Shown: positions 1 through 64,000, numbered from the stretch's first letter. The stretch: 64,000 nt of DNA from an uncultured delta proteobacterium (GCA_963796685.1 CAWCMR010000022.1:96001-160000), one strand, 5' to 3'. Notes: generated by a model from the letters alone, not told the origin. Numbers and translations: made by a program.

Positions 1-3000
1 CATCCGTCAAGGGAATCACGGGATCGGGTTGCGCAACGCCGTCGAGGGTCACCCTCATGCCGCGGCTGACGACCGAGCGCGTGACTCGAAGGTGGTACAC
101 GGTTTCGCGATACCGGTAGTGGACCCTGAAGGTTTGCCAGCTCGCGGGAAGACAGGGGGCAAGGTGCAGCTTGTCGACCTCTAGCCGCAGGCCAAGCAAG
201 GATTCCACCATGAGTCGGTAGAGCCAGCCAGCCGAACCGGTGTACCACGACCAGCCACCCCGGCCGATGTGCGGCGCCACGGCGTAAACGTCGGCAGCGA
301 CGACGTAGGGCTCCACCTTGTAGGTCGCGATCGCCTCGGGAGAGGTACCGTGGTTCACGGGATTGATCATGGCCAGCAGCTCCCAGGCGCGCTTGGCGTC
401 GCCCAGGGCCGCAAAGGCCATCGCCGCCCAAATCGCCGCGTGCGTATACTGACCGCCATTTTCGCGCACGCCGGGAACGTAACCTTTGATGTAGCCCGGA
501 TCCAAGGTCGACTTGTCGAAGGGGGGATCGAGCAATTGGACGAGCGCGTGGTCGCGCCGAACCAGTCGCTGGTCGAGCGCGTCCATGGCCAGGCGGGACC
601 TTGCGATGTCGCCGGCCCCGGACAGCACGGACCAGCTCTGCGCGATGGAATCGATCTGGCACTCGGGGCTGCTTGCCGACCCGAGCGCCGAGCCGTCGTC
701 GAAGTAGGCGCGCCGGTACCACTCGCCATCCCAGCCGCTCTCCTCGATGCTTTGCCGCAGCTTGGCAGCTTCGGTCTGGCAGCGCTCGGCAAAGGGCACG
801 TCGCCGCGCAGCCGGGCCAGCTTGGTGAAGCGTTCGAGCACGTCGCAGAGGAAGAAGCCGAGCCACACGCTTTCGCCCTTGCCTTGCACGCCCACGCGGT
901 TCATGCCGTCGTTCCAGTCGCCCGAGCCCATCAGGGGCAGGCCGTGCTCGCCGAAGCGAAGCCCGTGCAGGATGGCGCGGGTGCAGTGCGCGTACAGCGT
1001 GTCTGCTTCAGCCGAGCGCCGGGGCAGGTCGTAGTACGAGTCCTCTTCCGCGCCAACGGGGCGACCCTCGAGAAAGGGAACCACCTCGTCGAGCACGCCG
1101 GTGTCTCCGGTGCCGAAAACGTAGCGGCAGGCGGCCAGCGGCAGCCAAAGGAAGTCGTCCGAGCAGTGGGTGCGCACGCCTCGGCCGAGGGGTGGATGCC
1201 ACCAATGCTGAACATCGCCCTCGTGGAACTGATGGGCCGCGCACAGGAGCAGTTGCTCGCGCAGCAGGCGCGGTTCGCAGTGAATGAGCGCCATCGCGTC
1301 TTGCAACTGGTCGCGGAAACCGAAGGCGCCTCCCGATTGGTAGGATCCGCTGCGCGCCCACAGCCGGCACGCCAGGGTTTGGTATAAAAGCCAGCCATTG
1401 GCCAGCACGTCGAAGGTGGGGTCAGGGGTTTCCACCTGGACCGCGCCGAGAGTGTGGTTCCAGTACTGCCAAACCGCCTCCAGGGCGGTGCGCGCCGCCT
1501 GCGGGCCACGATGGCGGTGCACCAGGCTGGCGGCGTCGTCGATACCTCTTCCGACGCCGAGCCGGAAGACAATCTCGCGCTCTTGCCCCGGGTAAAGCTC
1601 GATGGGGACCTGGATGGCGGCGCAGGGATCCAAGGTGGCCCCGAGCTTGCCGGACAGTCGTTCGCGCATCATGGCCGCGGGACTTTGCATGGTTCCGTTG
1701 CGTCCCAGAAACTCGGTTCGATCGCCGGTCACGCTTCCCGTCCTGTCGTCGGTGTCCAGGAAGGCGACGCGGTCGGAGAACTCCATGCTGTAGGGGTTGC
1801 GCGCGAAGAGCGCCCCCGTCCCGGGGTCGGCCTCGACCAAGATATGGGGGGCTGTCTTCGCCCGCTCGTCCCCCAGCACCCATTCCACGTAGGCCGTGGC
1901 CGACAGTTTCCGGTGTCGGCCAGAGTCGTTGCGCACCTTGAGCACGGAGAACTTCAGCGGCGCATCCACGTCGACATAAATGCTCAGCTCGGTGTGAATG
2001 CCGGCCTGGTTGTGCTCGAAGACGCTGTAGCCGAAACCGTGGCGGGTGATGGTGGGCTGGTCGGTGGTGCCTTGGCCGGGAAGCAAGGTGGGGGACCAGA
2101 ACTGGCCGCTCTCCTCGTCGCGCAAGTAGACGGCCTCCCCGCTGGTATCGCCGACGGGGTCGTTGTTCCAAGGCGTAAGGCGAAACTCGTGCGCGTTCTC
2201 GGCCCAGGTGTAGGCCGAGCCGCTCTCCGACAGCACGGTGCCGAAGCGTGGGTTGGCCAGCACGTTGGACCAAGGCGCCGGGGTGACCAGCCCCGGCCGG
2301 GTGGTGATGATGTATTCGCGTCCATCGGGCGTGAAGCCACCCAGTCCATTCCACAGGATAAGGTCGGTGCGAGGTCCTGCGGTGGCCGCGAAGTCCGCCG
2401 CGGGTCTTGCACGCTGGCCCCGGACGGCGAGCGGTGGTGGGTAGATTCGGATGCTCTGACTGCGCCGTCCCAGCTGGTCGGCCAGATCTCCCTGCACGTC
2501 GCTCAGCACGACGCGCGCCACGGTCTCTACCAGGATGCGATCCTCCTCGGCGATCTGGTCGGCCGGCCGCACGAAAATGCCGCCGGGTCGATCGGTCTCG
2601 TTGCTCTCTCCACCCTCGGCGATGAGCGCCATGATCTGATCGCTCAGGACTTGCCGGTAGCCGGAGTGATCCTCGTTCCAGATCACGAGGTCCACCTTCA
2701 ATCCACGCCGCCGCCAATAGGCGTGGGCCTGAACCAGCTGGCGAACCAACCCGGTGCTCGTCAATTCCCGTATCTTCAGCAAGACGATGGGCAGATCGCC
2801 GGAGATCGAATACCCCCACAGGCCGGACTGGCCGCGACGGTTGTTCTTGACCACGCTGGGGGCGGCCCGGAGCGCGGCGTTGGCATAAAGGACGGCGCCG
2901 GCCAGCCCGCTGTACAGTTGCGCTTCGGCTTCGCTGGCGTTGATCTGTTGCAACGCCACCCGGCTGTGGGTCCAGGCCAGATCGAACACGCGGCTCGCCA

Positions 3001-6000
3001 GGCGGCGGTCTTGATACTTGTCGACCAGCCCCAAGCAACCCTCGCGTGTCTCGGCCACGCCGGTCACGATGTCGACCGTTGCGGACGCGTTCGGTTCAAG
3101 CGTGATGCGTTGGCGGATGGCGACGATGGGATCGAGCACCGAGCCTTGGCTGTCGGACAGCGTCGCGCCGGTGGTCATGGCCTGTGGATCCGCGACGGTG
3201 CGACCACGCCCGAGGAAGCGCGAGCGATCGGTCTCGTACGAGCTCTCTCCCGCCGTGGCTCCGTGCACGGCCATGAGATGGAACATCCATGGCGACGCCT
3301 CACCCGCCGAGCGCGGACGGCGCGTGCACAGGATGGCGTCCTTTTGCCGCAAGAGCTCGGTCTGCACGAACAGATTGCTGAACCCCGGATGTTGCGCGTC
3401 CGCGGCCGGCGAGGCCAGCACGACCTCGGCGTAACTGGTGACATCGATGGTCCTGCGCTTGCGGGCGCGGTTGGTGATGGTCACGCGGCGGAGCTCGATG
3501 TCATCCTCGGGCGAAACCGCAATCTCCGTGTGGGTGTCGAGATCGTGCTTGCGGCAACGAAACTCCGCCCGGGATTCGGAAAAGATCGCCTCGTAGCTCT
3601 CGCAGCGCTGGGTCGCCGGTTGGTAGGCGGTCGACCAGAAGGTCCTGCTGGCGCTGTCGCGCACGTAGCAGAAGGTGCCCCAGTGATCGCGGGTGCTGTC
3701 TTCGCGCCAGCGCGTGATGGCGAGATCCTTCCAGCGGCTATAGCCACCACCGGCGTTGGTGAGCATTACGTGGTAGCGGCCGTTCGACAAGAGCTGCACT
3801 TCGGGCGAAGGCGTGTGGGGCGTGTCGAAGACCCGCACCGGCGTCTCGGTGAAGGCGGTGGCGGTACGCGACTGGGCAAGCTCGGACGTGTGCAGATAGG
3901 GAGCCACGGGTTTGGGAATGCGCTCCTGCAGGAGCAGCGTCGTGGCTTGAAACGTCCGGTCCGCCGCGAATCGCTTTTGCATCGGGTGGTCCAGCAGAAG
4001 GTGGGCCAGCGCCAGCAAGCCCATCCCTTGGTGGTGGACCATGAACGATTGAACCAGGGCGCTGGTCTGACCGGGCGGCAAACGCGATGGCGTGTAGTCG
4101 ATGGCCTCGAAGAACCCATAGCGCCCCTCGCACCCCGCGGCGGCAAGGCGGCGCAGATTCGCGCAGGCTTCCTCGGGTGCCACCATCAGCGCCAGCAACG
4201 AAGCATAGGGCGCCACCACCAGATCCTCGGCGAGCCCACGCCTGAGCCCCAGGCCGGGAACGCCGAACGCGCGGTACTGGTAGTTGAGATGCGCGTCCAC
4301 CAGGTTGTAGCCCGATTCCGACATGCCCCACGGCACGCCCCGCTGATGCCCGTACGCGATCTGTCGCTCGACCACCGCCCGGCACGTCTGGTCGAGCAGG
4401 GTGCCTTCGTAGGTCGGCATCACCAGCATCGGCATCAGGTACTCGAACATCGACCCGCTCCAAGACAGCAGGATGGGTTTGCCGCCTTCGCTGGTCAGAC
4501 GGCGTCCCAAGGCAAACCAACTTTCTTGCGAGAGTCGTCCCTGCGCGATGGCCACGAACGTGGCAAGCCTGGCTTCGGAGGCGAGGAGGTCGTAGTAGCT
4601 CGCATCGCGCCGACAATCGTCCACGTTGTACCCTATGGCCAGCAGGTGGCGGGTGCGGTCGAAGAGAAAATCGTACTCGACGCACGCGAGGTCGCCAGCG
4701 GCGAGGGCGAGGCGCTGCACGGCCGCGATTCTCTTCTTGGCGCGCCGACGACACTCGTCGATGAGGCCCGGTCGTTCGCCCTCCGCGCGCGGAGTCGCGC
4801 CGTCCGGTGACGATGGCGTCACGGCCTCGGCGAGCTCGCGAAGGGTCGGGATCCGGCGGTGGCCGACAAACCCTTCCAAACCCGAGCTCGCCTCCGGCAA
4901 CGAGGCCCAGGAGGCGATGAAGGCGAGATCGGCGGTCGCATCTCTACACTGCCGGACCAGCGCCATGGCCCACACCCTGGCTTGGTCCTCGGGGCCGGTT
5001 GCAAGCCGCGCGGCAAGCGCCTCGGCCGCCTTGGTGACCGTTTCGACCGCTTTGCGCACGGCTACGAGCGTGCCCGGTGGAACGTGCGTGGCAGCGGTCA
5101 AGGCGTTCTCGACGGCGGCGATCTCGCCGAGGCGGCGGTCTTGCAAGGCGTCGACGATCAGCAACAGCGTGTCTTGCATGCCGGCGAACAGACGTGGCCC
5201 GGCGATCTTCTCGTCGACGAGCGCGAGCAATCCCTGGCGCAAGGTCAGGAGGTGTCCGGCGAGGTTGCCGCTGTCGACGCTGGAGATGTAGTGCGGGCGC
5301 AGCGGTGCGAGCGACTGGGTGTCGTACCAATTGTAGAAATGGCCGCGATGGCGTTCCAGGGCCTTCAGGGTGTGCATGGCATTGGCCGTGCGCTCGATGA
5401 GTCGCCCGGTCGAGATGAAGCCGAAGTCGTGGGCGGTCAGGTTGGCGAGCAGGGACAGTCCCATGTTGGTCGGTGACGTGCGATGGGCGATGACGGTCGT
5501 CGGATGCTCTTGCACGTTGTCGGGCGGCAGCCAGTGATCCTTCGGACCGACGAAGGTCTCGAAGAAGTCCCAGGTCTTGCGAGCCGCTCTGCGCAGAAAG
5601 CGCGTGTCGGCATCGGTCAACTTGGCAGGGTGGCGAGGGACGGCCCGGCCGAGCCACCACGCCACGGCCGGCCCGGCAAACCACAGCGCCAGGAAGGGCG
5701 CGGCGACGACCAGTGCGTGCGGGTGAAAACGCGCGAGATAGATCGACGTCAGCAGAGACAGAACGGGCCCAATCCACATGGCACGAAGGCACGTCGCGAG
5801 ACCGGATCCGGCCCGATGTCTCGGATCGCTTGGGTTCCATTCCAAGAGCCGCCGATGGCTGATGAGGACTCGGAATACCGTGCGCGCGATGGCCACGAAG
5901 CTGAACAGCGCCTCGTACGGCAGGCAGGCCAGTGAAAAGAACGCCTGCGCAAAACGGACCGCGGCCGAGCGACCCGCCCCGGTCAGGTGCTGGACCAGCA

Positions 6001-8644
6001 GCACGTCCGCTGGCTTGCGCACGGTATCGACGAGGGACGCGACCATGGGTAAGCTCAGAAAGGTACCCAGTACCGACAGCGTCCAGAGCCAGGGCTGGAA
6101 TGGGGCTATCCAGCCCAGCAGCAACAACAGCAGCGAGGCAATCGGAACCAAGCTGCGGCGAAGGTTGTCGAAGATCTTCCAGCGTGACAGGCGTGACAGC
6201 GGATTCTTCTGCCAACCCCGGTGCGGGACGCGAACCCATGGCAGGGTCCAGAACGCTATCTGCCAATCGCCTCGAATCCACCGCTCGCGGCGGAGCACAT
6301 CCGCCGCGTAGCGGGTGGGATACGCTTCATACAACTGGACGTCGGTGAGCAGCCCCGAGCGCGCGTAACAACCCTCGACCAGATCGTGGCTGAGGATGCG
6401 ATCTTCGGGAAACCGTCCTGACAGTGCGCGCTCGAAGGCGTCGACATCGTAGATCCCCTTGCCGATGAACGAGCCTTCTTGGAAGAGATCCTGGTAGACG
6501 TCGGAGACGGCGCGCGTGTAGGGGTCGACCCCCGGTTCGCTGCCCCAGAGCTGGGCGTAGCGGGACCGGATCCCCGACAGGCTCTCGGCCATGCGTGGCT
6601 GAAGAATCCCGTAGCCCGCATCGACGCGTTGGGTGCGTTCGTCGAAGGTCGCCCGATTGAGCGGGTGGGCCATGGCTCCGACGAGCTCGCGGGCGGCGTC
6701 GCGCGGTAGCTGCGTGTCGGTGTCGAGGGTGATGACGTACTTGACGTGCGAGAGCTCGGCGCTGTTGCCGACGACCAGCGAGAAGTCGCCCTGGGCATTC
6801 CCGTGGCGAAGAAAGGCGTTCAGCGCTCCCAGCTTGCCGCGCTTTCGCTCGTAGCCCATCCAGGTGCGTTCGCGGGGATTGAAGCGGCGCGGACGATGGA
6901 ACAGAAGAAAAGGGCTGCCGCCCGGGCCGCCGTGGCCGAGGTACTTGCCGTTGAGCTCCTCGATCCCGCTCTTGGCCAGCGATATCAAGGCGTCGTCCTC
7001 GGGCAAGGTTTCCTCGGGGGCATCCAGCAGATCGGTCAGCAGGGCAAAGTGGAGATTTGCGTCCTGGTTGGCAAGGTATCGAACCTCCAGCCCTTCGAGG
7101 AGATCCGCGATGCCCGCGGCGCTTCCGAGCATGGTCGGAATCACGACCAGGGTGCGCGACTCGGATGGAATTCCGTCCGAGAAGTCCAGGCGCGGCAGCA
7201 GGCGTGGTCTGGCCAGCAGGGTCGTCGTCCAGTCCACCAGGGCCACGGCGAGCTGGCTCGCGCACAGCAGGGCGAGGATCCCGGTCAGCGCGAGAAGCCA
7301 GGGCGGGCCCGCGTCGGCCCGGGCCTTGGCCACGAGCGCACCGGAGCCGAGGCCGGCCAGCAGGACAATGCACGTCCAATAGACGAAGAACGGGAATCGG
7401 CCGCCCGGTCCGCGCAAGACTCCCGCGGTCGAACCGCGCATGTGTGCCGCACGTTCGAGCAAGGGCAAGCCCTGGTCGATGAGATAGAAGCCGACGTGGC
7501 GCGTGCGTTCGTGTGCGGCGCCGCTCGTCGGTTCCGCCTCGGCAAGAAGGATCGCCTGCCGGGCCACCTCGCCTTCCATGAGCGCGCTGCGCTTGGCGAT
7601 GGTCTCGACCACGCGGCGGTAGCGGTCGCGCGTGGCGAACTCCATTTCACCGTAGGCGCCGGCCGGATCCTCGCGCAAGGTTCGCTCGACCGCGCTCAGG
7701 CTCTCGACGAACTTGCGCCAGTCGGTCGCCCCCAGGGTGCGCAGGCTGCCGATGCTGTTGCTGATGGAAACTTGGTCGGCAGCCTGTTGCTGATTCTCCA
7801 TGTGGACCATCTGCTCGATGGACAGATTGGACTCGGAGAGCCGCTGCGCTATCCACGTGAGCGGGAGCGTGAGGCTCAGACCCTGCAGCCGGTGGGCCAG
7901 CTCGGCCACGAACGAGCTCACCATCGGCGGATTGGTGCGCGCCATGTCCGCGGTCACCAGGATGAGGCTCTTGGGATCCTCCAGGGCCACCTCGGCCATG
8001 CGCCCGGCCCACAAGGCGGCACGGTCGCGCTCGATGCGTGCGGAGACGACGCGCGTGCTCACCCGCCTGAGATTCTCGATGAGCGCCAGACGCAGCATGA
8101 TGGGGATGGCCCACAATTCGCCGAGCTTCAGCGTGGTCACCGACTGGTAAGCGGCCACGAATCCATCCAGGCTCTCGGGATCCACGCGTCCGTCGCCGTG
8201 CGCGATCGCCTCCAGGGCGATGTCGTACACGCGCGGAAGGCCTGCCGAGGGTCCGCTTTGCAGACGGGGCAGCTCCCGGCTGTAGCCCCTCGGCAGGTGT
8301 CGCCGGGCGGTGCGAATCTGTTCTTCGACCAGATAGAAATTGTCGAGCAGCCATTCCCCTGCCGGCACGATGCGACGATTGTCCGCCAGCGTCTCGGTGA
8401 GGAGCCTGCAGGCCTCGATCAGGATCTGCTCATTGTCGGCAAGCCGCGAGAGCAGGCGATCGGGGGCCCAACGCCGCGCCAGCTCGTGTGCCGCCGCAAG
8501 GGTCCTTCCGTGCTGCTTCATCTGCTCGGCGCTGAGCAGCTCGGCGCGCAGGGGCGGCTCATGGGCCGCGTTGCCACTCGTTAAAACGCTGCCGCGCAGG
8601 CGCGCCATCCACGCGATCAAGGTCTTCCCGATCGATCGGGGCAT
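1..8644 (-). CDS. Cyclic beta-1,2-glucan synthase/NdvB-ChvB-like giant protein (GT84 plus C-terminal GH94 phosphorylase domain); 3' end runs off the window
   Basis: Manual translation from ATG 8644 gives MPRSIGK...[14 protein letters not shown]...[35 protein letters not shown], with later [19 protein letters not shown] and [14 protein letters not shown] motifs. Both ends are in the same frame (~2880 aa). Missing from the ORF track because there is no stop in the window. Confidence 0.9.
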
Positions 8645-8692
8645 CGCTTGCACGTGCAGGTACGGCACGCTCCGGACGTGGTTGCCGGCCGA

Positions 8693-8971
8693 CTATTGCT
8701 TGAGGGCCTTGAATGCATTCTCGAGGTCGTGCCAGGCGGTCTCGACGCCACCCTTGAAGTTGTCCCATTTCTGGCCATTGGCGGCCCTGAACGCGGTCAG
8801 CTTGCTCTGCACCACGGCGTGCTTTTCCTTGATGTGATCGATCTGCTTGCGATAGTCGACCTTGACCTCGGTCCCGGCTTCGTCGGCCTTGAGCACCAAT
8901 CTGTCGAGCTTGGCGCCTAGCTGTCGCAGTCGCGTTTCGATCTTTCCTACCTCTTGTCCTACTGAATCCAT
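8693..8971 (-). CDS. Small coiled-coil stress protein (Sll1863-like)
   Basis: MDSVGQEVGKIETRL...KWDNFKGGVETAWHDLENAF; GGAGA RBS upstream; homologous to the C-terminal part of 55278..55763. Confidence 0.7.
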   Translation of the reverse strand: MDSVGQEVGKIETRLRQLGAKLDRLVLKADEAGTEVKVDYRKQIDHIKEKHAVVQSKLTAFRAANGQKWDNFKGGVETAWHDLENAFKALKQ

Positions 8972-9003
8972 GGGGTCTCCTTGCAACGTTGCCCCAATGA
9001 CAA

Positions 9004-9116
9004 TGCAGCATTCGGGCCACGCCCCCACCTCCGTGACTTCAACCCCTTACGCGCGCGACGGCCGCGAAAGCACGAGTCATTTCCATCAGAATGATGGGAC
9101 GACTCATTCAATTCGA
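9004..9116 (-). promoter_or_regulatory. sigma54 cassette 1 (upstream of the coiled-coil gene and glucan synthase)
   Basis: TGGCCCGAATGCTGCA on - strand (9019-9004); IHF-like CTTCAACCCCTTA 9037-9049; TCAGAATGA 9086-9094 and TCAATTCGA 9108-9116. Confidence 0.85.
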
Positions 9117-9129
9117 CGGGCAGGGTGCG

Positions 9130-9922
9130 CTAGGCGAACGACGCGACCAAGACACGCGGTCCAGGCGACACGATAGCGGAGCTCTCGGAGACCACGGGAA
9201 GTGTGTCAGGCTTTGGCATGGGTTCACCGAGGTCGACGAGTAGGATCTCGGATTCGTCGCAGGCGGTCAGCGAGACCGCGCGTTCGGCCGTGACGCCAAC
9301 ACCATCGCCCGCGGTCAGAACGATGTCACCCAGGGTGATCTCGCCCTTTACGACGTGCAGCCAGGCGCTGCGCCCCTGGGAGAAGCTCGCGGACCACGTG
9401 TTGCCCGGGGTCGAGCAGGGCCGAGTAGACAAGGGCGTCCTGGTGAATGCGCAGCGACCCTCTGCGAGCGTCGGGCGAGGCAATGGCGCACAATCCGCCG
9501 CGACGCTGGGCGGTGGTGAAACGCCTTTGCTCACAGCCGGGCTCGAGGCCGATTGCGGACGGGCGCAACCAGATCTGGAAAAAGTGCGCCCAGTCGGACC
9601 GCGATGCATTGGTCTGGCTGTGGCGAAGGCGCTGGCCGGCGGTCACGCGCTGGAACTCGCCGGTTTGCAAGATGCCCGAGCCGCCGAGCGAGTTCTCGTA
9701 GGCGAGCGCGCCCTCGCGAACGTAGGTCAAGATCTCGATGTCTTGACCCAAGGTGCGAGGAACGCCGGCGCCTGGTGCGAGGCGCGACTCTTTGAGGATC
9801 TCGATGTTCCCCAAGCCATCGACGAGTCTATCCGCTGGATCCTTCGGGTCGAAGGTGAGCCAGGTTTCGAGCTTCCGGCTCTTGTCGTGGTGTCGTTCCG
9901 CGGCCCTGCGAAGGGTGATCAT
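9130..9922 (-). pseudogene. Pirin-family bicupin protein with a +1 frameshift near 9383
   Basis: N-part EILTYVREGALAYENSLG...FFQIWLRP in ORF 9326..9922; C-part GRSAWLHVVKGEITL...EILLVDL in ORF 9130..9609. Confidence 0.8.
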
Positions 9923-9931
9923 CGCTCCGCC

Positions 9932-11575
<1,644 letters not shown>

Positions 11576-11866
11576 CTACTTGTCGAGAATCGCGAGGATG
11601 TCGTCCTCGCGCAGAATGATGTGGTCTTCGCCGTCGAGCTTCACTTCGGAGCCCGTGTATTTGCCGATCAGCACCTTGTCACCAACGTGGACCGAGAGCG
11701 CTTGCAGCTTGCCATTGTCGAGAATCTTGCCGTCGCCGACGGCGATGACCCGCGCTTCGAGCGGCTTCTCCTTGGCCGTGTCGGGAATGAACAAGCCACC
11801 GGCTGTCTGGTCTTCCTCGGCCAGTCGCTTGGCCAAGATGCGGTCATGGATCGGTCGGATCTTCAT
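11576..11866 (-). CDS. groES: Co-chaperonin GroES
   Basis: [14 protein letters not shown]...[15 protein letters not shown]...[10 protein letters not shown]; GGAG RBS. Confidence 0.97.
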
Positions 11867-11905
11867 GTGAATGCTCCTTCGAGACGTACCCAATCATCTG
11901 GGTAC

Positions 11906-12018
11906 AGCAGCTTTCGTGCCATGTGCGAAAAGCGCATGGGTTCGCCGTCCTTGAGTACGAGCGGCTCTCGCGCATGACTTTTCTCCATCAGGATGAAGTA
12001 CCTCTTCATTCAATCCGA
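11906..12018 (-). promoter_or_regulatory. sigma54 cassette 2 (groES-groEL-pirin)
   Basis: TGGCACGAAAGCTGCT (11921-11906); TCAGGATGA 11988-11996 and TCAATCCGA 12010-12018; IHF-like site degenerate. Confidence 0.85.
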
Positions 12019-12071
12019 AGCAGGGCGAGCGGTGCTCCCCACATCTACCCACCCTGGACGTGTGTCGGATT

Positions 12072-12087
12072 TGGCGTATTCGTTGCA
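12072..12087 (+). promoter_or_regulatory. Divergent sigma54 -24/-12 promoter for the BamA/TamA-like gene
   Basis: TGGCGTATTCGTTGCA (GG-N10-GC), 36 bp before ATG 12123. Confidence 0.65.
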
Positions 12088-12122
12088 AGCAGACTGCTGT
12101 CCTTGCAGAAAGAAACAGCCAC

Positions 12123-13508
12123 ATGCGCGGCGCTCGATTCCGCCTTGCCGGTCTGATCGCGGTCTTTGTCGCCGCCTTGCAATCCTCTGCCGAGGCTCGG
12201 CTTGTCGTGGATCGCGTCGTTGTCCGGGGTGCGACCAATGTCACGACACGGGTATTGACGGCGCGCATGCACCTCTACTCGGGCGATACCGTGGATTACG
12301 CGGTGCTCAGTGCGGCGCAGCAGCGTTTGATTGAAAGCGATCTGTTCAGCAAGGTGCGCGTGTTTATCGAGCTCTCCACATCCGAGGCGGTGCGGCGGAT
12401 GTACCTTGACGACACCGACTACCCGGTCGAAGTCGTGGTGGAGGCCACTGGCAAACAGCCTTGGTTCATCTTCCCCACCGCCAGTTTCGGCAGTGGAGAC
12501 TGGGCCGGTGGCGTCGCCTATGCGAACCAGAATTTGCTCGGCCGCGACGTACAGCTCATTGGCGCCGGGCAGATCGGGCAGTCTCGCAGCTACGCCTTCG
12601 TGGGGTACCGCGACCCGCTTGTCGTGGGCGCCCCGCTTACCTACGCGGTGAGCGCACTCTACCGGCGAGAGCAGATCCGCTTGTTCGCAAACCACGCCAT
12701 GGTCATGCAGGTGCCGACCATCGTGGCCGGCGGCGACGGTCAAATCGGCTGGGTGCTCACGCCACACACCCGCGCGTCTCTTGGCGTGTCTGCCCGCTAC
12801 CAGACCGTGAAACCCGCCCAAGGTCTTGCGCCTGACGCGATTCCGCTGCCTTACAATTCCCGGGGCGGTCGCATTTTCCTTTTGCAGTTCCAGTTCCAAT
12901 ACGACGACACGCGCGCCGAGGAGGGACTGCGGCAAGGGATTCTGCTCTTCCTCAAGAACGAGGTCTCCGACCGCTATTGGCTTTCGGATTTCGACTACTC
13001 CAAGTTCGAGACGCGGGCGGAGCTATACGGCCACTACTGGTGGAACTATCCGTCGCTCATTTTGAAGATGGTTCTCGACTACCCCACCTCGGACCGCGGG
13101 GTTCCCGTCACGGAAGAGCTCCGCATCGGCGGGCAGGAACTGCGTGGCTATCTTACCAATGAGTTCCACGGCGACACGCTCTTCAGCGCGCAAATCGAGG
13201 ACCAGGCGGTCCTCATGCGCTTGCGGGTCCCCTGGACGCGAACGCGGTTCAATGTCGCCGCGGCGATCTTCGTCGACGCGGCGACTCTTCTCGATCGTCA
13301 CCCAGGCGGCACCACGGTTCCACCGCCCGACAGCTTGCCTTCCCCGGTACGCTCCAAGCTCGACGATATTCACGCGAGCTTCGGCGGCGGTGTGCGGTTC
13401 ATTCTACCCGGCGTGGTGGTCCCGGCCCTCAAGATTGACGTCGGTTACGGCATCGACGTCCGCGATGTGGCCGTCACGGTTTCGATCGCTGGCGGCGGGA
13501 TCATGTAG
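12123..13508 (+). CDS. BamA/TamA (Omp85)-family outer-membrane protein with one POTRA domain
   Basis: Signal peptide MRGARFRLAGLIAVFVAALQSSAEA; POTRA-like VVVRGATN...LIESDLFSKV; NQNLLG; IGGQELRGY. Confidence 0.75.
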   Translation: MRGARFRLAGLIAVFVAALQSSAEARLVVDRVVVRGATNVTTRVLTARMHLYSGDTVDYAVLSAAQQRLIESDLFSKVRVFIELSTSEAVRRMYLDDTDYPVEVVVEATGKQPWFIFPTASFGSGDWAGGVAYANQNLLGRDVQLIGAGQIGQSRSYAFVGYRDPLVVGAPLTYAVSALYRREQIRLFANHAMVMQVPTIVAGGDGQIGWVLTPHTRASLGVSARYQTVKPAQGLAPDAIPLPYNSRGGRIFLLQFQFQYDDTRAEEGLRQGILLFLKNEVSDRYWLSDFDYSKFETRAELYGHYWWNYPSLILKMVLDYPTSDRGVPVTEELRIGGQELRGYLTNEFHGDTLFSAQIEDQAVLMRLRVPWTRTRFNVAAAIFVDAATLLDRHPGGTTVPPPDSLPSPVRSKLDDIHASFGGGVRFILPGVVVPALKIDVGYGIDVRDVAVTVSIAGGGIM

Positions 13509-13515
13509 GCGCCGG

Positions 13516-13779
13516 TCAAGTTGATACTGTATCGGTCGCCTCCGTCCCGCGCGAATCGGGGCTCTTGCCATTGCGGTGCAACTTCGCGCGCAGATCGTGG
13601 CGGAGCTCGCTTCCGACTTTTGGCGCCAAAAGCAACGCTACGCCGGCACCGACCAGCAGCCCGATGCCGAAGGTGCCGAGCGTCCCGAGCAACTGATTGG
13701 TAAAGGACCGCTTGGTCTCGAGGCCAAGAATGCCGAGATAGTCGTCTTTGTCCATGTTCCTGATGTCCTGCAATTTCAT
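13516..13779 (-). CDS. YtxH-like membrane-anchored stress protein
   Basis: FGIGLLVGAGVALLLAPKVGSELR motif; GGAG RBS. Confidence 0.75.
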   Translation of the reverse strand: MKLQDIRNMDKDDYLGILGLETKRSFTNQLLGTLGTFGIGLLVGAGVALLLAPKVGSELRHDLRAKLHRNGKSPDSRGTEATDTVST

Positions 13780-13943
13780 TGGTCATTCTCCTGGTTGGGT
13801 TTCGACTTCGATCCGGTGAGAGTTTGCGCTATCTCTCTTTGAAAGGTTGGCAGCGCCGCCATCAGGCCAATGCGCAACCCGGTCCCTAGAATCTTCCCCG
13901 CGAGCCGGGTGAAAAGCCCGCCGCCCAGGACGAAGCTATCCAT
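13776..13943 (-). CDS. Small hypothetical protein (55 aa)
   Basis: AAGGAG RBS then MDSFVLGGGLFTRLAGKILGTGLRIGLMAALP; ATGA overlap with the next gene. Confidence 0.55.
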   Translation of the reverse strand: MDSFVLGGGLFTRLAGKILGTGLRIGLMAALPTFQREIAQTLTGSKSKPNQENDQ

Positions 13944-13975
13944 GCGTTGTCTCCTTGTGGTCAGGGTCCTCGTGC

Positions 13976-14185
13976 TCATCGTTGCCCAAGAAAGAGGCCG
14001 AGGCCAAAGGCAAGGGCGACCGCCATGCCAGGCTTGCGGCGCACCCACCGTCGCCAGTCCAGGCTGCGCGTCACCTCGGCCTCCAACGCGCCCATCGAAA
14101 CGACAAACTGCTCGCGCGAATGCTCGAGTTGCATGCTTGCGTGCGCGAGCGCGGAATCCGCTTCCGTCGCGGTGCTAATGGACAC
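13976..14185 (-). CDS. DUF3618/ElaB-like small protein with a C-terminal membrane anchor
   Basis: LDWRRWVRRKPGMAVALAFGLGLFLG; follows a holin-like gene as in yqjE-yqjK-type clusters. Confidence 0.6.
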   Translation of the reverse strand: MSISTATEADSALAHASMQLEHSREQFVVSMGALEAEVTRSLDWRRWVRRKPGMAVALAFGLGLFLGQR

Positions 14186-14600
14186 GGGAGTTTCCCGGAG
14201 ACGACGCGACGTCGGGAGCAGTCGCTTTGTCCAGTGCTGCCAGGCTGCTGCTCATGGCGGCGGCGGAGCTGTCCATGAGGCGCCCACCGCGCGAACGGAG
14301 TGGCGAGAAGAGGAGGCCCACGCCGGCACCGGCGATGTGGACGAGCCCGATGACCACGAGAGGAAGACCGACTGCGGGGTGGCCGCCGAGCAGGACCGCC
14401 AACCCGGCCATTGCCAATCCATATCCAAGAGCAACCAGTGTGGCCAGCACCGCGATAAGGCTGGCACGTCGACCCATCCCGTGCATTTCCGCTTTGAGCT
14501 CGAGCTGGGCGACCTTCACGTGTTGCCCGAGTAGGTGGCCAAATCCCAGCACTGCCTCCTTGGCCAGCACCGACACGCCTGGGTTTGACGTCGTCTTCAT
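14175..14600 (-). CDS. Phage-holin-like (DUF1469/YqjE-type) membrane protein
   Basis: LLGQHVKVAQLELKAEM followed by two TM segments; AGGAG RBS; ATGA overlap with the transporter stop. Confidence 0.7.
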   Translation of the reverse strand: MKTTSNPGVSVLAKEAVLGFGHLLGQHVKVAQLELKAEMHGMGRRASLIAVLATLVALGYGLAMAGLAVLLGGHPAVGLPLVVIGLVHIAGAGVGLLFSPLRSRGGRLMDSSAAAMSSSLAALDKATAPDVASSPGNSRVH

Positions 14601-15826
14601 GTGCGGGTGACTCCTGGCGAGCTCGACGCCTCCGAGGCGTGCTTTTGGCCGTGCAACACGGCATCGATAGCGACCTCGCTGCCGGTTTCGGCCGCCTTGG
14701 CCAACGCCTTGTGGTCCGTGAGCACGCGGTCTGACAGATATCCCCGCAGCCAGTGGCGCTCGACGATGGGGTAGGCGGCCACCAGGGGCAGCACCAAGAC
14801 GGCCCCGATGATTCCTTGCAACCGCCCCCCGACGAGTAGGGCAAGAAGTACCGACAGGCTGGAGATCTTGAGCTTGTTGCCATAGATGCGCGGTAACAGA
14901 AAGTAGGTCTCGAAGAGGTGATAGGCCACGTATGCGGCCAGCACTGCCACCGCGGCACCCGGCGACACCGCGAGCGCCAATAGAATGGCTGGAACCGTGG
15001 CCAGCAGAATGCCCAACACCGGGATGATGTCGCAGAATCCGGCAACCACGGCCAAGGGTGCAGCGGCCGGGACCCGCAGAATGGTCAAGAGAACGGCGGT
15101 AAAAATCGCAAAGAGCAGCGCGGCGAGAAGCTGGCCGCTGACATAGGCGTGCACCACGTCGGATACCTCGTGCATGGTGGTGGCCAACCTTTCGCGATAG
15201 GTGCGCGGTATGAAGGCCAGTATCCAAGCGTAAAGACTTTTGCCGTGGAGCAACAGATAGAGGGTGAGAACGAGAATGACTACGGTCACTACGACACCTG
15301 AGGCGGCGCTCTGGCCCCAGGCAAACCATCGACTGAAGGCACCCGCTGCCATGGAGGAGGATGCTGATTCGAAAAGCTCTCGAATAATCTTGTGGATCCC
15401 CGGATAGCGCAACGGGATTCTGCTCAGGACGCGTGCGCGGAATTCAGGAAGATTTTCCAGTAGATGGGTCAGCTGTCCGGTAAGCGGCGGCATGACGAAC
15501 ATGACGAAGACCGCCAAAAGTACAATGGCAAGGGCCGCAATAATAGCGACGCTCAATGCTCGACGGAGCCGCCTTTGCTCCATCCACCGGACGGCCGGAG
15601 ACAGCGTGACTGCAAACAGAACCGAGATGAGGAACAACAAGAACTCGGGCCACAAGAGGTAGGTCGCCCACAGGCCAAGGCCGCTTCCGATGAGCTTGAA
15701 GACCGTGGCCATCGGGATGCGAAGGTCTCGCGTGCGTCGGGTCTGAGGCGCCTTGATCTCGGTCGTGGTGTTCCATTCACCTTGCACGGGGACCCCCATC
15801 TTTTGCCGCGAATGCCAATGGTCCAA
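14597..15826 (-). CDS. AI-2E family transporter (start uncertain)
   Basis: YVSGQLLAA, CDIIPVLG, LLPRIYG, GIIGAVLVLPL; multiple TM helices. Confidence 0.88.
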   Translation of the reverse strand: MDHWHSRQKMGVPVQGEWNTTTEIKAPQTRRTRDLRIPMATVFKLIGSGLGLWATYLLWPEFLLFLISVLFAVTLSPAVRWMEQRRLRRALSVAIIAALAIVLLAVFVMFVMPPLTGQLTHLLENLPEFRARVLSRIPLRYPGIHKIIRELFESASSSMAAGAFSRWFAWGQSAASGVVVTVVILVLTLYLLLHGKSLYAWILAFIPRTYRERLATTMHEVSDVVHAYVSGQLLAALLFAIFTAVLLTILRVPAAAPLAVVAGFCDIIPVLGILLATVPAILLALAVSPGAAVAVLAAYVAYHLFETYFLLPRIYGNKLKISSLSVLLALLVGGRLQGIIGAVLVLPLVAAYPIVERHWLRGYLSDRVLTDHKALAKAAETGSEVAIDAVLHGQKHASEASSSPGVTRT

Positions 15827-15918
15827 CTCTTGTCCAAAGCGACTGGGAGGTCAGGTGTGAGGGAGCACCCCCGACCTCCACGAGTCCTAGGCTAGATAGT
15901 TTAGGCAAACCAAGCTCC

Positions 15919-16836
15919 TCAGCGCACGCTGAGATGCGAAGGCTGAATGATGATCTCGACACGGCGGTTGTTGGCGCGGTTCTCGGCGTTGCTATTGTCG
16001 ACGAGTGGATGGCTCGAGCCCATTCCGACAGCGCTAATCTTGGCGCTGTCCACGCCACGCGATACCAGGTAGTTGCGCACGGCGTCTGCCCGGTTCAGCG
16101 AGAGCGGTTGATTGATCCTGTCCGAACCCTGGCTGTCGGTGTAGCCCTCGACGATCATCCGCTTGTCGGAATTCTGTGCCTTGAGTGCCTCGGCCACTTG
16201 ATCGAGCTTGGTCATCGCAGTGTCGAGCAGAGCATACTTGTTCGAAGCGAAGAGAATGCTGCCGGAAAGGGTGATGACCAGCCCTCGGGAGTCTTCTTTG
16301 ATCGCGGCAATGGCGGCCAGATCCTTCATCGCACCAGCCAGCTTGCTTTCGGCCGCCACACGCGCTTGCGTCTCGGCTGCCAATTGGTCGGTGGTCTTTT
16401 CAATCTCCGCCGTCTTCGCGTTGCTGTCCCGCTGCTCTTCTTTGAGCTGCTCGCGCGTCGACGAGAGCGCCGCTCGGGTACTCTTCACCTGGTTGTCACG
16501 AGCCGTCACGCCGGCCTTCACCGCTTCGGCGATCTTCTGGCGGTCGAGCTCCGTGCGAGCCTTCGCGTCTGCCAGTTCTACCTTGTTCTGCGCGATGTAC
16601 GCGTAATCACGGCACATAACAGTGTCGCCGTGCTCGTCGAACTCCTTGTTCGCCTTGGCCAGGACTATCCAAGCATCGTGCAACTCGGTGGGGGTCAGCT
16701 TCGCCGCCAACCCGGTGTTCGCCGCCGTAAACGAAGTGCGCGCCTGAACCAATTCGGGGGGCGCAGTGGTGGCACATCCGCTAATCAATCCTGCGAGTGC
16801 GATGCTCGCCAACAAATTGGTCTTTGTGATCTTCAT
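15919..16836 (-). CDS. OmpA-family lipoprotein (DUF4398-like N-terminus, coiled coil, OmpA C-domain)
   Basis: Lipobox ISGC; RGLVITLSGSILF, EGYTDSQG, LSLNRADAV, NRRVEI. Confidence 0.9.
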   Translation of the reverse strand: MKITKTNLLASIALAGLISGCATTAPPELVQARTSFTAANTGLAAKLTPTELHDAWIVLAKANKEFDEHGDTVMCRDYAYIAQNKVELADAKARTELDRQKIAEAVKAGVTARDNQVKSTRAALSSTREQLKEEQRDSNAKTAEIEKTTDQLAAETQARVAAESKLAGAMKDLAAIAAIKEDSRGLVITLSGSILFASNKYALLDTAMTKLDQVAEALKAQNSDKRMIVEGYTDSQGSDRINQPLSLNRADAVRNYLVSRGVDSAKISAVGMGSSHPLVDNSNAENRANNRRVEIIIQPSHLSVR

Positions 16837-16870
16837 GGTGAAATCCTTTGTAAGAGTGGTGGATGGAAAA

Positions 16871-17221
16871 CTAGTTGGTTCCGCGTGAGCGAACGGCCTT
16901 CAGATCTTCGGTCGCCCTGAGGGCGTCCTGGTGTACCGAGACTTCGCGGGCAAGCCCGATGGCCAGCTCGGCATCCGAATCGGCACGAGCAAGCACCAGT
17001 ACAGCCCGCGTTTCTCCGGCAGCGGCCATCTTCTTGGCCGTGTCGGTCTGGTCTTTGGCCAGTTGCAGATGCAGTTTGGCGGCGGGCACGCCGCTCGCAC
17101 CCACTTCTTCGGCGCCGCGGATGCTCGCCTCCGAATTTGCGAGTTGATCGGGAGAAAGCTGCACCGTGGCGCAACCTGCCAGGCCTAGAACGGCTAGCAA
17201 CATCATCAATCTTTTCATCAT
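16871..17221 (-). CDS. DUF4398 lipoprotein
   Basis: Lipobox LAGC; ASIRGAEEVGA, LARADSDAELA; typical partner of the downstream OmpA lipoprotein. Confidence 0.8.
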   Translation of the reverse strand: MMKRLMMLLAVLGLAGCATVQLSPDQLANSEASIRGAEEVGASGVPAAKLHLQLAKDQTDTAKKMAAAGETRAVLVLARADSDAELAIGLAREVSVHQDALRATEDLKAVRSRGTN

Positions 17222-17273
17222 GGACAGTTCCTTTGCGTAGAGGTTGTTGGGTTACAAGAGACTTTGGATTCGG

Positions 17274-18572
17274 CTACAACGGACACCCACTGCCCGGCAC
17301 GGAAACCACGTTCGAGTCGAATACGAAGGCCCCGGCACCCCCTACCCACGCCCCTGCCATCGAGCGGCCGCACGCCGTAGACCCGGTCTTCATCGTGATA
17401 TCGAAGCCCGCCAGCACGTTGCCTTGGAACTCGGTGTACGAGCCAAGTGTTGCCGAGCTCGCCACTTGCCACCAGACATTGGACGCCTTGGTCCCGTTGG
17501 TCAGCAAAATGCGAGCATGGGCTCCTGGGCTGGGGGCGCCGTCGGCCGTCGTAAGGGAGCTGGCCGATTGGAAGACGAAGACGGCGTTTGCGTCGCCTTG
17601 GCCGTCGAGCGTGACATCTCCGGCGAGCAAGAGTGACGTGGTCGAGGTGTAGACGCCAGGCGTGAACCAGTTGTCACCGAGCACGAGGGGACTTCCAGCC
17701 ACGTTCCCCAAGGTCGTGGGCGCTGCGATGGGCGTACCCCCACCCAAGGAACCAACTGCCGGTGGTCCGGCCAAGGGTGTGATGGCGAGAAACGCCGCGT
17801 TCAAGTCGGCCTTGATGGCGCTTGCCGTGGTCGTGTCCGGATACGTGTTGGTAATGACCGTTCCGCTGATCGTCGGAGGCATGCCACCGCAAAGGCCGAA
17901 GCCGCCGGCGTTGTCGACCGTCACGGCGTTGCACGTTCGATCCGGCGTGAGCACCACGTCACCATTGATGTGGGTGATCGGCGACGTGATGGTGTTGGTA
18001 ATACCCGCCGTGGCCGCAATCGCAAACGGCTCGGCCTTTCCAAGGTTTACGACGATGGCAGGCCCTGACGCGGAGCCATCGATGTTCTCGAAATCCGTGG
18101 TCTCCGCGTCGATGAGGGCCGCGTCGAGCTTTTCGGTGTCGATGCCGGGCACGTCGGCGGCATGAGCGTCCAGGATTGGAACATTGCTCTCGGGAACGTC
18201 GAGGACCGAAACGTCGGGGACAAGGACATCGCCGATAGGCGCGTCGGAGACAGCGACGTCGAAACTGCCGGTGTCGGGAGTGCCGGCTTCTGCGATGGGT
18301 GTATCGGCAGTGCCGCTGTCGACCTTCGCCGCGTCGGCGACGTCCGTCTTGAGCTCCACGGTGTCGGCATTTGCGCCATCCGCGTTTGCGCTGTCGGGGT
18401 TCGCCAGGTCGAGATTTCCGGCGTCGGGGATCGCCCTATCGCCGCTGACGGCATCGGCCTTTCCGGCGTCTGGCTGGGCTGCATCGGTGGGAGGAAACTC
18501 GACGAGCTGTCCTCCGCAGGCGGGCAAAAGGATCAAGGACAAAAACAGCGCGTGGTGTTGGAGGGTCTTCAT
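17274..18572 (-). CDS. Ice-binding-like (DUF3494) lipoprotein with an Asp/Ala-rich low-complexity stalk
   Basis: Lipobox LPAC; NLGKAEPFAI, TPGVY, VTLDGQGDANAVFVFQ, ASNVWWQV, FQGNVLA. Confidence 0.85.
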   Translation of the reverse strand: MKTLQHHALFLSLILLPACGGQLVEFPPTDAAQPDAGKADAVSGDRAIPDAGNLDLANPDSANADGANADTVELKTDVADAAKVDSGTADTPIAEAGTPDTGSFDVAVSDAPIGDVLVPDVSVLDVPESNVPILDAHAADVPGIDTEKLDAALIDAETTDFENIDGSASGPAIVVNLGKAEPFAIAATAGITNTITSPITHINGDVVLTPDRTCNAVTVDNAGGFGLCGGMPPTISGTVITNTYPDTTTASAIKADLNAAFLAITPLAGPPAVGSLGGGTPIAAPTTLGNVAGSPLVLGDNWFTPGVYTSTTSLLLAGDVTLDGQGDANAVFVFQSASSLTTADGAPSPGAHARILLTNGTKASNVWWQVASSATLGSYTEFQGNVLAGFDITMKTGSTACGRSMAGAWVGGAGAFVFDSNVVSVPGSGCPL

Positions 18573-18573
18573 A

Positions 18574-19746
18574 TTACTTGCTCCCGTCATTGAGGATCGT
18601 GAAGTAGACGACGAACTCGACACGGCGGTTGTTTTCACGGCCGGCGATGGTTTCGTTGGTATCGATCGGAACGGATGAGCCGAAGCCTTTCGAGGCCAGG
18701 CGTTCCTTGTCGATACCGTGCGATACCAGATAGTTCAGCACCGCCTCGGCCCGCTGCTCGGAAAGGGTCTGATTACGCTCGTCCCCACCTTCCGACGAGG
18801 AATGCCCCTCGACCTGAACGCGAAAACCCTTGTTGTCATTCAAAGCCTGCACGACTTCATCCAGAACCGGGAACGAGACTTCCTGAAGAACGGCCTGGTT
18901 CCAGGCGAAGTAGAGCTTCTCGTTCAGCTCGAGCTTGTCCTTCTTGATGACGAGCTTCTTGTACGTGGGGCAGCCCCAGTTGTCCATCGGCCCGACCACG
19001 TCGGGGCAGTGGTCTACATTATCGGGGATGCCATCGTGGTCCCGGTCCGGGCAAACGAAAAGCTTCTTCTCGACGCTTCGAGCTTCGGGAGGGGCGGCAA
19101 TGGGGGCTCGACGTTCCGAGCCCATGGCAACCTCGAGGCTTACGCCCAGGCTCAAGAGCTTGGCGTCGTTGTTGTCGTACCCGCGACGCTCTTGCTGCAT
19201 GATTTGAAAGTAGCGCGCGAACGGACCGACCCAGAAGAGACGCGACCTGCCGATCGGCACCGATAAACCGACAGCTGCCGCGAAACCTGGCCGGTTGAGG
19301 TGTCCGGTGCGAACGTAGAGAAGGTCCGCGTCCGCCCAGGGCAAGACCCCGAGAAATAGATCGCTCGCGGTTCGCGGGGGGCGGACACGTAGGCTTCCGC
19401 CGAAGGTCCATGCCGTTCCACCTTCTGCACCGGCTGTTTCGTTGGGCAGCGCCAGAAAGGTTGCGCTGGGCCCGATGTCCACGAGCTGGTTGACGACCCA
19501 CAGCGCCTTGATGGTTTCACCGCCGCCGGTCTTGAAAATGCGAGACTGCGGGTTCGTGAGCGGCAAAGCAACACCAGGCTCGAGCTTCAAGGCAAAGTCC
19601 CCGACCTGGGCCGGCACGGGGGCCTCGTCGGAGGTATCGCCTTCGTCCGCCTGTGCCAAGTGGTCGAATAGCAGCAGGACAGCAGCAGTCAGGGCTATCG
19701 TCGTCGAGTACGCGTATCGGACTCTCGTGTGCATTGGTGTCTCCAT
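18574..19746 (-). CDS. OmpA-family outer-membrane protein (beta-barrel, TSP3-like repeat, OmpA C-domain)
   Basis: DRDHDGIPDNVDHCP, VEGHSS, LSEQRAEAV, NRRVEF. Confidence 0.9.
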   Translation of the reverse strand: METPMHTRVRYAYSTTIALTAAVLLLFDHLAQADEGDTSDEAPVPAQVGDFALKLEPGVALPLTNPQSRIFKTGGGETIKALWVVNQLVDIGPSATFLALPNETAGAEGGTAWTFGGSLRVRPPRTASDLFLGVLPWADADLLYVRTGHLNRPGFAAAVGLSVPIGRSRLFWVGPFARYFQIMQQERRGYDNNDAKLLSLGVSLEVAMGSERRAPIAAPPEARSVEKKLFVCPDRDHDGIPDNVDHCPDVVGPMDNWGCPTYKKLVIKKDKLELNEKLYFAWNQAVLQEVSFPVLDEVVQALNDNKGFRVQVEGHSSSEGGDERNQTLSEQRAEAVLNYLVSHGIDKERLASKGFGSSVPIDTNETIAGRENNRRVEFVVYFTILNDGSK

Positions 19747-19768
19747 GTTGATCTTTGCTGGCGGCTAA

Positions 19769-19882
19769 AGCAGCAATCGGGCCACTGCCCTGACGCTCAT
19801 GACTTCAGGTACTTGCACCGAGGCGAGTTGTGAAGACGAAGGCCATCCCAATCAAGATGACGTGGACCATCGTTCAAAATGA
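19769..19882 (-). promoter_or_regulatory. sigma54 cassette 3 (ompA through ytxH-like run)
   Basis: TGGCCCGATTGCTGCT (19784-19769); IHF-like CTTCAGGTACTTG 19803-19815; TCAAGATGA 19852-19860 and TCAAAATGA 19874-19882. Confidence 0.87.
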
Positions 19883-19950
19883 GTCGGTCGAGGGATTGTG
19901 GCCAGCAGAGTGGCCTTGGCGTCAAACATCTCCCGAGCCGGACATACGGG

Positions 19951-21360
19951 TCAGTAAGCGTTCTGACGCTTCTTGGCGCCAAAGATGGTCAGGAAGATAA
20001 TCTTCAGGTCCAGAAGCAGATTCCAATCGCGGATGTACTCCATGTCGTGGCGAACCCGTTCTTCCATCTTCTCTAGCTCGGCGGTTTCGCCCCGCCATCC
20101 GTTCACCTGCGCCCAACCTGTAATTCCCGGTTTGACCATGTGGCGAAGCATGTATCCGTGAATGATGGCCCGGTATCGCTCATTATGTGCGACCGCATGC
20201 GGCCGTGGTCCGACGAGAGAAAGCTCACCGGTCAGCACCTGTAGGAACTGCGGGAATTCGTCGAGGGACGTGCGTCGCAGGAACTTGCCCAGCTTCGTCA
20301 CACGTACATCGTCCTTGGTGGCCTGGACCACGTCTAGCCCATCCTCGCAGACTGTCATGGTTCGGAACTTGAGTATGCGAATCCGCTTACCGCACAGGCC
20401 ATAGCGCCACTGCCGGAAGAAGATTGGCCCCGGCGACTTGAGCTTGATGGCAAGTGCGATGAAGAGCATTGGGATGGACGTGAGACAAACGATAATACTG
20501 CCAAGCGTTAGGTCCTCGATGCGTTTGATCCAACCGACGACGCCTTGGAAGGGAGAATCGTGTAGGCTGACAATGGGGATGCCACCCACCTGGCCCCATT
20601 GTGCACGCAGGAGGGAGAAATAGAGCATGTCGGCCACAAGGTACACGGTGACGGTCGTGTCGGCCAAAGCCGCTAGAATCACCGCGGTGCGCTCTTCGGC
20701 GCGAAGCGGAAGCGCAACGTAGACCGCGTCGAGCTTACCTTGATGGCATGCCTGGACAAGATCCTCGGATTTGCCGACCACAGAACAATGCGGGTGGGAG
20801 CTGACATGTCGCCTGTCCTTCGACCGGTCGTCATAAACGCCCAAGAGTTTGAGCCCTAGCCAGGGCATGGCCTCGAAGGATTCAGCCAAGCGCTCGGCAT
20901 CCTTCGTACAGCCCAAAATGGCTACCCTGTGAATGTTGCGGCCTTGAAGTCGCACGATGCGCAGGACGATACGAACGCCCACCCGCACGAGGCAGAGGGT
21001 GAGCGGTGCGAACAGGAACCACGCGAAGGAGGCAACACGAGAGTAGTGCGAGGCGGTCTTGGTGAAGAACCAGAAGGCAAATAGGACGGTTGGCACCGCC
21101 AGCCAAGCGAGTAGGGCGTCCTTGGACTCGCGCAGGATGGTTCCGGTGCGCCAGGGCCGGTAGAGGCCACTCATTTCCGCCGCGAAGCCGAATACCAGCA
21201 GGGCGATGACGGTGATGGTCGTGGTCTGGTCGCTCCAGGGCTCGGGGTAGATGGCGTGGGCCACGGCCTGCGCGCCAACGATGACGACAAGGTCCACGAG
21301 TCGCTGAAGCATGCACACCCAGGATTCATTTCTGCGCAGAGGCCCATCTATTTCAGTCAT
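19951..21360 (-). CDS. wcaJ: Undecaprenyl-phosphate glucose phosphotransferase
   Basis: KFRTM, RVTKLGKFLRRTSLDEFPQF, SLVGPRP, VKPGITGWAQVNGWRGET. Confidence 0.92.
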   Translation of the reverse strand: MTEIDGPLRRNESWVCMLQRLVDLVVIVGAQAVAHAIYPEPWSDQTTTITVIALLVFGFAAEMSGLYRPWRTGTILRESKDALLAWLAVPTVLFAFWFFTKTASHYSRVASFAWFLFAPLTLCLVRVGVRIVLRIVRLQGRNIHRVAILGCTKDAERLAESFEAMPWLGLKLLGVYDDRSKDRRHVSSHPHCSVVGKSEDLVQACHQGKLDAVYVALPLRAEERTAVILAALADTTVTVYLVADMLYFSLLRAQWGQVGGIPIVSLHDSPFQGVVGWIKRIEDLTLGSIIVCLTSIPMLFIALAIKLKSPGPIFFRQWRYGLCGKRIRILKFRTMTVCEDGLDVVQATKDDVRVTKLGKFLRRTSLDEFPQFLQVLTGELSLVGPRPHAVAHNERYRAIIHGYMLRHMVKPGITGWAQVNGWRGETAELEKMEERVRHDMEYIRDWNLLLDLKIIFLTIFGAKKRQNAY

Positions 21361-21376
21361 GTTAGGCCGGGTCTAA

Positions 21377-21489
21377 AGCAGCATTCGAGCCATAGGCCGG
21401 AAGAAGGTAAGTTCAAGCGCTTGGCGCGTGGAAGACCCTCGGGAATGGCTTGACGCAATCAAAACGAAGCGAAGCGCCCATCATTGCGA
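21377..21489 (-). promoter_or_regulatory. sigma54 cassette 4 (wcaJ)
   Basis: TGGCTCGAATGCTGCT (21392-21377); IHF-like GTTCAAGCGCTTG 21411-21423; TCAAAACGA 21459-21467 and TCATTGCGA 21481-21489. Confidence 0.82.
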
Positions 21490-21514
21490 GCGAGCTGTCC
21501 TGGCTGCGATGGCG

Positions 21515-22111
21515 CTATTCACTTGGAACTGAAGTGACGGCCCGAGGAAAGACGATGAGCGCCAGTTGGTCAGCTCTTGCCCACTCGGTCGCAAAGCCGT
21601 CGCGGCTGTTCACGCGTAGGCCGTGCGCCGGATCGAGCGTGAGAATGCGTTGCCGCTGGCGGTTGATCCCCACCACGACCTCGTAGTGGGGATAGTAGCG
21701 GAAAAGGTAGCGCTTCATCATGCCGACCAGGACGGGACGGTGTCGCTGAATCTCGCGGTCTAGGTCGCCCTGTCGGCCTTGAATGAGGAAGGCCTGAAGA
21801 CCCTTCCTGCGAGCGAAGTCGCGGAGAGCCGCAGCAGGAATGCCCCGTTCGGGGGCGGGTGGGTTGGCGGCGACGACCTCGGCGCCCGTAACCGGGTACC
21901 CCCAGCGTTGGAGAACCATGGCCAGGGCTGCGGCACCGCAGTCCTCGCGTGTCACTTGGCGCACGTCGGGGACCGCCTCGACTACCTGCCATCCGCCCTC
22001 GCGCGCCAATTGCGACGGCGTGGTCGTCCTGGCGGAGCCCAGATAGCAACCGCTCGCCAGGACGAGCCCGACTAGCGCAAGGCGCCCCGGGCATCGATCG
22101 GGTAGCCTCAT
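21515..22111 (-). CDS. Stand-alone C39-like cysteine peptidase lipoprotein (PA2778-like)
   Basis: Lipobox ASGC; RQVTREDCGAAALAMVL, HYEVVVG, LDPA catalytic motifs. Confidence 0.82.
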   Translation of the reverse strand: MRLPDRCPGRLALVGLVLASGCYLGSARTTTPSQLAREGGWQVVEAVPDVRQVTREDCGAAALAMVLQRWGYPVTGAEVVAANPPAPERGIPAAALRDFARRKGLQAFLIQGRQGDLDREIQRHRPVLVGMMKRYLFRYYPHYEVVVGINRQRQRILTLDPAHGLRVNSRDGFATEWARADQLALIVFPRAVTSVPSE

Positions 22112-22146
22112 GCGGGTAGCCTCATGCTGCTTGCCAATGCCGGAAG

Positions 22147-22461
22147 CTAGCGCACGAGCAGGATGACTACCACCACCAGCAACGTCACGACAAGTGCGCC
22201 GGTACCGATGTAGATTCCGCCGCCACCGCCCGCAAAGCCGGCGAGCTGGGGAGCCGCCCTCTCCCGCGCGGCGTAGTCCGATGTGCTGCCTGGGTAGTCC
22301 GGTGTGCTGCCCTGAGAGACATCAAGCTGCGCCGGCTTGGCAAGCTCATTGCCAGGGACATTGTTTATCGCGACCTGGGGCGCTCCCATGGGTTCAGCAT
22401 GAGCGAAGGCCGGAACGCAAGATAGCGCCACGAGCAACGCGCCTATGATGAGCCTCTTCAT
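22147..22461 (-). CDS. Small secreted protein with a Gly-run plus C-terminal TM tail (PA2779-like)
   Basis: Signal MKRLIIGALLVALSCVPAFAHA; C-terminus LAGFAGGGGGIYIGTGALVVTLLVVVVILLVR. Confidence 0.7.
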   Translation of the reverse strand: MKRLIIGALLVALSCVPAFAHAEPMGAPQVAINNVPGNELAKPAQLDVSQGSTPDYPGSTSDYAARERAAPQLAGFAGGGGGIYIGTGALVVTLLVVVVILLVR

Positions 22462-22525
22462 GGAATGTCCCTCCGACACTGGACCAGGCGACTCGACAAA
22501 ACTACTGGCATCGTCCAAAGCATGT

Positions 22526-22864
22526 TCATGCCTCTTTCGTCTGACGTTTGGCGCGTTCGACCTTGGGATCGGTAGAATGCGATTTTGCTGTGTGAAGGGC
22601 TGCCAACTGGCCTTGGATCTTCGTCCAGGTGTCTTTGTGAACCGCTCTTCTGAGTAGCACGCGCCCCATGGGTGGGGTCGTCGCGAGCGCACTCCGGACG
22701 CCTTGTTCGAGATCCTCCAAGTCGATATACTCCTCACCCTCGAGCGGACGAACCGCTGTTTCGGCAGTGCTTACGGAAGCGACTTCGCCGTCGGACAGCA
22801 GCATCAAGATACTCTCGCGGGTTACGTGCTCTGCTCTTGCATCGGTGTTCATGGCATTCTCCAA
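22526..22864 (-). CDS. Hypothetical protein
   Basis: TRESILMLLSDGEVASVSTAE...EEYIDL; co-oriented within the operon; GGAG RBS before ATG 22852. Confidence 0.6.
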   Translation of the reverse strand: MENAMNTDARAEHVTRESILMLLSDGEVASVSTAETAVRPLEGEEYIDLEDLEQGVRSALATTPPMGRVLLRRAVHKDTWTKIQGQLAALHTAKSHSTDPKVERAKRQTKEA

Positions 22865-22918
22865 TCAAGGAAATCAATCATGGGTTCAGGTAGATCTTCA
22901 TCTGCGACGGCTCTCCGT

Positions 22919-23443
22919 TCACGGGGCATGTGTCGCCAGCAAGGAAGCGCCGGTCGTCCCGAGAACGACGTGTGCGTGCTCGATCATCTCGGCGCTGCCG
23001 CGCGCGAGCACGAGGAATTTCCCGGCCTTGACGTCGAGCTCATACTTCACGATGCTGTCTTTGGGGATCCCGATGCTTGTCAGCGCCGCAGCGAAGACAC
23101 CTGCCGCGCCACCGATGGCGGCACCCTCCAGTGCACCGACAATCCATCCCACCAGCGGGCCCATCACAACCAGCGGGCCGAGGACGGGAATGAAGAAGAA
23201 GGCGCCACCGAACAGGAGTCCCCAGAGGCTTCCCCAAAACGCCCCACGGACGCCCCAAAACTTCATGCGGTCGCCCGAGGTGTAGAAACCGAGGGCATGT
23301 TCCTCTGTGTGATAGTCCTGGCCGATGATCGACAGTCGCTTCATGTCGAGCCCCGCTTTCTGAAGATCCCTCAAGGCGGCTTCAGCGCCGGTATGCGAGT
23401 CATAGATAGCGACGATTGAGTGTTCCTGTGTGCTTGGAGTCAT
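22919..23443 (-). CDS. General stress membrane protein (YflT/DUF1269-like)
   Basis: VAIYDSH, LSIIGQDY, GAFWGSLWGLLFG, IPVLGPLVVMGPL, GIPKDSIVKYE; AGGAGG RBS. Confidence 0.82.
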   Translation of the reverse strand: MTPSTQEHSIVAIYDSHTGAEAALRDLQKAGLDMKRLSIIGQDYHTEEHALGFYTSGDRMKFWGVRGAFWGSLWGLLFGGAFFFIPVLGPLVVMGPLVGWIVGALEGAAIGGAAGVFAAALTSIGIPKDSIVKYELDVKAGKFLVLARGSAEMIEHAHVVLGTTGASLLATHAP

Positions 23444-23470
23444 GGTGTTTGTTTTCCTCCTTCGAATGAC

Positions 23471-25981
23471 CTACCTCTGCCAAAGCATCCATCCCGCCCC
23501 CGGATCTTGTGCGAGGGAGTCGTGCTTCGCCATGATGCGCGCCGTATAGTCCGCTGCCGGACGTGCGGAAGAGACTGTGGCACGGTAGTCGTACGCGTCC
23601 GAAGCGTTCCCTTCTCGCCGTGTGCCTGTCATTGCTTGTTTCACGGCGCCGCCGGCCTGGTCGCCGTCGGCATAGAGCTCGACGCAAACCGAGTCCGGAC
23701 TGACATCGTTCAGGAACACCTCGACCGCGATGTGGTGCTCCCCCCCTTGGGTCAGGACAGTGACGGCACCAAAACGGATGGCGGCCAGTTTCTGCGCCAG
23801 CGTGTTTTGGCCGTCGAGGAGCTTCCGAGTGGCGGCACCTTTGTCCGCCACCTGGCTGCGATAGGCGGTTGCTGCAGGAAGATAGTGTTGCTCTGTGTAT
23901 TCGCGCACCGCGCGGCTGGCGGAAAACCTGGGCGTCAGGCGCGCCATGCTTTCCCGCATGCGTGCGATCCACGCCGTGGGAATTCCTTTGTCGGTGCGTG
24001 CGAAGAATTCCGGAATCACCTCCTGTTCGAGCATCTCGTAAAGCGCCTCGGCCTCGGATGCGTCCCAGGCCGGATTGTCGCCATGCTCGTTGCCGTCTCC
24101 CAAAGCCCAGCCGAGCACCGGCTTATAGGCCTCGGCCCACCAGCCGTCGAGCTCGGAGATGTTGACACCGCCATTGACCAACACCTTCATACCGCTCGTG
24201 CCGCTGGCTTCCCACGGTCGCCGAGGTGTGTTGATCCACACGTCGACCCCTTGCGCCATGCGTTCGGCCAATAACATGTCGTAGTCGGCCAAGAAGAACA
24301 CCGGCACGCTTCCATCGCCACGACCGATGAATTGCGTCCATTCCTGAATCAGGGCCTGGCCGGCTTGGTCAGCCGGATGTGCCTTGCCCGCGAGAATGAG
24401 CTGGATGGGACGTTCCGGGTGATTGAGGATGCCGAGCAGGCGGTTGATGTCGTGGAGAAGAAGATTGGGCCTCTTGTAGGTCGCGAATCGTCGCGCAAAA
24501 CCCAGGGTCATGACCTCGGGATCCAGCCGCGCTTGGCTTCGGGCGATGGCCGCGGGCAGGGCTCCGACGGCGGCCATCTGGCGACCGATGCCTTCGCGGG
24601 CATATTCCACGAGCAGCCTGCGACTCGTGTTGCGCATGGCCCACAACTTCTCGTCCGAAACCAGGCGGAGATCTGCCTCGAGGGTAGTCGACGTACCCAT
24701 CCAGCGACTCTTGCCACAGGCGTCGGTCCAAACTTCGTCGGCCGCCGCCGAATCCCATGTCGGCATGTGCACGCCGTTGGTTACGTGACCGACCGGAACC
24801 TCGCTCTCCGGCCAGCGAGGGAAGAGCGGCGCGAAGATATGCCGGCTCACCTGACCGTGCAACCGGCTGACGGCATTGACGCCCCCACATCCACGCATCG
24901 CAAGGTAGGCCATGTTGAAGGGCTCGCGCGCGTCCGATGGGTCCTTGCGCCCCAAGGCCAAGAGCTCGTGCAGGGAAAGACCCAATTCCTGCAGTGCATA
25001 CTGTCCGAGGTACTGCTCGATCAAGGCCGGAGGGAAGAGGTCGAAGCCCGCACTCACTGCGGTGTGCGTGGTGAAGAGATTTCCGGCCCGCGTAGCCGCC
25101 AGCGCCACCGCGAACGGATTCCCATTCTCCTGCATGAAAGCGCGGGCACGTTCCAGCAAGGCGAAGGCCGCATGCCCTTCATTGAGATGGCAGACCTCCG
25201 GCTTGATCCCGAGCGCATCGAGCAAACGCCAGCCGCCAAGCCCGAGCACGATCTCCTGCTTCAAGCGCAACTCCGCGCCGCCACCGTAGAGCTCGCCGGT
25301 GATTCCACGGTGAATAGGAGCATTGGCCGCATCATTCGAGTCGAGCAGGTACAGTTTTCGCCGACCCACCTGGACCTGCCAGGTGCGCAGCCAAACCGGA
25401 GAGCCGGGTAACTCGATCTTCAGGCGCAGCCGTTCGCCGTTCGGCTGATACACAGGGGTGATCGGGAGCTGTCCTGGATCATTGGACGGATACAGCGCTT
25501 GCTGAGCCCCGTTGCGATCGATAACCTGGCGGAAATAGCCGTGCTGGTAGAGCAAGCCGATGCCGACCACCGGAACACCGAGATCGCTGGCGGCCTTCAG
25601 TTGATCTCCCGCCACGTTACCAAGCCCGCCCGAATAGATCGGGAGCGCTTCGCTCAGCATGAATTCCATGCAGAAGTAGGCGACGCACGAAAGGGGTGTC
25701 TGGGGATATCTCTCTTGAAACCAGGCCGGCTCCGTCGACGACTGGCGTTTGGCCTGCACCAGGCGGTCCAGCGCTTGGCAGAAGTCGGGATCGGCAAGAG
25801 CGCTCGCGAGCTTGTCACGCGCGACGTTTTGAAGAACCGCGTTCGGGTGACGGGTCAGCGCCCATAGCTCGGGGTCAAGCCTTTGCCACAATTCATCCGA
25901 GCTGTGGTTCCACGACCAGCGTAGATCCATGGCCAGCTCGGTCAGAGCGTCCATGCCTTGTGGTAGGGGAGAAGCGGTCAA
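23471..25981 (-). CDS. glgP: Alpha-glucan (glycogen) phosphorylase
   Basis: YSGGLGNVAGD, HLNEGHAAF, FARRFATYKR, EASGTSGMK, DGWWAE. Confidence 0.93.
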   Translation of the reverse strand: MTASPLPQGMDALTELAMDLRWSWNHSSDELWQRLDPELWALTRHPNAVLQNVARDKLASALADPDFCQALDRLVQAKRQSSTEPAWFQERYPQTPLSCVAYFCMEFMLSEALPIYSGGLGNVAGDQLKAASDLGVPVVGIGLLYQHGYFRQVIDRNGAQQALYPSNDPGQLPITPVYQPNGERLRLKIELPGSPVWLRTWQVQVGRRKLYLLDSNDAANAPIHRGITGELYGGGAELRLKQEIVLGLGGWRLLDALGIKPEVCHLNEGHAAFALLERARAFMQENGNPFAVALAATRAGNLFTTHTAVSAGFDLFPPALIEQYLGQYALQELGLSLHELLALGRKDPSDAREPFNMAYLAMRGCGGVNAVSRLHGQVSRHIFAPLFPRWPESEVPVGHVTNGVHMPTWDSAAADEVWTDACGKSRWMGTSTTLEADLRLVSDEKLWAMRNTSRRLLVEYAREGIGRQMAAVGALPAAIARSQARLDPEVMTLGFARRFATYKRPNLLLHDINRLLGILNHPERPIQLILAGKAHPADQAGQALIQEWTQFIGRGDGSVPVFFLADYDMLLAERMAQGVDVWINTPRRPWEASGTSGMKVLVNGGVNISELDGWWAEAYKPVLGWALGDGNEHGDNPAWDASEAEALYEMLEQEVIPEFFARTDKGIPTAWIARMRESMARLTPRFSASRAVREYTEQHYLPAATAYRSQVADKGAATRKLLDGQNTLAQKLAAIRFGAVTVLTQGGEHHIAVEVFLNDVSPDSVCVELYADGDQAGGAVKQAMTGTRREGNASDAYDYRATVSSARPAADYTARIMAKHDSLAQDPGAGWMLWQR

Positions 25982-26745
25982 ACGTGCCCTCCTGCGCGCT
26001 CTTCCAGGGCCGGCTTGGCCAGCTCATGATCCGCAGTCTTCTCGATGTCCGCCTTGGAAAGCGTCACGTAGACTTTCGATTCCTTGTAGCTGATTCGCTT
26101 TACCTTGTCCGTCGGGATCCGGATCTCCTTGCCCGAATACCAGTGGCCCGCTTCGACGACCAGCTCGTGGATCGCCCAGCTTCGGTCGTCGACGAGGAAC
26201 CCGGTCACGTGGCCGATCTGTCCGTCAACCGTCTCCATGGCGTAGCCGGTTACTTCCCGAGCGCTGTGGAGATGCTTATCGCCTTTGTCGCGGTGTCTCT
26301 CGACGGCCTCCACCTCCTGTTTCGAATGCGGCAGGATCACCGGGTATCCGCCCAGTCCCCATATCGCCCCGCCATCCCAGTAAGCTGGCCAGCCGTAGTA
26401 GCTGTAATAGTCGGCCTCGTACTGTCGCGAAACCGGCTTGTGGGACTCGATCGAGGGACTATCCTGGATCTGCATTTTACGCAGATTGATGTGCATTGTC
26501 TTTTCCCCCTGGTCTAGCTTGCCAAAAGCATGAGGAGAGAGCAGGACCAGTCGACCGGTCAGCCAGGATCCCGTGTCCGCAACCGCATAGCGGATCACCC
26601 AGTGCTTGTCCTCGAAGTAGAAGTCCCTGATCTGGCCAATGTCACCATCCAGGGCCACGAGCTTGTCACCGTAAAGCTCGGTGGTGTTTTCGAGATGCGA
26701 GTCAGAAAATGCAACGGTGGGGTACTTTTCCGTGGTCCGAGTCAT
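25978..26745 (-). CDS. Tandem PRC-barrel domain protein
   Basis: DGDIGQIRDFYFEDKHWVIRY; PVSRQYE; second barrel DGQIGHVTGFLVDD; paralog of 37637..38407. Confidence 0.85.
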   Translation of the reverse strand: MTRTTEKYPTVAFSDSHLENTTELYGDKLVALDGDIGQIRDFYFEDKHWVIRYAVADTGSWLTGRLVLLSPHAFGKLDQGEKTMHINLRKMQIQDSPSIESHKPVSRQYEADYYSYYGWPAYWDGGAIWGLGGYPVILPHSKQEVEAVERHRDKGDKHLHSAREVTGYAMETVDGQIGHVTGFLVDDRSWAIHELVVEAGHWYSGKEIRIPTDKVKRISYKESKVYVTLSKADIEKTADHELAKPALEERAGGHV

Positions 26746-26780
26746 GTGCGCTCCTTGCATCTAGGTCTTCACCGACCTAC

Positions 26781-26891
26781 AGCAGGTTTCGGGCCATCAT
26801 CGGTCGGCAATGAATTCAGGAGCTTGCACGGAGGATGTCTCTTTTCGCCGGCCTGTTCCATCAACGTGACGTACCTCTTCCATCAAATCGA
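26781..26891 (-). promoter_or_regulatory. sigma54 cassette 5 (PRC-glgP through C39 run)
   Basis: TGGCCCGAAACCTGCT (26796-26781); IHF-like ATTCAGGAGCTTG 26814-26826; TCAACGTGA 26861-26869 and TCAAATCGA 26883-26891. Confidence 0.88.
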
Positions 26892-26966
26892 AGGACCGTC
26901 GGCACGTCGCGCCGGTCCCCGACATCCTAGAGAGCGACCAGCAAGGGTGCGCAGGTCGCGTTGCAT

Positions 26967-26982
26967 GGGCACAATTGATGCA
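26967..26982 (+). promoter_or_regulatory. Divergent sigma54 -24/-12 candidate
   Basis: GGGCACAATTGATGCA (GG-N10-GC) ahead of the small membrane ORF and UPF0182 gene. Confidence 0.55.
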
Positions 26983-27022
26983 ACGTCTTCCGCTCATGAA
27001 AAGAGACTCGTCGATGGACGTT

Positions 27023-27217
27023 ATGGTCAGAAAGACCAAAACTGGCCGGGGAAGGCGACTGGCGATCGTGGCGGCTGCCGTGCTTGTTGTCGCTGGTCTC
27101 ATCGGGGTAGTGGTCGCCGGATTCCGAGGTAGGCGGACAAAACAGGATGCCGCAGCAATGACGACACCTGCAGCGGCACCGGCTAAGACCGGGTGGCGGC
27201 CATGGTGGTTGCAATGA
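27023..27217 (+). CDS. Small single-TM protein (start uncertain)
   Basis: MVRKTKTGRGRRLAIVAAAVLVVAGLIGVVVAGFRGRR. Confidence 0.5.
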   Translation: MVRKTKTGRGRRLAIVAAAVLVVAGLIGVVVAGFRGRRTKQDAAAMTTPAAAPAKTGWRPWWLQ

Positions 27218-29776
27218 CCTGCGCCCGTAAGGAATGGGAATCGCGGCACCTCGCGCGCGGCCCAGGACATGCATCGGCCGATTGCTCGTCATTTTCAGCA
27301 CCTGGCGACATCCAAATCAACTCTCCCAATCCCTTCCATGACAAGCGAGACCTCAGCCCTTTCGATGTCAGAGCATTCCCCTCTTGGCGCGTCTAGACGT
27401 TGGGATTCACCCCTTGGAACTTACGCTTTGATTGAAAGTTGGTAGAACCATGATCGACAGACCAGCAGACAGCGCTCGACCCTTGGTGCCCGCGAGCGAG
27501 AAGAACGGAGTTGCCGGAGTCTCTGGAATACTCAGGCGATGGCATCCGCTAAGGCCGCTCATCATCGCAGCGGTCGTACTCATCGCTCTTTTGACGACAA
27601 CCCTCGGCTATATTCAGAACGGCCTATGGATGCAGCAACTCGGCTACACTGGCATATTCTGGAAGCTTCTCTTCTTGCGCTGGGGGTTGTCCTCCGCAGC
27701 CTTTGTCGTCGTCTTTCTATATCTATGGATCAATGTTCGTCTCGCGGCCCAAAACAGCGGGATATACCGTGTGGGTCTGTCAAACGACTCCACCGCCCTC
27801 GCGAAGCTCGACATCAAGATCTCTGCCACGGCCTTCAGGGTTGCGACCTACGTGATCGCCGCCGCCGCCGCGCTGGTCTTCGCCCATATCTTCTACGGGC
27901 AATGGGATACGTACCTTCGACTTCGCTACGGGGGGGCGTTCGGGCTATCCGACCCGCTCTTCGGGGTCGAGCTTGGATACTATATCTTCCGCCTTCCCCT
28001 CTATGAGCTACTGCAGGGAAGTCTCTCCGTATTGGCGTTGATCACGGTCCTGCTTGTCGCCTTACTCTACGGATATTCCGGGTCGCTGCGCGCCGGTCAA
28101 GCCGGACAAATGGCGAGTAGTCGTACCAAGGCCGTTTCACACCTGTCCCTGCTGTCGTTCGTGCTGGTTGCCGCCTGGGGCTGGGGTTTCTACTTGGACC
28201 ACTATGAGCTTCTCTACTCCAGCCTGGGAGTCGTCTACGGGGCCGGCTATACGGCCGACCGAGTGACCAGGCTCGCTTACTGGATCATGACCGGCGCCGC
28301 CGCCGCGCTCTGTGCGCTGCTGGTGCTCACGGTCTTTCGACCCCGATTCAAAGTGATGGCCATTGGCGCTGCTGTCTACGTAGGCTTGTACTGCGTCGCA
28401 GTGTGGATCATGCCGATGCTTTTCCAGAGATTCAAGGTGCAACCCAACGAGCTGGCTCTCGAAACTCCATATCTCAAGAACAACATAGATTTCACGCGTA
28501 AGGCGTTCGGTCTGGACGCGATTCAGGAAACAGCCTACCCGGCCTTGGCCGACCTGACACCAGAGGTGATCGCGAGAAATCAAGATACGATCCAAAACAT
28601 TCGGCTGTGGGACTACCGGCCCTTGCTTCAAATGTACCAACAGGCACAAGAGATACGGCTCTACTATCAGTTTTACGAGGTCGATGTGGACCGCTACCAT
28701 CTACAAGACGGTTATCATCAAGTGATGTTGTCCTCGCGCGAGCTCTCTCCCGAGCTTCCCGCGGAGGCCCAAACCTGGGTCAATAAGAAGTTGCAGTTCA
28801 CCCACGGTTACGGTTTGGCGATGAGCTTCGTATCGCAGACGACCGGAGGCGGTTTTCCACGGTACGTCATGGAGAACATACCACCCGAGTCTTCCTTCGG
28901 CCTGAACGCCAAGCAGCCATCGATTTACTACGGCGAGTCGATGCCGGGATATCGGATCGTCGCGACAAGCGTGAAAGAATTCGACTATCCCCAAGGGAAT
29001 AAGAATGTCTACACAAGCTATGACGGAAAGGGGGGCATTCGCCTAGACAGTTTGTGGAAGCGACTTCTATTCGCGTGGACCCAGTCGGACGTCAATATCC
29101 TGTTTACATCCTACCTCAAACCCGAGAGCAAGATTCAGATCTGGAGGCGTGTTCAGGAGCGAGTGCAGCAGATCGCGCCATTCTTGCGCCTCGACCGGGA
29201 TCCCTATGCCGTCGTGAGCGACGGGAAACAGTATTGGATACAGGACGCCTACACCGTCTCGGACCACTTCCCCTACTCGACGCCTCACGGATCGGCGTTC
29301 GAGGAAGTGATCAACTACATTCGAAACTCCGTCAAGGTGGTGGTGGACATGTACGACGGAACGGTCGCGTTCTACGTCATGGACCCCAAAGACCCCGTTC
29401 TAGGGGCCTATCGGCGTGCGTTTCCGGGCGTCTTCAAAGACCTGAATCAGCTTTCGGCAGATCTGAGGACACACTTGCGGTACGCGGAGGGTCTCTTCTC
29501 GATCCAGGCCGACCAGTACCGCACATTCCACATGACGGTTCCGCAGGTCTATTACAACCGCGAGGACCTCTGGGTGTTTCCCAACGAGGCATATGCGGGT
29601 GTGGTCGCGCCCATGCATCCCTACTACATTCTCATGAAGCTCCCGGGAAGTGACCGGCTCGAGTACCTTCTGATGACTCCGTTTACGCCTCAAAAGAGAA
29701 ACAACATGGTGTCCTGGCTGGCTGCCAGGTGCGATTTCCCCGAATACGGAAAGATGCTTTTCTACGAGCTTCCTAA

Positions 29777-31240
29777 CACTACTGATTGAAACACGAGATT
29801 CTCCGTCGGTGTTCAGTGGCATGTGCACCAGACGGTGTGGTCCATCGTCTTCGGTGACAAAGGGGACAGCGGGGCAACCACCTGGTCAGGACACGCGCGA
29901 CGGCCAAGCGCACGGTGATGAAGGAATCCGGGAAGTGCCGCTCCGGGCGAGTTGACGTTCGCACCGTCGTGACGATGCGGCGCTCTCCGCGTGGCGGCTT
30001 TTCCGGTCGAGGGGGGAAAAGCCCTGGAGCGCTCGGCAACGATAAACGCGAAGCAAACCAGCACGATGGAGACATGGTGGTTCCAGCCACGGAAGGAGCG
30101 CCCCTCGTAGTGGTCGAGTCCCAGCTCTCCCTTGGCGTCCTCATACACGCGCTCGGTGCGCCACCGCTGCTTGATCCGCCGGACGAGCTGCCGTCGGGTC
30201 ATGGTCGCCGGCAACGTGGCCGCGGTGAAGTCGGTCGGCCCCTCTTCACCGTCGGGCCATTCCATGACCAGCCAGACCGCCTCGCGCTTTGACGGGTCGA
30301 CCAAGTCGTCCTGTGCGAGCACGACACGCTCGACGGCGAAGCGCGACGACATCTTGCCCTTGGTTCCCTCCCGCCAGGTCACCCGCCGGAAGCCTTGCCG
30401 CCCGATGGCGATGGCGAGGTCGCCGACCGCCACGGGGCTACCGATACGCCGCCCGCGCGAGTCCAGGCGCCACACCGTCGTCGTACAGTGCAGGCCCACG
30501 GCGTAGTCCAGGCCCTCGCAACGCACGCGACGACGAAACTCGGCGTTGTCCCCATACGCGCTGTCGGCCAGCACCAGCCCCGTCGGTAACCCGTCCGCGA
30601 CCGCACGGTCAATCATTTCCACTCCCAGCTCGGGCTTGGTCTTGAACGTCACCTCGTCGGGGATGTGGGCCTCGGCCCGCCGCGAGGGATTCTCGGTCCA
30701 GCTCTCGGGCAGGTATAGCGCGAAGTCCACCGGCAGGTGCTCCGTTCGCGTGGCGATGGTCAAGCTGGCTGCCACCTGGCAATTCGCAATCTTGCCGAGG
30801 GTGCCGGAGTACTGTCGCTGCACGCCTACCGAGTGCGTGCCCTGCTTGGGGAAGCCGGTGTCGTCGATGATCCAGTCCGTGACCGGCCCCCGGGCCGTCA
30901 TCGCCGCCAGCGCGTAGCGCGCGGCCTCCCGGCGTACATCACGGTCGGACCACTCCGCGTCTCGGGTGAAGTAGGTCAGCCGCTGGTGTGCGGCATCCAC
31001 CAGCTCCGGGTCCGGGCAAGCCCGCGCCGCCATCGGTTCCGCACTCTTCCGCTCTCCGTCGCCCATCAAGCCCAAGGCATAGGTGGCAAACGACGCCCGC
31101 GACGGCGCCGTCCGCAAAACACCGCCGATTCGGTCGAAATAGGCGGCCAACCGACGCTCTCCCTTGCGATCAAGCTGGTATTCCATCCCCGATCTTTCGT
31201 CGATTTCTCGACGGACTGGCAAATTTCTCAATCAGTAGTG
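29777..31240 (-). mobile_element. IS701-family insertion sequence, 1464 bp
   Basis: 13-bp perfect terminal inverted repeats CACTACTGATTGA (29777-29789 and 31228-31240); 4-bp target duplication CTAA (29773-29776 and 31241-31244). Confidence 0.93.
29813..31186 (-). CDS. IS701-family DDE transposase
   Basis: WIIDDTGFPKQGTHSVGVQRQYSGTLGKIANCQ, LYLPESW, LADSAYG, ELGLDHYEGRS. Confidence 0.93.
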   Translation of the reverse strand: MEYQLDRKGERRLAAYFDRIGGVLRTAPSRASFATYALGLMGDGERKSAEPMAARACPDPELVDAAHQRLTYFTRDAEWSDRDVRREAARYALAAMTARGPVTDWIIDDTGFPKQGTHSVGVQRQYSGTLGKIANCQVAASLTIATRTEHLPVDFALYLPESWTENPSRRAEAHIPDEVTFKTKPELGVEMIDRAVADGLPTGLVLADSAYGDNAEFRRRVRCEGLDYAVGLHCTTTVWRLDSRGRRIGSPVAVGDLAIAIGRQGFRRVTWREGTKGKMSSRFAVERVVLAQDDLVDPSKREAVWLVMEWPDGEEGPTDFTAATLPATMTRRQLVRRIKQRWRTERVYEDAKGELGLDHYEGRSFRGWNHHVSIVLVCFAFIVAERSRAFPPSTGKAATRRAPHRHDGANVNSPGAALPGFLHHRALGRRACPDQVVAPLSPLSPKTMDHTVWCTCH

Positions 31241-31800
31241 CTAAGGACAAGCTGGTCTACGGCCCGATGCAAATCGAGGCAATGATCGACCAGAACACGA
31301 CGATCGCGCAACAATTGACCTTGTGGGACCAGAAGGGGTCGAGAGTGATTCGAGGGAATCTCATCGCGGTGCCGATTGAGAACTCCTTTCTGTATGTGGT
31401 ACCAGTCTACCTTACGGCGGAGGGTACCGATTTCCCTCAGCTCAAACGGGTCATCGTGATTTCCGGCAACAAGGTGGCGATGGAGCCGACGCTTGATGAG
31501 GCAATTCAAGCCGTCTTCGGGACCGGGCAACCTCCACGGACCGGGCAGTTGCCGCAAGAACATCCGGAATTGGCTCAGGCGAGAACGCAATTCGAAGAAG
31601 CACAAAGATCGATGAAACAGGGAGACTGGCGAGATTTCGGCAAGGCGATGGATGCGCTGAAGAGCATGTTTGCCGTGTCTGCGAAATCGGCAGTCCACAA
31701 TTGAGTCTGGTGGACCGACGCATCGACGCCCCTTGAGAAGGCCGGGGCGTGACAGCAGACGACGACGCCTTGTGCGGTCGAAAGATCCGACCACTTCCTT

Positions 31801-31911
31801 TCAAATTGATGGCTTGAGTGCTCCATTTTGATTGGTTCGACCACATGTCTGGATATGTGCGGGTGCAAGTATTTGAACTTACAGCACCTCGCGCGCGGCC
31901 CAGGTTCTGCA
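31801..31911 (+). promoter_or_regulatory. sigma54 cassette 6 (mirror orientation; leads the gnd through DUF2254 run)
   Basis: TCAAATTGA 31801-31809 and CCATTTTGA 31823-31831; IHF-like GTTCAAATACTTG on - strand 31866-31878; CGGCCCAGGTTCTGCA 31896-31911. Confidence 0.82.
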
Positions 31912-31998
31912 TCAGCCGAGGGTAGACCCTGTCCGCACATCGCAAACGTCGCGGGGCACGGACTTCACTCAACGAACAGGAAAAGAGGCGAGACAGCA

Positions 31999-32256
31999 AT
32001 GATGAGCTCATGGTGGGTTCTGTGGATGGTATTCATGTTTCTGTTTCTCTTGTCCCCGGTTACCTATGGTTGGGGCTACCGCGGATGGGGACCGCCATAT
32101 CCCCGGTATGTCCAGCGACGCCGCGGACTGCGGGCAACTACGATGGGGCAGCCAGCAGACCTTCGCCACCAGTCTTGGGGATGGGGAGGCGACTTCGTAT
32201 GGATAGTGCTTCTGATAGCCGGGGGCTGGGCCTTCGCGGGCCTTTTGCTGCGATGA
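31999..32256 (+). CDS. Small Trp/Gly-rich two-TM membrane protein
   Basis: MMSSWWVLWMVFMFLFL...YGWGYRGWGPPYPRY...WGWGGDFVW. Confidence 0.7.
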   Translation: MMSSWWVLWMVFMFLFLLSPVTYGWGYRGWGPPYPRYVQRRRGLRATTMGQPADLRHQSWGWGGDFVWIVLLIAGGWAFAGLLLR

Positions 32257-32266
32257 GGAGCCGTCA

Positions 32267-33271
32267 GTGAAATTGGGCATGGTCGGCCTCGGACGGATGG
32301 GGGCCAACATGGTTCGGCGGCTCCTTGGGGCCGGCCATCAATGTGTGGTGTTCGACGTCCATGCGCAGGCAGCCGTCGATTTGGCGAAATTGGGCGCGGT
32401 CGCGACACGCTCGCTCTCCGAGCTCATCGCCAAGCTGGAGACGCCGCGTGCGATCTGGATCATGGTACCTGCCGCCGTCGTTGATGCCACCCTCCGTGAC
32501 ATCGCGCCGCTACTCGCGGCCGAAGATGTTGTCATCGACGGGGGAAATTCCTACTACCACGATGACATCCGCCGTGCGAAGACGCTTGGAGAGCGCGGAA
32601 TCCACTATGTCGATGTCGGCACCTCCGGAGGCGTCTGGGGCTTCGAGCGCGGTTACTGTCAGATGATCGGGGGTGAGGACGCCATCGTCAAGAGACTCGA
32701 CGACATCTTCTCCGCACTGGCGCCCGGTTTCGACGACGCGAGCAAGTCACCTCGGGATAACAAGGGAACTGTGGAGCGCGGCTACATCCATTGCGGCCCC
32801 GCGGGGTCAGGGCACTTCGTCAAGATGGTGCACAATGGAATCGAGTACGGGATGATGGCGGCCTACGCCGAGGGACTCAACATTCTTCGCCACGCGAATG
32901 TCGGGGCGAGTGAACGGACGTCGGATGCTGAAACCGCACCATTGCGACACCCTGAGCTTTATCAATATGATTTGAACCTTCCGGACATCGTCGAAACGTG
33001 GCGGCATGGCAGCGTCATTGGCTCTTGGCTCCTCGACCTCACCGCTGCAGCATTGAAGAAGAGTCCCGACCTCAAAGACTTCACGGGCCGCGTTTCGGAC
33101 TCTGGCGAAGGGCGATGGACTCTCAAGGCGGCCATCGACGAGGGCGTGCCTGCGCCCGTTCTGAGCACGGCGCTGACGCAGCGATTTGCGTCGCGAGGCG
33201 ACGAGGACTTCTCCAACAAGCTGCTCTCCGCGCTCCGATATCAGTTCGGCGGACATAAGGAGAAGCCCTGA
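32267..33271 (+). CDS. gnd: 6-phosphogluconate dehydrogenase, decarboxylating (short type)
   Basis: GLGRMG, DGGNS, VGTSGG, GHFVKMVHNGIEYG, DSGEGRW. Confidence 0.93.
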   Translation: MKLGMVGLGRMGANMVRRLLGAGHQCVVFDVHAQAAVDLAKLGAVATRSLSELIAKLETPRAIWIMVPAAVVDATLRDIAPLLAAEDVVIDGGNSYYHDDIRRAKTLGERGIHYVDVGTSGGVWGFERGYCQMIGGEDAIVKRLDDIFSALAPGFDDASKSPRDNKGTVERGYIHCGPAGSGHFVKMVHNGIEYGMMAAYAEGLNILRHANVGASERTSDAETAPLRHPELYQYDLNLPDIVETWRHGSVIGSWLLDLTAAALKKSPDLKDFTGRVSDSGEGRWTLKAAIDEGVPAPVLSTALTQRFASRGDEDFSNKLLSALRYQFGGHKEKP

Positions 33272-33374
33272 TGCTACCTGTCCCTTCCGCGGGAAAGCCG
33301 GCCGAGGCGGCAATACTGGTGAACGTACCGAGGCTCGTCACGGCCTACTGTCAGCGACGCTTTGGGGGGCGGCC

Positions 33375-35540
33375 GTGACGTCTGAGCGGAAACTTGGCGA
33401 TTATGTGGCGGAAGTTTCCGAACGAGCGGATGTCCGCGTAGGCGTTCCCTTACCCTTGGGAACCTATAAGCAGGACGGAGGAGTCAACTTTGCCCTCTTC
33501 AGCCGCCATGCAAGCCGGGTACGGTTGGAACTGTTCGAACATCCTATGGACGGGAAGCCCTCCAGAGCGATTGACCTCGATCGAGAACGGAATCGGACCG
33601 GCGACGTGTGGCACGTCTGGGTAAAGGGAATCACTTCTGGGCAACTCTATGCCTATCGAGTGGACGGACCCTACCAACCAGGCGAAGGGCACCGCTTCAA
33701 TTTCAACAGACTTCTCCTGGATCCGTTCGCCAACGCGATCTCCCCGCTGCCCAAGTGGGATTTCAAGCCGGCACGTGGATATGACCCCTCGGCACCAGAA
33801 CAAGACTTGGCTATCTCGAAGCTAGACGATGCCCAATCCATGCCCAAGTGCGTGGTTGTGGACGAGCCCTTCGACTGGGACGCGGACCGGCCGCCTAGGC
33901 ATTCGTGGTCGGAAACCGTGATCTACGAGGTACATGTCCGAGGCATCACCATTCATCCGAGCTCGGGCGTGGCCCATCGCGGAACCTACCGAGGTCTGAT
34001 GGAGAAGATTCCCTACCTCAAGAGCCTCGGGGTGACGGCAGTGGAACTGATGCCTGTGCAGGAGTTCAATGAGGCTGCGGTTGGGCGAAACGATTCACCA
34101 ACGAGCCAAGCACTCAAGAACTACTGGGGATACGATCCCGTTGTCTTCTGCGCACCGAAAGGCTCGTACAGCAGCTCCGGAGGTTGCGGTCAGCAGAAGT
34201 TGGAGTTTAAGCAAATGGTGCGGGCCTTTCACAAGGCAGGAATCGAAGTGCTCCTGGATGTGGTATTCAATCACACCGCCGAGGGAGACGAGCTGGGGCC
34301 GACGCTCAATCTTCGCGGAATGGACAACGCGATCTTCTACACCCTGGCTGATGACAAACGCTACTACAAGGACTTCACGGGCACGGGCAATACCATCAAC
34401 GCAAATCATCCTGTCGTACGAGACCACATCTTGGGAGCACTGCGCACGTGGGTGATCGAGATGCACGTGGACGGCTTTCGATTCGACCTGGCATCGGTTC
34501 TAAGTCGAGACAGCACAGGCAAATTGCTCACCAATGCCCCATTGCTCGAACGTATCGCCCAGGATCCAATCCTGCGAGATGTGAAGCTCATCGCCGAGGC
34601 ATGGGATGCCGCTGGCGCCTACGAGGTCGGCAGCTTTTCAGAACGCCGATGGGCGGAATGGAATGGACGATATAGAGATGACGTACGCCGATTCTGGCGC
34701 GGCGATGCGGGGATGCTCGGTCTGTTTGCCAGTCGGATCTGTGGCAGCGCAGACATCTACAGCAAATCGGGCAAAGGCCCAGAGAGCAGCATCAACTTCA
34801 TCGCCTGTCACGACGGCTTCACCTTGAACGACCTGGTGAGCTATCGCAGCAAACACAATGAGGCCAACGGAGAAGACAACCGAGATGGCACGGACTACGA
34901 CTTCAGCGACAACCACGGCGTGGAAGGGCCCACCACCGATCCGGCAATCGAAACCCTGCGCAAACGCCAGATCAAAAACTTTCTCTTGACCCTATTCGTA
35001 TCGCGTGGCGTGCCAATGCTGCTCGCTGGCGACGAAGCTCGGCGTACACAGGGCGGTAACAACAACGCCTATTGCCAGGATAACGCGACTAGCTGGTTCG
35101 ACTGGGCCTCGCTAGAGCAGCACCGGGAAGTTCTTCGCTTCGCGCGCGGCATGATCGCATTTCGGCGGGCTCATCCCGTCCTGAGCAAAGAGCGATTCTA
35201 TGCAGATAAGGACATCCGTTGGTTTGGCACGCGGGGGGGGCTGCCGAATTGGGCTGAGCCGCAGGCAAAGCAGCTAGCTTGCTTCGTCAGAGAGGATGGG
35301 CAGAATTCACTCTGTCTGCTGTTTAACGCCGGCAAGGAGAGCGCCGACTTCCATCTGCCAGGGCAGCATTCGCCGTCTCGTTGGTGCATTGCGGCCGACA
35401 CCGGGCAGGATGAGGCAAAGGATCTGTTCGCGGCAGGCAAGGAACCGCGGCTCGAAGACTCTCGCGGCTATCGATTGGGCGCACATTCCAGCGCCATACT
35501 GCTGCTCCGAGGAACGGATGAGGAACCCGATGCCAATTAG
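33375..35540 (+). CDS. glgX: Glycogen debranching enzyme (start uncertain)
   Basis: NFALFS, NYWGYDP, DVVFNHTAEG, DGFRFDLA, HDGFTLNDLVSY, GGNNNAYCQDN. Confidence 0.93.
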   Translation: MTSERKLGDYVAEVSERADVRVGVPLPLGTYKQDGGVNFALFSRHASRVRLELFEHPMDGKPSRAIDLDRERNRTGDVWHVWVKGITSGQLYAYRVDGPYQPGEGHRFNFNRLLLDPFANAISPLPKWDFKPARGYDPSAPEQDLAISKLDDAQSMPKCVVVDEPFDWDADRPPRHSWSETVIYEVHVRGITIHPSSGVAHRGTYRGLMEKIPYLKSLGVTAVELMPVQEFNEAAVGRNDSPTSQALKNYWGYDPVVFCAPKGSYSSSGGCGQQKLEFKQMVRAFHKAGIEVLLDVVFNHTAEGDELGPTLNLRGMDNAIFYTLADDKRYYKDFTGTGNTINANHPVVRDHILGALRTWVIEMHVDGFRFDLASVLSRDSTGKLLTNAPLLERIAQDPILRDVKLIAEAWDAAGAYEVGSFSERRWAEWNGRYRDDVRRFWRGDAGMLGLFASRICGSADIYSKSGKGPESSINFIACHDGFTLNDLVSYRSKHNEANGEDNRDGTDYDFSDNHGVEGPTTDPAIETLRKRQIKNFLLTLFVSRGVPMLLAGDEARRTQGGNNNAYCQDNATSWFDWASLEQHREVLRFARGMIAFRRAHPVLSKERFYADKDIRWFGTRGGLPNWAEPQAKQLACFVREDGQNSLCLLFNAGKESADFHLPGQHSPSRWCIAADTGQDEAKDLFAAGKEPRLEDSRGYRLGAHSSAILLLRGTDEEPDAN

Positions 35541-36159
35541 GACGTTGTTCGTGGACATTGGAGGGGTACTGCTCAGCGACGGATGGGATAATCACGCTCG
35601 CAGAAGGGCGGCCAAGAAATTCAAGCTCGAGTCAGCCGAGATGGAAATACGACACCAGATGACCTTCGACACCTACGAGGAAGGCAGACTGACTGAGGAA
35701 GAGTATCTGAACCACGTGGTCTTCTTTCGAAGGCGGACGTTCACTCGGGCGCAGTTTCGGAAATTCATGTTCGCTCAATCGACGCCCTACCCCAAGATGC
35801 TCGCGCTGGTTGGTGAGCTCAAGGCAAAGTACAAGCTAAAGGTCGTCGCGGTTAGCAACGAGGCTCGCGTACTGAATGACTACCGCATTCAAGAGTTCAA
35901 GCTCGACAAGATGATAGATGCGTACGTCTCGTCGTGCTATGTCCACCTACGCAAGCCTGATGCGGACATTTTTCGGCTGGCGTTGGATGTTGCACACACG
36001 CCAGTGCAACAAGTGGCTTACGTCGAAAACACCCCAATGTTCGTCGAGATTGCGACCAGTTTGGGAATACGAAGCGTTCTTCACACGGGCTACAGGTCCA
36101 CGTGCGCCAAACTGGCCTCATTCGGCTTGCGGAACGGCGAAGAGAAGAGGGGTCGATGA
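35530..36159 (+). CDS. HAD-family phosphatase
   Basis: FVDIGGVLL, VSNE, RKPDADIF. Confidence 0.85.
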   Translation: MPIRTLFVDIGGVLLSDGWDNHARRRAAKKFKLESAEMEIRHQMTFDTYEEGRLTEEEYLNHVVFFRRRTFTRAQFRKFMFAQSTPYPKMLALVGELKAKYKLKVVAVSNEARVLNDYRIQEFKLDKMIDAYVSSCYVHLRKPDADIFRLALDVAHTPVQQVAYVENTPMFVEIATSLGIRSVLHTGYRSTCAKLASFGLRNGEEKRGR

Positions 36160-37427
36160 AGCCAACTAGCCGACGCATTCTGACGGTCAACGGCGGCTCC
36201 TCGAGCATCAAATTTGCTCTGTTCGAGGTCGGCGACTCGTTTCGACGCATATTGAAAGGTGGGATCGAGCGGATCGGCCAACCAGATGCTACCTTCTCTG
36301 TGAAAAGTCCGAACCAGCGGGATACATCCTCTTGGTCGGTGGCGGCACCGGATCATACTGCGGCGGTCGGCGCTCTAATGGATTGGGTTGCGGAGCGCGG
36401 CCGGAGCGATGAATTATTCGCGGTAGGTCATCGCCTGGTGCATGGCGGGCCGGCGTATAGCAGCCCGCAACGCATCACCGAGGCAATGGTCGAGGCGCTA
36501 CACCGGCTCAGCCCCTTCGATCCTGAGCATCTGCCTGAAGAGATCCTGTTGACCGAGGCATTTCACCGTCGGTTCCCGGACCTGCCTCAAGTGGCGTGTT
36601 TCGACACCGCCTTTCACAATGAGCTGCCTCGCGTGGCCCGGTTGCTACCGATCCCACGACGTTACGAAGCCCAGGGGGTGCGGCGTTACGGGTTTCATGG
36701 CCTGTCGTATGCCTTTCTCATGGGTGAGCTTGCTCGGCTGGCCGGCGCGGAAGCGGCAGAGGGCAAGGTGATCCTCGCCCACCTTGGCAATGGTTCGAGC
36801 CTGGCCGCGGTAAACCATGGGAAATCCGTGGATACCAGCATGGGCTTCACGCCGACAGCAGGGGTGCCAATGAGTACCCGCTCGGGCGACCTCGATCCCG
36901 GCCTGGTTTGGTATCTGGCGCGCACTGAAAAGATGACGGCAAAGCAGTTCAATGAGATGACCAACTTCCATTCCGGACTACTCGGGGTGTCCGAGACCAC
37001 TTCCGACATGCGTGAGCTGCTCGACCGCGAAAAGGAGGACGTGCGCGCAGCCGAGGCGGTGGCGCTATTCTGCTACCAGATCAAGAAATGGATCGGGTCA
37101 TTCGCAGCGGCGATGGGCGGACTGGACACGCTCGCGTTCGCTGGCGGTATCGGCGAAAACGCAAATGCAGTCCGTGCGCGGATTTGCAGAGATCTGGGTT
37201 TTCTAGGAATCGAGCTCGACGAGGAGCGCAACACCGCGAATGATGGTGTGATCTCCGCGGCGACCAGCCGGGTGGACGTCCGAGTGATTCACACCGATGA
37301 AGAGCTGATGATTGCGCGCTCCGTGTGCCGCGTCCTTGGGCTCGCAATTGCGAGTGAAGCAATGACGGAAGCCCCGACCACGCAGGACCACGAGCATCCA
37401 ACTGTGAGGAAAACGGAAGGAATATGA
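36156..37427 (+). CDS. ackA: Acetate/propionate kinase
   Basis: NGGSSSIK, GHRLVHGG, FDTAFH, RYGFHGLSY, HLGNGSS, GGIGEN, TDEE. Confidence 0.92.
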   Translation: MKPTSRRILTVNGGSSSIKFALFEVGDSFRRILKGGIERIGQPDATFSVKSPNQRDTSSWSVAAPDHTAAVGALMDWVAERGRSDELFAVGHRLVHGGPAYSSPQRITEAMVEALHRLSPFDPEHLPEEILLTEAFHRRFPDLPQVACFDTAFHNELPRVARLLPIPRRYEAQGVRRYGFHGLSYAFLMGELARLAGAEAAEGKVILAHLGNGSSLAAVNHGKSVDTSMGFTPTAGVPMSTRSGDLDPGLVWYLARTEKMTAKQFNEMTNFHSGLLGVSETTSDMRELLDREKEDVRAAEAVALFCYQIKKWIGSFAAAMGGLDTLAFAGGIGENANAVRARICRDLGFLGIELDEERNTANDGVISAATSRVDVRVIHTDEELMIARSVCRVLGLAIASEAMTEAPTTQDHEHPTVRKTEGI

Positions 37428-37594
37428 CCATGAAGAACACGACATCCACGACGAAGGACCCGATCTGCGGAATGACAGTGGACGGAGCAACGGCTTTCCA
37501 CGCCGAACGCGATGGCAAGACATACTCCTTTTGTAGCGATCACTGCCGGATGAAGTTCCTATCCACCCCGGAGGCTACCTCGCACGACGAGTAA
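37424..37594 (+). CDS. YHS-domain small protein (56 aa; absent from the ORF track)
   Basis: KDPICGMTVD...DGKTYSFCSDHCRMKF. Confidence 0.82.
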   Translation: MTMKNTTSTTKDPICGMTVDGATAFHAERDGKTYSFCSDHCRMKFLSTPEATSHDE

Positions 37595-37636
37595 CAGCGG
37601 AAGAGTCTTAACGCGAAGAGAGAAAGGGACATTGTC

Positions 37637-38407
37637 ATGCTATATAGAGCGAAGATACTAAGTGGTTACAAGCTGGACAGCCTCGACGGCGAGATGGGAA
37701 GGGTAGAAGAATTCTACTTCGACGACAAGCACTGGGTGGTTCGCTATTTGGTTGCCGATGCAGGCAGGTGGCTCACGGGACGACATGTGCTGCTATCGCC
37801 GTATGCGCTGGGCGCCGTGAGCGGCGAAAAGCACCGGGTTACGGTGGATTTGACGAAGAAGCAGATTCAGGACAGCCCCGCCTTGGATCGCGATAAACCT
37901 GTCTCCAGGCAATTCGAGGAATCGTATTATGGGTATTATGGCTGGCCCATGTATTGGGGTGGCCCGTACATGTGGGGCTCGTATCCCTACATTGCGCGCG
38001 ATCGTAAGGATTGGAAGAATCGCGCCAAGGCCGAGAACAACTGGGATCCGCATTTGCGCAGTACTTCGGATGTGACTGGGCATAAGATCGAAGCCAGCGA
38101 TGGCGCGATAGGGCACGTTGAAGACTTCATCATTGACGACGAGACCTGGGCGATTCGCTATCTCATCGTCGATACTCGGAACTGGTGGCCTGGAAAGCGT
38201 GTGCTTATCGCGCCGCAATGGATTGAGCGAGTCAGTTGGATGGAGTCGAAGGTCTTCGTCCGCCTCTCTCGCGAAGCGATCAAGCAGGCGCCGGAATTCA
38301 CCGAGGATTCTGTGCTGACTCGCGAGTATGAGGATGCTCTGCATCGGCATTACAATCGGCGGGGATACTGGACCGACGAGGCCGCGGCGCGGGCGGAATT
38401 CCGTTAA
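37637..38407 (+). CDS. Tandem PRC-barrel domain protein
   Basis: DGEMGRVEEFYFDDKHWVVRY; DPHLRS; DGAIGHVEDFIIDD. Confidence 0.88.
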   Translation: MLYRAKILSGYKLDSLDGEMGRVEEFYFDDKHWVVRYLVADAGRWLTGRHVLLSPYALGAVSGEKHRVTVDLTKKQIQDSPALDRDKPVSRQFEESYYGYYGWPMYWGGPYMWGSYPYIARDRKDWKNRAKAENNWDPHLRSTSDVTGHKIEASDGAIGHVEDFIIDDETWAIRYLIVDTRNWWPGKRVLIAPQWIERVSWMESKVFVRLSREAIKQAPEFTEDSVLTREYEDALHRHYNRRGYWTDEAAARAEFR

Positions 38408-38437
38408 CGGCTGCTCGCCTAGGAAAGGGACATTGTT

Positions 38438-38578
38438 ATGAACCATAATTACGGATGGATGGGCGGATGGATGAGTGGCCGGATGGGTGGGGGAGTGTGG
38501 ATTTGGCCGGTGAGTGCCGCGCTGATGGTGGCGCTGGTCATCGTCGTAATCGTGAAACTGTCAAGAAAGAGGCCGTGA
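38438..38578 (+). CDS. Small membrane peptide (46 aa; absent from the ORF track)
   Basis: [46 protein letters not shown]; GAAAGGGA RBS. Confidence 0.65.
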
Positions 38579-38585
38579 GGTAACC

Positions 38586-40958
38586 ATGACTACCGATCCG
38601 CTGTCTCGGGAGCTGCTCCACAGGATGGATGCCTACTGGCGCGCCGCCAACTACCTGGCAGTCGGCCAGATCTATCTCTACGACAATCCGCTTTTGAGGC
38701 GACCGCTGACGCTGGCCGACGTGAAGCGCATGCTCCTGGGACACTGGGGCACGACCCCCGGCCAGAACTTCATTTACGTGCATTTGAACCGGGTCATCAA
38801 GAAATATGACCTCGACATGATCTACGTCTCGGGCCCAGGGCATGGTGGGCCGGCGGTCGTGGGCAACACCTATCTCGAGGGCACCTACAGCGAGATCTAC
38901 CCCAATGTTGGCCAGGACGAGGCCGGGCTTCGGAAGCTGTTCCTTCAGTTTTCGTTCCCTGGAGGCATCCCCAGCCACGCCTCGCCGGAATGCCCCGGGT
39001 CAATCCACGAAGGCGGCGAGCTCGGGTACTCGCTCAGCCATTCATTCGGGGCGGTCTTCGACAATCCCAATCTCACCGTCGCGTGTGTCGTGGGCGACGG
39101 AGAGGCCGAGACGGGACCTCTGGCCACGGCGTGGCAATCGAACAAGTTTCTCAACCCGATTAGCGACGGAGCCGTGCTGCCGATCTTGCACCTCAATGGC
39201 TACAAGATCAGCAACCCTACGGTCCTCGCCCGGATCGAGCATGAGGAATTGGAGCAATTCCTACGAGGTTGTGGTTGGACGCCCCTTTTTGTAGAGGGCG
39301 ATGAGCCAGAGAAGATGCATCAGCTCATGGCCAGTACTCTGGACCTGGCCATGGAGAGCATTCGCCAAATCCAAAGCCATGCTAGGGGCAACAACGACTC
39401 GGCCCGGCCACGCTGGCCAATGATCGTGCTCAGATCGCCCAAGGGTTGGACAGGTCCCAAGATGGTCGATGGCCTGCAGGTTGAAGGCACATTCCGCGCG
39501 CACCAGGTGCCGCTCTCCGATCCGGCCACCCATCCCGAGCACCTCAAGCTCCTGGAAGACTGGCTGCGCAGCTATCGGCCGGAGGAGCTCTTCGATGCGC
39601 AGGGGCGCCTGAAGCCGGAGCTGGCCGAGCTGGCGCCGAAGGGCGATCGACGCATGGGTGCCAACCCGCATGCCAATGGCGGCATTTTGCTCCGGGACCT
39701 GCGGATGCCGGATTTCCGAGACTACGCGGAGGCCGTGCCAGCACCAGGGGCTCGCGGAATCGGCGACGTGCATGTACTCGGCCCGTTCCTGCGCGATGTG
39801 GCCAAGCTGAACGCGGAGAAGCGCAACTTCCGCGTCTTCGGGCCGGACGAGACGCTCTCCAACGGTCTGGAAGCCCTCTTCCAGGTGACGAAGCGCCAGT
39901 GGAACGCGGCGACCGTGCCGAACGACGAATTTCTCGCCCCCGCAGGACAGGTGCTGGATTCGATGCTCAGCGAGCACCAGTGCGAGGGCTGGCTGGAAGG
40001 GTACTTGCTCACCGGGCGGCACGGCATGTTCAACTGTTACGAAGCATTCATCCACATCATCGATTCGATGTTCAATCAGCACGCCAAGTGGCTCAAGGTC
40101 ACGGCGCACCTACCATGGCGGCGGAAGATCGCCTCGCTGAACTACCTGCTGGCGTCGCATGTCTGGCGGCAGGACCATAATGGCTTCACCCACCAGGATC
40201 CCGGCTTCATCGACCACGTCGTGAACAAGAAGGCGGAGATCGTGCGGGTCTATCTTCCGCCGGACGCCAATTGCCTGCTGTCGGTGATGGACCACTGCCT
40301 GCGCAGCCGCCACTATATCAACGTTGTGATCGCGGGCAAGCACCCCGCGCCTCAATGGCTGACCATGGACGCAGCCGTCAAACACTGCACCGAGGGCATT
40401 GGCATCTGGCAGTGGGCCAGCAACGACCAGGGGGTTGCCCCGGATGTGGTCATGGCCTGCTGTGGCGATGTGCCGACGCTGGAGACGCTCGCCGCCGTTT
40501 CCATCATGCGCGAACATTTGCCCGAGCTGAAGATCCGGGTCGTCAATGTCGTCGATCTCATGAGGTTGCAACCGCAATCCGAGCATCCGCACGGGCTCAG
40601 CGATGTGGACTTCGACGAGCTCTTCACCAAGGACAAGCCGGTCATTTTCGCCTACCACGCCTACCCGTGGTTGATCCACCGGCTTACCTACCGCCGGACC
40701 AACCACGACAACATCCACGCCCGGGGGTACAAGGAAGAAGGGACCATCACCACCCCTTTCGACATGACGGTATTGAACGATTTGGACCGCTTCCACCTGG
40801 TGATGGACGTCATCGACCGCTTGCCCAAGACTGGCGAAAATGGCATCTACCTGAAGCAGCAACTGAAGGACAAGCTTGTCGAGCACAAGCAATACATCGA
40901 GAAATACGGTGAGGATCTGCCGGAGATTCGGAACTGGAAGTGGGATCCACGCCAATGA
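38586..40958 (+). CDS. xfp: Xylulose-5-P/fructose-6-P phosphoketolase
   Basis: [55 protein letters not shown]. Confidence 0.95.
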
Positions 40959-41978
40959 ACACCCGTGGGCTTATAGATACCGCGAAGACGCTGGTGGCTG
41001 GCGACAGGGGACTTCTGGCGATGGATGAGAGCAATCCAACCTGCAACAAGCGATTCGCAAAGTTGGGAATTCCACAGACCGAGGATGCGCGGCGGTCGTA
41101 TCGAGAGCTAATTGTCACTACCCCCGGACTCGGGGAGAGCATTAGTGGCGCGATCCTCTACGACGAGACGATTCGTCAGCAGAAGAAGGATGGCACTCCC
41201 TTTGTTGCAGCCATCATCGACGCTGGAATCATACCGGGCATCAAAGTCGACACCGGGGCAAAGAACATGGCTGGGCACTGCGGAGAGAAGGTGACCGAGG
41301 GCCTGGACGGGTTACGCGGGCGCTTGGCCGAATATTCCAAGATAGGCGCCCGCTTTGCCAAGTGGCGCGCTGTGTTTGCCGTGGCCGACAAGACTCCCAG
41401 CCGCAGCTGCGTCGAAGCGAATGCGCACGCGCTGGCGCGCTACGCGGGCTTGTGCCAGGAGGCCGGGATTGTCCCCGTCGTCGAGCCGGAAGTGCTCATG
41501 GTCGGCGAGCACACCTTGGAACGGTGCCGTGAGGTAACGGAGGAGGTCCTGCGAGCGGTCTTCAACCAGCTTTACGGCCAGCGGGTGATGCTGGAAGGAA
41601 TGCTTCTGAAGCCCAACATGGTCGTTCCGGGATTGACCTGCCCCACGCAAGAGACGGTGGACGAGGTGGCCGATGCCACGGTGAGATGTCTCTTGCGCGC
41701 CGTCCCCGCCGCTGTGCCAGGAATTGCGTTCCTGTCGGGCGGCCAATCCGGCGAGCTGGCCTCGGCCCGCCTGAGTACCATGAATGCCAGATTCAAGTCG
41801 CAGACTGCCTTGGGCGTTGGCGTTTTCGTTTGCGCGTGCCATCCAACAACCCGCATTGGAGATCTGGCAAGGCGAGGAGGCGAACGTGCCGGCGGCACAG
41901 AAAGCTCTCTACCATCGAGCCAAATGCAACCAGGTGGCGCGCCGCGGGCAATACAACTCCACGATGGAGGGGGTTTGA
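40955..41978 (+). pseudogene. Class I fructose-bisphosphate aldolase with a +1 frameshift near 41801
   Basis: GLLAMDES, GIKVDTG, FAKWR, LKPNMV, FLSGGQ; C-terminus LPWALAFSFARAIQ lies in the shifted frame (ORF 41784..41978). Confidence 0.85.
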
Positions 41979-41980
41979 CC

Positions 41981-44434
41981 ATGAAGCCAGCTAGCCATCC
42001 TGCACCAGGCGGGCCCGGGATTTCGGCGCGCTGGACTTCCAGCGCTAAGACGGGCGTCGGCACGGCGCTGAGCGATAGGAGCCGCGTCTGGTTCACGCTG
42101 AGCCATGGCATCTTCAACGAGATCTATTATCCCCGCATTGACCAGGCCTGCGTACGCGACCTGGGGATGGTCGTCACCGATGGCGCGGATTTCTTTTCCG
42201 AGGAGAAGCGGGATGTTCGACATGAAGCTGCATGGTTGAGCGATGGTGTCCCGGGATTTCGCCTGGTCAACACCTGTCGTGATGGCCGTTACCGCATCGA
42301 AAAGCAGATTGTGACCGATCCGCACCGGGACACGGTGTTACAGCAGGTTTCGTTTCACGCACAACAAGGCGCATTGTCGGACTATCACCTATCCGTCCTG
42401 CTCGCGCCCCACTTGCAAAATCACGGCGGGGGCAATACCGCGTGGGTGGACGATTTCGAGGGAGCGCCATTGCTATTTGCGCAGCGGAACGATTGCGCGT
42501 TGGCTCTAGCTTGTTCCGCGCCGTGGACCAAGCGGTCGGTTGGCTACGTCGGTGCTTCGGACGGCTGGCAGGATTTGAAGGCCCATCACCAGATGACGTG
42601 GGAATACACGCGGGCGGAAAATGGCAACGTGGCTTTGACCGCCGAAATCGATCTTTCGCAATCGAACGGAAGGTTCGTTCTGGCACTTGGTTTTGGCAAA
42701 GACCCGGATGAAGCGGCCCGGAATGCCATCGGCAGCCTGCGCGATGGTTTCGAGAAGGCGAAGCACGACTACATCGCCGGCTGGCAGAAATGGACCAAAA
42801 CGCACGCCTCGCTTGACCAAGAAGAAGCCGCTGTGGGCAATCTTGCCCCAAAGAGCCTCGCCGTCCTTCGCACGCATGAATCCAAGCAGGCCCGCGGTGC
42901 CATCATCGCCAGCCTCGCGATTCCGTGGGGGTTCAATCAGGGGGACGATGATCAGGGGGGATATCATCTCGTCTGGTCGCGTGACATGGTGGAGACAGCG
43001 GGCGGTTTGCTCGCTGCCCGGGCGCACGAAGACGCCCGCCGGGTGCTCTCATTCTTGCAGCGAACCCAGCAGCCGGACGGTCACTGGTCGCAGAACATGT
43101 GGTTGAATGGTTCGCCCTACTGGAACGGAATCCAAATGGACGAGACGGCGTTGCCGATCCTGCTGGTGGACTTGGCACGGCGCGAGAATGCCCTGGCTGA
43201 AGGCGGCTTTGAAAAGTATTGGGCGATGGTGAAGAGGGCTGCCGGTTATCTGGCGCGCAACGGCCCGGTCAGCCAGCAGGATCGCTGGGAGGAAGATCCC
43301 GGCTATACCCCGTTCACCGTCGCGGCGGAAATCGCGGCATTGCTGGCGGCGGCAGAGTTGGCCGAATTGAACCACGAAGCCTCCCTGGCGAACCACCTCC
43401 GCGAGATCGCCGATGTTTGGAATGATTCCATCGAGCGTTGGATGTATATGTCCGCGACCGACTGGCGCCAGAAGTTCAAGGTCGAAGGATACTATGTCCG
43501 CATCGCTCCGAAGCAGACGGGTGCCGGGGCAAGTCTCCAACAGAATGTGCGCGTCAAGAACGTCAAAGCATCGGAGGACACCCGGCGGGCTAGTCATCTG
43601 ATCAGTCCGGACGCGCTGGCGCTGGTGCGTTTCGGCTTGCGGGCGGCCGATGATTCGCGGATTCGCGACACCGCCAAAGTCATCGACGCCTTGCTCAGGG
43701 TGGAGACCCCGACCGGTCCCACGTGGCATCGCTACAACGACGATGGCTATGGCGAGCATGAGGATGGTTTGCCGTTTGACGGAACCGGAATTGGCCGTGG
43801 CTGGCCGCTGCTCACCGGCGAGCGGGCACACTACGAGCTGGCTGCCGGCCGCGGGGAAATTGCAAAACAACTTCTGGCCACCATGGAATCATTCGCCAAC
43901 GAAAGCGGTTTGATTCCGGAGCAAGTCTGGGATTCCCCCGACATCGCGGAACGCGAGCTTCATCTGGGCCGACCTTCCGGCTCTGCCATGCCGCTGGTCT
44001 GGGCGCACGCCGAATATCTAAAGCTGCGGCGCTCGCTGCACGATGGCAGGCTTTTCGACCAACCACCGCAAACGGTGCAACGCTATCTGAAGAAGAAGAC
44101 CGTATCCCCGCGCCTGACGTGGCGGTTTAACCACAAGCTGCGCTCGCTGCCGCCCGGAAAACTTCTGCGCGTCGAGTTGATGGCTCCGGGAGTCATTCAC
44201 TGGACTGCCGACGATTGGAAAACCTGCCAAGACTTGAAGACTCACGATGCCGGGCTCGAAATTCATATGGCCGACCTTCCCACCCAGTCGCTGCCCGAAG
44301 GCAAGCAGGTGAAATTCACCTTCTACTGGCCGGACACAGATCATTGGGAAGGCAGCGATTTCGTGGTTCAAATTAGTAGATGGCGCAGAGGGGACTTTGT
44401 CTCGACCGAAGGGAGCGGGACAAATGGGACATGA
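41981..44434 (+). CDS. Glucoamylase/glucan 1,4-alpha-glucosidase (GH15)
   Basis: APGGPG..WTSSAKTG, GGYHLVWSRD, QQDRWEE, RYNDDGYGE, SAMPLVWAHAEY. Confidence 0.9.
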   Translation: MKPASHPAPGGPGISARWTSSAKTGVGTALSDRSRVWFTLSHGIFNEIYYPRIDQACVRDLGMVVTDGADFFSEEKRDVRHEAAWLSDGVPGFRLVNTCRDGRYRIEKQIVTDPHRDTVLQQVSFHAQQGALSDYHLSVLLAPHLQNHGGGNTAWVDDFEGAPLLFAQRNDCALALACSAPWTKRSVGYVGASDGWQDLKAHHQMTWEYTRAENGNVALTAEIDLSQSNGRFVLALGFGKDPDEAARNAIGSLRDGFEKAKHDYIAGWQKWTKTHASLDQEEAAVGNLAPKSLAVLRTHESKQARGAIIASLAIPWGFNQGDDDQGGYHLVWSRDMVETAGGLLAARAHEDARRVLSFLQRTQQPDGHWSQNMWLNGSPYWNGIQMDETALPILLVDLARRENALAEGGFEKYWAMVKRAAGYLARNGPVSQQDRWEEDPGYTPFTVAAEIAALLAAAELAELNHEASLANHLREIADVWNDSIERWMYMSATDWRQKFKVEGYYVRIAPKQTGAGASLQQNVRVKNVKASEDTRRASHLISPDALALVRFGLRAADDSRIRDTAKVIDALLRVETPTGPTWHRYNDDGYGEHEDGLPFDGTGIGRGWPLLTGERAHYELAAGRGEIAKQLLATMESFANESGLIPEQVWDSPDIAERELHLGRPSGSAMPLVWAHAEYLKLRRSLHDGRLFDQPPQTVQRYLKKKTVSPRLTWRFNHKLRSLPPGKLLRVELMAPGVIHWTADDWKTCQDLKTHDAGLEIHMADLPTQSLPEGKQVKFTFYWPDTDHWEGSDFVVQISRWRRGDFVSTEGSGTNGT

Positions 44435-45797
44435 AGCCAAATCGGAGGTGAACGGATTCGTCTATTTCGCCGTGGGGGTGGCCGCTCTCGGCGGCCTGCT
44501 CTTTGGCTACGATACGGGCGTGATTTCCGGGGCCATCTTGTTCATCAAGAAACAGTTCTCCCTGTCGGCCACCATGGAGGAAATCGTCGTCAGCTCCGTT
44601 TTGATGGGTGCCGTTGTCGGCGCGACTATCGGAGGTGCTCTGACTGACCGCTTTGGGCGGCGCAAGATGATCATCCTGGCCGGTATCATATTTACGGTCA
44701 GCGCTATGGGCACGGCGCTGGCACCCACAGTCAGCTGGTTGCTTGCGGCCAGGGTGGTGAGCGGAATCGGAATCGGCATCGCTTCGTTTATCTCCCCGAT
44801 GTATATCGCCGAGCTCGTGCCGTCAAAAGTGCGCGGTTCCTTGGTGGCGGTCAACATGTTGGCGATTACCAGCGGCATCGTGGTTGCCTACCTGGTGGAC
44901 TATGCCTTTTCCTCCAGCGGGGGATGGCGCTATATGTTTGGACTGGCCGCAATACCATCCTTCGCCTTGATCATTGGAATGTGGTGGCTGCCGGACAGCC
45001 CGCGCTGGTTGCTCAGCAAATCAAGAGTCGAACAGGCGACGAAGATCCTACAGCGGGCGCGCACCGTAGCGAATGTGAGCCCGGAAATTGCGGACATCCA
45101 GAAGAGCACAGAAGAACAGGGCGTCGGCGGTATGAAAGGACTATGGCAGCCTTCACTCAAGATGCCGATGATTGTCGGCCTGGGACTGGCAATATTTCAG
45201 CAGATAACCGGCATCAACACGGTCATCTACTATGCCCCGACCATTTTCAAGTTTGCCGGAATTAACGCTACCGGACCCGCAATTCTGGCCGGAGCGGGGT
45301 TGACCATGGTGATGTGGCTCTTTCACGTGCTGGCCATTTTCCTGCTGGACCGTGTCGGCCGGAGGCCTTTGTTGCTGGTCGGTGTGGCCGGTCAGGTTAT
45401 TGGGCTGGCTGTCTTGGGCGCCGCTTTCCAGTTTCAGCAGTTGGCCAGCTTCAAGAGTTACATCGCCATTGGCGGCCTGGTCATCTACGTCGCGTGTTTC
45501 GCCTTTGGGCTTGGGCCGATCTTCTGGCTGCTGATTTCCGAGATCTATCCACTGAAGGTTCGTGGTGCGGCCATGAGCGCCGTGACGGTAACGAACTGGG
45601 CCTTGAATCTGGTGGTGGCCGTGAGCTTCCTGACCCTGGTCGGGGTTCTTGGGCACGCGGGAACTTTCTGGCTATACGGTCTCATTGCGATCGGCGCCTG
45701 GGTCTTCCTCTATCTGTTGGTGCCGGAGACCAGGGGCAAGAGCCTCGAACAGATTGAAGCCCACTGGCGGGCAGGAAAGCATCCACGGGCACTATGA
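44424..45797 (+). CDS. Sugar porter family MFS transporter
   Basis: GGLLFGYDTGVISG, DRFGRR, PDSPRWL, QQITGIN, PETRG. Confidence 0.93.
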   Translation: MGHEAKSEVNGFVYFAVGVAALGGLLFGYDTGVISGAILFIKKQFSLSATMEEIVVSSVLMGAVVGATIGGALTDRFGRRKMIILAGIIFTVSAMGTALAPTVSWLLAARVVSGIGIGIASFISPMYIAELVPSKVRGSLVAVNMLAITSGIVVAYLVDYAFSSSGGWRYMFGLAAIPSFALIIGMWWLPDSPRWLLSKSRVEQATKILQRARTVANVSPEIADIQKSTEEQGVGGMKGLWQPSLKMPMIVGLGLAIFQQITGINTVIYYAPTIFKFAGINATGPAILAGAGLTMVMWLFHVLAIFLLDRVGRRPLLLVGVAGQVIGLAVLGAAFQFQQLASFKSYIAIGGLVIYVACFAFGLGPIFWLLISEIYPLKVRGAAMSAVTVTNWALNLVVAVSFLTLVGVLGHAGTFWLYGLIAIGAWVFLYLLVPETRGKSLEQIEAHWRAGKHPRAL

Positions 45798-45901
45798 CGA
45801 ACACCTTGATCCGGCGCTACGGAAAAGCCATGGAGGCATCCCACGGGCGATAAGGCCGTGCCTTCGGCGTCGACGCAGGAAGGACGGAAAGGATTCATGT
45901 T

Positions 45902-48832
45902 ATGAACGCAAATACAGACCAGCCCAAGGCTCCTGAATCGAAACCGGAATCCAAGCCGGAGGCAAAGCCCGATGGGAAGGAGGATCTAAAGTCTCTTCCC
46001 ATGCCGGAGCTTCAAGCGAAATTGGGGTCGTCGCCGGACGGCCTCAGTCAAGCCGAGGCGCAGAAGCGACTCTCGCAATATGGGCCGAATGAGCTTACGG
46101 AAAAGAAGACAAATCTCTTTCTGAAGTTTTTCAGCTACTTCTGGGGCCCCATCCCATGGATGATCGAGGTTGCCGTGATCCTCTCGGGGGTGGTCGGGCA
46201 CTGGCCCGATTTCTTCATCATCCTTCTTTTGCTCGCAGCCAATGCCGTGGTCGGCTTCTGGGAAGAGCGCGAAGCGAGCAACGCCATCGAGGCTTTGAAG
46301 GCCCGGCTGGCGGTCAAGGCCAGGGTAAAACGGGACGGGAAGTGGATCAACCCGCCGGCGCGTGAGTTGGTGCCCGGCGATGTCATCCGTATGCGGCTGG
46401 GCGACATCGTGCCCGCGGACGCACGATTGCTTGACGGCGACCCGGTGGAGGTCGACCAATCCGCACTCACGGGCGAGTCGTTGCCTGCCGAGCGCAAGGT
46501 CGGAGAAGCGGTGTTCTCCGGTTCCATCATCCGACAGGGTGAAAGCGGCGGGATGGTTTACGCCACGGGCGAGAAGACCTACTTCGGCAAGACAGCGCAG
46601 CTCGTGCAGGAGGCGCACACCGTCAGCCATTTCCAAAAAGCGGTTTTGAGGATCGGCAATTACCTGATCATCCTGGCGGTAGCCTTGGTGGCGGTGATCA
46701 TTGGTTTTGCGATCTATCGCGGCGATGCGATCCTGACCACGTTACAGTTTGCCCTGGTATTGACCGTGGCCGCAATACCCGTGGCGATGCCCACGGTGTT
46801 GTCGGTAACCATGGCGGTGGGGGCGCGCCTGCTCTCGAAAAAGCAGGCGATCGTGAGCCGATTGGTGGCCATCGAGGAGCTGGCGGGCGTGGACGTCCTG
46901 TGCGCGGACAAGACCGGCACCCTGACTCAAAACAAGTTGACCCTTGGCGATCCCTTCGGCGTGAACAACATCCCCGTAGAGCAAGTAGTCCTTGGTGGCG
47001 CGCTGGCGTCGCGCGCGGAAAACAACGACACCATTGACCTGGCCGTGCTGGGCGGATTGAAGGACAAGGAGGCGCTGAAGGCCTACGAAGTGGTTCATTT
47101 CCAGCCCTTCGACCCGGTACACAAGCGCACCGAGGCGTCTGTCAAAGGCAAGGACGGAAAAACCTTCAAAGTAACGAAGGGTGCGCCTCAGGTGATCCTG
47201 ACGTTATCGGCGAATGCCGAGCAAGTGAAACCCGCGGTCGAGAAGGCGGTCAACGAATTCGCGGCGCGTGGGTTCCGTTCGCTGGGCGTGGCGCGGGCAG
47301 AAGGCGACGGGCCATGGCAGTTCCTCGGCGTGCTGCCGCTGTTTGATCCGCCACGCGAGGATGCCAAGGCCACGATTGCGACCGCGCTGGCCATGGGCGT
47401 GAAGATCAAGATGGTGACGGGCGATGCACTGGCCATCGCCAAAGAAACCGCGAAGAAGTTGGCCATGGGCGCCAATATCCTCGATGCCGCCAGTTTGGGC
47501 GACTCGAAGAAGAAAGAGACGACGGAGGTGGCCGAGTCCATTGAGAAGGCCGACGGATTCGCCCAAGTCTTTCCCGAACACAAATTTCATATCGTGGATG
47601 TTCTACAGAACCGCGGCCACATCGTGGGCATGACAGGCGACGGGGTCAATGACGCCCCCGCTCTCAAAAAGGCCGACTGCGGCATCGCCGTTTCGGGCGC
47701 GACGGACGCTGCGCGCGCGGCAGCGGCCATCGTGCTGATGACACCGGGCCTTTCCGTGATCATCGACGCGATCAAGGAGAGCCGCCGCATCTTCCAGCGC
47801 ATGAACAGCTACGCCATCTACCGCATCGCGGAGACCTTGCGCGTGCTGTTCTTCATGACCCTGGCGATCCTGGTGTTCAATTTCTATCCGTTGACGGCCG
47901 TGATGATCGTGATGCTGGCGCTGCTCAACGACGGCGCGATTCTGTCCATCGCCTATGACAACGTTCACTACAAGGACCAGCCCGAGGCGTGGAATATGCG
48001 CATGGTGCTGGGCATTTCTACGGCGCTAGGCCTCATCGGAGTCGTCTCCGCCTTCGGCTTGTTCTACCTCGGCGAGCGGGTCTTTCACCTTGACCGTCCG
48101 CATATCCAGACGCTGATGTATCTGAAGCTATCCGTGGCGGGGCACCTGACGATCTTCCTAACCCGTACGCGCGGCCGGTTCTGGTCCATACGTCCGGCAA
48201 AGATTCTGTGGCTGGCGGTGCTTGGCACGCAGATCGTGGCGACGCTGATCGCAGTCTATGGACTATTCATGACGCCACTCGGCTGGGGTTGGGCCGGGTT
48301 CGTGTGGGGCTATGCGCTGCTGTGGTTCCTCGTGAACGACCAGGTCAAGTTGCTCGCGTATCGGATCTTTGATCCAGTCAAAGCCGAGGCCAAAGCCAAG
48401 GCTGAACCCAAGGCGGAAGACAAACCGGACGCCAAGGTCGAGGCGGCGCCAGCAACGAAGGTCGAACCGAAACCTGACGCCAAACCCGAGGCGACTGCCG
48501 AACCTAAACCGGAGGCGAAGCCCGAGTCAGCGCCCGCAGGTAAAGCTCCGGCCGAACCGGCAGCCAAATCCGTGCCGCCTGCGGCCACCAAAGCAGAACC
48601 GAAACCGGACGCGAATACCGACGTCAAACCAACCGACAAAGTCGAGCCGAAGCCTGATGCCCAACCGGAAGCCAAGCCCGGGCCCAGCACGAAGCCAGCG
48701 GTCGAGGTATCCCAGCAGGTCGCCACGAAGGTCCACAAATTCTACGAGCAATTGGGGCGCGAGGACGTTCGCGCGGTCGAGGAAGCGGACGAGGCGAAGG
48801 AAAAGGCTCCGAAAGTGCAGCCCCCCAAATAG
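45902..48832 (+). CDS. Plasma-membrane proton-efflux P-type ATPase (type IIIA) with a Pro/Glu/Ala/Lys-rich tail
   Basis: FWGPIPWMIE, LTGES, IPVAMP, DKTGTLTQN, TGDGVNDAPALKKAD, LNDG. Confidence 0.93.
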   Translation: MNANTDQPKAPESKPESKPEAKPDGKEDLKSLPMPELQAKLGSSPDGLSQAEAQKRLSQYGPNELTEKKTNLFLKFFSYFWGPIPWMIEVAVILSGVVGHWPDFFIILLLLAANAVVGFWEEREASNAIEALKARLAVKARVKRDGKWINPPARELVPGDVIRMRLGDIVPADARLLDGDPVEVDQSALTGESLPAERKVGEAVFSGSIIRQGESGGMVYATGEKTYFGKTAQLVQEAHTVSHFQKAVLRIGNYLIILAVALVAVIIGFAIYRGDAILTTLQFALVLTVAAIPVAMPTVLSVTMAVGARLLSKKQAIVSRLVAIEELAGVDVLCADKTGTLTQNKLTLGDPFGVNNIPVEQVVLGGALASRAENNDTIDLAVLGGLKDKEALKAYEVVHFQPFDPVHKRTEASVKGKDGKTFKVTKGAPQVILTLSANAEQVKPAVEKAVNEFAARGFRSLGVARAEGDGPWQFLGVLPLFDPPREDAKATIATALAMGVKIKMVTGDALAIAKETAKKLAMGANILDAASLGDSKKKETTEVAESIEKADGFAQVFPEHKFHIVDVLQNRGHIVGMTGDGVNDAPALKKADCGIAVSGATDAARAAAAIVLMTPGLSVIIDAIKESRRIFQRMNSYAIYRIAETLRVLFFMTLAILVFNFYPLTAVMIVMLALLNDGAILSIAYDNVHYKDQPEAWNMRMVLGISTALGLIGVVSAFGLFYLGERVFHLDRPHIQTLMYLKLSVAGHLTIFLTRTRGRFWSIRPAKILWLAVLGTQIVATLIAVYGLFMTPLGWGWAGFVWGYALLWFLVNDQVKLLAYRIFDPVKAEAKAKAEPKAEDKPDAKVEAAPATKVEPKPDAKPEATAEPKPEAKPESAPAGKAPAEPAAKSVPPAATKAEPKPDANTDVKPTDKVEPKPDAQPEAKPGPSTKPAVEVSQQVATKVHKFYEQLGREDVRAVEEADEAKEKAPKVQPPK

Positions 48833-48874
48833 GCCGCCGCAACCAGCGCGGCCGATATACCTGAAAGAAGAAAG

Positions 48875-48937
48875 ATGAAGATCAATTCACAAGATTTCCA
48901 GGTGCGGCCCGGCGCCAAGGTCGAGCTCAAGGAGTGA
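48875..48937 (+). pseudogene. 20-codon remnant resembling the N-terminus of polyphosphate kinase 2
   Basis: MKINSQDFQVRPGAKVELKE* with a purine-rich RBS; resemblance recalled from family knowledge, not from a search. Confidence 0.5.
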
Positions 48938-48940
48938 GAT

Positions 48941-50035
48941 ATGATGAAGGCCACCGAGCTGCTGTACGACCTGGGCCAGAGCCTCTGGCTCGACAACATC
49001 ACGCGCGATCTGCTCGACTACGGCACGCTGGAACGGTACATCGACGAGCTCTCCGTGACCGGGTTGACCTCGAACCCGACGATTTTCGACCACAGCATCA
49101 AGGGCAGTGCCGCCTACGACACCGCGATTCGTGAAGCGCTGGGGAAGGGAAGCACCGGTGAGGCGCTGTTCTTCGATCTGGCGCTCGACGATCTCGTCCG
49201 CGCCGCCGATCTGTTCAGGCCGATTCACGAGGGCACGAACGGCGTGGACGGCTGGGTGTCCCTCGAGGTGTCGCCGCTGCTCGCCCATGACACGGCAAAG
49301 ACCATCGCCGCCGCCAAGGAGCTTTCCGCGCGAGCGGCACGTCCGAACCTGTTCATCAAGATCCCTGGCACTGAGGAAGGTCTTCCAGCCATCGAGGAGG
49401 CAATCTTTGCCGGTGTGCCGGTCAACGTCACGCTCTTGTTTTCGCGCGAGCAATACCTGGCGGCGGCCGAGGCGTATTTGCGCGGCATCGAACGGCGTAT
49501 TGCCGCCGGGCTCAACCCCCAGGTCGGCTCGGTGGCCTCGATGTTCATCAGCCGTTGGGATGCCGCGGTGGCGGACAAGGTTCCAGGGACGCTGAGCAAC
49601 CGGCTCGGAATCGCCGTTGCCGGCCGTATCTACAAAGCCTACCTCGACCAGTTGAGCAACCCGCGCTGGCAGCGCGCATACAACCGCGGTGCCCGACCGC
49701 AACGGTTGTTATGGGCCAGCACCGGGACGAAGGATCCCAAGGCTTCCGACATTCTCTACATCAAGGCCCTCGCTTCCCCATTCACGGTGAACACGATGCC
49801 CGAGGCAACCCTGAATGCCTTCGACGACCATGGTGAGCTTGGTGCGGCCATGGCACCAGACGGTGGCGATTGCGAGCAGGTCTTGGGCGAGCTCGCGAAG
49901 TCCGGCGTGCATGTGGACGCCCTGGCCGCCCGCCTACAGGACGAGGGAGGGAAATCGTTCGTGAAATCTTGGCGCGAATTGCTAGAGGTGATTGCATCAA
50001 AGAGTGACGCCCTCAAGAAGACGGAAATGCGATGA
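48941..50035 (+). CDS. tal: Transaldolase
   Basis: [45 protein letters not shown]. Confidence 0.93.
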
Positions 50036-52191
50036 GTCAAGGCGTGGCCAGCTCTCCGAAGGCGCCAAGCGCGGGTGCCTTCACATGCCCCATGCATCCC
50101 GAGGTTCAGGCGGACAAGCCCGGCTCTTGCCCGAAGTGCGGGATGGCGCTGGAGCCGAATACGGCCGTTGCGACCGAGGAAGAGGAAAACCCGGAGCTGA
50201 GCAATATGAGGCGCAGGTTCTGGTTCTCGGCGGTGCTCGCCGTGCCGCTGATCGTTCTCGCGATGGGGGATGCCGTGACCGGCGGTCTCGTATCTCGACT
50301 TGTTTCACCGCAAACCAGGACCTTCGTGGAGCTTGCGCTGGCCACCTTGGTGTGCACCTGGGCAGCCTGGCCGTTCTACGTCCGCGCGGTCCAGTCCGTA
50401 AGAAACAGGAGTCTCAACATGTTCACCCTGGTCGGGCTCGGGGTGTTCGTGGCCTACACGTACAGCCTCTTTGCTACACTGCTGCCTGGCTTCTTCACTG
50501 CCTCGTTCCGCGGCAAGGACGGAGAGGTGGCAGTCTACTTCGAGGCTGCTGCCGTCATCGTCACTCTCGTTCTGCTCGGGCAAGTACTCGAGCTGCGAGC
50601 TCGCGGCGCGACCAGCACCGCCATCAAGAGGCTCCTCGGCCTCGCGCCGAAGACCGCGCGTCGTCTCAAGGCGGATGGTTCAGACGAGGACGTCTCGCTC
50701 GATGCCGTCGCAGTCGGCGACCGGCTGCGCGTGCGTCCGGGTGAGAAGGTCCCCGTCGACGGCATCGTGCTCGAAGGGACAACCTCGATGGACGAGTCGA
50801 TGGTCACTGGCGAGCCGATCCCCGTGGAAAAGCATACCGGCGACCACGTGGTGGGCTCGACCATGAACGGCACCGGGGCGCTGGTCGTGCGTGCCGAGAA
50901 GGTTGGCGCCGAAACCCTGCTGTCACGAATTGTAGCGATGGTTGCCGAAGCCCAGCGCAGCAGGGCTCCGATCCAAAGGCTCGCGGACATCGTCTCGGGC
51001 TACTTCGTTCCAATCGTCGTGGGTGTCGCGGTCCTCACTTTTGTCGTGTGGAGCCTCGTGGGACCCGAGCCGCGCATGGCGCGCGCGCTCATCAATGCAA
51101 TTGCAGTCCTGATCGTCGCTTGCCCTTGCGCGCTCGGGTTGGCGACGCCCATGTCGATCATGGTCGCGACCGGAAAGGCTGCCACGATGGGCGTCCTCTT
51201 TCGCAACGCCGAGGCCATCGAGGTCATGCGCAAGGTCGATACGCTCGTCATCGATAAGACCGGAACGCTGACCGAGGGCAAACCGAAGCTGACGTCCGTC
51301 GTGCCTGCTGCGGGTTTCGATGAGCAGGCGCTGCTTCGGCTCGCCGCCACGCTCGAGCGGGGGAGCGAACATCCCCTCGCGGCCGCCATCGTCGAGGGGA
51401 GCGTAGGCCGCGGCGTCAGGTTGGGCGACACGACGGGATTCGAGAGCATCACCGGCAAGGGCGTGCGCGGAAGGGTCGACGGTCGGGCCGTGGCTCTCGG
51501 AAATCGTGCGCTCGTTACCCAGCTCGGTGTCGAGCTCGGCGCGCTCACCGAGAAGGCCGAGGCGCTGCGGACCGAGGGGCAGACTGTCATGTTCGTGGTG
51601 GTTGATGGGAAACCAGCGGGCCTGGTCGGCGTCGCTGACCCGATCAAGGACAGTACCCCCGAAGCCATTCGAGCCCTGCACGAAGAGGGCATCCGCATCG
51701 TGATGCTCACCGGCGACAACGAGACGACCGCGCGGGCGGTGACCAAGGCGCTCGGCCTTGACGACGTCGTCGCCGACGTGTTGCCAGACCAAAAGGCGGA
51801 GGTCGTCAAGCGGCTCCAGGGCGAAGGTCACTTCGTGGCGATGGCGGGCGACGGTATCAACGATGCACCGGCGCTTGCGCGGGCACAGGTGGGCATCGCC
51901 ATGGGCACAGGCACCGACGTTGCCATGGAGAGCGCGTCCATCACGCTCGTGAAAGGAGACCTGATGGGCATCGTCCGAGCCCGTCGCCTGTCACGAAAGA
52001 CGATGCGCAACATCAAGCAAAACCTGTTTTTCGCTCTCTTCTACAATGCGGCGGGGGTGCCCATTGCGGCTGGCGTGCTCTATCCCTTCTTCGGGCTGCT
52101 TCTGTCTCCCGTCTTCGCGGCAGCAGCGATGAGCTTCAGCTCGGTGTCAGTGATTGGCAATGCGCTGCGCTTGCGGCGCGCCCATGTGTGA
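50032..52191 (+). CDS. Copper-translocating P1B-type ATPase
   Basis: [49 protein letters not shown] and MSFSS. Confidence 0.93.
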
Positions 52192-52257
52192 CCCCGCTCA
52201 ACAGGATCACTGGCCCACATTTCTCGAGGATCAGGCCACCCAGGAAAACGGCGAGCC

Positions 52258-53610
52258 ATGAATCAACTCAAACGGTTTTGGAGCGTTCTGCGGTCGAGCT
52301 TTTGGTTTGTGCCTTCGCTGATTGTGGCGGGCAGCATCGCCCTCGCGGTGGCGTTGATTGAAGTGGACTCCGCCGGGAGCGAACACTGGCTGGTCCACTG
52401 GCCGCGCCTGTTTGGGGCCAGCGCGGCAGGCGCGCGCGGGATGTTGTCCACGATTGCCGGTTCGATGATGACCGTGGTGGGGGTCGCGTTTTCGATGGTA
52501 TTGGTGACGCTGGCGCTGGCCTCGAGCCAATACACCTCGCGAATCCTGCGAAACTTCATGCGAGACCGCGTCACGCAGGTCGTGCTCGGCATCTTCGCCG
52601 GCATTTTCGCCTATTGCCTGATCGTCTTGCGTACCATCCGCGGTGCCGACCAGGGCGGATTCGTTCCGAGCCTGGCCGTCTCGTTCGGCGTCGTGCTGGC
52701 AATCGCCGGCGTCGGTGCCCTCATCTTCTTCATTCATCACATTGCCACTTCGATTCAAGCCTCAAGCATCATTGCCTCGGTGGCCGAGGAGACCCTGGTG
52801 GCCGTTGACCGGCTTTTCCCGGGGAAACTTGGACAAGAGCCGGTTGACGACGACGAGGATCAGGCAACGCTCCCGCTGCCGGAGTGGAACTGGCAGACCG
52901 TCCCGGCCGAAAGGACCGGCTACATTCAAAGCGTGAACAACGCGGCCCTCCAGCGCGTGGCGCAGGAGAACAAGACCATTGTGCGGATGGAGCGCGGCAT
53001 CGGCGAGTTTGTGGTGCAAGACACCCCGCTCGCCTCGCTCGCCCTGGACGGCCCGCGGGGACCGGTGATCGTCGCTGCCGTGCAGGCGGCCTACAGCATC
53101 GACAGGCACCGCACGGTTTACCAAGATTGCGGTTTCGGCATCAGACAGATCGTGGATATGGCGTTGCGCGCACTTTCCCCCAGCGTCAACGACACCACGA
53201 CGGCGGTGATGTGCGTGGACTATCTGCAGGCGATTCTGGCACGACTGGCCTGTCGGGGAATTCCTTCGTCGCACCGCTACGAGGACGGAGAATTGAGGAT
53301 TATCGCCATCGGACCGACGTTTGCGGGCCTGGTGGCCGAATCGTTCGATCAAATTCGAGGCAGCTCCAACGGCAATGTCGGCATCATGTTACGGATGCTG
53401 GGCGCGCTGCAAACCATCGGCGATCTCACGGCCAGTCCGAGCCGGCGACAGGCGCTGCGGGAACAAGCGCAATGGATTGCCGAGCTGGCCACGCGCACCA
53501 TCGCGTCCCCACACGACCGGGCCCGGTTTGAGAGCCGGCTGGCGCGGGTGCGCGCCGCGCTCGAAACGGAGCCGGCTCCCGTGGCAGGGGTACGAAAGAC
53601 GGTGATTTAG
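52258..53610 (+). CDS. DUF2254 family membrane protein
   Basis: SSFWFVPSL, LASSQYTSR, RALSPSVNDTTTA. Confidence 0.85.
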   Translation: MNQLKRFWSVLRSSFWFVPSLIVAGSIALAVALIEVDSAGSEHWLVHWPRLFGASAAGARGMLSTIAGSMMTVVGVAFSMVLVTLALASSQYTSRILRNFMRDRVTQVVLGIFAGIFAYCLIVLRTIRGADQGGFVPSLAVSFGVVLAIAGVGALIFFIHHIATSIQASSIIASVAEETLVAVDRLFPGKLGQEPVDDDEDQATLPLPEWNWQTVPAERTGYIQSVNNAALQRVAQENKTIVRMERGIGEFVVQDTPLASLALDGPRGPVIVAAVQAAYSIDRHRTVYQDCGFGIRQIVDMALRALSPSVNDTTTAVMCVDYLQAILARLACRGIPSSHRYEDGELRIIAIGPTFAGLVAESFDQIRGSSNGNVGIMLRMLGALQTIGDLTASPSRRQALREQAQWIAELATRTIASPHDRARFESRLARVRAALETEPAPVAGVRKTVI

Positions 53611-54372
53611 AAGCGCATGACCAGGACGATGCCCGAAGCGTTCCTGGCAACAAGTGGCACGACTGCCATTCGCAGCCCGGCCGTGGGCGCAGCCAAGTCA
53701 CCTCTGCGGTATGCGTTTAGAGCGTTCAGAGCGCCCACCGGCTGAGTCAAGATCATGATTTCGCCTGTCGCGACGCCAGTCAGCAAACTGATGGTTGCGC
53801 TGGTCCAGTGCCCGAATCCCGCACCAAGGACAAAGAAGATTCCCGCATTGACGACGATATTGCCTCCATGGAAGAGCAGACTCCGCCCCTCTTGTTCATT
53901 GGCGGCGTCTCGCATTAGAAATTCTTCTGCTCGGGGAAGCGATACACATGCATCTGCTGCGGGTGTCTCGGCTCGAAGGCTCGTCGAGCTCCTTTTCATC
54001 AGCCATGACTTTCAACGGTGTGACAAGCAAGGGTACCAATCCAATCAGCGAGGCACCGCCACCCACATAGAAATCCGGTCCCGAGGCATGGGACACCAAA
54101 GGTGCGGCGACGAATTGGCCGATCGCGAGAGACGAATAGATTGCCCCCCAAGAGTAGCTCCACATGCTGGCGTGATGGGCGTCGCTGTGCAGGCGTTCGC
54201 GAATGAAACGAAGACGCGTCTCCGCATCCAAGTGCTGCAGCGCAGGTTCCCCCCCGACAAAAGTAGTCGGGCATTCGGTTCCGAACGCCGAGCTAGCGGA
54301 CAGGGCGAGAGAGAGGCCCAATGCGCTCCATCCCCGACTCATTCGGATGAAGCATAGCAGGGTGGGGGCCAT
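53607..54372 (-). pseudogene. Secreted/membrane hypothetical protein split by a frameshift near 53980
   Basis: ORF 53896..54390 (signal peptide, TM) joins ORF 53607..53999 as ...DELRAETP... if one base is removed. Confidence 0.6.
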
Positions 54373-54493
54373 GGTGACGGCGCCAGTCAAGTCGGGGACC
54401 GAAAGGCTGGCGCGCCGGGCGTGGCGTGCTAGACACGTTTGTCTTGGCCAGACTTGCCGATGGGTTCCTCATACCGCCGAAGCGGGAGCAACG

Positions 54494-55268
54494 GTGTTCG
54501 GCTGGTTGAGGAGACGGCGGCGGGAGGGGATTCGGCGCCGTCCGTTTCCGGTCGAATGGCGTGCGGTCATCGAGAAGAACGTTCCCTTCGCGGCGTGCCT
54601 GCCTCCGGAAGACCGCGTGGAAGCTCGAAGGTCACATTCAGGTGTTTCTCGAGGAGAAGTACTTCGAAGGTTGTGGCGGGTTGCAGATCACCGACGAGGC
54701 GCGGGTTACGATCGCTGCCCAGGCATGTGTTCTTCTCCTCCATCGCGAGACGGACTACTACCCGAACCTCGTCTCCATCTTGGTGTATCCCAGCACCTAT
54801 CTTGTCCCGGGTGGTCAGCGCACCACGGATGGATTGGTCGCCGACGGTCTGCAAGCGCGGCTCGGAGAATCATGGGCGCGCGATGTGGTCGTGCTGGCCT
54901 GGGATAGCGTGCTTTCGGGCGCAGCCGATATTCACGACGGACACAACGTCGTTTTGCACGAATTCGCGCACCAGCTGGACCAAGAGTGCAATACGGGCCA
55001 GGGGGTGCCGGTGCTTCCCAGGCGTTCGATGTACGTCGCGTGGGCGCGCGTTCTCGGTCACGACTTCGATCAGCTCGTGCGTGAGACCCAGCACCATCAC
55101 CGGACGCTGATGGACCAGTATGGCGCGACCAATCCAGCCGAGTTCTTTGCCGTGGCGACCGAGACGTTCTTCGAAAAGCCACGCCGGCTTCGGGAAAAGC
55201 ATCCACAGCTCTATTCCCAACTGCAGCAGTTCTACCGCCAGGATCCGGCAACGCTCGTCGAAGGCTGA
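54494..55268 (+). pseudogene. M90 (MtfA-like) zinc-dependent peptidase with a frameshift near 54621
   Basis: GTG start VFGWLRRRRR...PFPVEW; then FLEEKYFEGCGGL, ILVYP, HEFAHQLD, YGATNPAEFFAV. Confidence 0.85.
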
Positions 55269-55277
55269 TTCGGGTCG

Positions 55278-55763
55278 TCAGGGAGCGATCTTCTCGCTCA
55301 GCCACTGCCGGGTCGTCTCGACGGAGTCTTTCAACGCGACGTAGGACTCGTTGAAGCCACTCTTCACATCGTTCCAGGTGGACTCGGTAGCGTTCTGCGC
55401 CTGGTCGAGCTGTTGCTTCGTCTTGGTCCATTTCTCGCGCACGACTTCCAGCTTGGCCTTGGCCTCGGCCTTCGCCGCGCCACCGGAGTCGTCAACCTTG
55501 GCGGCGAGGAGGTTCAGGTCGTCCTGGAGCTCGCCGAGGTCTTTGTTCATCTTGGCGACGAATTCGGACCTCCGCGCGTAGGCGTAGTCCTCCATCGCTT
55601 GTGCGGCTTCTGCCGTTGCTGCCTTGGCCTTGCCGAGCTGAAGGGCCGCAGCTGAGTCTTGCTGCGTCCCATTCGTCGGTCTGTCGGCAGTGGATTTGCA
55701 GCCTACGGCCAGAACCCCAGCGGAAAAGATGAAGAGCGGGAAAGCCAGTTTCGAGTTGGTCAT
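55278..55763 (-). CDS. Coiled-coil stress lipoprotein (Sll1863-like)
   Basis: Lipobox AVGC; YAYARRSEFV; ATESTWNDVKSGF. Confidence 0.72.
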   Translation of the reverse strand: MTNSKLAFPLFIFSAGVLAVGCKSTADRPTNGTQQDSAAALQLGKAKAATAEAAQAMEDYAYARRSEFVAKMNKDLGELQDDLNLLAAKVDDSGGAAKAEAKAKLEVVREKWTKTKQQLDQAQNATESTWNDVKSGFNESYVALKDSVETTRQWLSEKIAP

Positions 55764-55791
55764 GAGTCTTCCTTTGCTTGGGTTGTCGACT

Positions 55792-55941
55792 TCAAGTCAG
55801 GCGGCGCCCCTGGATGATACGAACCAGGACCAGGACTACGGCGGCCACGAGAAGGATATGGATGAACCCTCCCATGGCGTGAGCCGTGAAGAATCCGAGT
55901 GCCCACAACACCAGAAGGATGACGGCGATTGTCCACAGCAT
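55792..55941 (-). CDS. lmo0937-family small membrane protein (49 aa; absent from the ORF track)
   Basis: MLWTIAVILLVLWALGFFTAHAMGGFIHILLVAAVVLVLVRIIQGRRLT; GGAG RBS. Confidence 0.88.
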   Translation of the reverse strand: MLWTIAVILLVLWALGFFTAHAMGGFIHILLVAAVVLVLVRIIQGRRLT

Positions 55942-55953
55942 GGTCGTCTCCGG

Positions 55954-56139
55954 TCACGAAATGGCGTTGCGAAGTGGGCGCGAGGTCTTGAAGCGTGGCG
56001 CGTGCCACAACATGTGCGAGATGGTCTGCGTGGCCAGACTGGAAACCTCTTGCGGGTTGGCGCCGTACTGCGCGGCCTTGTCGAATACGGTCAGGATCAA
56101 TTCGCCTAGGGGGACGGTCGCTTGCATTTGGGTCTTCAT
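55954..56139 (-). CDS. Small hypothetical protein
   Basis: MKTQMQATVPLGELILTVFDKAAQYGANPQEVSSLAT; first gene after cassette 7. Confidence 0.6.
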   Translation of the reverse strand: MKTQMQATVPLGELILTVFDKAAQYGANPQEVSSLATQTISHMLWHAPRFKTSRPLRNAIS

Positions 56140-56170
56140 ATCTTTGCCTTTCTTGGAATATGCATTCTAC

Positions 56171-56290
56171 CTACAGCAGGTTTCGGGCCATCAAGTAGTT
56201 GGCATTGAATTCAGCAGGTTGCATCGTGAATCGCGATTGTTCCTGGCTTGTTCAATCAAGGTGACGTAGCTTTCCCATCAAATCGAAGGA
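56171..56290 (+). repeat. 120-bp direct repeat, copy A (copy B at 61145-61264)
   Basis: Manual alignment: 114/120 identical, no gaps. Confidence 0.92.
56175..56286 (-). promoter_or_regulatory. sigma54 cassette 7
   Basis: TGGCCCGAAACCTGCT (56190-56175); IHF-like ATTCAGCAGGTTG 56209-56221; TCAAGGTGA 56256-56264 and TCAAATCGA 56278-56286. Confidence 0.88.
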
Positions 56291-56339
56291 GTGGCTGGTG
56301 ACGAGGGAGGGGCAGAAAGCAGGGCGAAGGCGTCGACAC

Positions 56340-56470
56340 CCCTACCGCGCCAGTCATTGAAATCGCCCGCCATGACTATCGCCGCCTCACAGGGGATGCG
56401 TAAATTGATGTAGGCAGCCTGCATGCGAAGCTGCTTGCGGCGCGAGGCCGCAAATAGCCCGAGATGGATC
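56340..56470 (-). pseudogene. Fragment of an endonuclease/exonuclease/phosphatase family gene
   Basis: IHLGLFAASRRKQL...IVMAGDFNDWRG without the family's N- or C-terminal parts. Confidence 0.6.
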
Positions 56471-56492
56471 GGCTCCTTTTGACCAGTCCGGC

Positions 56493-56864
56493 TCATGCTG
56501 CGACGCGCGGGCGCCGGCGCATCGCGACCGTCGAGGTCGCGACTGCATCGTCGTTTCCGCGAAGACGCAGCCACAACTTCGCAAGTCCAGCCAGCTCTAT
56601 CTGGCGCACACGTTCACGCGTGACCGACAATCGACTGGCAATCTCTTCGAGAGTCATGCCGCCACGCTCAGCGGCTTCAAGCGCGCAGGCTTCGCGCACG
56701 ACAGGAAGGTGCATCTCTGCCGGCTTTGCGCCGCGGTTGTCTCGTCGTTCGGAAGTCAGGTTGAAACGGCACACGGTGTGTGGGCACGGGCCCGGAAGCT
56801 TTCGGCAAGCACCCCCCGTGATTTCGTGGAGATTGATGTGCAATTCGCGGGGAATGCGTGGCAT
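56493..56864 (-). CDS. Stand-alone Cys-rich sigma70 region-4 HTH protein
   Basis: CRKLPGPCPHTVCRFNL...CALEAAERGGMTLEEIASRLSVTRERVRQIE; GGAGG RBS. Confidence 0.72.
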   Translation of the reverse strand: MPRIPRELHINLHEITGGACRKLPGPCPHTVCRFNLTSERRDNRGAKPAEMHLPVVREACALEAAERGGMTLEEIASRLSVTRERVRQIELAGLAKLWLRLRGNDDAVATSTVAMRRRPRVAA

Positions 56865-57000
56865 AGGACACCTCCAGGTCTGGAGTTGATGGGTCGTTTC
56901 GCGGATTCCAGTCGACCAAGCAGCTTTCGAGCCATGAGCGAAACGCAGTAGAGATCAACCACTTACAGCATGGCGGGCGACAAAGGCCGGTTCCGTTCCA

Positions 57001-57690
57001 TCAAAGTGAAGTTGTATCTCCGTCCCCATCAAGGATCTCTCGCACCTTTGCCGAAAGCCCCACGACGTCAAAGGGCTTCTGGATGAACCCGTTGCAACCG
57101 CTGTCGAGGAGCTCCTGGGCCTGTCCTTCGATGCTGTAACCACTGGAGAGGAGCCGGCGCGGTCAAGACCTCGTAGCCGAGCTTCTGCAAGAGGCGAGCG
57201 CTGACATTCACGATCTGCTCCTCGTCGTCGACGACCAGGATGGTCCCGGTACCGCGCCGAAGGACCGCCGTGGGGGTCTTGTCCTCCACGGCCTGACGTT
57301 CGGTCGCGGGCAGGAGAAGCGTGAAGACCGTGCCCTTGCCCGTCTCGCTCTCGACCCCGATGAAACCTGCGTGGTTCTTGATGATGCCGTAGACCGAGGC
57401 GAGCCCCAGCCCCGTGCCCTGGCCAGGGCCCTTGGTTGTGAAGAAGGGTTCGAAGATCCTCGCCATGGTTTTGGCGTCCATTCCACATCCCGTGTCGGTG
57501 ACGATGAGTTTCGCGTAAAGGCCAGGCGGAACCCCGGTCTGTGCTCCGGGCCCGCTGTAACTCCTCGTTCTGCATCTCCAGCTCAATCTGGTGTACTTGC
57601 AGTTCGTGCAATAGCCGGCGCATCTCCAACGGCGTGTTGGCCCTTTCCGCGCATCCGTCACTCCCATAACTTCCCTTGATCCCATTTCCC
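57001..57690 (-). pseudogene. Hybrid histidine kinase remnant with internal deletions
   Basis: Pieces in different frames: LLHELQVHQIELEMQNEEL; DTGCGMD..FEPFFTTKG..GTGLGL..ILVVDDE; SSGYS..GFIQKPF. PAS, HisKA and mid-receiver segments are missing. Confidence 0.8.
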
Positions 57691-57692
57691 TA

Positions 57693-60281
57693 TTAGACCG
57701 ATTGATTCTGGCGCAGTGTCGCCTCGAGTGTCTTGGCTGCGGTGATATCGGCAAAGGTGATCACGACGCCATCAATGCGGTTGTCCAGCGTGCGGTAGGG
57801 CATGATGCGCACCGCGAACCAGCGCCCGTCGACGGTCTTCACCGGCGTCTCCTTGAACACCAGGGTTCGGAGGACAGTTTGCGCGTCGGAAGCGAGCTCG
57901 GGATAGACCAAATCCGAAGCAAGATCGCTGATGGGTCGATTCAGGTCGCCGGGAATGAGCTTGATGATCTTCGTCATCCGCGGGGTGAAGCGCCGCACCT
58001 TCAGCGCTTCATCCAGGAACAGGGTGGCGATGTCGGTGCTGTCCAGCAGGTTTCGCATGTCATCGTTGGCGTGCGATTCGGCGTCGACCTTGGCCTGCAG
58101 CTCGTGATTGAGGGTTTGCAGCTCCTCGTTCAGGGACTGCATTTCCTCCTTGGACGTGGTCAGCTCCTCGTTCGTGCTCTGCAGCTCCTCGTTGGTGGAC
58201 TGCAATTCCTCGTTGGCCGATTTGAGCTCTTCCTGGGACGTCTGCATTTCCTCCCGCGTGGATCGGATCTCCTCGCGCGCATGCCGTAGCTCCTTTTCCA
58301 GCCTCTCCTCGGACGCGGAAATGCGCGTGCGCTTGCCCGCCGGTTTATCGGCGGGGGACTCGCTCACCTCGGTGAACACGATCATCACCATCCCGCACAT
58401 CGCTGGCGGCTCGCGCAGCGGCTCGATGGTGACGTCAACAACCTGGACGACCCCGCGGTCTTTCAACCGCACGCGAATCTGCGCGGCGCCGCGCTGCTCT
58501 CGCAGTGCCTTCTGGAAGGCACCACCAAGCTCGTTGCGCAATCCCTCGCGGGCCATGGCATGGATGTTCCAGTTGGCTTTGCCGGCAGCCGGCTCGAGAT
58601 ACCTGCCCGTTCGCCCGCTGATATAGAGAATGTCCCCCTGGCCGTTGGTGAGCACGGCGGCGGGGGAATAGCGGGCGAGCAGAAGCTGCTCGGCCTGAGC
58701 TTGCAGATTGGGAAGCGCCACCCCTCTGCCAGCCGCCGGGTCCGTCGGACGTGGACGGGCATGGAAGGATGCCGGAAATTCGACCGGCGTGGCCCCGGGC
58801 TGTGCATCGAGGCGGCGATGGATCCGGTTTTTGCCGCCCTTCGGGGCAAAAAGGTCGGCGACCGGCCCCAGCGTCTCCGCGCTGCCCAGAAAGAGGATGC
58901 CGCCCGGACTCAGGCTGTAGTGAAAAATCGGAAGAAGCTTCGTTTGCAGCTCGGGCTCGAAGTAGATGAGAAGGTTGCGGCAACTCAGAATGTCCAGCTT
59001 GGTGAAAGGGGGATCCATGATGATGTTCTGGGTGGCGAAAACCACCGACTCGCGGATGTCCTGCCGCACTCGGTAGCCTTGCTCTTCCTTCACGAAGAAT
59101 CGGCCCAATCGCTCCACCGAAACGTCGCTGGCGATGCTGGTCGGGTAGCTTCCCTGTCTCGCTCTTTCGATGGAGTCCTTGTCGAGGTCGGTGGCGAAGA
59201 TCTGCAGCAGGTAGCTTCGGGCCGGCTGCGCCTCCGCCAATACCTCCCTGAAGATAATGGCCAGCGAATATGCCTCCTCTCCGGTCGAGCAGCCTGGCAC
59301 CCACGCCCGCAGTACCCCACCCATGGGGCGTTCCGACAGCAGGGCAGGGATGGCCTTTTTCTTCAGGTAGTCCCAGGCTTCCGGATCGCGGAAGAAGTTG
59401 GTTACGCCGATGAGGAGTTCCTTGAAGAGAATTGCGGTTTCCTGCGGGCTCTCCTGCATATAGCGCAAGTAGCCGGTGATACCGGCGATGTGGTGAAGTC
59501 CCATGCGCCGCTCGATGCGGCGGTAGATGGTGCTTCGCTTGTACTGCGAAAAATCGTGACCGGTCTGACTTCGCAAGAGGACGCATATCTTCTCGATCGC
59601 ACTTTCGGTCTTGGAGGCCAGGACGAGACCGGGAGAGGCTACGCGTGGAGGGCGGGCGAGGTAGGCTACGATCTTGTCAGCCAGTTCCTCGACGGGCGCC
59701 ACCACATCCGCCAGCCCTGCATCGATGGCGCTCCTGGGCATGGAGTCGAACTTGGCAGACGCGGGGCTTTGCACGAACACCGCCCCCCCCTTCTCTTTGA
59801 TGGCAGAGAGACCGAGGGTACCATCCGATCCCATTCCCGAGAGGAGCACCCCGATGCCCTGGGGCCCTTGGTCCGCGGCCAGGGAGCGCAGGAAAAGGTC
59901 AATGGGCAGACGCAGCCCATGCGGCGCCGCCGGTGCCAGCAAGTGCAGCACTCCGTGCAGGATAGACAGATCTTTGTTGGGAGGAATGACGTAGACGCGA
60001 TCAGGCTCGACCTTCAGGCGATCCTTGACCTGAAGAACCTTCATCGGTGTGGCCCGCGATAGCAGCTCGACCAACATGCCCTTGTGAGTCGGGTCCAAAT
60101 GTTGAACGATCACGAAGGCGAGGCCGCTCTTGTCCGGTAAGTGGCGCAAGAAGGTCTCGAGCGCCTCCAGACCTCCAGCCGAGGCACCGATGCCGACGAT
60201 GGGGAACGAAGGAGGCGTTCCCGCGACCAATTTGGTGGCTTTCTCCGCTTTCAGGGTTTTCAGTTGTCGTTTGCGAGTCAT
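57693..60281 (-). CDS. CheB-CheR fusion with coiled coil and C-terminal PAS
   Basis: GIGASAGG, VQHL, GMGSDG (CheB triad); IGVTNFFRD, GCSTGEEAYS, CRNLLIY (CheR); EELQSTNEEL repeats. Confidence 0.92.
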   Translation of the reverse strand: MTRKRQLKTLKAEKATKLVAGTPPSFPIVGIGASAGGLEALETFLRHLPDKSGLAFVIVQHLDPTHKGMLVELLSRATPMKVLQVKDRLKVEPDRVYVIPPNKDLSILHGVLHLLAPAAPHGLRLPIDLFLRSLAADQGPQGIGVLLSGMGSDGTLGLSAIKEKGGAVFVQSPASAKFDSMPRSAIDAGLADVVAPVEELADKIVAYLARPPRVASPGLVLASKTESAIEKICVLLRSQTGHDFSQYKRSTIYRRIERRMGLHHIAGITGYLRYMQESPQETAILFKELLIGVTNFFRDPEAWDYLKKKAIPALLSERPMGGVLRAWVPGCSTGEEAYSLAIIFREVLAEAQPARSYLLQIFATDLDKDSIERARQGSYPTSIASDVSVERLGRFFVKEEQGYRVRQDIRESVVFATQNIIMDPPFTKLDILSCRNLLIYFEPELQTKLLPIFHYSLSPGGILFLGSAETLGPVADLFAPKGGKNRIHRRLDAQPGATPVEFPASFHARPRPTDPAAGRGVALPNLQAQAEQLLLARYSPAAVLTNGQGDILYISGRTGRYLEPAAGKANWNIHAMAREGLRNELGGAFQKALREQRGAAQIRVRLKDRGVVQVVDVTIEPLREPPAMCGMVMIVFTEVSESPADKPAGKRTRISASEERLEKELRHAREEIRSTREEMQTSQEELKSANEELQSTNEELQSTNEELTTSKEEMQSLNEELQTLNHELQAKVDAESHANDDMRNLLDSTDIATLFLDEALKVRRFTPRMTKIIKLIPGDLNRPISDLASDLVYPELASDAQTVLRTLVFKETPVKTVDGRWFAVRIMPYRTLDNRIDGVVITFADITAAKTLEATLRQNQSV

Positions 60282-60449
60282 TTGGGTAGGGCTCCCGATT
60301 GTGAGCTTGGCCGAGCCTGATGCATGGTCTGGGCCAGTCGAGGTTGTGCGAGCGAAGCGAGATGTTCGATGAGGCGAAGGCACCATTGGCTGCGCGCTTG
60401 ACGTACGCTCCTGGAGCTCACCGCAGCGAAGAGAGGATGAGGGTGCCCG

Positions 60450-61172
60450 ATGAATGGCAAGGATGACAAGCCGAAAGGCATCGCCGGACTGCGCTGGCGG
60501 GCCGAAGAGATCGCCCAGGGGCAAGGCGCTCTCTCGCCAAAGGAGCTCACGCTCATGTCGCGCGAAGAAATGCTGAAGCTTGTCCATGAGCTTCGCGTGC
60601 ATCAGATCGAGCTGAAGATGCAGAATGAAGAGCTGGTTCGGGCCCAATCGGACCTGACCGCGACCAGGGAGCGCTATTTCGATCTCTGTAACTTGGCGCC
60701 CGTGGGTTACTTCGTCGTCTCCCGCGAGGGGCGCATTTTGGAAACCAATTCGACCGGCGCTATCCTGCTGGGCCTTCCCCGGGCCGCTCTCATCAAACAG
60801 CCCATCACCAAAACGGGCCAAGCGCTCACGTGCGAGCTGCGGATGGTGAAGGCCGACGGAGCCGCATTCTGGGTTCGCCTGACAGCCACCACGCAGGCCC
60901 CCGCAGGCACCGACGGTGCGCCCGTGAGCCGCGTCGTGCTGAGCGACATAAGCGAGCAGAAACAGATGGAGCGAGACAATGCCATGCTGGATGCTCGACT
61001 GCAACAGACCGAGCTCCAGGGCGCCGAGACCGCAAGCCCTCGAGGGGAAAAGGTGGCAAAGGCAGCAGAGATCGGGGAAAGACCTCCGGAAGCTGAGTCT
61101 TGCGGCGTTCCATTCATGGCGTGCGCCGCGAAGAATCCGAGTCCCTACAGCAGGTTTCGGGCCGTCAAGTAG
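60450..61172 (+). pseudogene. Truncated PAS sensor (N-terminal part of a kinase)
   Basis: LRWRAEE, HELRVHQIELKMQNEEL, YFDL..APVGY, SDISEQKQME; no output domain; ORF ends inside cassette 8. Confidence 0.65.
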
Positions 61173-61260
61173 TCGGCAATGAATTCAGCAGCTTGCGTCG
61201 TGAATCGCGATTGTTCCTGGCTTGTTCAATCAAGGTGACGTAGGTTTCCCATCAAATCGA
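61149..61260 (-). promoter_or_regulatory. sigma54 cassette 8, adjacent to the activator gene
   Basis: CGGCCCGAAACCTGCT (61164-61149); IHF-like ATTCAGCAGCTTG 61183-61195; TCAAGGTGA 61230-61238 and TCAAATCGA 61252-61260. Confidence 0.85.
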
Positions 61261-61276
61261 AGGACTGGTGGTGGTG

Positions 61277-62929
61277 ATGAGGGCAGGCGATCTAGACCAT
61301 AAGGAATTGCTCGAGCTCGACCCGGAAGGAGGCGTGATTCGCTTCGCCGGACAGCGAGCGCTGCTGCTCGATGCAGTGGCCATGGGACTTCTGCGCAAAT
61401 ACCTCGTGGAAAACTTTGGTGCCACCGCGGCGCGCACCGTGCTGACTCAATTCGGCTTTGCCCACGGTTGGCGCATGGCCGAGGCCATGCAGGCCGAATT
61501 CCAGTGGGAGAACAAGGCGGAGTGGCAGCTCGCCGGTACCCGCATCCACACCCTCGAGGGTCTCTTTCGCTTGGAGTTGGAGAGCCAGGGACCTCTTTCC
61601 AAGCCGGGCATGACGCTCACGGCGTCCTACGAAGCGGAGCAACATCTCCTGCACTTCGGTCGCTCGGACGTGCCCGCGTGCTGGACCATTTGTGGCCTGA
61701 CCAGCGGCTACCTCAGCAAGAGCTCGGGGAAGAGATCTACGTCCTCGAAGACCGCTGTATGGGCAAGGGCGATGTGGCCTGCCACCTCATCGGCCGGACG
61801 CGTGCGGAGTGGGGTGACGAGCACGCGGAGGAGCTGCGTTTCTTCGAGGCGAAGCGGCTCGAGGACTGCCTCGACGTTTCGCTCCAGCGGGTCACGGAGA
61901 CGCTCAAGGTCGCCGAACAGAAGCTGCGCACCCACCGTCGCGCTCTGGTTCGCGTGGCCCGCGATGTCGAGGAACCGCTCGGGATCGTCGCCAAGAGCGT
62001 CGCTATGGCGCAGTTGGTGGATTTGGCGCGCCGGGTGGCCAAAGTCGATTCGACCGTTCTCATCACCGGGGAGAGCGGATCGGGCAAGGAGCGGGTTGCC
62101 CGACTGGTGCACGAAGAGTCCACGCGCGCCGCGGGGCCGTTCGTCGCCGTCAACTGCGGCGCCATCACCGAAACCCTGCTCGAAAGCGAGCTCTTCGGTC
62201 ACGCCCGCGGTGCGTTCACGGGCGCCACGCAAGATCGGCCGGGCCTGTTCGAGTCGGCCAACAGCGGGACGCTGCTGCTCGACGAAGTCGGCGAGGTCTC
62301 GCCGGGCATGCAGGTGAAGCTCTTGCGCGCGCTGCAAGAGCGGGAGATCCGGCGCGTGGGCGAGAACAAGAGTCGCAAGGTCGACGTGCGCGTGGTGGCT
62401 GCCACCAACCGCGACCTCGCCCACGGCGTGGCAGGCGGCAGTTTCCGCCAGGATCTCTACTATCGGCTCAAGGTCGTCGAGCTGCACGTCCCACCCCTGC
62501 GCGAGCGCAGAGACGACATCTTGCCCCTCGGCCGCGTGCTGCTCGCGAGCTCGGCACTGCAGATGAAGCGCAAGATCGCGGGGCTTGCCCCGGACGCCGC
62601 CGACCAGCTTCTGCGCTACGAGTGGCCGGGGAACGTGCGCGAGCTGGAAAACGCCATGGAGCGGGCCGTCGCGCTCGCTCGCGGAACCCGAGTCGAGCTC
62701 GAGGATCTGCCGGAGGAGATCCGCCAGGCACTGACGGCCCCCGTGGCCACCAAGGGGAAGGTGCGGCCGCTCGAAGAGGTCGAGAAGGAGTACATCCTCG
62801 CGGCCTTGGAGCTGCAATGACGGCAACCAGACCCACACCGCCCAGCAGCTCCACATCGGCTCGGCGACGCTCTACCGCAAGCTCAAGAGCTACGGTTTGA
62901 TCGGCAAGAAGCACGCACTCGCGAGCTAA
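61277..62929 (+). pseudogene. sigma54 enhancer-binding protein (XylR-N, V4R, AAA+, Fis HTH) with two single-base frameshifts (~61733, ~62816)
   Basis: [41 protein letters not shown]...C; [29 protein letters not shown]; shifted tail [23 protein letters not shown]. Confidence 0.9.
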
Positions 62930-64000
62930 ACCGGCGCCTCTCCTGCACCGATATCGCAGTCGAGCACCTCGCGGACCTTGTGCGCCAGATCCGTCGTGGT
63001 GAACGGCTTGCCGATGAAGTGCACTCCTTCGTCGACAACACCATGGTGGATGAATTCATTGTCGGCGTAGCCTGACATGTAGAGAACCTTGACGGCAGGT
63101 TGCTTCTGCTCCATCTCTTGCGCAAGCGCTCTGCCGCTCATCCGCGGCATGACCATGTCGGTCAGGAGGAGACGGATGGCGCCCGTGTGTTGTGACGAGA
63201 TCTGCAGGGCATCACCAGCAGAGGCGGCGGACAGCACACGGTAGCCAGCCGACTCGAGAGCTCTCACCGCGACCTTACGGATGGCCTCTTCATCCTCGAC
63301 CACGAGAATGGTTTCCGTACCCGTGGGTTGCCGCGTAACCGCGCGCAGTCGGGTGGAGGTCACTTTGAGGGAAGACTCACGCGGGAGAAAGATCTCGAAG
63401 GTGCTTCCTCGGCCCAATTCGCTTCGGACCCAGATGATGCCGCCTATCTGCTTGACGATGCCATACACCGTGGACAGGCCGAGCCCGGTCCCTTTGCCCT
63501 TCTCCTTGGTCGTGTAGAAGGGCTCGAAGAGTTGCGCCTTGGTCCGCTCGTCCATACCGCAGCCCGTGTCTGTGACCGCAAGCCGGATGTACCGGCCGGG
63601 CTTCATGGCCACGTGGCGTGCCGCGCGCGCATCGTCGATCTCCACGTTCGAGGTTTCGATGGTCAGCTTTCCGCCCTCTGACATGGCGTCGCGGGCGTTG
63701 ACGACCAAGTTCATGAGCACTTGTTCTATCTGGCCCTGATCGGCCCTCACCAAGCCCAGATCCGGCGCGAGAGCTTGGACGAATTCGATGTCCTCGCCGA
63801 GGATCCGCTGAAGCATGCTCTCGACTCCTGCGGAGACTTGGTTCAGATTCAGGGGCACTGGTTGCACAAGCTGCTTGCGCCCGAAAGCGAGGAGTTGTCG
63901 AATCAGCTGCGCTCCGCGATTCCCGGCCTTCTGCACCTCGAGAAGATCGTCCTTGAGAGGATCGCCCTCGCGTAGCTCCACGAGCGCGAACTCCGTGTAG
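62926..64000 (-). CDS. Hybrid sensor histidine kinase (HisKA, HATPase, receiver); 5' end beyond the window
   Basis: QVLMNLVVNARDAM, DTGCGMD, GTGLGL, LVVEDE, LLTDMVMP, MSGY, KPF. Confidence 0.9.
   Translation of the reverse strand, partial: YTEFALVELREGDPLKDDLLEVQKAGNRGAQLIRQLLAFGRKQLVQPVPLNLNQVSAGVESMLQRILGEDIEFVQALAPDLGLVRADQGQIEQVLMNLVVNARDAMSEGGKLTIETSNVEIDDARAARHVAMKPGRYIRLAVTDTGCGMDERTKAQLFEPFYTTKEKGKGTGLGLSTVYGIVKQIGGIIWVRSELGRGSTFEIFLPRESSLKVTSTRLRAVTRQPTGTETILVVEDEEAIRKVAVRALESAGYRVLSAASAGDALQISSQHTGAIRLLLTDMVMPRMSGRALAQEMEQKQPAVKVLYMSGYADNEFIHHGVVDEGVHFIGKPFTTTDLAHKVREVLDCDIGAGEAPV

Follow-up and report, generated by a model that had tools for sequence, protein, structure and literature searches.

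The 64,000-nt window analysed here, from an uncultured delta proteobacterium, carries a series of similar elements of fixed geometry upstream of most of the operons in its gene island, and raises the question of whether they are sigma-54 promoters answering to a single activator. A sequence-only reading had listed eight such cassettes, each with paired upstream half-sites, an IHF-like site and a -24/-12 core, and had joined them into one regulon. All eight were located in the window, together with a ninth, outside that list, at 56917-57035 on the minus strand. The cassettes, the genes that they lead and the candidate activator gene are as follows.

9002-9120, minus strand: cassette 1 (profile R1 match, E 4.4e-19, and sequence), leading a 92-aa coiled-coil protein (8696-8971) and a GH94 cyclic beta-1,2-glucan-synthase-like gene (2-8668, running off the window), both by Pfam.
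11903-12022, minus strand: cassette 2 (R1 match and sequence), without the IHF-like site, leading groES (11579-11866), groEL (9932-11566) and a pirin gene (9326-9922), by Pfam.
19766-19885, minus strand: cassette 3 (R1 match and sequence), leading an OmpA-like gene (18577-19734) and an ice-binding-like gene (17274-18638), by Pfam, further DUF4398 (16871-17221), DUF4398-OmpA (15919-16836) and an AI-2E transporter (14597-15826), and last a 69-aa ORF (13976-14185) and YtxH (13516-13779).
21374-21494, minus strand: cassette 4 (R1 match and sequence), leading a WcaJ-like sugar transferase (19954-21360), by Pfam.
26778-26896, minus strand: cassette 5 (R1 match and sequence), leading a PRC-barrel protein (25981-26745), alpha-glucan phosphorylase (23471-25981), YflT/DUF1269 (22919-23443), an ORF without a Pfam match (22147-22737) and a C39-like peptidase (21515-22111).
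31797-31914, plus strand: cassette 6 (R1 match and sequence), leading an 85-aa membrane protein (31999-32253) and then a gene run, putatively a single unit (32267-53610), with a 6PGDH-like gene, a GlgX-like gene, HAD, acetate kinase, PRC and phosphoketolase, followed by an aldolase-GH15 fusion, an MFS sugar transporter, a P-type ATPase, transaldolase, an HMBD P-type ATPase and DUF2254.
56172-56291, minus strand: cassette 7 (R1 match and sequence), leading a 61-aa protein (55957-56139), a DUF5670/lmo0937-like 49-aa protein (55792-55941) and a 161-aa lipoprotein (55278-55763).
56917-57035, minus strand: cassette 8 (R1 match, E 2e-20), leading a 123-aa protein with a sigma-70 region-4 HTH (56496-56864).
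61146-61265, minus strand: cassette 9 (R1 match), a duplicate of cassette 7, divergent to the activator gene.
61268-62929, plus strand: enhancer-binding protein (bEBP) gene, XylR_N-V4R-AAA+(GAFTGA)-HTH_8 (Pfam and translation).

Every cassette of the original list has the -24/-12 core ascribed to it, TGGC or CGGC-N7-CTGC and thus GG-N10-GC. All nine in-window copies read YGGCNC(G/A)-N4-CTGC(T/A) with GG and GC exactly 10 nt apart, the spacing of a sigma-54 promoter; the sigma-54 -24/-12 consensus has a TGGCACG-N4-TTGCW-like context. The paired half-sites held in part: two TCR-N3-TGA cores stand exactly 22 bp apart in seven of the eight listed cassettes, and in cassette 6, on the plus strand, the proximal core has CCA where TCA was expected. 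The proximal core begins 74-77 nt ahead of the GG, leaving the gap of 65-68 that had been read, and the site described between enhancer and core is present, except at groES, where its absence had also been noted. This IHF-like site, YAA-N4-NTGAW, begins 31-32 nt before the GG in 8/9 in-window cassettes; it fits the IHF consensus, WATCAANNNNTTR, only partly and is moderately conserved between genomes. Seven HU/IHF-family genes were counted in the genome.

An ORF starts 15-86 nt past the end of the model for each in-window cassette except cassette 9, which aims antisense into a PAS gene fragment (60450-61172, plus strand) and, beyond it, faces a CheB-CheR-PAS gene (57693-61004, start uncertain). 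Cassettes 7 and 9 are a recent 125-nt duplicate with 94% identity, 4974 bp apart, so the window holds eight independent cassettes, not nine. In cassette 8 the distal enhancer site is out of register and falls within the 3' end of a receiver-domain gene. Just beyond the window a tenth cassette was found (window-equivalent 64871-64987), and contig C9 carries two further ones by profile R1.

The composite motif is rare. Its strict regular expression matched seven times in the window and nine times in the 7.31-Mb genome (eight on contig C22, one on C9), and 300 first-order shuffles of the window gave 0 matches; frequent occurrence in shuffled DNA had been named beforehand as a possible refutation. 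Profile R1 gave 12 genome matches with E <= 6e-6, of which 10 fall within 60 kb. The cassette has no Rfam match.

Beyond the source genome, R1 matches were obtained in 34 of 101 related genomes, which are not independent of one another, with at most 30 copies per genome; all 12 same-genus genomes were among the positives. In a footprint of 69 copies from other genomes, information was high at four blocks only, namely the two enhancer sites, the AA..TGAA (IHF-like) site and the -24/-12 core (consensus TGGC.CG.aa.cTGCTg), and the spacers varied. The divergence of spacers around retained motif blocks that had been read in the window, the duplicate pair aside, is thereby matched between genomes, where only the named motifs are conserved. 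The enhancer sites are two pseudo-palindromes of about 15 bp with the cross-genome consensus TCCTTCGAATTGAAGG and ACTTCATTTTGATGGA. Spacing was taken from 150 distinct full-length cassettes, 114 of them with both cores and GG-N10-GC. Among these the enhancer sites are 22 bp apart in 89 and 21 bp in 20, and the proximal core lies 74-77 nt from the GG in 95, figures that are biased towards the model geometry because the collecting profiles penalise indels.

The genes placed first behind cassettes recur (161 unique): a 61-aa protein 14 times, in 12 genomes, ice-binding-like proteins 12, OmpA-like proteins 8, a 92-aa protein 8, PAS kinases 8, SPFH 6, GroES 5, DUF5670 5, PRC 4 and WcaJ 4. Orthologous genes bear cassettes with diverged spacers in different genomes. 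First genes also vary by phylum, BON-like and SPFH proteins being examples, so the physiological theme is loose. Clusters of 3-8 cassettes near a bEBP gene were seen in three of the five genomes of other phyla that were compared, labelled Holophaga, Desulfarculia and Acidobacteriota. The Desulfocarbo isolate genome gave 0 genome-wide matches with profile R2 at E <= 0.001, and its divergent site turned up only in a restricted upstream scan.

The bEBP gene divergent from cassette 9 is the candidate activator. Its product matches PF06505 (XylR_N) and PF02830 (V4R) in the N-terminal sensor and the AAA+ sigma-54 interaction domain PF00158 (3.4e-70; 2.9e-69 for a paralog on C9), with GAFTGA in the translation. 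The window copy is split into three frame segments; against the C9 paralog it has a 1-nt gap near 61724 and one extra nucleotide near 62814, and its Fis-type HTH_8 is found only in a shifted frame. The C9 paralog is intact, with 537 aa, all domains (HTH_8 at 2.3e-13), 84% nucleotide identity and an identical IGSATLYRKLKSYG recognition helix. The gene is likewise disrupted in G001, G058, G010, G012 and G034, though at different positions, and the broken copies could be due to decay or to assembly error. The activator family comprises at least 3110 protein clusters. A Dps-type ferritin gene lies near the C9 copy.

Cassette and activator gene are linked across phyla. The bEBP gene is divergent from a cassette in 71 of 80 loci, mostly with 44-54 nt from distal site to start codon, including by phylum label 18/18 in Acidobacteriota, 2/2 in Gemmatimonadota and 3/3 in Desulfobacterota, besides Myxococcota and others. 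No conserved downstream neighbour of the bEBP gene was found across the loci examined. An activator sensor domain at >=70% identity was detected in 28 of 34 cassette-positive relatives versus 3 of 67 cassette-negative ones; those three have the activator and no cassette match, and at the same threshold the activator was not found in cassette-positive G008, G016, G018, G062, G064 and G086. Median identity of the HTH domain across loci is 78%. Identity between the bEBP and its copies in five genomes of other phyla is 75-79%; in these genomes RpoN reaches 36-56% and GroEL 66-72%.

Taken as sequence evidence, these observations make it likely that the cassettes are sigma-54-dependent promoters forming the operator set of one XylR/DmpR-family bEBP. 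The sequence-only reading, in which upstream sites, IHF-like site and -24/-12 core define one regulon under one activator, gains support because the genome has a single rpoN (PF04552 match at C8:341294-341770, 217 bits), because the footprint is sharp and orthologous targets recur, and because cassette and bEBP gene are linked and co-occur.

Other explanations account for parts of the evidence. The promoters might be of sigma-54 type while a different regulator, or several among the roughly 45 bEBPs of the genome, occupies their upstream sites, the XylR-like protein being no more than one target of the regulon; the 54 sigma-54 interaction domain matches, the six cassette-positive genomes lacking a detectable ortholog and the small HTH protein led by cassette 8 are compatible with this. 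We consider it improbable, since in most of the 71 linked loci the distal site stands about 50 nt from the bEBP start codon, cassette and bEBP co-occur, the HTH is conserved and no other neighbour is. The regulon in the source genome could instead be a decaying remnant, with the activator a pseudogene and the promoters silent or otherwise run. Two frame disruptions within 1.66 kb beside large neighbouring ORFs that are open (2889, 1164, 1103 and 976 aa), and a truncated PAS gene and an IS element in the island, speak for decay, but the intact C9 paralog with the same helix and the intact cores of all nine cassettes make it unlikely.

A repeat spread by duplication or recombination, as a mobile promoter-like element without common regulatory function, would explain the 94% identical pair, with one member antisense into a gene fragment, and would suit the transposases and integrase in the two loci. 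It would hardly explain why, that pair aside, spacers differ around four retained blocks, why orientation and start-codon distance are consistent, or why orthologous genes carry cassettes with diverged spacers in different genomes; with no Rfam match either, we regard this as very improbable.

If the cassettes are operators of one bEBP, each promoter would have its own enhancer, two sites 22 bp apart on one helix face, as well as an IHF-like bend site and a TGGCNCG-N4-CTGCT core. A stimulus sensed by the XylR_N-V4R domain would derepress the AAA+ domain, and dimers at the two enhancer sites would assemble into the active oligomer. The DNA bend would carry this to the closed sigma-54 holoenzyme, where ATP hydrolysis would open the promoter. 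The island copy being broken in the assembly, the intact C9 paralog would serve all sites through its identical recognition helix. The predicted output would comprise proteins that remodel the envelope and periplasm (a cyclic glucan synthase together with OmpA-like, ice-binding-like and WcaJ proteins), accessory GroESL (the groEL behind cassette 2 is one of three copies in the genome), the small stress proteins YtxH, YflT, PRC-barrel and DUF5670, and glycogen breakdown into a phosphoketolase/acetate-kinase route. The stress-type gene content that had been named from sequence agrees with the Pfam matches, and we read the role of the regulon as stress or dormancy.

Its sequence and the order of its domains place the activator in the bEBP family of XylR (Pu/Ps, TOL plasmid) and the phenol-responsive DmpR, MopR and PoxR; residues 6-455 align with the DmpR structure 6iy8 at E 3e-89, and the sensor domain scores about 1e-21 to 1e-23 against MopR, PoxR and DmpR. 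At xylR/Ps the regulator gene is divergent and enhancer sites overlap, and XylR/DmpR systems share the palindromic upstream sites and the -24/-12 core. Four zinc-ligand positions (Cys/Glu/Cys/Cys) and a pocket His are kept in alignments with MopR and DmpR, whereas Leu or a gap stands where DmpR (W128) and MopR (W134) have their 'strictly conserved' pocket Trp. The zinc-ligand and pocket residues of DmpR are named in passages of PMC7264223. Unlike XylR/DmpR systems, with one or two promoters, the present one has 10-30 per genome, its targets are envelope, chaperone and glycogen genes rather than aromatic catabolism, and its sensor is about 74% identical across phyla. A phenol or toluene sensor was rejected, the pocket Trp being lost and the targets not aromatic catabolic.

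General stress regulons are run by sigma-B, EcfG or RpoS, sigma-70-family factors with partner switching. Their content overlaps with that found here (YtxH, YflT, PRC-barrel, small membrane proteins, Dps-type ferritin, glycogen use), but the cassettes are -24/-12 promoters with remote enhancers and predicted dependence on an ATPase activator, and sigma-70-family stress promoters were rejected for them on promoter type. PspF/psp envelope stress and the NifA-dependent groESL3 of Bradyrhizobium combine sigma-54, a bEBP and IHF with stress or chaperone genes; with groESL3 there is already one case of a -24/-12 promoter driving an accessory chaperonin operon. Both differ from the present case, which has another activator class and sensor, a far larger operator set and a cross-phylum module. 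The dormancy and hypoxia regulons DosR (mycobacteria) and the lxa locus (Burkholderia) use response regulators or FNR-type factors and sigma-70 promoters. They resemble the island in that chaperone and small stress protein genes are clustered with a substrate-level route to ATP, which here starts at glycogen phosphorylase and debranching enzyme and passes through phosphoketolase to acetate kinase, but their regulators are unrelated to the cassette activator; no universal stress protein domains were seen in the island. Searches of the literature gave no description of such a regulon. The architecture is canonical for sigma-54, and the regulon that it would run appears to be new and widespread.

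Many members of the Myxococcota and Acidobacteriota abound in soils and sediments, yet little is understood of the way in which they enter stress or dormancy and survive it. The circuit proposed here is concrete and testable, with one activator family, a defined 15-bp operator and a rigid promoter geometry, and regulon membership could be read straight from genomes. It would take the XylR/DmpR sensor family past aromatic catabolism, add a sigma-54 counterpart to the sigma-B, EcfG and RpoS general stress responses, and the operator and activator pair could be an orthogonal expression switch.

Activator and cassettes behave as a portable module, probably mobile, that is shared by many bacteria of soil and sediment in several phyla. 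More tentatively, they may form a self-contained, horizontally portable regulon, so that whole islands for stress or dormancy could be plugged in across phyla and still be co-regulated; we hold this to be possible, short of probable. Such a regulon would need just host sigma-54 and IHF, both near-universal in hosts, because enhancer, bend site and core come with every promoter; this suggests a reason why sigma-54 modules may pass readily from one phylum to another. The whole activator is more conserved than GroEL, and its sensor keeps about 74% identity from Myxococcota to Acidobacteriota. This conservation would mean that the cue is universal and internal, such as a hydrophobic metabolite reporting energy or water status, and not an aromatic compound from the surroundings.

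With the GG of the -24 box as reference point, the in-window copies of the cassette, a predicted sigma-54 promoter module, were found to have four elements in common: a distal TCR-N3-TGA core (-96 to -99), a proximal one (-74 to -77) exactly 22 bp further downstream, a YAA-N4-NTGAW site at -31/-32, and a core promoter YGGCNCG-N4-CTGCW with GG-N10-GC spacing. Judged by its sequence, this putative architecture is of the classical enhancer/IHF/sigma-54 type. The sequence-only reading had described eight such cassettes of fixed geometry uniting the island into one putative regulon. All of them were found in place, confirming the observation. A strict composite pattern matched seven times in the window, nine times in the genome and never in 300 shuffles of the window. 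The spacers differ between copies as had been claimed, except in one duplicate pair (56172-56291 and 61146-61265, 94% identical). The IHF-like site, said to be degenerate at groES, is absent there and present in 8/9 in-window copies. Further copies, one just past the window end and two on contig C9 of the same genome, were detected by profile search. The assembly holding the window (C22:96001-160000) comprises 7.31 Mb in 26 contigs and is 88.6% complete; among named relatives, the nearest bear the labels Polyangia or Myxococcota. G+C content is 61.6% in the window vs 64.4% in its contig.

Start codons lie 15–86 nt beyond the model end of the in-window cassettes, with the exception of the 61163 copy, which points antisense into a PAS gene fragment; this fragment is considered real because it is 74% identical to a paralog of it on C9. 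The genes behind the cassettes, and those without one, are as follows.

Putative transcription units and single features of the window
Cassette-led: gene for a 92-aa protein, followed by a GH94 cyclic-glucan-synthase-like gene (2889 aa or more)
Cassette-led: groES, groEL and pirin genes
Cassette-led: OmpA-like, ice-binding-like, DUF4398/OmpA, AI-2E transporter and YtxH genes
Cassette-led: WcaJ-like transferase gene
Cassette-led: PRC-barrel, alpha-glucan phosphorylase, YflT/DUF1269 and C39-like peptidase genes
32267-53610, plus strand, cassette-led: long gene row encoding 6PGDH-like, GlgX-like, HAD, acetate kinase, PRC, phosphoketolase, aldolase-GH15 fusion, sugar transporter, two P-type ATPases, transaldolase and DUF2254 proteins
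Cassette-led: genes for a 61-aa protein, a DUF5670 (lmo0937-like) protein and a lipoprotein
Cassette-led: gene for a small protein with a sigma-70 region-4 HTH
56917-57035, minus strand: cassette additional to those of the sequence-only reading, distal site out of register
12060-13508, without cassette: Omp85 gene
27432-29789, without cassette: UPF0182 gene
29813-31231, minus strand, without cassette: DDE_5 transposase gene, between the UPF0182 gene and the plus-strand cassette
54561-55268, without cassette: M90 peptidase gene
61268-62929, plus strand, without cassette of its own: activator gene
62926-63981, without cassette: kinase-receiver gene

The cassette-led groEL (9932-11566, minus strand) is one of three genomic copies, the other two being 77% and 74% identical to it. 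A protein atlas search with the 61-aa first-gene product returned unnamed clusters only, with scores below 0.9. Within the long row, one 1164-aa ORF (40940-44434, plus strand) combines class-I fructose-bisphosphate aldolase, glucodextranase-N and GH15 glucoamylase domains.

The product of 61268-62929 is by sequence a member of the XylR/DmpR family of enhancer-binding proteins (bEBPs); its domains are XylR_N, V4R, a GAFTGA-containing AAA+ sigma-54 domain and an HTH of Fis type. Its gene is read in three frame segments; compared with the paralog on C9 it lacks 1 nt near 61724 and has one base too many near 62814. The C9 paralog (537 aa, 12403-14016 of extracted locus L001) is intact, retains every domain and has an identical recognition helix; its gene, too, lies divergent to a cassette, behind which come genes for the 61-aa protein, a DUF5670-like protein and a PRC-barrel protein. 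Activators out of frame or with a stop, at varying places, were also seen in other assemblies of the genus and family (G001:C2:53782-54969, G058:C196:572-1768, G010:C12, G012:C31 and G034:C1; assembly, contig and, where given, position), some of which also carry an intact copy. The broken copies could be due to recurrent decay of extra genes or to assembly error.

On L001 (C9:16001-36000 of the window's genome) the system is present a second time, in smaller form. The PRC-barrel gene there is interrupted by an IS91-family transposase, and a tyrosine integrase, a split PEP-utilising enzyme gene, a ferritin/Dps-like gene and, behind a weaker cassette, a DUF3996 gene lie nearby.

One rpoN, 54 matches to bEBP AAA+ domains and seven HU/IHF-family genes were counted in the genome. 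The two pseudo-palindromes, two helical turns apart, would fit two activator dimers, and this pairing agrees with PMC7264223, where DmpR is described as having palindromic upstream sites and as being activated as a dimer of dimers. In the sensor, the zinc ligands are kept, as is the pocket His, and the phenol-positioning Trp is absent, so that an effector other than phenol is expected from the sequence. A sigma-70 consensus scan of the intergenic regions between bEBP and cassette gave no sites in the window or in the C9 copy; since such a scan is uninformative for this phylum, autoregulation of the activator is putative.

A sequence-only profile of nine copies (R1) matched 34/101 related genomes, including 12/12 in the genus and members of several other families of the class, with up to 30 matches per genome, often clustered. 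An activator sensor domain of at least 70% identity was present in 28/34 cassette-positive vs 3/67 cassette-negative relatives, these being related and not independent genomes. A tblastn search of species representatives gave at least 549 relatives of the activator. Identity in the 80 best is 67–95%; several of these lie on megabase contigs, and they are labelled Myxococcota, Acidobacteriota, Gemmatimonadota, Desulfobacterota (one isolate included), Eiseniibacteriota, Schekmanbacteria and Chitinispirillaceae. Across these 80 loci the domains have median identities of 75% (XylR_N), 73% (V4R plus linker), 86% (AAA+) and 78% (HTH). Between the window genome and five other-phylum genomes the activator is 75–79% identical, with RpoN at 36–56% and GroEL at 66–72% in the same five. 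A second cassette profile (R2) found clusters of 3–8 cassettes near the activator in three of the five and two overlapping hits in a fourth; the Desulfocarbo genome had no R2 match genome-wide.

At 71/80 activator loci the upstream region carries a divergent cassette or at least the enhancer part of one, and in most of these 71 its distal edge is 44–54 nt from the activator start codon, a fixed distance that is independent of the model. A conserved gene downstream of the activator was sought in 70 loci and none was found; as the largest cluster had only 4 members, no partner sensor is proposed. In 69 copies from activator loci, information is confined to four motif blocks. The cross-genome consensus reads TCCtTCgaAtTGAagG, 6 variable positions, taCtTCAtttTGAT.Ga for the enhancer, followed by a variable stretch, gcAA.t..ctGaaatca, a variable stretch and TGGC.CG.aa.cTGCTg. 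Both cores and GG-N10-GC were present in 114/150 distinct full-length cassettes; among these, 89 have an enhancer spacing of 22 bp and 20 one of 21 bp, and the proximal core lay 74–77 nt from the GG in 95, figures that lean towards the model because profiles penalise indels.

For the first genes, 198 nhmmer hits were reduced to 171 reaching the -12 end, two of them without an ORF, and gave 161 unique products; all were clustered, and the best 150 by E-value were run against Pfam. Loci L004-L023 overlap L104-L123, and exact-sequence duplicates were removed. Orthologous first genes recur behind cassettes of different genomes.

These sequence comparisons make it likely that the cassettes are sigma-54 promoters under the control of this bEBP family, and the proposal of a single sigma-54 regulon is supported in silico. 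Gene content alone suggests a role in stress or dormancy, to which we give about even chances, and the theme is loose, first genes being different from phylum to phylum. The sigma-54 machinery is canonical; what appears to be new is the regulon, together with its size and its spread across phyla, and the non-aromatic sensor of XylR type. Among the openly accessible papers searched, PMC12316311 and PMC7264223 included, none describes the activator, the operator or the regulon; an earlier description is possible.

In a Holophaga-labelled genome (locus L125, G102:C1:1305802-1308918), a cassette leads a protein whose N-terminus resembles, by eye, an OsmY-type BON-domain protein. Enhancer-like site pairs with 22-bp spacing and without a recognisable -24/-12 core occur in the window's genome at C9:24372-24402, C25:1241268-1241298 and, outside the window on its own contig, C22:161597; two are symmetric and match on both strands. 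No Rfam family matched anywhere in the window. The duplicate cassettes form a 125-nt direct repeat (56170-56294 and 61144-61268, 94% identity) flanking a 4974-bp segment with a truncated PAS gene, a CheB-CheR-PAS fusion, the end of a receiver-domain gene and another cassette, which looks like the product of recombination between cassettes. Inside the CheB-CheR-PAS gene, a 21-nt periodic repeat (58098-58244) encodes a heptad-like coiled-coil segment.
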